Assembly (NCBI GenBank): GCA_018398765.1 | Contig: JAHBMJ010000372.1 | Location: 1 to 49,041, forward strand | DNA from: Chromera velia | Lineage: Eukaryota | Length of the DNA: 49,041 bases | Direction of reading: 5' to 3' | Shown: positions 1 to 49,041 of the stretch, piece after piece | Layout: each line of letters opens with the position of its first letter | Position numbering within the stretch: position 1 is the stretch's first letter | Program-made: the position numbers and the translations under genes | The notes under the pieces: generated by a model | Databases searched by the model: none | What the model saw: the letters and a program-made list of their open reading frames with translations, nothing else | Told to the model about the DNA's origin: nothing

Positions 1-309
<309 letters not shown>

Positions 310-409
310 CGATCAAAGTGAATAAACAGGAATTGCATGGTCAATTTTGGTTGGCAGTTAACCGCAGAAAAGCTGAGAAGAAGGACAGAGCGCGTGGGAC
401 ACACGCTCC

Positions 410-421
410 AAGGGGGAGGGG
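410..421 (+). promoter_or_regulatory. Polypurine tract of the LTR retrotransposon
   Basis: aagggggagggg lies about 100 bp after the pol stop and 2 nt before the inferred LTR start. Confidence 0.75.
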
Positions 422-423
422 CA

Positions 424-767
424 CGTAACATAGTGAGGCGAGCCACGGGACCGGCCAATCCCGGGGTGAGCTGAACTAACGCGCACCGCCGCCGCACGGG
501 ACGCCCGCAGCTCAGAGACCAACACATACACGCAGGCTCATGGAGGCGCCGCCATGCCAGTCTGTATTAGAAGAGAATTAAATAAAATAGAAATAAAGTG
601 GAATTAATTCAGTTAGCTGCGTATAGCCTGGATTGAGCAAACAACAGTTGCTTGCAAAGCTTCTAGAAGCAGTTTGGGAGTGAACCTTGAACTGACAGAC
701 TTTTCGTAGTAGAGATCTAACTGAACTAAGTGCGATCACTTAGGAGAAGAGGAGCTACCTCCTTACG
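424..767 (+). mobile_element. 3' LTR (about 344 bp) of the chromovirus element
   Basis: It follows the PPT and is bounded by the inverted repeat cgtaa(424)...ttacg(767), extendable to cacgtaa/ttacgtg (422-769). It contains aataaa signals near 580-597. An unrelated transposase reading frame resumes at 768. Confidence 0.7.
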
Positions 768-1470
768 TGTGAGTTCTTGGCGAAGGACTGGACTCATGTT
801 GTAGAGACGCTCATGAACTGGGGTCTTGTCTCAAAGCACCTGCACTATGTAAACAGAGAAGGGAAAAGCGTCCCTCTTCCGACCAATCCTTGGAGAAGGG
901 CTGCAACACGAAAAGAAAACATAGGGTGGCACCCGGTGACTCGAACCGACGTCTTCTTTGATGCAGGCTGCATATTTGATGAACGAATCCTTCGCATAGG
1001 TGTTAAAGGAAAATTTTATTTGCTCTGGGCATATGCAAAACACCTTACCCCAAAAAAAATTTGAAAAGAAGCAAGGAGCAGTAAAAGACCTGAATATACC
1101 TTTAAAAAGCATCAAGTGAATGACTTCTATTCAGTGATTCGTTCTTACATTGTTGAATGGAGACAAATCCAGAAAGAAACGGGGAAGAGAGGAAAATTTG
1201 GAGGGCTACGTGATGGACCAGGAAAAGGGGTATCCAAATTGGACCTGGTTGAACGGTTTAGGAATAGAAACGCGTTCTACCATCAGTTTGAAGACCCCCG
1301 CAATGCATATTATGGAGTGGTGGAAGCAGATGGAAGTCAGTTTTTCTTCTCTTTCCGCCCCCTATCCCCCCCCCCCNNNNNNNNNCCCCCTCTGTTCTTC
1401 TCATTTCTTCTCTCTAAATTTTTTCATTGCTTTGCATGCTTGTGTCTCTATGTGGTTGCATGGAATGATG

Positions 1471-1510
<40 letters not shown>

Positions 1511-2586
1511 TATACATACATACACACATACACACACACACATATACACGCACGCACACACACACACACACATACACGAGACAGAGAGAAGCAAGCATGC
1601 AAGGAACGTGCAAGTAAAGAGCGGGAAAAGAGCAATAGAGGTGCAAGCATACGAGGAATGTGAGAGAAAAGAACGGAGGAGGTGCAAGCATGCGAGGAAC
1701 GTGAGAGAAAAGACCGGAGGAGGTGCAAGCATGCGAGGAACGTGAGAGAAAAGACCGGAGGAGGTGTAAGCATGCGAGGAACGTGAGAGGGACAGACCGG
1801 AGGAGGTGTAAGCATGCGAGGAACGTGAGAGGGACAGACGGACTGACGGACTGACTTCAGGCTTCAGCTACTCCCCCACGGCTTGTAGACATGAAAACCC
1901 TCCATTGTCACGGGTTTTCTCTGGCGCCTCTGTCTTGCAGTCTCTCCCTCCCCTGCCCCCCTTCCCTCCTGTGTGCAGTCTGCATACAACCGTATAGGGT
2001 AGACAAGAGGGAGGAAGCAAAGGTTCAGGGGACAACAGCAGGAGTGCAGAACCATTTGGAGTGGTGGACTTTGATGTGGTTCCAGATCTGTCCCCTTTTG
2101 ATTGAATTTGAGGTGCTCGACAGGGGGAAGAAACATGCAGCAGATCCAGAAGAGTTCACTAAACTCACTGCCAAACATGTTACACTGGGCACAAATTTGA
2201 TCATTAGAGATGGAGGGGTTGAATTTCGAGAAAAGTCCCTGGCAAGGCTGGGGATTTATCTTGAGCAGACAGCACATTCAAGGGGAGTGTATGTACTGAG
2301 AGGCCAAAGCGACTCAGTGGGCAATCCAAAATCTCAACTCCATGCAGAAGCTCGTTTTCGTCCTTTGAGATTATTCATCTCTGAGTACGGACTGCAAAGG
2401 CAACAACATGAAGACGACCCTACTATTTTTTAGCATTACTTAGCCGAGTTTGCAATAAAGGTGGAGGAGGGGTGGTTTCATGATGAAGATGGATTGGTGT
2501 TTGCAAAGCTGATCCAAATCCTGGTCGAGGTGCATGCTCATCGGGGCTTCCCTTTGGTGCATGCAGAGGGGAGGGGAAAAAGATAG
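768..2586 (+). pseudogene. Merlin/IS1595(IS1016)-like DDE transposase, spliced, with in-frame stops; 5' end interrupted by the LTR element
   Basis: Exon 768-1335 ends YYGVVEADG. The phase-1 intron 1336-1978 (gtcag...tgcag) joins it in frame to an exon from 1979 containing KHVTLGTNLIIRDG, LARLGIYLEQTAHSRGVYV, HAEARFRPLR and F*HYLAEF. These follow the order of IS1595-family motifs VEvDE, HVkpGs.i.tDg, vnHs..fV, iEs.w..lk and YLaEF. Stops occur at 1062-1064 (TGA), 2431-2433 (TAG) and 2584-2586. Confidence 0.75.
1590..1841 (+). repeat. About 41-bp minisatellite, about 6 copies, inside the transposase intron
   Basis: The unit gtgcaagcatgcgaggaacgtgagagaaaagaccggaggag recurs at 1682, 1723, 1764 and about 1806, with degenerate copies upstream. 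Confidence 0.9.
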
Positions 2587-3146
2587 AGGAAACGAAAGCA
2601 GAGTCAGATTGACGCCCACCCCGCTGACCTCGAAGAGCCTCTTGGAGATTCCTCTTCCGATCCCTCTTCGGAGTTGGACTCCTCGTTTGAGCCTCCGCAG
2701 AGCAGTTTTCTGCAGAGAGAGGAGGGGGGTGAGGGAGCAGAGAGATGGACAGGAGGGGAGGGAAGGGGGGAGGGGGATGAAGACTGATGAAGCCAAGCCC
2801 TGTGTGTCTGCCTGTATGCCTATCTATTTACGTGCTTGTATACCTGCCTGGGTGCCTGCCTGGGTGTCTGCCTGTGTGCCTACCTGGGTGCCTGTCTGGG
2901 TGCCTGCCTGGGTGGTAGTGAGTGCTTAATTCCCTGTGTGGATGCCTGCCTATGTATCTGCTTGTCTGCCTGCTTGTCTGCCTGTTTAATTGCCTTTGCT
3001 TACTTGCTCTTGCCTGCATGCCTGTATGCCTGCCTGCCAGTGGATAGAGAGAAAGCGGGGCAGATAGAGAGAGAGTGGGGGTAGATAGAAGGAAAACAGG
3101 GTAGAGAGGTGGTCAATTTCCCTCTGGTAGTTGACCAAGACTGCCA

Positions 3147-3848
3147 TCATTGGGAAAGCTTGTGTATGTACGGACCTGAAGAAAGAGGGAGAGGGCGGAG
3201 TTGTACCGTTTGAAAAGGGGTGTGCAGTTTTCCACGGTGGGAATGATGACATCTGGAGCATACCAGCAGCGTATCTCGGGGGTGATTCTGCAAAAAGATC
3301 TCCATGGCAAAGCGCTTCCAGGAGAGGGAGTCATCAAATTGGGGGACCTGACAGCGTCTGAGAGAAAACTGTCTGTGGGGAGAGGGAAAGAGGTACCATC
3401 GATGATCAATCTCCCAGGGAAACCGGTAAAGCCTTCCAAGCAATATGAGCTGCCAGTACGCATCAGCAACTGCGTCTCCAATTGCCCCCCAACATGCAGG
3501 ATCTCCGTTAGCCGCCCCTACTTCGCATTCTCCCCCGAAGAAGCAAAGGTATATATAAAGCCAGAACCCCCTGCACCTCACTCGATGCAAAATTTCTTGA
3601 TCAGACGCCTGGCGGCACGAAGGGAGAAGGAGACGGCCGTGTTCATGAGCCCTGTAGTCGATGAACTGATGGTTGTACAGAGGGCTTCCTTCAGTCCCGC
3701 ATATCCACCCTGCAACCTGCCGACACTTCGACAGCAGCCAGTCCAGGTGCGCAGACATAAAATAGTCAGCCAGCTCTTCTGGAGACAAATTGAAGCAACA
3801 CAAACTCTGTCTATCAGAGACCAGCCCTGAGCGGTGTTGTCGGGGCAT
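3147..3848 (-). CDS. Putative HNH endonuclease (phage-type HNHc), 233 aa
   Basis: An uninterrupted ATG ORF carries the ordered motifs FFGGEC...WEIDH...RQFSL...SWKRFAMEI...TLLVCSRCHHSH. These parallel the GGKC...lEFhH...KdFtI...sWekikkEl..ciLLCanCH pattern of small phage HNH proteins. Confidence 0.55.
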   Translation of the reverse strand: MPRQHRSGLVSDRQSLCCFNLSPEELADYFMSAHLDWLLSKCRQVAGWICGTEGSPLYNHQFIDYRAHEHGRLLLPSCRQASDQEILHRVRCRGFWLYIYLCFFGGECEVGAANGDPACWGAIGDAVADAYWQLILLGRLYRFPWEIDHRWYLFPSPHRQFSLRRCQVPQFDDSLSWKRFAMEIFLQNHPRDTLLVCSRCHHSHRGKLHTPFQTVQLRPLPLSSGPYIHKLSQ

Positions 3849-4312
3849 TTTAAATTGGAAGCAACAAAGAGAGGCTGGCTGGAAGACTCTTGATTTATCT
3901 AAAACGCTACTCTGATACCTGTTTCACTGTTACCAATGTCTTCTTCCACACCTACTGGTAAACATCACCAGATTCCTTCGTGATCTTGCCATTTTTGAGT
4001 GTTGCATGGCTCTGCAGACTGGTAGCTGCATACTCGCACGCTCTTTTTCTCAGTAGATCTTTTTTTACTTGTAGGGCACTTAAAACAAAACTCTAACAGT
4101 GGGTCTGATGACCCAGGCATCTGCCGTCTATACACTTGAGGCTGTGCATGGCCGGGATCTCTAAGGCCCCAAAATTTTTTTTCACATCATTTCTTTTTTT
4201 TATTTCTGTAAGAGCCACTGGCCCCGGAAAACTAAGATTGATATATATTGTTACGAATTTTACCGGGGTGATTTAACAAAAAGCGCAAGCGAGCGATAGG
4301 TGCAACCAAGCC

Positions 4313-4680
4313 CCTCTTAGGAGGTTAAATTTACCGGGGTGAATTTTTAAGTGGTCCATAAAAGCAAAAAAAGGGGCACTTAAAAAAATGTAATACGGAC
4401 GTCCTCTTAGGAGGTTAAATTTACCGGGGTGAATTTTTAAGTGGTCCATAAAAGCAAAAAAAGGGGCACTTAAAAAAATGTAATACGGACGTCCTCTTAG
4501 GAGGTTAAATTTACCGGGGTGAATTTTTAAGTGGTCCATGAAAGCAAAAAAAGGGGCACTTAAAAAAATGTAATACGGACGTCCTCTTAGGAGGTTAAAT
4601 TTACCGGGGTGAATTTTTAAGTGGTCCATGAAAGCAAAAAAAGGGGCACTTAAAAAAATGTAATACGGACGTCCTCCTAG
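4313..4680. repeat. Tandem array of four near-identical 90-bp units (subterminal repeat of the transposon)
   Basis: Units are 4321-4410, 4411-4500, 4501-4590 and 4591-4680. They differ only at cata/catg and at the terminal ttag/ctag. A partial copy lies at about 4256-4271. Confidence 0.97.
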
Positions 4681-4989
4681 CTACTTGTATATAGAGAGGC
4701 CCAATTTAGCCGATTAATCGGTCGCGTTGATACTTCTGCATGACATGCAGTCTCTCTCAGACTCTCCCTCTAACGTCATTCTCTATAGCTCAGACAATTC
4801 AATATTGCGACCACAAGAGCACTTTGTCAGCAGCAGAAAGTCAACCTGATGAGGAAAGTGTACACGCACCTGCTGCTGAAACACTTGTCACAAACTCTTT
4901 GAAGCTCGTGCATAAGCCGACTCCGTTGAACACGTGGGCGTATCGATATCTTGACACATCCACTTGTCGGCCCTCCCCACGCTCTCACA

Positions 4990-6108
4990 ATGGGAGAACA
5001 ACAGGATGTCCCTGAAAGACTGCAGCAGCTGCTCAACGAGAGCAAAGTTCCGCCAGAATGGCATGCGACAGCCTCCCGATCTCTCGAAATTGCTGAAATG
5101 TACGCAGAGACGGGCATTGAGGATTACCGAGCAAAGAAGGAGACTCGGCTGTTCGTTTGCGATGCCGATAAAGTGCTTTCCAGTCGCCAGAGCACTGACG
5201 GAATGAGAGCGACCCCGTATGGAAGCGTCAGAGAGGATGACATCCGCAGGTCCGACATCAAGACAAGTGAGGGCGGGCGCCGATTGAAGGAGCGATTGAA
5301 CGACAAAGGAAGTCTGGTCACTGACGGTCAAAGCAATCTCTGGGCTTTCGGTTTTCTTTTTAAGAATGACGCAACAGGGGTTTCCAGCCTTGGCGCGGAA
5401 GTTTTTGACCAACTTGCAAAGAGTCTTCCCGCCTTCATCATTGTTGTTTCTGCCGAAGGAGAAATCAAGCTCTTTGCCGGCCACGCGGAACCAATTGCCT
5501 GGTTGAAATCTGAACGAGATGAAAGGGCGCTTCAACTTCCTCTGCGGTACCCTCCGAGCTTGAAAGTTTCCAATGGAGACAGGCACGAGGACCTTTTCTT
5601 GGGTCGTGCGGGTGACCTGAAGGATTTGCTTTCTTGGATCTGTCCGGGGAAAGGGGAGGGGTCAGAGAGGGAGGCGGAGCCTGAGCCGTACATCGTCGTT
5701 TCAGGGGTAGAGGGGGTCGGCAAGAGCTGTCTGGTGTGTGAGGCTCTGCACCGTTGCTACGCTCCTCTGACCAAAATTTGGTTGGATGCTTCGTCGCGTG
5801 AAGCGTTGGACAAAACTGTCAAGGAAGTGTGCACAGACCTGAAGCAAGCTGGGGTGTCGATTGAAAATGAAGGTGATCATCGCAGACAGCTGCATGATTG
5901 GTTGGACTCAAACAGCAGTTGGGTTCTTGTGCTGGATGGTTTGGGAGATAAGGAGTTGATTTGGGAAAGCGGCGAATCAAAAAGACACCTCGTGCCAAAG
6001 AACCACAAGGGAACTGTGATCTTCACCACTCGCATCGAGGGCTTCATGGGTTTCCCTCTTTCAAAAGAGATCACCCTCAGGGCTCTACAGATTGCAGATG
6101 CAGCATGA
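4990..6108 (+). CDS. NLR-like STAND protein: N-terminal DAC(DisA_N)-like domain plus NB-ARC NTPase; truncated, possibly a pseudogene
   Basis: NB-ARC hallmarks are FLGR, Walker A GVEGVGKS (5704-5727), IWLDAS, Walker B WVLVLDG (5920-5940) and sensor-1 GTVIFTTR. The N-terminal segment DKGSLVTDGQSNLWAFGFLF...LPAFIIVVSAEGEIKLF resembles DisA_N. The ORF stops before the GLPLA motif. Confidence 0.8.
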   Translation: MGEQQDVPERLQQLLNESKVPPEWHATASRSLEIAEMYAETGIEDYRAKKETRLFVCDADKVLSSRQSTDGMRATPYGSVREDDIRRSDIKTSEGGRRLKERLNDKGSLVTDGQSNLWAFGFLFKNDATGVSSLGAEVFDQLAKSLPAFIIVVSAEGEIKLFAGHAEPIAWLKSERDERALQLPLRYPPSLKVSNGDRHEDLFLGRAGDLKDLLSWICPGKGEGSEREAEPEPYIVVSGVEGVGKSCLVCEALHRCYAPLTKIWLDASSREALDKTVKEVCTDLKQAGVSIENEGDHRRQLHDWLDSNSSWVLVLDGLGDKELIWESGESKRHLVPKNHKGTVIFTTRIEGFMGFPLSKEITLRALQIADAA

Positions 6109-8724
6109 TCTGCTTGAATGTGCACCTGTTGCGGTAGTCTTCTTCTCATGTTTTGGAGAGTCTCGAACCTTATGTGGAGATTCTCTCTCTTTTTTTGTCT
6201 CTCTCATTGTCATGCAAGAGCTCCGATTCTGGTTCCCGTAGAATCAAGTGTGCTCATAGTAGTTTCTTTTTTCTTTGCTAATCATGCATGGAGTAGATGA
6301 TTCTTCTTTCTCTGCATGAGTTGGAAGAGTCTGACGCATGAATGGATGACGCTTTTTTGTCAGCTGAGTGACCGTTGATTGAGAATTTTTTTTTTCCACG
6401 CATGAGCTTCACTTGAGGGTCGATCAGTCGAGAAATGAGCATTCTGACATGCAGCATGATCAATCAGACGCATGCATCTGCACGTGAGATTGCACTCCGC
6501 TTCGTCATTTTGCCTTTGCTTGATTGATCCTTCGACTGAGCGTCCTTTCATCAGAGCGCCCATCCATTTCTCTCCTCTGCGGTGGGCTGCTGCCAACGGT
6601 CAATAGATCGGTCAAATGATTGGTCGAGACGACTCTGTATGCAGTGGTTTCGTATGGCTTTTCACCCTTCCCCTTCGTCTTCAGACTGTGGTTTTCTTTC
6701 TTTCATTGTCCCAAATTGTCACTTCGAATCCGATCGAAATAAACTCGTCGAGAAGCAAAGACTAGGCACCGGCGTTAAGAGTTACTTTGATGGCTTGAAA
6801 TGAGGGTTTATCTACTAATTAAAGTCTAATTTACATTTTGAAAAGCAGCTTCCTTGAACAAGTAGTAACCGTAATATGTTGGGCTGCTTCGCGGTCTAGC
6901 GTAACCGTTATAAATCGCCGCACCTTCGGCGTGCTTTGATAAATAACCGTTATACAGCCCCAAGCCGTGCACACTCCTGTTTAAAACAAAGTTTTAAGCT
7001 TATACCAGTTGTTAAAATCTTGCAGTTTAGCTAGATCAGAGATAAGAGTTTGTCCGCCTGGACTCTGCCGGCTTGGCGGATGCCGTGGCGGCGTGGCCCT
7101 CGTAGCCGCCTGCAGAGCTAGCCGTCTGGGGATGTACGCCACTGCGCTTGCATCATATGATCATGCCTTGTATATAAACCTTCGGCGCCAGCTTCGACGC
7201 CTCAAGATGTATGGTGATTGACGATCTCTGGCATGAACATGGGCTGCTGGGAGCACGGCTTTACTCTAGCAAAGCCAACTTCATTCATTCATTCATTCAT
7301 TCATAAATTTTTGATACGTATGAGTTACTAGCTGGGTTACTCGCTAGGTTACTAGACTATAGTTACTAGACGACTTAATTAAGGAATCGGGATAAAATTG
7401 CTGCAGGGTCATACAAACTGCACTCATACATATGCACTCCTTCTGTCTCTGAGTCACTCACTGTGCATGACCAAAGAGAAACTGTTCGATCTACATGGGG
7501 GGGGGGGCCAACCACGTCTCGATGCAAGCATGATAGTATTGTATAGAATGACACTCTATGTACGTTTTGGGAAGAAGAGGAGGAGGGGGCAACCACTAAT
7601 ACGGGAGGGCGGGGCCATGCTAGGGCAACTCCTAGGACAACTCTAGGGTCAGCTGTGTGAAACCCAGTGGCTTTAACGCACTAACGTGGAATACAACATC
7701 AATAGTTATACACTGCATTTTTTCAAGTATTTTTTATTAACAGTTTCAATTAAATTTAATACAGATTTACTATAGTAAAAGCAATAAATCCATACAAGTA
7801 CTATGCACTAAATCGAGATCTAGATCGAGATGACCACCGTTCTTTGGTTAGTTGCTGTAGTGGTTCAATGTCATACGTTTGAATTCATTGAAAAGTTTAT
7901 AGAACCTGCATGATGTTGATTAAATGCGGCTTCCTTCTTTCTCTCCCTTGCTCTATCGAAAGAAATTCAATGAAGCCGGTGCGCACAAAAAGAACGAATC
8001 ATCAATCGAGGTATACCTAAAGAAGGGAACTGCCGTTCTCGTTCATGACCTCCCCCCCTTCAAGACGTTTGACCGATTCCGTCGGCAGCCCTTCCATTTT
8101 GTTTATAAAATCTGAAAATTCGGATCGTTTCTTCAGGCCTGACTCCAGGCCTGACTCTCTCGATCGATTTTTGAAGTCCAACTAAACAGAACAGACGAGA
8201 TGCCGCACCAGTTCAGAAAGAGGAAAATGAATAGAGGAGGAACCGGCAACTTGGGAGAGAGTAACGGACTGAGTAAAGTCATTTGATCGATCCATCACTT
8301 CATTCGTCCAAGGAGTCAAGCCGATCCCAAGATCAAACAGCGCGAGGGAAGAGAGAACGGAGGCATGATCATACAATGCAGCACAGTACAGTACAGTACA
8401 GGAGAAGAGAAGAGAAGAGAAGAGAAGAGAAGAGAGAGGGTCGACTTCAAAGTCGACCGAAAGTACGCCTTTTCCCTTCTACAGCTTCTTCCCAGCAACA
8501 GCAGATAGAGCTAAAGGGGAACCAAACCAAACCCCTCCCCTCCTACCCCCAGCCCTTCCCCACAGTTACCCCGTCCCCCGAGGGAAGACATTCATTGATA
8601 TTCTTTTGTACACGCAGAGAGAAGGCAAGAAAAGAGAAAATCAGCCAGTGTGGACCCATCTTTTCCCCTCTTCACTTCCTCTCCACATAAATGCATGCAT
8701 TTCAGTAGTGCCCCAGCTCATTCC

Positions 8725-9308
8725 TCATGACCCGAATGCCGGGGCGAAAAGCGGGCCGGTCCCCGAGGAGGACGGGGGGGGGAACGGGTGGAGAGGGCCC
8801 AGGGAGCCCCATTGCAGGATTGGGGACACGTTCACGTTCAGAGGACTCTGGTTGTTCTGTCCAGGTCCCGTCTGAGTCTGCTGCTGGAGCGAGGGGGGGG
8901 GCTGCGGTTGAAGGGGGGCAGCGCTTCCCAGTCCACCCAGAGAACCTAGAGGGGGGGCAATGGGCGCCCCCATCGCGTTCAGAGACGGGAGGCGAAGACC
9001 GGAGCCAGAGGCGCACCACGCAGCTTCGACTGATTCCCGTGGCTGGGCGGGTCGTGTCTCGATCCACACGCGTACCTGCAGGCACGCACGCAGGCAGGTG
9101 CACGTACGTACACAGGGACACACAATTTCATCATACGGAGGGGTGTGGGGAAAGAGAAGGCAAAAAAGACAGGAGGATATGTCTCCACAAACAAACTGCC
9201 CACCTTCCTGCCTATGTGTACGTCTGAATCGCGGATCCCTCGGAAAGAAAGCGAACAAACGTCTCTTTCCGGCCTGTCTTGTGTGTGCGTGTGTGCGTGC
9301 GTGCGTGC

Positions 9309-9364
<56 letters not shown>

Positions 9365-9457
9365 AAGTATGACTCACATACCTTGAGGATTTTGTCCGGA
9401 AATCTGTTCAAAGTTCGCTGTAGCTGGGATCCCTGCAAAGTCTGCTCCCACCCCCAT

Positions 9458-9491
<34 letters not shown>

Positions 9492-10151
9492 GGGGGGGGG
9501 GGGNGGGGGGGGGGGGGGGAATTGTTCTTAAATTTTCTCTGCAGGGAAGCACTGGGGCAGCTCCACAATGGTGGCAGGTTAAATAGAAGAACACGAAGGC
9601 GGCAGCGAAGAAGGTGACGAAAGCAAAGGAGGGCAGGAAAATCATCCCATCACGTTTCGAGGGTTCGTTCCTCAACCACCCACTCGAACGACCAAACAAA
9701 AACCCCAACAGACCCATGCACAAACCAACCCGTCTGCCAACTCAGCCAAGGGCCTCCACTCGTTTTGGACCCTCTGCACCAGCGGAAATCCTTCCTCGCC
9801 CCCAGGTCCGAGAGTCTCCAGAGAAAATCTGCATGCAGGCAGGCATGCTCGCTCTCATTCATTTTTCATTTCAGTCATTAGTTCGCAAGACGACAGACAG
9901 AGAGGGAGGAGGCGGAAATCAGTATTGAAAGAAAGTCACCATCAACATGAAGATCAGATGTGCGCTGCAAGGCGTTCAAACAATGCCTGAAAGAGAATCA
10001 ATGGAGGCCTCCCCCAACGCACCAAAAGAAAGCACCAACAACGCGATCTGATGGGATGGACCTCCGTTCGAGGCGGACACAAATGAATGCATGGAGGGGG
10101 CGGAGAGACATGCGGTAGAAAAAGAAAGGAGCGGGGGGAGGATCAGACGGG

Positions 10152-10192
<41 letters not shown>

Positions 10193-13100
10193 GAAAAGAG
10201 AGACCCTCAGATAGACTCCCAATCGCTCTTTTCTCTCCTCTCCTCTTCTGACCTGTATTCTTCGTTTCTCGCAGCGAGCATGGATGTTTGAGCCGATTCT
10301 CCGGCGGTGCGAAGGAAGAGAGAGAGCCAGCCTGGACAAACGGTACCGTTCTGTGCGGAGAGCACGAAGGTCAGACCCTGCAAGCAATCAAAGAGAAGAG
10401 AAGAGAAGAGAAGAGAAGAGAGGAGCAGAAAACCAGGGAGGAGAGCAAATACATCCAAATGGAAGGGTTACATGCATACGACAAACAAATTAAGTGTGTA
10501 TGGCAGCAACACATACAACTGCATGGAATTTTCTTTCCTGACACCCTTGCGTCTTGTAGAAGAGCGAGTGGGAGGGGAATACAGACTGCCAAGAAAGACC
10601 GTGAAAATGCCACAGAGGTAGAAAGAAGCACGAAGTAGGCCGGTTGAGCTGGCTGGGGAGAACGGCAGGAAGGAAGAAAGAAAAGAAGAGTGAAGGAAGA
10701 GGGAAAGAAAGCCTGCCTGTTTGTCTGCCTGCCTGGCTGACTCTGTATGTGAAAGTTGCGGAGTCTCCTTCCTCGCTGTCGTCACCGGCGAACGAAGGAA
10801 AGGGCACGTCGAAGAACCGAGGGCCTCCAGCCACTGTGCGCAGTTCCTTCTCTGTCGCTGCAGACAAGAAGGGAATTAAGAAGCAAAATGAAGATTGAAG
10901 CAACCAACAAAAAGATCAAAAGGCATGTCCACGAGCATTCTCACAATTCATTCGCAAAACTGGAAAAAAGGAAGAGGAAAAGTAAATGGCATAAATACAG
11001 AAGTCCTAAAAACGGACAGGACGGGACCGAACATTCCAAAAGCAAACTAAGTCAAAAAGCAAAAATAAAAAGTAAAATCGAAGATGGGGCTCACAGACCG
11101 TCAGTCACCATACTTTTCTCTCTGGTCGGTCTCTACGAATAGCTCTCTGCCTGTTTTTTCTTCTCTCGCATCTGTGTCTTCTTCTCGATTGATCGAAGGA
11201 AGTTAGCGCATCCATCCATCCATCCATCTATCCATGTATCCATCCAGACATCTTTGATCGAGGCGTGTTGAGGACTCAGAATCCATTCTTCTAGCCGTCT
11301 CTCCATCTGTCTCTCTCTCGCGCGCGAGTGAGTGAGTGGGTGATCGGGGAATCCATTCGCATCGCATCAGCACCAATGAAGGAAGGAAGGAAGACAATGC
11401 AGCGGGCCCTTTTCTTTCTGCTCCCTTGTCTCATCGGAGTTTTTCCTTGCATGTCCGAAATCTCTCCATTTTTTCCCATCTGAAGGACCATCAGCCTCTC
11501 TTGTGCGTGCGTCATGCAAGAATCGATGGACAGGATGCGGTGGAGATGGACGGACGCGAAAATTGACGAGTCAGTCAGGGCGTCCGTGTGTCGGTATGCA
11601 CATCATCCATCATCTTTTTTGCTTCTTTCTTTCTTTTCTTCTTGCGCTCGAGCAGTCGTGGGGGGCTACTCCATTGCAGGCTGATCGTTTCCGGAGGAAT
11701 GAAAGACGAAGGAGAGCGTCAGACTGAAAGTCGGTAAGGGCGACGCTAGGAAGAAAGAGAGAGAAACGGGTCCTGTACTGAAGAAGGGGGAAGAAGGATC
11801 TGGAGTACATGACTTCGGAGCAACATTGTGCCGAGGGAGTGGGACAGAACCACTCGGGGGGGTAAGCGGCGAGTCAGCAGGTGGGCGGAACTGTCTGATC
11901 CTTTCCGTTCTGTCTCTCCATGTCCGTGTCTCTCTTTAAGTCTCTCGTCGATGATCATCCTCCCCCAATTCTCTCTCAGGATTTCCGTTCTTCTTCAGGG
12001 CACGCGATCCATCAATCGGTCAATTTCCACAATCATTCATTGAGACAGCCCCAGAATCACACAACCTGACGGTAGCCCTTGAACGAACACCCGCCCTTCG
12101 TCACCTTCGTGCTTACAGAACGGGTCCATTCCGACCATGCACCGACGATCGATCCATCCATCCATCCATGCATCTGATGCAATGCAACTGAATGGTGATT
12201 CCTCCCTCCGTCCATCAGTCTACGTCACACAGCGCTGGTTTCCCTATTGCTGGCTGTAAGAAAGAAGTCTGATAAGAAGAAGAAGAAGAACTCCATGCAC
12301 CACCATTCCTGAACCCCTTCCTTGATAGACCACGGAAGCAAGGAAGGGAATGGATGATGGAGGAAATAGACACACACCAGACCAGACCAGGCAGTCAATC
12401 CTGCACAAAAAGGGATTCTACAAGCCACAAGGGAAAAGTCAAGGGACGAAAAAGACAAAAAGAAAATAAAAAAGAGAAGAAGGAGGAAAATGCAATGAAA
12501 AGGGTCGCCCAGGGAAAAATCAGAAGATCTTTCGAAAAATGGATCGTGCACGCATCATCGTACAGCCAGGTCAAAGCACCCATAGGCGGACAACTCACTC
12601 CGAGGCACTCACTCACTCACTCACTCACCCGCCAGTCTGTCCTCCAGCTTCTTCCTCTTGGTGTCGCACTCGGCATGACGCACCGCCAACTCTTGGTGGT
12701 CTTTCTGAAAAGACATCAGAGAACAAAGAAACGAGGAAGAGAAGGGGAGCACAGCAGATTCCTTTCACTGCTGTGCAGATCGTTTCTATAGAATTATGGT
12801 ACACCGGAGAAAAGAAAACAACGAAGAGAAGCAAAAGAGCACAAACAAGCCAACGAACAAATCAGATACGACACAAAACAACGGAGACAAACCGAAGATA
12901 AAAGAGAAGAGGGGGGTTGGGAGAAAAAAAAAAGGAGAGCAAACAAAGAAACGGGACCTCATTCTTGCCCTTCATTCTTGTTGACGACGTTCCAAAAGAA
13001 AGTGCCCAACTCACCTGCAGCGCCAACAGGTGTTCTGCAACTGCCTCCTTCACGTGTGTCTTCTCATCCTTTCTCTTGAAGGTCGCGTCGCACCCTGAGA

Positions 13101-13333
13101 ATCTACAGTGAACCTGCGCGTCATTGCAAAAGCAGACTATGTGTTTTTCTTTTCTCCCTCCCTTTCTTCATATACATAACAAAGAAACAGACCGACAGAC
13201 AGGCAGACAGACCGACAGACAGACAGACTATATCGTCTTTTCCTTCCCTTTTCTTTTCCTTCAGACAGACTAGATGGTTTCAGACAGACAGACAGACAGA
13301 CAGACAGGCAGACAGACAGGCAGGCAGGCAGAC

Positions 13334-13367
<34 letters not shown>

Positions 13368-14807
13368 GCAGGCAGACGTGGACATACAGACCAACACACA
13401 GACAGAAAAGCAGGAACCTCTTGGAAGGGAACCAGACGGACGGACAGAGGGACACTTGGCCACTCTGTCCCTTGGCAGATCATGAGAAAAGAACAAGGTA
13501 GAAACGCAAGAAGAAAAGAGTGTGTGACAAGAAGCGAATGTACCAACGCACCTCCACCTCCGGACAGTCGCTCTTCTCGTGCGCCTCCACATCTCCCCGT
13601 TTCAGCCTCAGGCCGCAGCCGCTGGGGCATTTCACGATGGCGGCGGTGCAGGACAGGCTGTGCTTGTATCGGTCTGCGAATGGGTAGTTCTCCCCGCACT
13701 CCCTGAGAGCAGACGCACATCGAGGCACAGAGAGGGATCAATGGCCCAAAGAAAAAACAAAACGGCTTTCAATTCCATTGATCGTCTATCTGTATTCAAA
13801 CTTCTGATGAGCTCTCTCTTCTCTGTCCCCTCTCCCTTGCCCTCTGTCCTTCCCTTGCCCTCTGTCCTTCCCTTCTTTCGATCAATCTTCCTTATAGTGC
13901 CTGCCTGCCTGCCTGCCTGGCTGGCTGGCTGCCTGCCTGCCTGCCTGCCTGGCTGCCGACCGTGTGTGCGTTCCTCCTCTTTCCAGTTCTTTTGATAGAA
14001 TCTCAAAGCGACCCACAACCTCCATCCAACACAACAAACACATGGAGGACTGGACTCACTCACTTGCACAGGATGAGTCGTCTCTTGCACTTCAAAAGAT
14101 GTGGTGTCATCTCCTTGCTGATCTTCTCTATGTCGCAATAGGGGCATTTTTTCAGCTGCACACAAAGAATACAGGGGAAGCCCGCCGACGACGATCAATC
14201 AAGCAACTGAAGACATATACCCAAAGGGTCCCTCCCGACTGCACGTCCGCTTTCAAAGGAAAGACTTCCGAGACAAATCAGACATATTCGCGAAGAGCAT
14301 GCACACACACGTGAGAGCATCAACTCATATAACTGAGCCCATACGAGAATAAATGCGGCAAGAGCGTGTATCAAGTACCCAGCGCTCATCTTCTGACGCA
14401 AACATTTGGAAGCACGCACAAAGACTCCCAACCGAATCCCCCCCCCCCCTCCCACACGAACCAACCTCGTAGGGGCACTCCTCCTTCCTATGCCTCTCCA
14501 TTCTCTCTGCCGTGAGGGTCTCCTTGCAGCCGCGTGCTTCGTTCGGGCATTTGTACTTTATCGAGGTGTACAGATTCTTCAGAGGGCCCGACAGGGGGCG
14601 CTGCCATGGTGCGGGCTGTCTGCAGAGAGGACAGCGGACGTCGTCCTGGACGTTGTGCCATCCGTCCATGCAGGCACGGCAGGCGATGTGCTCGCAGGGG
14701 GAAATGACAGGGTCCACTGCGAGTTCGTGACAAATCATACAGTCGAAGGTGTCAAGCAACGACTGGTTCTGGGAGTCTGCTACTTCAAGTCGGTTTGCGT
14801 CTTCCAT
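8725..14807 (-). CDS. TRAF-like E3 ligase: RING, TRAF zinc fingers, coiled coil, MATH domain and P/Q-rich tail (508 aa, 10 exons)
   Basis: Exons are 14466-14807, 14064-14155, 13552-13702, 13015-13113, 12629-12704, 10742-10857, 10253-10377, 9730-9828, 9382-9457 and 8725-9075, all GT-AG and phase-consistent (1527 nt). RING: CMICHE...PCEHIACRAC...CPLCR. zf-TRAF: KCPNEARGC...H...ECPY and KCPSGCG...HEKSDCP. MATH-like motifs: FTYRGLTF, GWLSLFL, YRFSL, GWGW and KILKVRVWI. Confidence 0.85.
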
Positions 14808-15840
14808 GGTTCCTTAAGTTACTGAAAGAATCTTTGCAAGGCAAATGCTGCACTGGTCGACAGAAGTTAAACCAGAGGTGCCAGCGGAGTATATATATGC
14901 GTGTGCAGAAACAGGTGAGGCAATAGTTGCGGAAGTGCAGAGCACAGCAGTTCTGGAGTTGCGGTTTGAAAAGGGAAGAGCTGAGCACAAAAGCAAGCGC
15001 GGCGGTTTGAATGCCGACAATATGGTTTACTTCGTCGGGTGAGCTGCTCTGTGAGTCTGTGTATGCCCGTCTTCTCTCAGCAAACTGTATGAAGTAGACC
15101 GCTTTATAGAATGTTGAGTCTGAGCGCCCAAATACAGCTCAGACATACATGTTGGTCCGACGTGACACACACACCAAAAATTAATTTAATTCAATTTATT
15201 ATTAATAATATTTCCTTATACTGCGTTGTATATATTAGTATTAGTATTTTTATATAATTATTAATGTCATATGATATATAATAATGGCTGAACTGCCCAC
15301 TGAGACTCAACCGCGTCAGAGTTGCACGGTGGCGCGCCGCCACCGTGGGCGTCGCCGCATCTGACCTTCCATTTTTTTTCTGACCTTCGATCAATCTTTT
15401 TGCACACTGAGAGCCCCATGAGAGCCATTGAGAGCCCGGCTGGAGATGCACAGGCTTCATATTAATACCTCCAGCTCTCGCGATCCTCGAGCGACTTACA
15501 CTCAGAGAGGAGGTTGCGCGTTGGAGAAGAGATAAACTAGCTTGCTGGGCATCGGGGATTTGGCCTGTCCCTGAAGACTGCTTTTTTGCAATCGAGTTTC
15601 GCACGTCGTGGGATCTTTGATTGGAAAGGCCTCATACCCTGACTTTCGTTTGTTGCACTCTTGGTTCTTCCTTGTGCCACGCGTTCTCCTACTATTTTCC
15701 TCTTCTGCTGTGTTTCTCATCGATTCAGGCAATTTGTTTGGAGTTTTGTTGAGAATCGGCAAAAGATAGGAGAAAGAGATCCTGATAGAGGACCAGACTT
15801 ACTTAGAGAGACGGACACAGCACTGACCTAGCTGCAGAAG

Positions 15841-17529
15841 ATGGGCAACTGCTGTTTGTGGCAGGGCGGGGAAGGAGAGAAGAAGAATGAGATTGAGGCC
15901 TTCCCCCGCGTCCAAGTTCCCGGAAGATCGGCGGCAGTAGCAGAAGCCGACTCAGAGGAATTGGTGGAGAAGGAAGCCACCACCCTCGATCAAGAAGTTG
16001 TCTACACAGGACAATGGAAGGTCAGTCCGACTTCTATTTTTGCTGTGAAAACACCCTCGCAACAACGTCACATCTGGCCGGTCCTGTGCGCTCTGCTCTC
16101 TCTATCCGATGCGAAGGGCTTGCCGGACACCCACTCACCCTTCTCCTCTCATGGCCATGGCGTTGTTCGATCGAAAGTGGCCTGGAAGGAATCGCTCACC
16201 TCCCCGTTTCCTTTCCCCTCCCTCCCGTCCTCTGCTGCCCCCTGTCTTGCTCTTTCTCCAGCTGTTTCTGTGTGCTAGAGCCTCTGTCCTTCTTTCAACC
16301 TCTGCCTCTGCCTGCCCACCTCACTTTCCACATCGGGCGGTACGGTGCCAATACCTCTCCTACCCCCCATTCCTTTCAGCCTTCCATCAGCCAGAGAGCT
16401 TTTGTGCTTTTTGAGCTGCCCTCCCTGGGCGGTACTCATTCGTTGGCGCCCTACCTGTCAGAGAAAGAAATATTTTCCGACCGATCGGGTCTTCAGGACA
16501 TCACACGTTGTGATCGCCTGCTCATGCACATTCAAATGTCTTCCTGCATGCAAACTTTTCAATCAATCGAAAAGGCAAGTCTGGCTCAGGCTCACACGAC
16601 GTCCTTGTAATTGCCATTCCATGACCTTGAGAGGAGCTCTGCAACAAAGCTTTTCCTTCCTCTCTCCACCCTTCTCTCTCTCCCTCCGTGTGACGGGGTC
16701 TGTGTCTGTTTGTGCTTCCCTGCGTGCCTGCCTGCGCCTGAGCTTCAGGGAAACGTCCGATGGGGGTACGGCAAGCAGGAGTGGCCGGACGGGGCCCGGT
16801 ATGAGGGGCAGTGGAAAGACGGGGTTGCTGATGGTGAGTGTTAGAGGGGGGGNNNNNNNNNNNNNNNNNNNNNGGGGGGGGGGGGGCAGAAGAGAAGGGG
16901 AGACGAGAGGAGAAGCAAGACTGTTGTGCACACGGACAGGCCTTCCTTTATTTTTGGTTTGGTTTGGTTCTATTTGGATGGGCGGACAAGAAATATTTCC
17001 CTTCAGCTCTCTTCAATGGGTGATGTAGAACTAGGGTCTTTTTCTTCTTGCTCTACCTCTCCCTCTCTCTGCGTCGTGCATTTACGCTTTCTATGAAGCA
17101 TCCACCAACCTCGTCTCTTTCCTACAATCCTCAGTCGTCTCTCGGCTTGATGGAAGGAACTTCACATGTGCGCCCATGCGCCCCAAGGGGGGCAGAGCTT
17201 GCCTTCTCATTGAGCGCATCCATGCAGCATGGGGTGTTTTCATTTTCGCCTGCCAGTGGCGTCTTGAAGGTCTGATGAGCGTTTTTCTTTTTTGTGTGCC
17301 TCTTCTTTCCTTCCTTCCTTCCCTCCTTTCTGTGTGCCTGCCCGCCTTCGTGTCCCTCCTTGCAGGTGAGGGGAAGTTCTTTCACACTGACGGGGACATC
17401 TACGAGGGCGGGTGGAAGAACGACAAGGCCTGCGGTCTGGGCACTTACTTTCACTCGGATGGCTCCAAGTTCGTTTTTTTTTTTTCCCCCTGAGAACACA
17501 CACACACACACACACAGAGACGCGCGCGC

Positions 17530-17568
<39 letters not shown>

Positions 17569-17854
17569 GGATGGCCGGAAGGAAGGCACACACTGTACAG
17601 AATCCAACAAGCCATCACTCGTTCCCGCACTCTGCATTTTTGGTTTTTTCTTCTTGTTCCGTTGGGAATTCAGAGTCCCTCTGGTCTGCCTCCTTCCCCG
17701 TCCCTCCCTCCCTCCCTGGCTTCTGCCCGAATTTCCTTCTCCCTCCCCATTTTCGCCCTTTCTCCCACCACCGCGATTGGATACGACAGACCGACGACAG
17801 GAATTGAGACAGAATGATCATGCATGCCCATCATTTATGTCTCCGCGGCTGCTT

Positions 17855-17903
<49 letters not shown>

Positions 17904-19069
17904 CCTATCTGTATATACAGGTATGTGGGAGGCTGGTTGGATGACCAGAAGCACGGAGAGGCCGAGGAGATTTGGGCAGACGGGTCGAAGTTCAAAGGCA
18001 CATACCAGTGAGTTAATTCTCCCTTTGTCCTTAATTCCTGCATGCTGCCTGCTTATTTCCTTCGTTTCTCTCCCTTGCCTGTCCAAAGAAGGCATGAGCC
18101 TGTCTGACTATTTGTATGCGGGCCCGGGCGAATGGAAAGGAAGCGAGGCTCGGAAAGGCTGTCTTACTGCATGAACACCATCATATGCTCACTTGCCCAT
18201 AGCTTCGGGGTCATTTCCTTCACTCATGGGCAGCATCCACAACGCGGAAATTCCCCCCCCGATTCACACTTTCAATACTTGCCTGCGCACTTACGTGTGG
18301 GTGCAGATATGGAAAGAAGGAGGGCCTCGGGCATTTCGAGTGGCCGGAAGGGTCGACGTACGACGGCCAGTTCAAGGACAACTCGATCCACGGTCAGCCG
18401 GACAGACAGACAGACAGAATGGAAAGCACCGGCGCTGTAAGCGATGCCGATGCCTCCTTGCATACTCTGTCTTTCCTGCAAGCGGTACATGTCGCTGAAA
18501 TGAAGAGCCATTCACTGCCCGCAGCATTGCATCTCGACCTTGCCATATACCCAGAGGTGTTTCGCTGCCAACAATTGTTGGTCTCCCACACAACTCCTCA
18601 CTCAGCTCCGTCTTGCACCGCCTTCTCTTTTTTCTGGTGACAGGCCCCTTTGGTTCTTGAAACCAACAGACAAGGCAGACTGGGCAGGCTGCACCCATGA
18701 CTTTCCGAGCAGGATGATCTGTTCACTTTGATCTGCCTTCTCTGTTTTCCTCTGTTCCTCCGATAACCTGGTTTCTTTTTCCACTCCAAATCCTCCCCCC
18801 AATCTTTTTGAGTGGTCTTCGCCTCTCTTTCTGTGTCTCTCTCGTTTGATCAGTCATCCAACTAGGTGATCCTGTACCCACACACTCACTCATTTTTCAT
18901 TTTTGTGTCTGTTCGTTGGTTCGTTCGTTCAGGTGAGGGAAAATACACGTGGACAGACGGGAGGAGTTACACCGGACAGGTCTGTGGAGGGATCTGTGTG
19001 TGTCTGTGTCTGTGTGAGCGTGCCGATGAATGTGTTTGTGTTCAAGTGCGTGTGCGTGCGTATGCGCGC

Positions 19070-19107
<38 letters not shown>

Positions 19108-19199
19108 AGTGAGGGAGTGAATGGATTTTCTTTGTGTTTGAGTGTACGTATGTGTGTCTATGATGCATGCGTGTTTGTATGTATGTATGTATGTATGTG

Positions 19200-19236
<37 letters not shown>

Positions 19237-19787
19237 CTGCAGTGGGTTGACAATCACATGAGCGGTCACGGCCGGTTTGAGTGGAAGGACGGTCGTTATT
19301 ATGAAGGACAGTACGCTGACGACAAGAAGGAAGGAGAGGGAGTGTTCTCCTGGCCAGATGGGAGGGTTTACGAGGGACAGTGGAAGGACGGGAAGCAGCA
19401 CGGCATCGGGATCTTCTCCACGAAGTCCGGACAAAAGAGAAAGGGTCGGTCGGTCTGCATGTCTGCATGGATGGAAGAAGGCGAAGAGAAGGGAGAAAAA
19501 AGAACAAGCTCTTCAGACAGACAGACATTCTGCTTCAAGTTACGATCGGGGGGTTCGACGGATAAACGGGTCAGGGAGAGCGCAGATGGCCGACCTACCT
19601 TATGAATGGACATGAATATGGATGGATGGATGCAGGGACTGAAGTGTGTCTGTCTGTTTACGTCCATCCTTGAATGTCTCTGTCTCGATCTTTCTTTGCA
19701 GGAGAGTGGAAGGACGGAACGCGACACAAGTGGATCTCGGAGGCTTGGAAGGAGGGGGAGCAACCGGCACCGGAGAAAACTGACTGA
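15841..19787 (+). CDS. MORN-repeat protein with N-terminal MGNCC dual-acylation motif (291 aa, 8 exons)
   Basis: Exons are 15841-16020, 16749-16833, 17366-17468, 17921-18007, 18307-18392, 18933-18979, 19243-19444 and 19702-19787, phase-consistent (876 nt). The product has repeated YEGQWKDG.xHG.G...W.DG units. Confidence 0.93.
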
Positions 19788-20615
19788 CCGACTTAATTGA
19801 CTCGAAGGAGCGTTTAGACCGACATTCACCTGAGCGAGCAGAGGAATAGAGAGCTGACTGCATGCATCAAGGAAATGAAGAGAACGGCAGCTGTATGTGA
19901 GAACCATGAATGCCGTGAGGGAGAAGGGGGACCTTCTCTCTCGCTTTCTTCCCAAAAGAAGACAGGACTGCCATACACAAAGACTGCAGGGGGGCAGACA
20001 GGTCTCTCTCTCTACCAAGAATGCAGCAGGTGTCGGTGCGTGCACATAGAGGTGCATGAATACTGGATGCATTTGTGAAAGTATGAATGCATGCATGTGG
20101 GCTGCATGAGGGGGGTGCATGCATGTTAAAGGAATGGTTTCATGTCATGTCCTGAGCTCCTCTCTCTCTCTGTCTCTCTGTCTCATGTGGGCCCTTTGGG
20201 AAGGTGGCGGTGTGGGGTGTTGAGTGAGCAGGTGAGTGAGGACATGGAAAGAAAGTGGTCGCTTAAATTAAATGAAGTACATCGATCGTCTGCCTGTTTT
20301 GATAAGATTGAATTGGCGGCTGACAGAAGAGCACAAGGGGGCCACGGGAAGGGGTGGACGTTCAAGGGGTGGTCTTTGTTACTGTGTGCATGCATCGACC
20401 GGGGGTGCATTCGAAAATCAGCAACGCGGTCTTACTTACTATAATTAGTGGACGGACGGCTACAGAATCGGTGGAGGGGTTGAATCGTCCAACGGTTTCA
20501 TCTCTCTAGGAGGGTGAAGCGTTCTCTTTCCTTCAGACAGGATGCACACACACTTCGATCAAGCACAGTGAGGAGGAAAGCTTTGGAGGGGGGGACAGGG
20601 TTGCATCGAATTCAC

Positions 20616-20652
<37 letters not shown>

Positions 20653-21340
20653 TTGATCGAAATCCGTTGGGCAGCAGCCAAAAGAGAAGGTCGTCTGTGG
20701 CAAGAAAAAGTCTGCCGCGAAGCGTCTGCAACTCGTCACGAAGCGAGAATAATACACCTGCCGAGCCAATTCAGTCGGTACCCAAGTCGCGGGTTGACTG
20801 ACGTCATGCGGATTTGCGCGCATGTCTGTCACTAGCGTTCCTTCTGCATGATTGGAGCGCTCATGCCTGGGGTTCACGACATTCCTTCTCACTTTGTTCA
20901 GACTGGGTGTGTTGCCTTCTTTAACCTCGCGCACAGCGTGGCACTGCACATTTACTCCAGCAAGGACGGCCTGCGAAGATTTGCGAATGATCCAACGATC
21001 AAGCGAGCATAGCCCAGCATGCACTTCAGCCGCGTGCTAGCAAGAGCAGCGCCAGCCAGCCAGCCAATGAAAAATGTGCCCGTAATTCATTTCTCGCAAA
21101 GGTCAGTTGTGTAGCCAAAGCGTCGGAGAGCGATCAATAAATTAACCCCGCTGCCGATCGATTGAGAAATGTTCGAGCAGCTGCATCGAGCTTGTAAATT
21201 ATTAGAATGAGTTGAAACATTGAGTTCCCTGTTTCATGAACTGCACTGCTAATATGCATAAAAAAAGTGAACATGAACTAATATATTACATATATGATTA
21301 CTAAAGCATACAACTACTATGGTGATGTCCTAGGTGATGT

Positions 21341-21590
21341 CTAGGCGACGCATAGTAGTAAAAAAAAAAAAAAAAAAATAGACATGTTAAGTTTTTTTTT
21401 TCTTTTTTAAAGTTTTTTTTTTTTTTAGTCTGGCGGTCAAAGGTTCAAACAAACCTAGCAAAGGTAGGTTTTGTAGTTAGATGTGTTTTTGTTATATGTT
21501 TGGCACTTCCAATAAAATAAAAAAAAATAAATAAAGATTAGACTTCTCAAGATTTTTCTTTTCTTTTTTTTTATCACTGTGCGCGCCTAG
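21341..21590. mobile_element. 250-bp non-autonomous MITE with CTAG termini and 8-bp TSD
   Basis: The left end ctaggcgacgcatagtagtaaaaaaaa matches the reverse complement of the right end, ctaggcgcgcacagtgataaaaaaaa. It is flanked by ggtgatgt at 21333-21340 and 21591-21598 and has an AT-rich interior. Confidence 0.8.
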
Positions 21591-23213
21591 GGTGATGTCT
21601 GATCATCATGATATTACATTATGAAACGTATAAATTTATTAAAACTCTCAGGGCCGGCTGTATTATTATAAAACGTATATGAATTATAATGTATACCTAG
21701 ACGTGATTCTGTCACATGAACTTAGACCTGTAGGTTCCTACTTCATATTCCTGCATAATCCTACATATTTCTTCATATTCCTACCCTAAATTCCTTCATA
21801 TTCCTGGCAACTTGCAGGGAAGAATCAGTGTCCATGCAAGTCAAAGTCTAGGTCAAAGTGAATGATCAACACGATGCTAGACATGATGATTACCCTAGTG
21901 ATTACCGTTAAAGTTTAACGGTTAAACTAGCCGACGTAGTAGCCGTTAAATGATCAAATACGATCATGATGCAGGTATTGTAGAGAAACACATTATCAGA
22001 GACATGCAGTGCTTAGTAGACATGCAGTGCACTAAGCACTGCATGTGATTAGTGCACTGCATGTGATGCATATAATGAGACATCAATAGCCATGCACAAA
22101 ATACAAGCCTGCGGGAGTTACAGGCTAAGTGCAAGTAAGTGCAAGCCAGATGCCGTGCCAAGCTGGCTATGGTCCATGGTGGGTGCTCTGTTGAGTGCCG
22201 CGCTCTCAGGCCACTCAATTAAGGCGCATTGAACAAACCCATCGACCATGACAGTGCGGAAACAATCCATCTTCGACTGACGTGTTATGCACAGAGATCG
22301 ATCGGTAGATCAAATCGACGGGCCAGCTTGTTGAAAGGAAGGGGGGGAAGGAACGATCGATTGGAGGAATCCAGGCCGAAAGCAGGAACAAAAAGAAGTG
22401 GAGGCAGGAGGAACGCAATTCGGAGGGTTGCGGGGAAGAGAAAAAGGGCAGGGGAGTCTAACTTCGCATGATTTGAAGTCACTCAAAGTCATTCGTCTCC
22501 TCTCTAACATGGTCTGACGCTCTCTGTCTGCTCCCTTCCTTCGAATCTCTTAACTGTCCCCCCAGCTGTCTATATCTTGCATGGCCGACATTTACATGCC
22601 TGCCGACTGTTGGTGTCGATCCAGCAGGCAGGACGTCTCTCTCAAGAGCGATGAATGCACATGCACTCTCACCCACATGAAGGACAGGAAGGAAGCGTGG
22701 AATGGAGGAAGAGGAGTGAGGAGGTGGATGGGTTGGAGAATGAGAGAGTGCATAAATGAATGAATGAATGAATGAATGAAGTCGCCGCTTTTCTTTTCTA
22801 TGCGCGCTCACTGATAGAATCGAAAATGAATCATGAGACGTGCACACGAATGGTGTGTGTCGAGTCATTGAGGTAGGTGATCAGCCGTTCCTTTTTTCTC
22901 TCTCTCTCCTTGTCCTCTTTGCTTTGTCCTTCATTCCGTCCTGCCTCTCTCCCAACACAATCACCCCCCTCCCTCTTTGACCCCCTGCTCCTCTCTCTCT
23001 CTCTTTACTTAATTGAAGGTGCTTGCCAGACAAAAAGACAGACAGATGAGCAGGTGCAGCCGAGACGAACCACACCATCTGCCTGCCTGTCTGTCTGTCT
23101 CTGCCTTTCGTTTCTTCTCCATCCTTTCTCTCCCCTCTCCTCCTGTCGATCGATGGCGTCTCCTTCCCAGCCCAACCCAGCATGCCAGCAGGCAGGCTGC
23201 CAGCCACACACAT

Positions 23214-25200
23214 TCAACCCAAGCGCATGTGGCGCGTGTAGTGGGCAGGCCACTGGTCCATCCAGCATTTGCCTGAGGGCAGGCAAGTCGGGAAGGAAAG
23301 AAAGATATTCAAGCAGGAGAACCGGAAGGCAGGCGAAAGGCAAAAAGAACAGGGGGGAAATCAGAACAGCGTGTGGCATACGGAATGACCAGCCTCATGT
23401 CCCCCTCTCAAAAAACAAAAAAATACATTCCGCTCTCTGTGCAGAAATCCCTCCCCACACTGTGTCTGATTCATTCACTCACTCACTGGCCCCCCAGCGT
23501 ACCCACCCACCCACCCACTGACCTTGTGAGCGCAGATCGTCCCAAAACTCGATCGTCTCGGCTGCACATGCCGCCTGACACCTGAAGAATTGATACCTGC
23601 ATTCATGTTTTGCATGACCAACATTGAATGCGAAAGGGACCTGATGTGAGATGAAGGCCAGGGAGAGTGCGTCCTTGCGTGCGTGCATGCTAGAGTTTGT
23701 GCATGGGCGTGTGCGTTTGTGTTTTGGATGGAGAGGGAGGGGTTGCGTGCGGGAAGCACCACCTGTCTGTTTCTGTTTGTGCCTCTGGACAGAGATAAAC
23801 GATCATCAAAGGCTTTGTTCGGGTTGACGAGTCTCTCTTTCTTCTTTTTTCCCTCAAGGCCGCGCGTCTTTTTTTCTTTCGACATGTCTTTCCGTCCTTG
23901 TTTGCTTCTTTCTCTCCTTCTGCCCGACTTTCTTCTTTTTCTGCTCCATCCCTTCCATCCGTTCTTCTTTCCTTCGCCCCTTTCGCCTCCCTCCTTTCAT
24001 TCCCTTTCTCCTTCCTCTTTGCTGCGTGAAACAGAAAAAAACTTCATCCAGCTGCCATCAACTGACGACCGACTTTGGAAAAAATGAAGCGCGACTGCCT
24101 GCTGAACTCTTGGCCGACTTCCTTTTCTTAAAGATCTGGCTCTCTTCCTTCCTATCGTCGTTCGTTCGTTCGTTCGTTCGTTTTTCTTTTTTTTTTTTCT
24201 TCCTTCCTTCCTTCCTTCCTTCCTTTCTTTCTTTCTTTCTTTCTTTCTTTGTTTTTTGTCTGCGTTTGCTCAATCGCTCACTTCCTCTGCGTCTCGCTGA
24301 GTCATTTCAGCACGCGCCTACACACCTGAAATTCGGAAAGAAGGAAGGCAGGCAGACTCACTTGCACCGTGTGTGTTCCTCTCCCAGCTCATGTCTGCAT
24401 CTCAGCCAGACCGTGTACCTCAACAGACAACGGCCAAGCTGTTGGCTCTGGAGAAATCGGGGGTCCTGAGAGAGAGAGCGTCCGTCAGGCGATAGCGACA
24501 ATCAATCAATTCTGTCTCACGAATAATGTTGATAAATGGACAACATGTTTTTGAGGCAAAAACTCTCGCAACAGTTACAAGAGCAGACCACCGTAATAAT
24601 TTGGACAAGCAATCAAGAAAGAAGGGGCATAAGCAAAACTAAGCGGTGGATGAAATGTGTCAACCAAATAGCACTACAGGAAGGAGAGGCTGGGCAGAGG
24701 ATCAAGTGAGGCGGCATCAAGGCATCCCGTGGGGGACACAACTGATGGGGGCCCAGCGGATATGATTGGACGCAATAACAGAGTGCACTCACTCAGCCAA
24801 CATAGGTCTAGCCAAACAGGGACAACCGCTTGTTCTGGTTTATGACACGCAAGGAGAGAAGCTCCCTCCCATGCAGCCTTCGGAAGGCCCGCCCAACCAG
24901 CCAAGAGACAGGCAGGCAGCCTGAAAAAGCCTTGGAGAAACTTACTTCTCAAGGCAAGCACATGCACTTCACACACGGACGGACAGGCAGAAAAGGGAGG
25001 GTGCCAACTAGGTCGGTACAGACTGAGGGTCTGATGGAGAGAGGAGGAAGGAACAACACAGGGACTCGAGGTACGCACATGCAGACCAAATAACACCCAA
25101 CTCGCTTACTTACATCACAATGAGGGTTCTCTGAGTCTACTGCGTCCATGTTCATGACAGGCATATGGCCTGACACGTACTTCTCGTGTGCTCGTGACAT
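23214..25200 (-). CDS. COX6B: Cytochrome c oxidase subunit 6B (107 aa, 4 exons)
   Basis: Exons 25114-25200, 24362-24465, 23523-23596 and 23214-23272 give MSRAHEKY...ENPHCDDPRFLQSQQLGRCLLRYTVWLRCRHELGEEHTRCKYQFFRCQAACAAETIEFWDDLRSQGKCWMDQWP. The DPRF motif, Cx9C and Cx10C pairs and W..lR..G are present. Confidence 0.92.
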
Positions 25201-25807
25201 GGTGTCAGCCAGACTCGCCACGGGTGCACGTACAAAAATTGAAAGGAAAACTTCTTCCCAGGACGGAAGAACTACAGAGGGCACAAGACAGGCTGACTCC
25301 TGAGAAAGAAAGACCTACAGGAGCCAAGTTCACGGATTTCTGAAGCAAGTGAGGCTGACGTGGAAGAGCAGCAGACTTAAGGCGGACTACTCTCATGCAG
25401 TCAGTCTGCTTGTGGAAGTGTCAGTCCCGATAGAGTCCCGGAAGGCACATTTGACGCGCAATATTCGGCGCGCGCGGTCCCGACAGCCAAGATTTTGTGT
25501 GATTTTTATGTGAATTCTGTGCGTGCGTCAATCCTCTTGGACAGTTTTTTTCCGACGGACCGCGCCGGAAGAGAGACTGCAAGGTGAAGGGAAGGCGTCT
25601 CAAACGATCCCGAGAGATTCTGAATTCGATCGATCTTCCTGGTGGAAGGAAAAACTTGAAGGCGTTTCTCTGTCACAGGGGAAGAAGTCAGTCCACGGTG
25701 TTCCCGGTGAAAGGGGTGTGTTTGAGCAGCAATTTGTTTGAGCGGTTTCCGTCATTTGTGAAGAGTGAGGCGCGAGAAGCGAGTTTGTCTTCACTTGGGG
25801 AGTGACG

Positions 25808-28800
25808 ATGGCAAGCGTTTTGAAACCCGAGAATGCCCTCAGAAGGGCACAAGAGCTGGAGGCTGTGGGGCAGCGTGAAGATGCGCTCACGGAACTCCAA
25901 AAGTTCATCAGCAACCGAAAATTCAAGTAAGTCATCAGAGACTGGAAATGCTTTTGTGTTTATCCCCGCCTCTCTCTATCTCTTTGTCAAGGCGATCGGT
26001 CCTTCTCCACCGCGCGCCTCTTGTTTGGCCGATGACTACAAAGATGGGGCAATCAAAGTGTACGCCCCAAGCCCTAGAAGAGACTGAACTTCTGTACATT
26101 CGTGTTCTACCCACGTCCACCCCCCGTCCCCACCCCCTGCCCCACAGGCACCAGCAGTTCACAATCCACATGGAGGAGATTCTCAAGAAGTACATCGAAC
26201 TGTGTGTCGAGCTGAACAAGATCAAGCAGGCCAAAGATGGCTTGATCAACTACAGGAGTCAGTTGGGGTGTGTGGAAGGAAGTGCACCCTCGTGCCGTCT
26301 CGTTACCTTTCGCGGAGACGGGAGGTGGGGCTGCGAAACAAAACTGAAAGCACACACATGCACACAATACACCAACCACCACACACACTCGCGCACAGGC
26401 AGGCAGATAGAGAGGTCGAGAGGAGAAAGGAAATTACGAGTCTCCCCTCCATAATGAGGCGTCTCTGGGCAAAAGAACATTCTAATCTCAGGGGGGTCAT
26501 CCGTGGAGGAACACAAACAAAACAGCCTTCTTCAAGAATGAGGCTGGTGTTGCTTTACTGTCTCTTCACGTTCGGGCATCGCTCTTCCTTGTGAGCGCCC
26601 TGTGCAGAGATGAACGCGCACTTACATTACATACTTATCAGAGAGAGTGGTATTTTTGAAGATCATTCGCTGTTCTCGTCTCTTTTCTGTTTTCCGTATC
26701 CTCACTACCACAAGCTATCGCGACAGACGTTTTGTTGCCCTTTCTCATCTCACTGAGACACACAATTCAAGTCGGATTTTACCTTCCGTCCCCCTCTGGC
26801 TTCCCGTCCTTCCTTCCTTCCTTCCTGTCTACCTGCCTGCAGCCCTGTGCCAAAACCAGGGAGAGACCCAGAGTCTGCAGACGGTCCTCTCCAATTTCAG
26901 AGAGAGGGCAGAGTCTCGGGTCGCTGCTGCGATGAAGAAGTCCACCGACTTTGAATTGGCAGAGGACCTGGAGGCAGAAGAGGCACCCGAGCAGATCCTC
27001 ATGAAGACTCTGATGGCGGTCAGTCAGTCAATAAAGCAGTAAAGCAGCTGGCAGGCGAACGGACCTTGAGCTCGTCAGTGACGGAAGGGAAGGGAAGACT
27101 GTCTCATCAAGAGAAGAGAGGAGAGACGGCGGTTTCTTGCTTGCCATCTGCGTTGTTCGATGGACCATCAAAGAGAGAATCTTCTAGGGTTCCCCACTGA
27201 GGTGGGGGGGCTGAGGACGCATTCTTCTTTTTTTTGCACGATGCCTTGCTTTTCACTTCCATTTTTTCCCTTTTCTTTCTTTCTGTCTCTCTTTTTTCAG
27301 GATGCGGGGCGCGACCAGATGTCCCGTGAGGTGCACCAGACCCTCAGGTTCTGTTGGGAGTGCTACAAGACGACCCTAGAGATTCTGAGAAACAACAAGG
27401 CTCTCGAGAAAGTGTACCACAAGACCGCCGCCAAGGCTTTTGAATTCTGTGTCACCCACAAGAGGCTCCAGGAGTTCAAAAGACTCTGTGAGATGCTCAG
27501 AAGCCATTACGCTCTCCTCCAGAGAAGTTAGTGTCTGCCCTCTCCTCTCACATTCATGTCATGAAGCATCGCTGGGTGTTGCTTGATTCGATTCTTCAAG
27601 ACACTGACAGACGATTCGAGTCGGGCAGTCAGAGGGGCTCTCCTCCACTTTTCCCTCCTAGCGCACCTCACCCAAGTTCCTTTGGCTGGAATGCTGTTGG
27701 CCCCCCTCTCGATCGACTCTTCCTTCCCTCTCCCCCTTCGCCTTGGAAGTCACGAAAACTGTCGCAAGAGACAAAGCGATGCAATTGATCTCATAACCTC
27801 AGCAAAGCGAGCAGTTGGTGCCATGACAAGAAAAACACGCGTATCATTTGTGTGTCTTTCTTCACGCTTTGCACATCCCTTCTGCTGCAGCTGGTCTCGG
27901 GGGCGGCGCCAACCTGGTTTCTCTCTCCAACCCCGACACTGTTGCTTTGATCCTTGAGACACGTCTCGTTCAGCTGAAGACAGCAGTTTCCCTGGAACTG
28001 TTCAGAGAGGCGTACGCAACTGCAGAGGATATTCACATTCTCATGAGCAGACACAAGAAGGTGACGGCGTTTATCTCAGCGCTTTTCTATGAGAAGCTCG
28101 CTGAGATCTTTTGGGTTGCTGAGGAGACCATCTTTCATGCCAACGCACTTCTGAAATGCGTACAGCTGAACAGAGGGGCGGCCGGCCCAAAGAAAAGCAC
28201 GCAGACTGCGCTGGCTGCTGTCGTTTTGGCAGTCCTCGGCATTCCTCCCTACACGTCAGTCAGTCAGTCAGCAGACTCCTCCCCAGACTGCGGAGCCCCC
28301 TTCCCGGTCCCGTTATCCGTTCTTTCTCTCTATTCTTTAGTGTCTCCGCAGATTTGATCTGCTTGACGATCCGTCCGTCCTCTCCTTCTCTCTTATGTGT
28401 CCTCGGCTCGTCCAGTCTTGCCCCTGTGCACGGCCTTCTTGACACCCTGTTTGCGTTGTGCATGCAGAAGAGATCTGCAGTCCAGCTGCTCAGCATCATG
28501 ACTTCAGCAGGGAAAAATGGGACTCGAACACGTTTATTGTCATTTTGAACCTTCCATATCGTTGTTCATTTATTTTGCGTGTTTTCTTTCTTTCAGCGCT
28601 TTTAGGGGCAGTGCGGGCGACTTGGACCCTGAGCAGACGGTCAAGGCGAAGAAGCAGAAGATGGCAGCTCTGATGCATCTCCCTCAGGTCTGTCTCTAGA
28701 GTTTGTTTCCTTCAATTCCGCTCCCTCGCTCGTTCGGTTATTCATTCACTCTAAGGTTGGTTATCCATTCGTTCACTCGCTTCTGAATGACCTGCCTCTC

Positions 28801-31800
28801 TCTGGCCTTGCCCACAAAGAACGTTAACAGAGTTGGAACCCGCTTTCCTGAACAAAAAAAGGAGAAAAATGCGATTCTCCCTCGATGCTCTGTCCCTTCT
28901 TAGCACCCACCGGCTGTGCATAGAATCTGAAGAAAATGAAACAGAATCCCCCCCCACCTCTCCGCTTTGCTTCCCGTCGACAGCCTTGGCGCTTCTCATT
29001 AGACTCCACCAGTGATTGTGCATTGATCGTCTATGAGCTGGGTAAAGGTAACTTTGCACATTCCTTCATTCCTTGAATTTCCTTTGCTGCCTTTCTGCCT
29101 GCCTGGCTGCAGGTGCCCACTCGCGAGTCCCTTATCTCCGAGATCCAGGCAAAGAATTTCGTCAACGCGGCCCCCCCTGCCGTGCAACAGCTGTTCGCAC
29201 TGATTGAGGACAAATTCACTCCCCTGTCCCTCTGGTCGGTTGGTTGGTTGGTGGGTCCTCTCTTCAGATGTTGTCTGGGCGGCCTTTGACGTTCCGTTGT
29301 CTGGCAAGTTTGCCGGTTTTCCATGTGTTTTTCCCCTTCCTCTACGTGTCTCTGTTGATCTCTTTGTCCATCTTTTGATCAAAAAGAGAAGACAAGAAAA
29401 AGTATGCTGCGTTTCCATCTTCTTTTCCTTCGGGCACCTTCCGACTTCCATTGGGAGTGGAGGAGCACAATTCCTTTCCCCCCTGTTCTGGCTGATTGGA
29501 TTGATGGCTTGATTGATCGAGTGGATGGATGGATGGATGCAGCCGTGATGCCATTCCCCTTCTGGAGTCCTTCAAGGACTCAGAGGACCTCAACGTGTAC
29601 GTTCCATCGATCAAGAAGGTCGTCTTCTGGAAACTCATGAGACAGCTCAGCGGCATCTACTCGGTCCTGTCCATTTCTGCCTTCTGTGAAAACCTCTGCC
29701 CTGAGAGCTTCATGCCCTGGAGCGAGGTCGGTCGGTCTGTCAAGGGAGGATAAAAGGCCGCAGACAGGTTCTTGTCGTGGCCAGCTATCAGACTCAGATG
29801 ATGAAGGCAAATGTATCGCTCTGATGGCTGAAAAGAACGACTTTCTCTCACGGTTTTGCATTCGCGATCGGAGAGTCCGCACCCTTTCGCTCGTTGATGA
29901 GACAAATTTCTATGGGTAATTTGCGTCTGACGTCTCCGGACTCTGATGCATAAAAGAATTGAAATCACTGAGGGCACGAGGCACACACAAACGGACGGAT
30001 GCACACGTACAGACGATAGGGGTGGGTTGACGTCTTCAAAAAAAGCCGGGACTCTTCTCCCGATCTGTCGCTTTACTTTGTTGACCGTCACTCACTCTCT
30101 CATTTACTGACTCACTCCTCATCTGCATCATGCAGGCGGAAGCCAACTTGGTTGACCTCGTGCACCAGGGACAGGTGGGGGCCCGCATCGATCACGTCAA
30201 GGGGGTGCTGCGATTTGAGGCTGCGGCTTCAGACCCTGCCTCCATTCTGCAGTCGTCCATGGCAGAGCTGGGCTCTCAGCTGTCCAGGGCTGTGAGGATG
30301 ATGTTTCCCGGGGAGGCGGAGGACCTGGCACAGAAGAGAAGAGTCGAACTGTTGGACTGCATGGAGGCCAGGATCGATATGGAGGGCGCGCAACTCGAGC
30401 GAAGAGTTAGGGACATCTCCGAGCGCAACAAGAAGAGACAGGAAGTCAAACAACGCATTGAGGCCGTCAGTCCCCCCGTGCAATTATTACCCTCTCTGTT
30501 TTTTCGGATGAAGTGTATGAAACGATGATGCGACAGGACGCACATCCGACACCTTTGAACTCTTTGTTGAACTCGTTTTCATCTCTTGGCGGTGCCTCTG
30601 CTGCAGCGCTTTGTCTTCTTTGAGCCGGTTGGGGTGGTGGAGGACTTTTCTGTTAATCCTGAAACAAATCGTGAGTGACTAGTCCTCTGCATCTTCCTGG
30701 TGTGTGTCGTCCGTTTCCCTCGTTTTCTCTTTTCTGCCTCGTGACATTTGTTTTACGGGCGGCCTCTCCTGTTTTCACTTTTCGCTTTCCAGGTCCGGCA
30801 TTCAGCGTTGTGTGCTGTTTTCCTTCTCCTTTTTGCAGGACCAGCGTCTTCGTGCGGAGAGAGTGAAGCGCGAGGAGGAGGAGGCGGAGAGGCGCAGACA
30901 GGAGGAGGAGAGGCGCAAGAGAGAGGAGGAGCGGTTGAAGGCCGAGAGAAAGAAGAGAGAGGAGGAGAAGAGACTCGAGATGCTCGATGTCCTCAAGAAA
31001 GTCGCCAACGAGGGTACCACTGCTGCGAAGATCAAGGTCAGTCAGTCAGTCAGTTAGTCAATCAACTCACGGGTTTGCAAGATTCTTGAAAACACAGAAA
31101 TGCACACAGACAGACAGACAGACAGACAGACATAGCACACAGAGAATGTACCCATTTGCCATGAAACGTCTTCTAGAAGCGCGAAAGAGAAAAGAATTGG
31201 TTATTCCGAACTGTCGCGTCTCTCTCTTTCTCTAACATGTGTTTGTGGTGGTGTGTCTCATTCTCTCTCCGTTTCTCTTCACCCAAACGAACGCGTGAAA
31301 AACTTGTGTCACCGAAACCCAAACACGCTGTCTGTCTGTCTGTCTGTCTGACTGTCAACCCAACCCTGCAGGTGGCAGGCAAGAGGGTCGACGAGCTCCA
31401 GCTGGAGGACGTGGAGCATCTTGAGGAGGCAGAGTTGGAGCGTGCGCAGGAGGAGCAGAGGAAGCAGGAGAGGGCAGAGCGTATCAAGCTCCGCAAGCTG
31501 GAGGCCAAGCGGGTGGACCACCTTGTCAGGGCCCTCCGCACGGAGGAGCAGCCCTTCTTGCAGAAGTGGCAGAAGACAACTCAGGAGAGCGACACCAAAT
31601 TTGTGGAAGAGCAGGAACTCATCAGAGAAAAAAGTGAGTTGAGAGAGCCACATGAGATGAAATGACAAGGGCGCACAAATAGAAAGAAACAGGAAGAGAG
31701 TGCACACATATCATACAAAAAGAAGCAGTGCATGAAGAAGAGAAACTGGTACCGGAGGGAGCACTGCGGGAAAGAAAAGGGAATCGAAGTGAAAAAGCAA

Positions 31801-32159
31801 GAGCGACGCTCAATCCGAACAAGGTCAAAGTAGTTGTTCCTAGTGGTGGTGGTAAAAGGTTTGTCATCAGATCTACAGCCGTGCCCACCGTTCAGGTCTC
31901 CGTGTTCTGCTCTCGGACACACGCTGTTTTTCCACCTTCACGCCGACAGGAAGAGAATTAACAAAGAGAGAGATCGGGAGGGAGGAACGCAGGGAGAATG
32001 AACGAAAGGAAGAAAGCAAAACATACAAAAAAGAAGAGCAAGGAAAAGGAGAGAAAAAGAGAAGAAGCGGAGAGACAGAAGGGAGGGACTGAATCTTCAC
32101 TGTCCAAGGATGCCCCTCCTTCCTTCCTTCTCCCTTAATTCCCCGCCTCCTTCCTTTTT

Positions 32160-32194
<35 letters not shown>

Positions 32195-33958
32195 GCAGCT
32201 GCCAAGGAGAGGTTCGATGCTGAGAAGGAGCTGAAGGCGAGCCTGAAGCCTTGCGAGAAGGTGGTCAACGTCTGGCTGGAGGAGAGAATGAAGGGCAGAA
32301 TCGCACAACACCAGAGAGACCTGGCAGAACAGACCGCAAGACTTCAACAGGTTGGTCAGGCCGGAATGGATCGATGACTCTTCCTTTGCTGCTTGCTTTC
32401 TTGCTTTTGTGTTTTCCCGCCCGCGTAGCTGCATGTAAGTTGTTTGTACGGCTTGACTGTCTGTTTTCCGTATAACACCTGGCGGTTGTCTCTAAACCTT
32501 CTCCTTCGCTTTCCATGCCCTATTCCTTGCCTCACTGCTCTCCTATCATTGCCCACTTCCTTCTCTTTCGTTTTTTTTGTTTTCCTGTCTCACTTTCTGT
32601 CCCTCTGCTTGCAGGAAGTGCTGCGGAACAAAATCGCCAGAGCGCGTGAGAGGAGACGCAGGGAAGACATGCGAAGACGTGAGGAGGAGGAGAGACAGAG
32701 ACTGGAAGAAGAGAGACAGAGGAGAGCTGCCAGCAGAGGAGGTAGATCGGTGAGTGAGTGAGAGTGCATTCTCTCGCAAGTTTCCGGACGGCCATTTCTG
32801 TTCTTTCGACATCCCTCTCCAGCTCTTTCCCGCTCCCTCCCCCCGTCCTTTCTTTGAATGTGTGTGTATGATTGCCGGTCTTTGGTTCTGTCCCTTTTTG
32901 CTTCGTTCCTTTCCAGCGAGACCGCCGGACGACGCCCACGTTCCAACACCCCCCTCAGCTGCATGCCGCTTTCTGTAACCCTCCAACCCGCGCAGAGGCC
33001 ATCACGGCCTCATCCGCATTCACACCCACTATCTCGATCTAACATGGATGGAGAGAGAGAGAGAGAGAGAGAAAAGAGAGCTCCATTCAGAGCAGCCAGA
33101 GATACTGTGCATTTCCATCTTCAAGTGTAGGGAGTCTTCCTGGCTCCTCTTCATTGTCACCCTCTTTCTTTCTTTCTTTCTTTCTTCCTTTCTTTCTTTC
33201 TTTACTCGATCAGGACTCTGACCGCACCGACTCCGACTACTCCGACAGCGACTATTCCGATGATAGCAGAAGAAGCCGAGGCCGCAGTCCTCCCGCAAGA
33301 AGGGGGGGCGGCAGAGGCCGGTCCCGTTCCCGCTCCTACACCCCCTCCTCCCGTTCCCGGTCCTCCAGCAGGGGTCCCCGGAGGGGCGGCGGCGGCGGCA
33401 GAGGACGGAGCCCCTCCGACTCCCGCACACCCCCCAGAGGAGGGAGAGACAGGTCCAGATCGCCGCCCGCAAGGGGGGGAGCAGGGCGACGCGATGAGGG
33501 CGACGACTGGCGCCGCGCGGGGGGGCCGGGCCCTCGAGGCGGCGGCGGAAGAGACAGAGACGACGATCCACCCAGGGTGGGTGCGTGTGTGAGTGTTTTC
33601 TTCTCGTGTGTCGGTGTGAATTTTGTTCCTTTTCTTTACTCTCTCTTCTGATGGGACAAGTCCTTTGTTTCCTCCTCTTGGTCTCGTAAAGGTGAAGTTT
33701 CAAATCGTTTTTGTGGTCATTCATCGTGTCAGTGAATCACAAAAAAAGACAGTCACTCACCTGCTTGTTCTCTTCTCTGGATGCAGAGAGACGGAGGGGG
33801 GGACCGTGAGTGGAGGGGCGGGGCTCGCGAGAGAGACGAGAGGGACGACGGACCTCGTGGTGGACCTAGGGGAGGTGGCCGTGATTGGGTGGGTCCTCTC
33901 TCTCTCTTTCTCTTTCTCTCTCTCTCTGGCGCAGACATACTTTTGTGTGTGTGAGTGT

Positions 33959-34001
<43 letters not shown>

Positions 34002-34152
34002 AAGGAGCGAGATAGATACGTTTCTGTTTCTTTTCTTTGTCCTTTCTGATGATTCTTTTGCGTTGACTCTCCTCTTTCGTTTGTTCTTTCTGTTTGAAGT
34101 TTTCACCTCTTTCACCATCCGCTGATTGTTTCTGTTCATCATGTGCCGTCTG

Positions 34153-34183
<31 letters not shown>

Positions 34184-34414
34184 GTGTCATCGCAGGACAA
34201 CGTCCGTGATAACCCCCGTGGAGACAGAGACCGCGACCGCAGAGACGGTTCCCCTTCCGACAGAGGAGGCAGAGGACGCGGTCCCCCCCCCAGGGGGGAC
34301 AGAGACAGAGATGCAGGCAGTCCTCCCCGTAGAGACGACAGAGACGCGCCGTCTCCGAAACCGGCGGAGGAGGGATGGGAAGTACAGAAGCCCAAGGGGA
34401 GAGGGAGGAAGTGA
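25808..34414 (+). CDS. EIF3A: Eukaryotic translation initiation factor 3 subunit A (1050 aa, 16 exons)
   Basis: It starts MASVLKPENALRRAQEL and includes AKDGLINYR, LRFCWECYKTTLEILRNN, EFKRLCEMLRSH, LETRLVQL, a PCI region (ARIDH), coiled coils, RVDHLVRALR and an RS/RG/RD tail. Exons are 25808-25926, 26148-26257, 26843-27018, 27301-27526, 27891-28254, 28597-28687, 29113-29234, 29543-29726, 30136-30465, 30839-31036, 31372-31633, 32199-32350, 32615-32749, 33214-33576, 33787-33888 and 34196-34414 (3153 nt, in frame). Confidence 0.95.
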
Positions 34415-35709
34415 GTGTGAACAAGAGAAAAAGAGAAGAGGGAGAGGGACGGGATTCAATTTTGAAGTTCGAAGAAGCTGAAGACGCAGAGGTGGAGATC
34501 ATTTCTTCTTTGCGGCAGCAGCCAGTCAAACAGTAGGGTCAATCGGATGGTGTGAGTTGTGCTTCTCCCCTGCGTTTGCAGTCTCTGCAAATGGGTCGAC
34601 TTCTGGGCTTTCCTTCTTTCCCTTCAGTTGTCTCTGCTTTGTCCCGAAGGACAAGCAACGAGTTTAGAAGGGGGGCAGCAGTGTGTGTCACCTGTCCTGT
34701 CCCAAGCTTCTTCACTCTCTTTTGCTTCCTTCTCCTCAAAGACTTTCACCGCCATCTTGCTTCTGTCAATCTCTTCCTTTCACTCCATTCGTTCGAACGC
34801 TCCTCGGATGCGCCTCTCCCTCCTCTTGTTCTGCCCAATTCCCATAATGCTGGGGATTGGTTTGTCTCTGCATGATTCGATCGACCTGTTTTGCCCGCCT
34901 TCCTTCGAATTCTTTCGTCATCTTTTTTGGCCCTGAAGTTCACTTCACTGCCTTCGCCTCCTGCCTGGCTTGAGTAGCTTCGTTTTGTTCTTCGGTATGC
35001 TTTCTCCAACTGTCTGCCTGACTCTCTGTGGAGGGAGGGGGGTTGTTGGTTGTTGGATCCGAATATGTGGCGTTTGCTGGTTGTTTGTTCTTCTTGTTTG
35101 TGTTGGGGAAGGGAGAGAACTAGAAGGAGGCAGATCGATCTCCTGCATCCCTTGTTCCCTTTCTCCCTCTTTCTTTTCGGGCAGCTTCTGAACGGTCGTG
35201 GACTGTTGGAAGGAATTTGAGTCTGTTTGTTCGATCGGCCCTACGATCGATCACACAGGCCTCGAACAGACAATCGTCTCTTCTCGATTGTCCCTTCCGT
35301 GTAGGCCAACTAGGCCTCTGCATGCTGACATAGATGTGTGTCCCGGTTCTCCCTCTCTTGGCGATTGAGAGATCATGGAGACAGCCAAGAAGAAAGGGCG
35401 GGGCATGCAGAAAAAAAATCCTGTCACGTTGTCCGTCGGTTTTTTCATTGCAGAAAGGCTGGATGCATTTGTACGGGCTTGCTGCTGGAACGAGGGGAGG
35501 GGGGGTTGAGGAAAATTCAGGCTCGGGATTGGGTTTTTACATGCAAGAAGCGCAAGTGGATTTTTAAATCGCATGGTAATTCCGCTTCAGTGGATTGTGA
35601 AATGCCTTCTCATTACAAAAAGAATCGGTTGGCGTGCATGCTAGAATGCATATACGTCACCCATAATACGTGGATACTGAGCAAAAATCGGCCACACTAA
35701 GCGTGGTTT

Positions 35710-35726
35710 CTATATGTACATATGTC

Positions 35727-35771
<45 letters not shown>

Positions 35772-35794
35772 ACGATATATACATTACGATATAT

Positions 35795-35828
<34 letters not shown>
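35710..35828. repeat. (TA)n microsatellite cluster
   Basis: Two long TA runs are directly visible. Confidence 0.95.
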
Positions 35829-35831
<3 letters not shown>

Positions 35832-37439
35832 GAGAAATGCACAGATCCCTTTTTCGGCATTCTTTGCTTCTTGCAGATTGGATAGCGCAGACATCGCTCT
35901 CTGCCTAGCTCTCTGCATTCATTCTCGGATTCATCCCGCCCCCCAGAGAGAAGCGCACAGATCCCTCTCTCTACATTGAAATTTCTTTGCTTTCTTCTTA
36001 TAAACCTAAATATAAACCTTTTTATTTTCCTTGCATCTTTAATTTCTAACTTTCAGCAAAAATAAAAAATAAAGAGACGTATGTGTTGTTAGAACTTCAT
36101 GGCCCTCATGTGGGCATTCCCTCATGCAGATAGTCAGCCTTCAGACGGTCTATGTTCGTACACCTCACCTGGAGGAGTGAGTGTCTCAGTTCATTGCACC
36201 TGACTCCATATTCTCCCATCGCTTTGTTTCTTTGTATGAAATTCAATATGCATCTACATATGACTGTAGTCCATGCATGCATATAATTAATTGCCTGTTT
36301 AATTACTTCCAGAATAATTCGTACGCCACACCGCGAAAGCGCTCTGCATGCGCGCGGCCATATACAGACTTGTATGGCCCACCCGCGTCCATCACTATCA
36401 AAGTCATAAGCTCATTTAGAATTTCACTCTTTCATCTAAGTCTAGATCTAAAGTGAAGTCTAGAGCTAAGTCTAAAGTGAATCTTTAGATATTAATCCTA
36501 TCCTATCCTATCCTATCTAGGCCCTGCACTAGCTAAATAAAAAAAGAAAGAAAAAAAAAAATTGCTAGTTTTTTATTTTTTTTTTATTTATCCACTAAAC
36601 AACAGTTCTAGCAACAGTTACTTTTTATGCACTGGTGTTGTGTGCCGCCCTAGTGTGGGTCCCACACGGCTGCCCAGATGACCCCAGCATGTCCATGCCC
36701 TGCAGTGGTGCGGGCCCTGGCGTCAGTGCATTTATTCCATCCGCTGCATGCGCACTAATAATTCAGGTTGAGCACAATTCTCTCTGCTCTTGTTCTCCTG
36801 ACTGATCGATGAAATCTGATCTTTCCTCCTAGCTGACACACTTCACGTGACTGGATCAGTCTGCACATGCAATCTACAAGAAGAAGCCATCTGCAAAGCG
36901 GATTCTTTACGACGTTGTGTAACATATCGCTGTCACATCGGGGCACAGCCTTCAAATGAGGGACACGTTTCATCTGTACATGACCGCAGAGGCGGAAAAA
37001 GAGATCGAGGGTGGAGTTAGAAACTGATGGCCGCCTTCCTCACGGGTTTGGCTACTGCCGGCCTGTCAATGAACATGTGGAAAACGCCGGTGGAGAGGGA
37101 GAGGGGGGAGCAGAGGGGCGGTAGAGGAGACAGAGGAGGCAGAACAATTTTGGGAGGGGCTGTTCTTTGTCGGAGGAGAATTCATCAAGACAGTGTACGA
37201 GTGCGATCAGACGCCGAAAGAATTTTCCACCACCGACATCAAAACGATCCACGTCAGTCCGTTCGACTCAGTCAGTCACTGACAGGCAAATGCAGGCAGG
37301 CAGTGGCAGATAGGCACGCAGGCAGAAAAATGAAATGGTTTGTTCTCCCCCACTTTCTCTCTTGAAATTCCCCCTTCTTTTCTTTTGCAAATAACATAGA
37401 CAGACTCAATCTGGCTGACAAGGGGAATGGAAAGCAGCC

Positions 37440-39012
37440 GAACTGCCCGATCCTGCCTGACTTTTTGATGGACTGTCTGTCAGTGACTGCGTGGCAGTGA
37501 ATGCCTGATTGACTGAAAGCCCGACTGCCTGCCTGACTGCTTGAGAGACTTGTCTCCCTGACTATCTGACAGACGCACTGCTTGACTGCCTACCGGTCTG
37601 CCTGCCTGCCAGGTCCTGCCAGCCTAACTAATTGACTAACTAAGTGCCCCCCTGTCTGCCTGTCCGCCTGCATGCCTGACTGACTGACTAACGGACTGCC
37701 TGCATACCTGACTGGCTGTCTGGCTGCCTGCCTGACTGACTAACATACTGCCTGACCGAGTGAATGACTGCCTGACTGACTGACTGAGTGACTTGGCAGT
37801 GCCTGCCTTACTGACTGACTGCCTAACTCCCTGCTAGACTCCCTGACTGTCTGATTAACTAACTGCCTGACTGAGTGACTGACTGCCTGATTGCCTGACT
37901 GACTCACTGACTGACTGACTGCCTCTCTGACTGATAACTGCCTGACTGAGTGACTGACTGCCTGACTGACTGGCTGACTAACTGACTGACTAACGTACTG
38001 CCTGACCGAGTGAATGACTGCCTGACTGGCTGCCTCACTGACTGCCTGCCTTACTGACTAACTGTCTGACTGACTGACTGCCTCACTGACTGACTGACTG
38101 ACTGACTCACTGACTAACTTTCTGACTGAGTGAATGACTGCCTGACTGACTGACTACCAGTGGCTGCCTCACTGACTGCCTGCCTTACTGACTGACTGTC
38201 TGTCTCCCTGACTGACTAGGTGACTGACTGACTGACTAACTGCCTGACTGAGTGGCTGACTGCCTGACTGACTGACTGCCTGCTAGGACTGCCTGACTGA
38301 CTAACTGCCTGCCTGATTGCCTGACAGACTTGTCTCCCTGACTCCCTCACTATCTGAAACGGACCGCTTGACTGCCTACCGGTCTGCTTCTAGGGCCCTA
38401 GTCTAGGGCCTGCCCGCCTGCCTTACTGACTAACTGCCTGCCTGCCCGCCTGCATACCTGACTGCGTACCGCTGCGTGCCTGACAGACTGCCTGCCTGCC
38501 TTACTGACTAACGCTGACTGAGTGACTGACTGTCTGATTGCCTGACTGACTGACTGACTGCTTTTTTGACTGAGTGACTGACTGTCTGATTGAGTTATTG
38601 CCTGACCGAGTGAATGACTGCCTGACTGCCTAACTAACTGACTGACTGACTGCCTGACTGACTGACTGTCTAACTCCCTGACTGAGTGACTAAGTGACTG
38701 ACTAACTGACTGACAGAGTGACTGCCTAACTGACTGACTGACTGATTGACTGACTGCTTGATTGCCTGACTGACTGACTGGCTGCCTCACTGACTGCCTG
38801 CCTTACTGACTGAGTCAGACTGCCTAACTCCCTGACTGACTAAGTGACTGACTGAGTCAGACTGACTAGCTGCCAGTGACTGATTAACGCTGACTAACTG
38901 ACTGACTGACTGACTCAGTCTGACTGACTGCATGACTGACTGACTGACGGAGTGACTGCCTGCCTGCCTGCCTGCGTGAGTCAGCGTGACCAACTAACTG
39001 CCTCCCTGCCTG
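37440..39012. repeat. 1.6-kb degenerate (CTGA/CTGC)n tetranucleotide satellite with higher-order duplications
   Basis: Continuous gact/gcct tetramers. Longer blocks recur, for example gacttgtctccctgact...cttgactgcctaccggtctgc at about 37547 and about 38327. Confidence 0.93.
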
Positions 39013-40605
39013 CTTGGTGAGCGACGACAGACAGAAATAGGCACAAGAAAAGCTAACACGCGAATGAAGAGGGGAGGGGGGCAAGGGCAAGGGTGTGAGG
39101 ATGCATATAAGAGAGAGACTGACACGTTGCATACCTTGTGTGTGCATGCATTCCTGCAGCGATGGTCGACATGGGGGGCGAGCAGAATGGGGACTGCAGA
39201 GGTTCTACTTCTCTGCCTCAGCGACGCTCCGGAACTGCCTGCCATCGCTCTCGCCAAGGCCGATGGATCAGTAGACATGGAGGGGATGAGAAGGGCTCTA
39301 GGAAGGGCTCTCTCGATGGTCTCCAGGCCTTCCTGCGAGACCGAAGGGTAAGTGGGTCATTTATGACTTTGCCGATGACCAAAGCTCTCCCATTAATTTT
39401 CCGTTCCTTCCCGTGCATTCATGATATTTGATCATTGAACTGTGAGAATCTCAATTAATTGCACATGCAATCGTGTTACTTCTCTTTGTGTGCCTGCTGA
39501 CAGAGATCTGTTTTGACTCTTCATTTCGGCTGGACAGGAAGAAAGGTGTCATAACTCGGATCAAAAGTCCCAAGATGACACCATATGCAGCTGCCATACC
39601 ATAGGACCCCAGTCTCTGTTCGACGCTGTAGGAGGACGAGTGACACAGATTCATTCAAACTGACCTGATGCTTTCCTCAAATGCAGGATCCCATTGGCAC
39701 AGATGGCGGTCGAACGAGACCCTCTCGCACAGGCAGTGAGGCTGGCGGCACAGGACAGTACGCCTCCAGGTGACGTCCTCTTGGTTTCAAAGTCGGACAC
39801 AACTAAGACGTTCCACAGAGAGGCCCGTCAGCCCTCAAGATTCGACTGGGAGCTTCCCCTCGAACCCCGCCGACCAGTGCCGCGTGCACCTGCACAGCCC
39901 GGAAGTGTCAGGATTTTCGACTGCAGAAAGGTGAGTGATTTGGTATTGTCAAGAGGTGTGAGAAACTGAAATGCTGCATGGGCTAGGAACAAGAGAATTC
40001 AAATCTGACCGATTTGATGTAACAGTTCAAAAGTGAGCACGCAGGAGGAACCTTGCCACATGCAGACAGACTGTGTGGACTTTCTCTTCCACAGACAGGC
40101 AGGCAGGCCCAGAGAGAGAAAGAGGGAAAGAGATGCAGAAAAACGGACACACGTACGCACACCGTCCTCTACCCCCGTGAACGTACTCCCCTGTCGCAGA
40201 TTGCACCCTGGTTTGCCTTCTCTCCTGTCGCTGCCGGAAGGTGTACTGCGTCTCTGACTACTGGAGAAGCCCGACTTGAAAATGGAACTGCATGTGCTTC
40301 TCCTCTTCTCAGGCCCGAAACTTTTGTGATGAAAAGTTTTGTGTTAGTTTCGTTGCTTTGCGAAAACCCGGACACAGAAGTTCTCCTCTTCACTTCCTCG
40401 GTAACTTCCCGCCATGCAGTTCGAAAACTGGGGGACGATGGAGGAAGGGCGCTTCCTAAGTCTGGCCTTGAATGTCTCTTTTTGAGCGTTCTTTCTTTTC
40501 TTGCTCGCAGTCGGGCAGCTGCTGAGCGGCAGGTGAGACTCTGAAGTCACACTCAGCCTGGGTGTTGCAGCCTGGCCTGCGGTTGCGTGTGACGTCGTCT
40601 TGAAA

Positions 40606-41450
40606 TTAGACGAGCTTGAACTTCTCAAGAGACTCTCTCAGGGGGTCGCCCTCCACCGCATCGAAGCCCTGCGCCAGGACAATCAAGTCGGGTTTGAAGA
40701 CACCACGATCTCTTGGAGGCAGTAGTGCAACGGAGCCGATTTGCATGCCCTCCCCCTCATTCACCATCGTCCCGTCCTGTTTGCTTCTCCCTAGCTGTTC
40801 TGTCTCACCATTCCAGAGCCCTCCACATTCAGACCTTCTGGGCGTTCGTCCATCCACCCATCCGCTCATCCATCAACCATCTGTCTGACAGTGTGCTTAA
40901 AAGGAGACGAACTAGGAGACGAAGAAGGAGATCCCCTCTGCTGTCCTTGGAAAAGCCGGAAGGCACCTTTCTTGAAAAGGTGGGCGCGGGCAGAAATCGA
41001 ACGACCAAAAGACCAGCGGGATCGCACACCAGGAAGCTGGAGACGGGCGCTCTCCTCGTCCGTTGAGTGTTCACAGAGCTCTTGCTGTCTTCACGTACGG
41101 AGCCCGTCTCCTGCAACAGAGAAAGATACACTTTAATTGTCTCCTGGGTCGAAAGGAAAAGCAAAATTCAAAACGGCAAGAAACAGCAGAGATCAGACTT
41201 ACCAACCGTCTCATTGTCCTTCTCCACAGATGCTGAGAGATTGCCGGGATCAATCCACCCAGGGGTGTGACTCTCGGGGTCACCACTTCGTCCGCAGTTG
41301 ACACCGGTGCAGGAGAAGAAGCTCACATCATCATCAGAGCACACCTTGTCCGGCAGCATCTGTATATATTTTGAATGATCATTCTGAGCAGTGTCCGAGG
41401 AAACCTGCCTCTTCCCATGAGTAGAAAGGGCCAACTTATTTCTTTCACCT
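40606..41450 (-). pseudogene. Histone deacetylase-family fragment (degenerate)
   Basis: FKPDLIVLAQGFDAVEGDPL (40639-40698) matches the HDAC motif F.PDlvlvsaGFDa..gDPL. Exon-like segments lie upstream. A stop follows shortly after the motif and no D.HhGnG motif was found. Confidence 0.5.
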
Positions 41451-42275
41451 GCATCTTGACAAGCGAAGGCAAAAGGGCGAGAAAAGATGACACAGGTGTC
41501 TCTGGTTAGAAAAAGCAGACGCAAGTGTCTCAAACGCAACACGAGCAGCATCCTCAAGGAAAGAGCACAGGAGCGACCCTGGTCACAGTATCTTCAGTGT
41601 TCACAAAAGAATGAGCTCTTAGTGTTGGCCAACAAGCTAGAGCCAAAAGACGTTGGGTGATGTTTGGTATATAATGTTTGCTGTTCAAACGGTGTTCAAC
41701 GGAGTCGCATGCAAGTGTTGCGTGAAAATATGTAAACTTGCGCGCTGTTTCTGTATGTTTCTGTAACCTCGAAATCATTGAAACTGCACATGTCATATAT
41801 CGATACATTGAAACTGCCTTGCATCGATCTGCCTTGCAGCATCTTGCAGCCTCTACCTCACTCACTGTTCTTGTTATTCAGACCTCCATGGATTCCATAG
41901 CACAAAATAGCACAAATAGGGCGCACTATGGCGCACTTTGAATGGGCACGTCGACCTGTATGGCGTCGCGGGTTCGCCGTCTCCTAGCTGTCTATCGACC
42001 GTCTCCTCAAGTCGATCTTGCTTCGAACGGATTTCGATTGAATGGTTGAAATTTGTAGAAACTCTCCGGTGACTCCGCCTGTGTGGTCAGTACAGAGTGT
42101 TTGAAATAACCTTCCCGGCTTCTTGGCTCACGCGAGCTTGTGCTGAGCAGTTTCTGTCGCTTCAGATCCAGACGGGCTTTACGAGCTATAGACAGGTTAA
42201 TTTTGGTTGCCTCTCTTAAATGGCCTTTGAGTCTGTAGGCGTGAACGGGTGCACCGCTCCGGTGTACTGATTCTC

Positions 42276-44264
42276 ATGTTGAGGAGAAGTCACCCGGCAG
42301 ATGCGCGGGTAGTTGCACACCTGGACATTGACTGCTTTTTTGCCCAGGTCGAAGAGCTCGCTCACCCTGAGCACGCGGGACAGCCGCTCGGTGTGCAGAA
42401 TGCGGAAGTGGCTTCAGTCAACTATGAGGCCAGGCGTTTTGGTTTGTTCAACAGGATTTCAGTCTCTGAAGCGTTGAGGAGGTGTCCGCACCTGGTTCTC
42501 ATCCGAGGTGACAACTCTGAAAATGGAATGCAGAAGTATCGGAAGAAGTCCCTCGAAGTTCTCCGAGTGATCTTCCGTCTCCTTCAGAACACCACCTCTG
42601 TCCGGGATCCCGCTGTAAATATTTCTTTCTCTTCTTCTTCTTCTTCTTCTTCTTCTTCTTCTTCTTCTTCTTCTTCTTCTTCTTCTTCTTCTTCTTCTTC
42701 TTCCTCCTCCTCCTCATGCTCCTCTGCCTCCCCTTCCTCCTCCTCCATCTCAGCGTCTTTGCCTTCAGCCCCCCCAACCTCCGATCAGCTTCCTCTGCCA
42801 GACATTCTGCCGTGCTCCTTTGCTCCTTGTCTGGTGGAGAAGAACAGCTTCGACGACTTCTTCCTCGGCCTCACTGATCAGACTATCACACCACAGCAGC
42901 AGCAGCAGCAGCAGGAGCTGCAGTCTGAGACCTTCAAAAGAGAAGAACCAACGGGGAACTTGCGAGGGGTGCAGTGCCAAGCGACGCTGTCACAGGGGCA
43001 GCGGGGTGTTTTTAAGCACAGCACTGTGGATGGGCAAGGGACAAATGTTCCTTCTTTGACTGAGCAAGGACTGAACGTCCTGGGCATTCTTGAAGACGAG
43101 AGCGAGGCAACAAGCTCGAGCCTCTCTCACCCGGAAAAACTCTTGGTTGCTTCGCACTGGGTGCGTATGCTGAGAGAAAAGATCCGACAGGAAACGGGTC
43201 TCCGAGTGTCTGCCGGCATCGGGTCCTCTCGGTTGGTTTCCATGCTCGCCTCCAAAAGAAGCAAACCAAACGGCCAGACGTGCGTTCTCCCCTCATACCA
43301 GCGTTCGCTCCTGTCGGAGACCCCTATTGAATCTCTGAAGGGGGCAGGCCAACCGTCATTGAAGCTTCTTACCTCCGAGAAGCGCGATGCATTGGCCAAA
43401 CTCCGGCAGTCAGACAAGTCTCTTCGTACACTCGGAGACATTCTCCGAATTCCCCCTGCAGCTCTGCGCAGTCTAGTAGGGGTTGATGTAGCAGCATTAT
43501 TGCTGAACCTAGCACAGGGAAAGGTTCCGACCGAGCCTCCCATTTCTCCTTTCTCCCCCCCACTTACGCTCTCTGTCGAGCTCTGTGTGCGTCCCTCGCC
43601 CTTCGAACCTTTGGAGGCTATCGAGGGGGTGGAGACAAATCTGAACCGTCTCGCACAGATGATCTCTAGCCGTGCTTATGAAGATTCGCGCACGTTCGGC
43701 TCGCGTGCCGTTGACAGACTGACAGTGAAGTGGAAGGAATTCGGCAACTCTGCAAGAGAAGTACACCAGCGCTCCATAGCGTGGCCCCCTTCCCTTTCAG
43801 GGGACCTCGCGAAGAATGGAGGGAGAGGTCGAGGAGAGATATTAAGAGGCCCATCAGCAGCAGCCTCCGGGTCGCAGAGCGCCTCTCTGGATCCAGTTGC
43901 TCTTTCTAGAGCCGCCTTCCAGGTTTTTAGATCTGCTTTGCAGGGGGCAGAGAAGTTTCGTCTCTCCCGAATGGTGCTCTCTCTCCGGTACCGTGCACCG
44001 CCTCGCAGCCCGCCCGCTCTTCCAGTGCCCACCGTGCCACTGGCAGACACACAAAGACCTCTCGCTGCCGGTGTTGCAACGATTGCTTCAGGCTCCTTTC
44101 GTGTTGGAGTGAAAAGAGGCAACCTGACACGAGAGAGCGCTACTGCAGAAGAGCCTTTTGCAAGAAACGTAGAAAGAAAAAAGACAGTGGCTCCAGTTCA
44201 ACCGAAGGAGCGAGGACTTAAGCAGACTACACTCAAGAATCTCTGGCAGAGATCGGGTAAATAA
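42276..44264 (+). CDS. Y-family (UmuC/DinB/IMS) translesion DNA polymerase, Pol iota-like, 662 aa, apparently single exon
   Basis: Motifs are VVAHLDIDCFFAQVE, HPEHAGQPLGVQN, VNYEARRFG, ALRRCPHLVL, KYRKKS, EKNSFDDFFL, GLRVSAGIG and SKRSKPNGQT, with a C-terminal PIP-like QTTLKNLW. The first ATG is at 42276. Confidence 0.92.
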   Translation: MLRRSHPADARVVAHLDIDCFFAQVEELAHPEHAGQPLGVQNAEVASVNYEARRFGLFNRISVSEALRRCPHLVLIRGDNSENGMQKYRKKSLEVLRVIFRLLQNTTSVRDPAVNISFSSSSSSSSSSSSSSSSSSSSSSSSSSSSSCSSASPSSSSISASLPSAPPTSDQLPLPDILPCSFAPCLVEKNSFDDFFLGLTDQTITPQQQQQQQELQSETFKREEPTGNLRGVQCQATLSQGQRGVFKHSTVDGQGTNVPSLTEQGLNVLGILEDESEATSSSLSHPEKLLVASHWVRMLREKIRQETGLRVSAGIGSSRLVSMLASKRSKPNGQTCVLPSYQRSLLSETPIESLKGAGQPSLKLLTSEKRDALAKLRQSDKSLRTLGDILRIPPAALRSLVGVDVAALLLNLAQGKVPTEPPISPFSPPLTLSVELCVRPSPFEPLEAIEGVETNLNRLAQMISSRAYEDSRTFGSRAVDRLTVKWKEFGNSAREVHQRSIAWPPSLSGDLAKNGGRGRGEILRGPSAAASGSQSASLDPVALSRAAFQVFRSALQGAEKFRLSRMVLSLRYRAPPRSPPALPVPTVPLADTQRPLAAGVATIASGSFRVGVKRGNLTRESATAEEPFARNVERKKTVAPVQPKERGLKQTTLKNLWQRSGK

Positions 44265-45077
44265 CATGTGTATGATGACAGTGCATCTATCAATCGAATT
44301 CAGAGTAGTACAGAGTTGTAATATACACGAATGATCACGAGTACCGACGGCTGGGCTTTGCTGACAGCAGCTGACTTCCCTAAGACAGTGATTCATTGAA
44401 TTTTTTCTAGAAAACATTAATAATTCCCTATAGTTGAGTTTATTTTTAATTGTCATCAGTAATTTTGACCTACTACTTCAATAGTATATACAGATCAATT
44501 CTTTTAAATAAAAATGTAATTAACTTCTATCTTAATTATTCAAGATTTTATCTAGATTCAAACGTTAATTTCTTCCCAGCATTCTTCAAAGTTCCAAACT
44601 GTCGGATAAAGCCATTAAACATGCAAGTAAGGCATGTTATACAGAACTTGAACTTTGTGTGACCCATGTCTCATTTCTTGTTTACTCTTTTTAATACTGA
44701 TTCTATTATGAATCACTCAAACCAGAAAGAAAGCAACTAAGTCGGAGCAAGCCAAGTTATGGGCTTTTTGTCATATTTCCGAGCCACTCTTGTCTTGATT
44801 GATATTTGTATTCCTCTTTCTGATCGAATCTGCTTGAACCGTTTCATCGGATTCCATGCATGCAGAGTCCCAGTGAAGAAAACGAATGCATACATAGACA
44901 CCAACAGACTTAATCGGGGATCAAACATGAAAAGCAGGGGCTAGTGTGAGCATAGAAAACACACACACAATTATGATATCCAGGGACTCAACAGCAAGGC
45001 AAGAAGCGTTTTTGTTTCTGTGTGTGTCCGAGTCACTCATCTGGAGGAACGGGTAAAGAAAAGTGAGACCGATATTG

Positions 45078-45222
45078 TTTGTCTGTCTGTCTGTCTGTCT
45101 GTCTTTGTCTGCCTGTCTGTCTGTCTGTCTGCCTGTCTTTGTCTGTCTGTCTTTGTCTGTCTGTCTGTCCACCTGTCTTTGTCTGTCTGTCTGTCTGTCT
45201 GTCTTTGTCTGTCTGTCTGTGA
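45078..45222. repeat. (GTCT)n microsatellite
   Basis: Directly visible. Confidence 0.93.
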
Positions 45223-45577
45223 GTCAGTGGTTTTGGATTTCGGACAGAAAAACGAAAGGAACAGCCGATGACAAAAAGAGGACAAGGCAAAGAAACATAC
45301 TATGAAGTGACCCGTCAAGCAACATGAGAAGCACACAGATTGGCAGTCTGCCACACTGACTTCAGATAGGCCGATAGAGATGCAGGCAAACGCATTGGTG
45401 GACAGGCAAACAATGACAGACAGTCAGGCGGACATAGAATTGGACAGACAGACAGATTCTATGCTCTTTTCATTTCTCCTCTCTTCTCCTTTTCAAGTAT
45501 ACACAGATAGGGAGATAGGATGTACTGCTCTTCACTAGGCTCTTCATTTCTCTTCTGCAATTCTTTTCGTTTTCCGA

Positions 45578-45611
45578 CTTTCTTTCTTTCTTTCTTTGAC
45601 TTTCTTTCTGA

Positions 45612-45661
<50 letters not shown>

Positions 45662-45665
45662 GTCG

Positions 45666-45701
<36 letters not shown>

Positions 45702-45752
45702 GTCCATCTATCTGTCTGTCCATCTATCTGTCTGTCTGTCTGTCTGTCTGTG
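45578..45752. repeat. Compound (TTTC)n/(TGTC)n/(TATC)n microsatellite
   Basis: Directly visible. Confidence 0.93.
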
Positions 45753-47476
45753 AGCCAGTGGTTTTGTGACTGCTTATCTGTCTGTCTGCTACCTTGCTTT
45801 TCAGGTCTGTCTTGCCTGTCCTGTGATGAAGAGGAGTTTTGTCTTTGGGTGCCTTCGAGATGAGGTCAGTACTGGAAAGGGAAAAAATGGTTGTGCTAGT
45901 GACTGACGGTGACTGAGGTAAATGACCGGTCTTCAAGTTGGTGAGAATGATCACGCGCAGCCACTGTACTGCCAAGGACTCTCTTTCCATTCTTACGGTG
46001 GAAGCTCCAGGCTCTCTGGGCTGGAGAAAGAGACCAAAGAGGCGAAAACACGAAAAAACAGACTGATGGACTGTAGCATAGGCAAGAGTGGGGACACTTG
46101 CGATGCACGCACGCCGACCAAAACCAAGCCTTTGAAAAGGAATAGACATCAAACCGAATCTAAAGCAGATGGACAGAGGAAGAGAGGGAGAAAGCCTGTG
46201 GAACAACTCATCTGTCAAGATGCATATAGCACATGCAAGGAGGGAAGCGTAAGACCTCACACGCAATCGGTAGACGGCTATCATTACACTCTACATGCGC
46301 AATCGCTTGTTTCCAGATTGACTTCTTCTCTTTTCGCACACTTTTTACACACATGCACACTTTTATTCAGTCATGTCAACAAGAGTCTCAACGAATCGAA
46401 AAGCCGGAGGCGGGTTTATGATTTCAAATTATGAACACCAGAAAGAGAGACAGACTTTCGTTTGTCATGTCATCTATATCTTTCTTTGTTCGATGGACAA
46501 TGAGGGTTACAACAGGATGTCACTCCTGTATAGGACCTTCCGTGATAAGAAAAAAAGATAATGACTGACTGTTGTTGACACTTGGTCACGCGAACTTGTC
46601 ACGGCACGACTCGAACAACTAAAGCTGACTCCGACACAACACATTCAAGAGCTTTCTTGAAAATGAAGGAAACCTCATGAACGTGCAGGGGACCGGAAAA
46701 GGCTGAAAGGGCACAAGCAGGTACCAACAGCTGTTGGGCATGTGCACCCTTGCGTTCCCGAACCAATTATCAATTAAACTGGAATGCGTAGGCAGCTGTC
46801 TCGGCCGGGGAGTGCTGGGAACCCAGCAGTGGGGCACTCGCAGATCCTGAAGGTGAACCATCAGTCAAACTACAGCTGTGTTGCAAGCATCGGTTCCTTC
46901 TTTCTCGCCGGTCAATTAACACGAATTGACAGCATTCTTTCTCTGTCTCTCAGACTCTCCAGCACTCTCCAGCGGCCTTTCCAAGTATAGATTTCATTGG
47001 AGAGACCGTCGAATCTAAACGGGACAGCTATATATAATCCCACCGTGCTGCGCATATATACCTGCATGCATGCTCCTGTCACGAGTCATTTGTGTAGACT
47101 ATAAGTGCATGCATGTTGCATGCAGTGTTGCAGCTGCGGCCCAGCCGGGGCCCCGCGTGGCGGGGGTGGCCCTTGGATGCCGGGGTCATTTGCGGGCCGC
47201 GGCCCGCGTGAGATAGCGATCAATGGATTAAAGCTCGGCGTGGCTCTGCATGCTCAAATCGCGGGGCCCGCGAGCCAGCTAGGAGACGGAGAAAGTGCAG
47301 AAAGTGCATGCGCAAGCTATAGACCTCAAAAAGTCTCCAGCTCTACTCGGCCTTGTTACGCCACGTCCCCGTTCCCTTTTGAGTGCGTCGAAGGTTCCGG
47401 ATCCACTTGACCACACCGAGGCTTTGGCCACAGAAGCACTGTTCTGAAATCCACAAGTAGGGGAAGGATAAGAACC

Positions 47477-48732
47477 ATGGCCAAGCTCGCAGTCGCAGTC
47501 GCCGTCTCTGTCTGCCTCAGTGGCACCTCTGCCTTCCAGCCCTTGCTGAAGAGCGCCACACCCCAAAGAAGTGCGTCTGTTACCCAGGCGGCATATGACT
47601 ACAGCAAGGTTGAGGGACTTCCCGGTGCAAGCGAACCCTTTCTGCCCTACTTTGGCTATACTCCTGATAGCGAGAAGGGCGAGCAGTTGAAGCGGTACAG
47701 AGAGGCAGAGCTGAAGCACGGCCGGCTTGCCATGATGGCCACCCTCGGTTTTTTCGTGGTTGAGGGTCTGAATTTCCACCCTCTGTTTCCCAAGGTTGAA
47801 GGAATTGCAATCAACCAATACCAGCAGCTCCCCGGTGCCGCTCAGGCCTTTCTTGCTCTTTGCGTTGGGTTGATTGAGGGCATCAACATTGAGAAGGGAT
47901 GGAAAGACCCCAGAAAAGACGCCGACAACTTCTTCACCCTCGAGGAAGACTTTGAGCCTGGCACTTACAACTGGGACCCCGCAAAGTTCATCACGAAGTA
48001 CGGCCTCGAGGACGCTGCCAAGATGAAGGAGATGAAGACTAAGGAACTCAACAATGGAAGACTTGCAATGATTGGCATTGCCGGTTAGTCCATCTTTTTA
48101 TCTCTGCTCTCCTTTGCTTTACTGGGCGTGTTTGTGCCCCATCTAATCAACCGACAGCGTCTCTCTGCCCCCCACCCCGTCACCGTGGTTCGTTCCTGAC
48201 ACTCCTCCCCCCCCGTTGTCCAACGCTTGTTCGGCTGCCTGTCTGCCTACCCATTTGGCCGTTTTTGCACTCCTTGGGGTGTCTGTCTCTTTTTCTGATC
48301 CTCCCTCTTTGTTCCTGTCGGATTGACTGAAATAGAAGGAAAGATGAGAAAATACGGAGATTGTCTCTCTCTCTCTCCGTCTCCCTCGCTCTCTGTGCGT
48401 GCATGCGTGCGTGTTCTTGTCTGATTGTATGCTTCGTTCCTTCCATGAAGTAATACGAAAAGCAGAAAGGAAAAAAACAAAGCAGTGTGTAAAGAAGTCG
48501 GTCTGTGTATCCGTCTGTCTTTCTGTCTGTCTCTGATTTTCTCCTTCTCCCTGAATGCCCGTCGGTGCCTCTGTCTTTCTGCGTGCCATGTCGCGGTGTG
48601 CGCATGCCGATGTTGGGGAGCTTAGATTTTATCGGCTGACAGTTCCCTTCGGACCCCTTCCCCCCTCTTTCTGGTTGCTTGCTTGCAGGCATGATTGTCC
48701 AGGAATCCCTCACAGGAAAGCCGATCTTTTAA
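47477..48732 (+). CDS. Light-harvesting complex (chlorophyll-binding, red-lineage LHC/FCP-like) protein with bipartite plastid targeting, 216 aa, 2 exons
   Basis: Exons are 47477-48083 and 48689-48732 (phase 1). Helix motifs are YREAELKHGRLAMMATLG and KTKELNNGRLAMIGIAG|MIVQESLTG. The signal peptide MAKLAVAVAVSVCLSGTSA is followed by F (ASAF-type cleavage). Confidence 0.96.
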
Positions 48733-49041
48733 GGCATTTTTTTTTGTCTGCTTGAGGAGAAAGTGGTGGAGGGAGGGCATGCAGCCTTGATCGATTTGTG
48801 CGGATTAGCTGCCCAGACTGACAAGCGACCAACGAAAAGGGGGCACGGCCTTGCTGCTTTCTGGGCGCACGCTCTTTGTCTGTCTCTCTTTTCACTCACG
48901 CTCGTGCTGGAGCACGCACCACGTTTGTCCTGTCTTTTAAGGAGACAATGTGTGTGCTGGTTCACAGGTGCGTTGGTGATCCGAAAGAAAGCGAGACGTC
49001 AACAAGAGGGCGTCCAGATGGCTGGGGGGGGGGGGGGGGGG

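What the first reader, a model, noticed from the sequence alone, without database searches (positions are those of the whole stretch)
4990..6108. DAC(DisA_N)-like domain fused to NB-ARC: an NLR-like architecture with a nucleotide-signalling effector in an alga
Seen: a clear NB-ARC (about 5590-6105) is preceded by about 160 aa ending NDKGSLVTDGQSNLWAFGFLF...LGAEVFDQLAKSLPAFIIVVSAEGEIKLF. Known: diadenylate cyclase domains have DGA.v.d...i.afg.il...GtRHr.A..ls....a.vivVS.dG.i.lf, and STAND receptors place enzymatic effectors N-terminally and activate them by oligomerisation. Inference: this is a DAC-fold effector with degenerate DGA (DKG) and no RHR, so it is either inactive/nucleotide-binding or has altered chemistry. 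It is intronless in an intron-dense genome and lies 310 bp from a transposon end, consistent with recent duplication or acquisition.
Basis: partly seen in the sequence, partly recalled or inferred. Interest (0 to 1): 0.8.

Follow-up and report, generated by a model that had tools for sequence, protein, structure and literature searches.

The report
Algal pseudo-cyclase fused to truncated NLR
An alga transcribes a gene that joins a bacterial-type c-di-AMP-synthase fold, missing both key catalytic residues, to a cut-short immune-receptor ATPase; it is the most degraded copy of a small gene family found only in this alga, which likely reuses the disabled enzyme fold as a docking or nucleotide-binding module rather than to make a signal.

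Summary
The fusion is real. ORF 4990-6108 (372 aa) is transcribed without introns. Its first ~175 residues have the diadenylate-cyclase (DAC) fold: VIA Z 9.8 to DisA against 2.9 for the best non-DAC; 10 of 10 Atlas structure rows are DAC. (1) The catalytic Asp is itself lost: DGA reads KGS (K106), and the RHR loop carries a 3-residue deletion and no Arg. (2) The NB-ARC stops after its nucleotide-binding subdomain, with no helical, winged-helix or sensor part; the stop is real. (3) No transposon was identified, only repeats. Seven paralogues, all Chromera velia, keep DGA (7 of 7) but replace the essential Arg with Gly (7 of 7). They put the domain on NB-ARC (4), a coiled-coil-like region, a GTPase-like domain and a possibly kinase-like region. 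The window copy keeps only 22 of 37 family-invariant residues, and 6 of its 7 coding polymorphisms change the amino acid. Best reading: a eukaryotic pseudo-cyclase module, probably an adaptor or nucleotide binder, of which this gene is a relaxed, truncated duplicate. c-di-AMP synthesis is unlikely. Ten literature searches found no description; one key review was unavailable.

The parts
4806..6818 (+). Minimum extent covered by unspliced RNA-like contigs; the 3' end stops where a multi-copy repeat begins, so the true end may lie further. Strand is inferred from the ORF, as contigs do not show it.
4849..4902 (+). 17-codon upstream ORF in the 5' leader
4990..6108 (+). 372-aa ORF: DAC-like domain + linker + truncated NB-ARC
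   Evidence: the exact protein is on record from a transcriptome source with a 2014-nt contig
5008..5520 (+). DAC (DisA_N, PF02457)-fold domain, residues ~7-177, catalytically degenerate
5305..5313 (+). K106-G107-S108, in place of the catalytic D-G-A
5386..5409 (+). S133-D140 (SLGAEVFD), in place of DisA GTRHRTAE; no Arg or His, preceded by a 3-residue deletion of the family's Gly-rich loop
5593..6105 (+). Nucleotide-binding subdomain of an NB-ARC (AP-ATPase), closest profile FxSxx_TPR; ends before the helical, winged-helix and sensor parts
5704..5727 (+). Walker A, GVEGVGKS, intact (motif name from established knowledge)
5920..5940 (+). Walker B, WVLVLDG (DN in paralogues)
6106..6108 (+). Premature TGA relative to paralogues P0004 and P0010; no listed difference here in any run that covers it
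4313..4680 (.).
6777..7000 (.). Start of a multi-copy repeat downstream of the gene; right end not mapped

Best explanation
The gene is a transcribed, intronless fusion of a DAC-fold domain lacking its catalytic Asp and Arg to the nucleotide-binding subdomain of an NB-ARC ATPase, and it is likely a relaxed, truncated duplicate from a Chromera family that likely uses the disabled DAC fold as a docking or nucleotide-binding module in STAND signalling. Steps. (1, inferred) A prokaryotic DisA/DacZ-branch DAC domain entered the Chromera lineage once; the donor is unknown. (2, shown) It kept DGA but replaced GTRHR with a Gly-rich loop, G[LM]G[TSA][AV]; (inferred) this ends cyclase activity while leaving a pocket that could still hold an adenine nucleotide. 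(3, shown) It was shuffled onto NB-ARC proteins and three unrelated partner regions. (4, inferred) As with Death-like and EAD adaptors, the shared domain would couple STAND receptors to those partners by DAC-to-DAC pairing, possibly gated by a nucleotide. (5, shown) The window copy further lost the Asp and part of the loop, and stops before the regulatory and sensor parts of the ATPase; (inferred) it can neither make nor tightly bind a cyclic dinucleotide, nor act as a complete receptor.
For: Fold: Foldseek ranks 1-50, every listed row a DAC, best E 7e-5, prob 1.0. VIA Z 9.8, rmsd 4.0 over 127 residues; first non-DAC Z 2.9. Atlas structure 10 of 10 DAC, TM 0.71-0.74. Paralogue P0010: same result. 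Register: the paralogues align without gaps to a DisA-dominated profile from DGA through the RHR helix; DGA kept in 7 of 7, first Arg is Gly in 7 of 7. DGA-to-loop spacing is 28 in 6 of 6 paralogues counted and 69 of 72 DisA, 24 in the window. hhalign probability 91.7%, E 7.8e-7. Need for Asp and Arg: PMC13640721 section 7; 10.64898/2026.08.10.743927 passages. Shuffling. Decay of this copy: 22 of 37 paralogue-invariant columns kept, against 37 of 38-46 in leave-one-out controls; longest end branch, 0.84 against 0.20-0.64; 6 of 7 coding differences between alleles non-synonymous, P=0.007-0.02 under omega 0.2, coding density 0.63% against 0.72% in the 3' UTR. Adaptor precedent: PMC7159879 and PMC4986451 passages.
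Against: The frame is open over 372 codons with only in-frame indels at 35-51% identity to paralogues, in both alleles, and the truncation falls close to a subdomain boundary with Walker A intact. That fits long-term selection, not simple decay. Seven polymorphisms are few, and an excess of replacements also fits diversifying selection; no DNA run of the second allele's strain was available. No partner pair was shown. My reference DACs were picked by a GTRHR pattern, so they fix the register but cannot show how far active DACs vary. The invariant Arg four residues before the Asp (R102 in the window) could replace the lost Arg, and I could not inspect model coordinates. The partner labels are weak: GTPase Pfam hit below cut-off (20.7 against 21.9 bits); kinase-like and coiled-coil-like by eye only.
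Confidence: 0.5

Rival explanations
1. The window protein is a functional truncated modulator: its NBD and DAC-like surface join the oligomers of full-length paralogues and damp or tune them, like CARD-only or TIR-NB proteins (analogy recalled).
For: Open frame in both alleles; transcripts in 3 studies; truncation near the NBD boundary with Walker A intact; losses cluster in the ligand pocket while the core fold is kept.
Against: Coding sites are no more conserved than the 3' UTR between alleles; the NBD is also more diverged (42-51% against 55-60% among paralogues); no protein-level evidence.
Confidence: 0.2
2. The family domain is an active enzyme with changed chemistry (ATP hydrolysis, a linear dinucleotide or another nucleotide product), used as a direct effector when the STAND oligomerises; only the window copy is dead.
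For: DGA invariant in 7 of 7 paralogues, with an invariant upstream Arg and Asn and a Gly-rich loop. Defence DACs with DGF/GGR motifs make non-canonical products. Fungal NLRs carry RelA/SpoT and PNP_UDP enzymes N-terminally (PMC4986451).
Against: The defence DACs keep, and need, the Arg that all Chromera copies lack. About a third of the columns are invariant in so small a family, so DGA retention alone is weak evidence.
Confidence: 0.2
3. The window protein is an NLR whose DAC effector makes c-di-AMP on oligomerisation (the boldest form of the first reader's title).
For: DAC fold in the effector position; DACs act in bacterial anti-phage defence.
Against: Catalytic Asp is Lys, no Arg or His in the loop, 4-residue shortening; no PF02457 match for this protein at E up to 5; no sensor or winged-helix part.
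Confidence: 0.03
4. Assembly error or bacterial contamination: the stop or the fusion is not in the alga.
For: Intronless and flanked by repeats.
Against: Identical in RNA-like contigs of two other studies and 13 differences over 2 kb in a third; eukaryotic neighbours in the window; all 7 relatives are Chromera genes; no prokaryotic or viral relative.
Confidence: 0.01

Closest known systems
DisA diadenylate cyclase domain (T. maritima DisA, PDB 3c1y/4yxm; PF02457; NCBIfam PRK13482)
   Same: Fold and topology (Z 9.8); paralogues share the DGA motif and the 28-residue DGA-to-loop spacing; best NCBIfam hit for 3 of 7 domains, E 0.004, far below cut-off.
   Different: GTRHR is G[LM]G[TSA][AV] in paralogues; the window copy also lacks the Asp. 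No DisA linker or DNA-binding part. 12-17% structural identity to DisA.
DacZ/CdaZ-type and stand-alone minimal DAC clusters
   Same: Nearest Atlas models (TM 0.71-0.79) and nearest feature clusters, 158-180 aa (scores 0.86-0.90).
   Different: Their sequences were not visible, so motif retention and donor status are untested.
PanS of Panoptoo/PanDA and DS-2C/CdaG defence DACs (10.64898/2026.08.10.743927; PMC13640721)
   Same: DAC domain recruited to a defence-type setting, with a Gly-rich variant of the RHR motif (GGR).
   Different: PanS keeps and needs Asp and Arg, is an active stand-alone enzyme and works with a separate membrane effector; no STAND fusion is described in the passages read.
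Fungal and bacterial NB-ARC-TPR STAND proteins with swappable N-terminal domains (PMC4986451; FxsT, NF040586)
   Same: NB-ARC type (E 1.6e-8 for the window, 1e-29 for P0010) and an enzyme-derived domain in the effector slot; RelA/SpoT-NLRs are a precedent for a bacterial second-messenger synthase there.
   Different: DisA is not mentioned in that paper's main text; here the enzyme looks dead, and the window protein has no HD1, WHD or repeats.
Effector-associated domains and Death-like adaptors (PMC7159879)
   Same: One small domain, closest to its lineage-specific paralogues, found on NTPase cores and on unrelated partners.
   Different: EADs are non-enzymatic domains from the start; this is a disabled enzyme fold. 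Homotypic binding is untested here.

Membership tests
DAC/DisA_N fold (PF02457) | DAC alpha/beta fold | tested here: met
   window; paralogue
DAC/DisA_N fold (PF02457) | Pfam gathering score of 27 bits | tested here: not met
   No match for the window; 3 of 7 domains match below cut-off, best E 2.4e-4; P0005 17.4 bits
Active diadenylate cyclase | Catalytic Asp of DGA | tested here: not met
   K106 in the window; met in 7 of 7 paralogues
Active diadenylate cyclase | First Arg of the RHR/GGR motif | tested here: not met
   Gly in the window and in 7 of 7 paralogues
Active diadenylate cyclase | Head-to-head dimer forming a shared active site | not tested
Active diadenylate cyclase | Synthesis of a cyclic dinucleotide | not testable with these tools
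   Needs an enzyme assay
NLR-like tripartite STAND receptor | NB-ARC nucleotide-binding subdomain with Walker A and B | tested here: met
NLR-like tripartite STAND receptor | Helical domain and winged-helix domain after the NBD | tested here: not met
   Stop at 6106-6108; profile covered to 155 of 248; no downstream remnant. P0004 and P0010 continue for about 120-145 aa.
NLR-like tripartite STAND receptor | C-terminal repeat sensor (TPR/WD40/LRR/ANK) | tested here: not met
   Absent in the window.
NLR-like tripartite STAND receptor | N-terminal effector or adaptor domain | tested here: met
   DAC-fold domain N-terminal to NB-ARC in 5 of 8 family genes
EAD-like homotypic adaptor | Same domain on NTPase cores and on unrelated partners, monophyletic within the lineage | tested here: met
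   one clade, 100/100, against 14 bacterial and viral-contig DACs
EAD-like homotypic adaptor | Homotypic binding | not tested
Transposon-borne gene | Transposase or helicase ORF, terminal repeats or target-site duplication around the gene | tested here: inconclusive

The most novel reading that the evidence does not exclude
Chromera has domesticated a bacterial diadenylate-cyclase fold into an immune-type signalling module: a nucleotide-gated pairing domain, or a receptor for bacterial c-di-AMP, that wires NB-ARC receptors to GTPase-like, kinase-like and coiled-coil partners, with the window gene as a truncated decoy of that network.
Probability: 0.3. Interest if true: 0.85.

Novelty: new variant of a known kind. 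Interest (0 to 1): 0.58.

Why it matters
DAC domains are treated as prokaryotic and were only recently shown to act in bacterial immunity. A eukaryote that has expanded one and fixed it in the effector slot of STAND ATPases adds a new N-terminal domain type to NLR-like proteins, in the photosynthetic sister lineage of apicomplexans. The loss of the essential Arg in all copies while DGA is kept poses a sharp, cheap biochemical question: dead adaptor, c-di-AMP binder or new chemistry. The window gene itself is the least informative member; the paralogues P0004, P0010, P0005 and P0006 are the ones to test.

Tried and rejected
Sequence-only searches of the N-terminal domain against PDB gave no DAC (the weak hits to dehydrogenases, ribosomal proteins and thiamine enzymes were rejected as chance). 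No non-Chromera relative in: phmmer of 1.84 billion representatives (8 hits at E<=1e-3: the window's own model, 6 Chromera paralogues, and P0009, an NHL-repeat protein matched over 51 residues, dropped as spurious); three word-index searches; prokaryote genomes, metagenomes and viral contigs (0 of 46, 265 and 82 pattern matches confirmed); plasmids; viral folds. PADLOC: one weak unrelated hit among 7 proteins. The kinase-like region of P0008 got no Pfam, NCBIfam or PDB support. One targeted tblastn of the paralogue tails against the 3' UTR failed on a command error; the whole-window tblastn in the same call (83) gave no credible hit beyond 6102. Rfam: 0 matches in 3000-8200. No run was on record as RNA. 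The tree had only DisA and CdaA outgroups and cannot name a donor. The 'disa_n' paper search matched unrelated words and is uninformative. Earlier-findings look-ups by sequence, by words and by place found nothing.

Full report
The observation. Pfam finds NB-ARC at residues 228-365 (E 2e-7, above cut-off) but only over profile positions 15-155 of 248, and nothing for the N-terminal 187 residues at E up to 5. All named relatives are Chromera velia proteins, and the window also carries eIF3a-like exons and a chlorophyll-binding protein, so the setting is an intron-rich algal nuclear genome.

The fold. An AlphaFold2 model built on a 7-sequence alignment (mean pLDDT 69.9) matches only diadenylate cyclases among the Foldseek rows listed for ranks 1-50 (best T. 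maritima DisA, E 7e-5, TM 0.50). VIA alignment gives Z 9.8 (rmsd 4.0, 127 residues); the first 40 entries are all DAC-family, and the first unrelated fold scores 2.9. The ESM Atlas, using its own model, returns DAC in 10 of 10 structure rows, TM 0.71-0.74 over residues ~1-179; its feature score of 0.89 is a lead only. A paralogue's domain models better (pLDDT 76.1) and gives the same answer. The DAC-fold call is therefore confirmed.

The family. Searches returned seven paralogous records: P0003, P0004, P0007 and P0010 carry the domain before an NB-ARC; P0005 before a long coiled-coil-like region; P0006 after a GTPase-like P-loop domain (Pfam MMR_HSR1 E 5e-4, below cut-off); P0008 before a region with kinase-like motifs that I recognised by eye and no library confirmed. 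UniRef already names 1 of the 7 'DAC domain-containing protein'. The domains are 49-68% identical to each other and 35-50% to the window copy (six of the seven were aligned; P0007 is a near-copy of P0010). They form one clade (100/100) on a long stem against 10 DisA and 4 CdaA sequences. No relative outside Chromera was found, but these searches did not reach bacterial DACs either.

The active site. I built a reference set from pattern scans: 76 of 139 loci gave a DGA...GTRHR segment (72 DisA, 4 CdaA). All seven paralogues align to it without gaps from DGA through the RHR helix. DGA is kept in 7 of 7; GTRHRTAE corresponds to G[LM]G[TSA][AV][AS][AEQ], so the first Arg is Gly and the His and second Arg are small residues in 7 of 7. 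The spacing from DGA to this loop is 28 in all six paralogues counted and in 69 of 72 DisA, against 26-27 in CdaA; profile-profile probability is 91.7%. In the window copy the Asp column holds K106, the spacing is 24, and the loop reads SLGAEVFD. It keeps 22 of 37 columns invariant in six paralogues, whereas each paralogue keeps 37 of 38-46 in leave-one-out controls; the losses include the Asp, the Ala and three loop glycines. Two 2026 preprints on defence DACs show that variant motifs (DGF, GGR) are active but still need the Asp and the Arg: D68A and R105A abolish EcPanS activity (PMC13640721: abstract, sections 5 and 7 and passages read), and DGF or GGR mutations abolish FsPanS product (10.64898/2026.08.10.743927: first fifth of the text and passages read). 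Cyclase activity is thus very unlikely for this copy and unlikely for the family. Caveat: the reference set was selected for GTRHR and says nothing about natural motif variation.

The ATPase. Walker A (5704-5727) and Walker B (5920-5940) are present. The protein stops where P0004 and P0010 continue into the helical part, and tblastn finds no remnant beyond 6102. The NB-ARC type is closest to bacterial FxsT NB-ARC-TPR proteins, but the paralogue models end at profile position 266-267 of 830. Both long models end within a few residues of the same point, which may be intron read-through in the gene models (inference); a TPR sensor is therefore neither shown nor excluded for them.

Expression and reality of the stop. 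Contigs from six RNA-like runs in three studies cover the gene without a joint: X3 4821-6383 with no difference; X4 in two pieces, 4890-5646 and 5716-6805, with none; X5-X8 about 4806-6818 with 12-13 differences and two 1-base indels outside the ORF. X4, X5 and X8 skip a GT-AG intron of the neighbouring minus-strand gene (9076-9381), so they hold spliced RNA. The two DNA runs agree with the window but may be its source. The exact 372-aa protein is on record from a transcriptome source; a second record starts at Met72. Translation is not shown.

Selection. The second allele differs at 7 coding sites (12 of 13 differences were placed); 6 change the residue (A74T, I85M, T111I, E137D, G196A, G328S). 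That gives pN/pS near 2, fits neutrality (P 0.36-0.50), and is unlikely under omega 0.2 (P 0.007-0.02); coding sites are as variable as the 3' UTR. The window has the longest end branch in the family. Against simple decay, the frame is open in both alleles with only in-frame indels.

Surroundings. A 90-bp tandem array ends at 4680, 310 bp before the ATG, and multi-copy DNA lies at 4250-4617 and from about 6777. No transposase-like Pfam hit or terminal inverted repeat was found. Repeat-flanked is shown; transposon is not.

Mechanism. The pattern of one small lineage-specific domain on STAND ATPases and on unrelated partners is the one used to propose homotypic adaptors (PMC7159879, passages; class 2 N-terminal domains in PMC4986451, passages). 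DACs naturally pair around a nucleotide, so a disabled DAC offers a ready pairing surface and pocket. I put 0.5 on this reading with the window gene as a relaxed duplicate, 0.2 on a functional truncated modulator, 0.2 on altered chemistry in the paralogues, and 0.03 on c-di-AMP synthesis by this protein. Pairing and ligand binding are untested.

Novelty. Ten full-text searches (listings only, unless noted above) showed no paper describing a Chromera DAC or a DAC-NB-ARC fusion; the three all-terms searches gave 1, 1 and 0 papers, the two hits unrelated by title and abstract. A 2026 survey of prokaryotic STANDs has no DAC term in its text or in 7 supplementary files (PMC13581612). Galperin's 2023 review of DAC architectures was not available and could mention eukaryotic copies; bioRxiv supplements were not read. 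Verdict: a real and apparently undescribed variant of STAND architecture, with a probably dead enzyme, seen here in its most degraded copy. Interest 0.58.

Noticed in passing
window 4849-4902: A 17-codon upstream ORF in the transcript leader; the second allele has a 1-base deletion at 4892 inside it.
   Followed up: partly
window 3000-3870: Covered by several differing RNA-like contigs (95-99% alike), so an expressed multi-copy element; its two long ORFs (3180-3830 +, 3147-3923 -) have no Pfam match.
   Followed up: partly
window 4677-4698: Read on the minus strand the repeat block begins TCTCTATATA, like a Helitron 5' end (recalled, untested); no second copy in the window.
   Followed up: partly
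window 7790-9400 (minus strand): A spliced, expressed neighbouring gene with a GT-AG intron at 9076-9381; not identified.
   Followed up: no
window 25879-28357: Exons matching the eIF3a PCI/TPR-like region.
   Followed up: no
window 42231-44264: A 677-codon uninterrupted frame with a Y-family polymerase (IMS) domain, E 6e-24, unusually long for this intron-rich window.
   Followed up: no
window 47411-48088: Chlorophyll a/b-binding (light-harvesting) protein frame.
   Followed up: no
P0004 and P0010 C-termini: Both gene models end within a few residues of the same point early in the winged-helix region, suggesting missed downstream exons.
   Followed up: partly
P0006: GTPase-like P-loop domain followed by the DAC-like domain with DGA intact; it scores highest against the DisA profile.
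   Followed up: partly
L002 4870-5696: A plasmid record's predicted qacH resistance call overlaps a HEXXH-motif gene exactly, probably a mis-call.
   Followed up: no

What the first reader, a model, noticed from the sequence alone, without database searches (positions are those of the whole stretch)
7324..45546. Window-wide TSD-CTAG-TSD scars: footprints of a CTAG-terminated transposon family
Seen: perfect direct repeats separated by exactly CTAG occur at 7812-7831 (atcgagat), 21322-21341 (gtgatgtc), 21840-21859 (gtcaaagt), 21887-21906 (tgattacc), 35897-35916 (ctctctgc), 36600-36619 (caacagtt), 37826-37845 (actccctg), 39290-39309 (gaagggct), 40904-40923 (gagacgaa) and 45527-45546 (gctcttca). 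There are 9-bp versions at 38274-38295 (gactgcctg) and 38389-38410 (tctagggcc), and one-mismatch cases at 7336, 7624 and 21869. The repeated words are unrelated to each other and only the spacer is constant. I found none in the exons of intact genes. Known: Merlin/IS1595 elements make 8-9 bp TSDs. Inference: elements with CTAG at both ends (the MITE at 21341-21590, the terminus at 4680) are lost by joining through the shared palindromic CTAG, leaving a stereotyped +12/+13 bp scar. At this density it would be a major source of genome micro-structure. I know of no description of it.
Basis: partly seen in the sequence, partly recalled or inferred. Interest (0 to 1): 0.92.

Follow-up and report, generated by a model that had tools for sequence, protein, structure and literature searches.

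The report
CTAG scars from Merlin-like jumping genes
This stretch of algal DNA carries, about every 4 kb, an 8-9-base word repeated on either side of the same four letters CTAG; these are likely scars left when a Merlin-like jumping gene cut itself out, and they would give a first clue to how that little-studied transposon family cuts DNA.

Summary
Of 83 CTAGs, 10 have a perfect 8-bp flanking direct repeat and 2 a perfect 9-bp one (0.012 expected each by permutation). None occur at other lengths, and 8 more are decayed.

The window is Chromera velia-like. It holds a 250-bp CTAG...CTAG MITE with a perfect 8-bp duplication. It also holds a broken IS1595/Merlin-type transposase with five close paralogs, followed by a tandem array ending in CCTAG. 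All candidate ends read CTAGG, the Merlin GG plus three bases.

Best reading: cut-and-paste excision with the second strand cut 3-4 nt inside the element. The flanks keep self-pairing CTA(G) overhangs and rejoin as word-CTAG-word. This is Sleeping Beauty's footprint logic; my searches found no report of it for Merlin.

Not shown: genome-wide frequency (no genome held), empty/filled/scarred alleles of one site, or that this transposase made the scars. Read-laying found no second CTAG terminus, and a second MITE-like piece lacks an 8-9-bp duplication.

One +12 scar likely sits in frame in a coding exon. Verdict: new variant of a known kind.

The parts
7812..7831 (.). scar, 8-bp word-CTAG-word, perfect
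21322..21341 (.). scar, perfect 8 bp; overlaps the duplication of the MITE beside it
21840..21859 (.). scar, perfect 8 bp
21869..21906 (.). two overlapping scars (one-mismatch at 21869, perfect at 21887)
35897..35916 (.). scar, perfect 8 bp
36600..36619 (.). scar, perfect 8 bp, inside the second MITE-like piece
37826..37845 (.). scar, perfect 8 bp; unscarred versions of the same unit at 38663 and 38817
38208..38227 (.). one-mismatch scar inside the CTGA microsatellite (weak, repeat context)
38274..38295 (.). scar, perfect 9 bp; unscarred unit at 38638 (1 mismatch in 29)
38389..38410 (.). scar, perfect 9 bp; an 84%-identical paralogous block at 37546-37650 has the word once and is 8 bases shorter here
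39290..39309 (+). scar, perfect 8 bp, in frame (reads RALG-RAL) in predicted exon 39160-39347
   Evidence: exon predicted from splice sites and phase only
40904..40923 (+). scar, perfect 8 bp, in a 113-codon open frame (GDELGDE); exon status uncertain
45527..45546 (.). scar, perfect 8 bp
7320..7369 (.). stack of scars: one word four times, spacers CTAG, a decayed CTGG and a 6-bp CTATAG variant at 7349
7620..7654 (.). stack of decayed scars (one and two mismatches)
36434..36481 (.). stack of decayed scars (two mismatches), 12-bp period
21341..21590 (.). 250-bp MITE, CTAGG...CCTAG ends, about 12-bp imperfect inverted repeats, perfect 8-bp duplication at 21333-21340 and 21591-21598
36517..36653 (.). 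second MITE-like piece with CTAGG...CCTAG ends and similar A/T tracts but no 8-9-bp duplication
   Evidence: (similarity judged by eye)
744..1337 (+). 5' half of broken IS1595/Merlin-type transposase (in-frame TGA; first catalytic D in VEADG)
   Evidence: E 3e-14 to full-length relative P0009
1984..2787 (+). 3' half of the transposase (second D in RDGG, E in HAEAR; in-frame TAG stops); end read by eye
4313..4680 (.). 4.1 x 90-bp tandem array ending in CCTAG; candidate right end of the transposase-bearing element
   Evidence: link to the transposase is by proximity only

Best explanation
The word-CTAG-word repeats are likely excision footprints of a cut-and-paste DNA transposon with CTAG at both ends and an 8-9-bp target duplication, probably moved by an IS1595/Merlin-type transposase like the broken one in this window. 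Shown: the repeats; their length of 8 or 9 only; one filled CTAG...CTAG element with a perfect 8-bp duplication; the transposase homology; CTAGG at all five candidate ends. Inferred: insertion duplicates 8-9 bp of target. On excision the transferred strand is cut at the element's tip and the other strand 4 nt inside (or 3 nt inside, at CTA|GG, just before the Merlin GG). Each flank then keeps a 3' CTAG (or CTA) overhang that pairs with its twin and is ligated, leaving +12 or +13 bp. A +12 scar keeps the reading frame unless TAG falls in frame. Repeated use of a site, or slippage on the scar, builds 12-bp stacks.
For: Enrichment of about 800-fold and strict 8/9 length, the duplication length given for Merlin (PMC8101967). 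A constant spacer equal to the ends of the filled element. Aged scars with 1-2 mismatches. Unscarred paralogous units for 37826 and 38274. Transposase relatives hit DDE_Tnp_IS1595 and NF033547; five C. velia paralogs, three long ones 94-95% identical to each other, imply recent spread. The catalytic core is compact (D275-E320 in P0009), and a low-confidence model (pLDDT 56) best matches Mos1 and integrases rather than hairpin-forming enzymes. Almost no longer spacers built from element ends were found, unlike the mixed P-element junctions (PMC2895639 tables).
Against: Only one filled element with an 8-bp duplication, and it sits in a scar hot spot. The second CTAGG...CCTAG piece has no such duplication. 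Laying two DNA runs on 4592-5700 showed no second copy ending in CTAG with a different flank, and the internal units of the array read TTAG. The MITE ends match the 4680 end only in CTAGG. The window protein and its C. velia paralogs have no Pfam or NCBIfam hit themselves; of 6 relatives with a Pfam hit, only P0012 reaches the cut-off. Described Merlin ends start with GG, not CTA. No genome-wide or allelic test was possible.
Confidence: 0.62

Rival explanations
1. The scars are footprints of CTAG-ended elements, but the enzyme belongs to another 8-9-bp superfamily (P, hAT, Mutator, Zisupton; duplication lengths recalled) and the Merlin-type gene is a bystander.
For: The MITE ends do not resemble the 4680 end beyond CTAGG. 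One search gave no second CTAG terminus. P elements have a palindromic 4-base end (CATG) and an 8-bp duplication.
Against: The only DDE transposase I identified in the window is IS1595-type (14 ORFs scanned, not all 187). An 8 plus 9 mix is the Merlin range. The array 1.5 kb behind the gene ends in the same CCTAG. hAT footprints are flank-derived palindromes (recalled).
Confidence: 0.15
2. The element is lost by host microhomology-mediated joining between the two terminal CTAGs after breaks deeper inside (long overhangs as in P, or internal breaks), not by ligation of short overhangs.
For: CTAG is a direct repeat at both ends of the filled element. P excision leaves 17-nt overhangs that are joined at microhomologies.
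Against: P junctions in that paper are heterogeneous, whereas here the spacer is uniform. A scan of spacers up to 30 bp starting with CTA or ending in TAG found only four longer ones outside the listed scars, none carrying CTAGG end sequence.
Confidence: 0.1
3. The filled element is really a GG...CC MITE that targets TA or CTAG (IS630/Tc1-mariner or piggyBac type) and fell into an existing scar. It then says nothing about the scars, which come from an element not seen here.
For: 12-16 of 83 CTAGs here are scars, so hitting one is not rare. The piece at 36517-36653 has CTAG flanks without an outer duplication. The single locus is formally identical under both readings.
Against: It needs two unrelated systems and leaves the constant spacer unexplained. 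The left flank of 36517 is an (ATCCT)n tract that may have overwritten a duplication.
Confidence: 0.1
4. Chance, microsatellite noise, or a library or assembly artefact.
For: Four sites lie in a degenerate CTGA array.
Against: Permutation and spacer controls. Decayed and nested scars cannot come from library chemistry. 9 of the 12 perfect scars lie outside that array.
Confidence: 0.02

Closest known systems
Merlin superfamily / IS1595 family (PMC8101967; passages, section 11 part 2 and supplement hits read)
   Same: IS1595-type DDE core in relatives, 8-9-bp duplication, imperfect inverted repeats, internal tandem repeats; C. velia is listed in that paper's supplement as having hits on short contigs.
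   Different: Ends are CTAGG, not GG; the MITE's inverted repeats are about 12 bp, under the 24-462 bp range; that paper's main text has no mention of 'footprint'.
Sleeping Beauty / Tc1-mariner footprints (PMC7351741 and PMC2874221, passages)
   Same: The non-transferred strand is cut inside the element, and the leftover bases end up between two copies of the target duplication.
   Different: TA duplication and non-complementary 3-nt CAG overhangs there; here 8-9 bp and a self-complementary spacer, hence one uniform scar (inferred).
Drosophila P element (PMC2895639, passages and junction tables)
   Same: 8-bp duplication and a palindromic 4-base tip (CATG); end sequence is left on the flanks.
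   Different: 17-nt overhangs and mixed junctions; unrelated transposase.
piggyBac seamless excision (PMC7351741, passages)
   Same: Complementary 4-nt overhangs rejoin the donor site.
   Different: There the 4 bases are the target (TTAA), so nothing is left behind. Here they appear to belong to the element and a net +12/+13 bp remains.

Membership tests
Merlin (IS1595-related) | DDE_Tnp_IS1595 domain | tested here: met
   Through homology only: P0004 (E 2.9e-17 to the window protein), P0007, P0009-P0012 hit PF12762, mostly under the cut-off; four hit NF033547 under the cut-off. The window protein itself has no hit.
Merlin (IS1595-related) | D, D, E triad | tested here: met
   VEAD, RDGG and HAE align to P0009 D198, D275 and E320.
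Merlin (IS1595-related) | 8-9-bp target duplication | tested here: inconclusive
   Met for the MITE and the scars. Not testable for the transposase-bearing copy, whose left end is not in the window. Absent at 36517-36653.
Merlin (IS1595-related) | Ends begin 5'-GG | tested here: not met
   All five candidate ends begin CTAGG. The three bacterial IS1595-like copies fetched have G-rich ends without CTAG. So this is filed as Merlin-like, not canonical Merlin.
Merlin (IS1595-related) | Inverted repeats of 24-462 bp | tested here: not met
   About 12 bp and imperfect in the MITE; unknown for the large element.
Tc1/mariner-IS630 | TA duplication | tested here: inconclusive
   The scars duplicate 8-9 unrelated bases (not met), but both MITE-like pieces can be read as GG...CC inside CTA/TAG.
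Tc1/mariner-IS630 | Inner cut on the non-transferred strand | not testable with these tools
   Needs biochemistry; inferred from the scar.
P element | THAP/P transposase | tested here: inconclusive
   None among 14 ORFs scanned; the genome was not available.
piggyBac | 4-bp target duplication, seamless excision | tested here: not met
   Scars add 12-13 bp with an outer 8-9-bp repeat.

The most novel reading that the evidence does not exclude
A CTAG-tipped Merlin lineage has stamped tens of thousands of uniform +12/+13-bp scars through the Chromera genome (about 47,000 if this window's 12 perfect scars are typical of 193.6 Mb). The scars record how Merlin/IS1595 enzymes cut DNA, add four-residue in-frame duplications to proteins, seed 12-bp minisatellites, and form a datable fossil record of excisions.
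Probability: 0.4. Interest if true: 0.85.

Novelty: new variant of a known kind. Interest (0 to 1): 0.66.

Why it matters
I found no account of how Merlin/IS1595 transposases excise. A uniform scar gives a testable prediction: a mariner-like cut 3-4 nt inside the end. Footprints are normally too short to recognise without an outgroup. These identify themselves, so one regular expression could count and date past excisions genome-wide. A frame-keeping +12 scar is also a direct route from transposon traffic to small peptide duplications.

Tried and rejected
No whole genome is held, so the genome-wide regex could not be run.

No read data cover the MITE or any scar. The one successful lay (4592-5700) showed about 10x single-copy depth at the start of the last array unit, falling to single-copy past 4676-4680, but no second CTAG terminus. 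The local array explains part of the depth, and contigs show presence, not absence. The run search listed no holder on record as RNA, so expression of the scar-bearing exons is untested.

Homolog search with the exon at 39160 found 0 of 179 candidates. Atlas searches gave nothing usable. The word-indexed search with the transposase half found 0 of 554. P0005 and P0008 are ankyrin and amidase proteins and were dropped as spurious (2 of 7 hits). Loci of relatives: none in metagenome or viral contigs; three distant bacterial copies have no CTAG ends or scars.

In-window empty paralogs were found for 3 of 16 scars (37826, 38208, 38274), all in the CTGA array, so this is modest evidence; 13 had none. 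The C. velia contigs in the Merlin paper's supplement are short coding fragments without ends. The genome paper's main text has no 'Merlin' or 'CTAG'; 12 of its 16 supplements were searched without a hit, and four were not searched. The tandem at 8134-8157 (spacer CCAG) was rejected as a plain 12-bp duplication. A 5'-truncated retroelement or Helitron origin was rejected because the spacer is constant and the duplication only 8 or 9 bp (reasoning, recalled properties).

Full report
Observation. The window has 83 CTAGs. Ten are flanked by a perfect 8-bp direct repeat and two by a perfect 9-bp repeat; none at 4-7 or 10-13 bp. A permutation null expects 0.012 of each; one-mismatch cases are 4 vs 0.061 and two-mismatch cases 4 vs 0.50. 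Against other 4-mer spacers the non-simple rate is 8 of 83 vs 8.4e-4 (P 9e-15). The repeated words are unrelated, with at most a weak G-first/C-last lean (12 of 28 symmetrised). The 16 best scars fall in five 5-kb bins. None lie at 10-20 kb or 25-35 kb, where only 18 CTAGs occur. Several are stacked or nested (7320-7369, 7620-7654, 21869-21906, 36434-36481). Aged and nested copies argue against a library artefact.

Host. The closest proteins to the window's transposase are annotated in Chromera velia; P0013 is 93% identical. The genome is 193.6 Mb with about 30 Mb of transposable elements (PMC4501334, passages).

Filled element. A search of all CTAG pairs for a flanking 8-9-bp repeat with at most one mismatch gave six pairs. 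One has a perfect 8-bp repeat and clearly matching ends: 21341-21590. One other is the same locus read from the neighbouring scar, one is inside the 36434 stack, and three are multi-kb pairs with dissimilar ends. A second piece, 36517-36653, has the same CTAGG...CCTAG ends and similar A/T tracts (by eye; the automatic alignment was poor) but no outer duplication. This counts against the simplest reading and keeps alive the rival that these are GG...CC elements inserting at TA or CTAG.

Transposase. Two ORF pieces at 744-1337 and 1984-2787 carry in-frame stops and are split by about 650 bp. The 3' half found 7 proteins among 1.84 billion. One is a C. velia paralog, three hit DDE_Tnp_IS1595, one (P0006) belongs to the same alignment, and two were spurious. 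The 5' half matches the full-length relative P0009 (E 3e-14). The D, D, E residues align. P0009, P0011, P0012 and P0004 hit NF033547 below its cut-off; the C. velia proteins do not. A low-confidence model of P0009 (pLDDT 56) matched Mos1 and retroviral integrases best. With 45 residues between the second D and the E there is no room for the insertion domain seen in piggyBac. This favours a non-hairpin cut, by inference. Behind the gene lies a 4.1 x 90-bp array ending in CCTAG at 4680; internal tandem repeats are reported for Merlin (PMC8101967). Laid contigs show about tenfold depth in the last unit and single-copy depth after 4680, with unit variants not present in the window, but no second terminus with CTAG. 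The link between gene and terminus therefore rests on proximity.

Pre-insertion states. Searching the window for the scar-less form found matches for 3 of 16 scars, all in the CTGA array. The unit around 37826 occurs unscarred at 38663 and 38817. An 84%-identical block paralogous to 38389 has the word once but is 8, not 13, bases shorter.

Mechanism. An 8-9-bp duplication of arbitrary words needs a staggered integration. A constant spacer equal to the filled element's tips must come from the element. Sleeping Beauty cuts the non-transferred strand 3 nt inside, and the leftover overhang ends up between two target copies (PMC7351741, passage; PMC2874221, passage). With CTAG tips, a 4-nt inner cut leaves self-complementary overhangs that ligate directly. 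A 3-nt cut (CTA|GG) leaves CTA ends that pair through TA and give the same product after fill-in. The sequence cannot separate the two; one CTATAG spacer at 7349 leans slightly to the second. P elements leave 17-nt overhangs and mixed junctions (PMC2895639, passages and tables), unlike the uniform spacer here. The cut positions are inferred, not shown.

Exons. Three segments (39160-39347, 39687-39930, 40200-40532), each bounded by CAG and GTAAGT/GTGAGT/GTGAGA, join into 255 codons without a stop. The 39290 scar reads RALG-RAL in the first of them; 40904 reads GDELGDE in another open frame. In both, CTAG falls as CTA|G, avoiding the stop. No homolog or RNA confirmed the gene, so this is a prediction.

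Membership and literature. Described Merlin elements have GG tips, 24-462-bp inverted repeats and 8-9-bp duplications. The tips here fail the GG rule by a three-base extension, so I call the system Merlin-like, not canonical Merlin. C. velia appears in that paper's supplement only as 'short contigs'. Searches of the open library: Merlin+transposon+CTAG+target site duplication, 2 papers (1 listed, a fission yeast genome; listing only); Chromera+transposon+Merlin, 0; CTAG+excision footprint+transposon+TSD, 1 maize Helitron paper (listing only); Merlin+transposon+TIR+CTAGG, 0. Searches were seen as listings and showed no matching description. PMC2872659 was seen as abstract only and not used. Subscription papers and Repbase were not searchable, so absence from print is not proven.

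Verdict. The pattern is real and striking. It is best read as a uniform excision footprint (about 0.85 for footprint in general, 0.62 for the Merlin-type short-overhang version). It is a new variant of a known mechanism. Its weight depends on the genome-wide count and on the ends of other copies, neither of which could be tested here.

Noticed in passing
window 4313-4680: Each junction of the 90-bp units reads CCTC-TTAG-GAGG, one base from a perfect palindrome, as if a right and a left end were fused through one (C/T)TAG. It could be a head-to-tail concatemer joined by the same sticky ends.
   Followed up: partly
window 410-739: A purine tract followed by a 315-bp segment ending in CA lies just before the transposase ORF; it looks like the 3' LTR of a retroelement interrupting the element's 5' part. 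No second copy is in the window.
   Followed up: partly
window 3180-3830 (+): 216-codon ORF without a Pfam hit between the transposase and the array; possible second or cargo gene.
   Followed up: partly
window 21905-22075: Dense short palindromes and direct repeats next to the scar cluster; possibly templated repair insertions or footprints of another element.
   Followed up: no
window 4930-6108 (+): NB-ARC gene; contigs of two probable RNA runs cover it, and run X3 differs at six bases and one deletion, suggesting another strain.
   Followed up: partly
window 42231-44264 (+): Intronless-looking Y-family polymerase (IMS domain) with a poly-serine tract.
   Followed up: no
P0009, P0011, P0012: 405-407-aa IS1595-like transposases on 2.3-2.5-kb environmental contigs form a divergent clade with the Chromera family; their ends could not be fetched.
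   Followed up: partly
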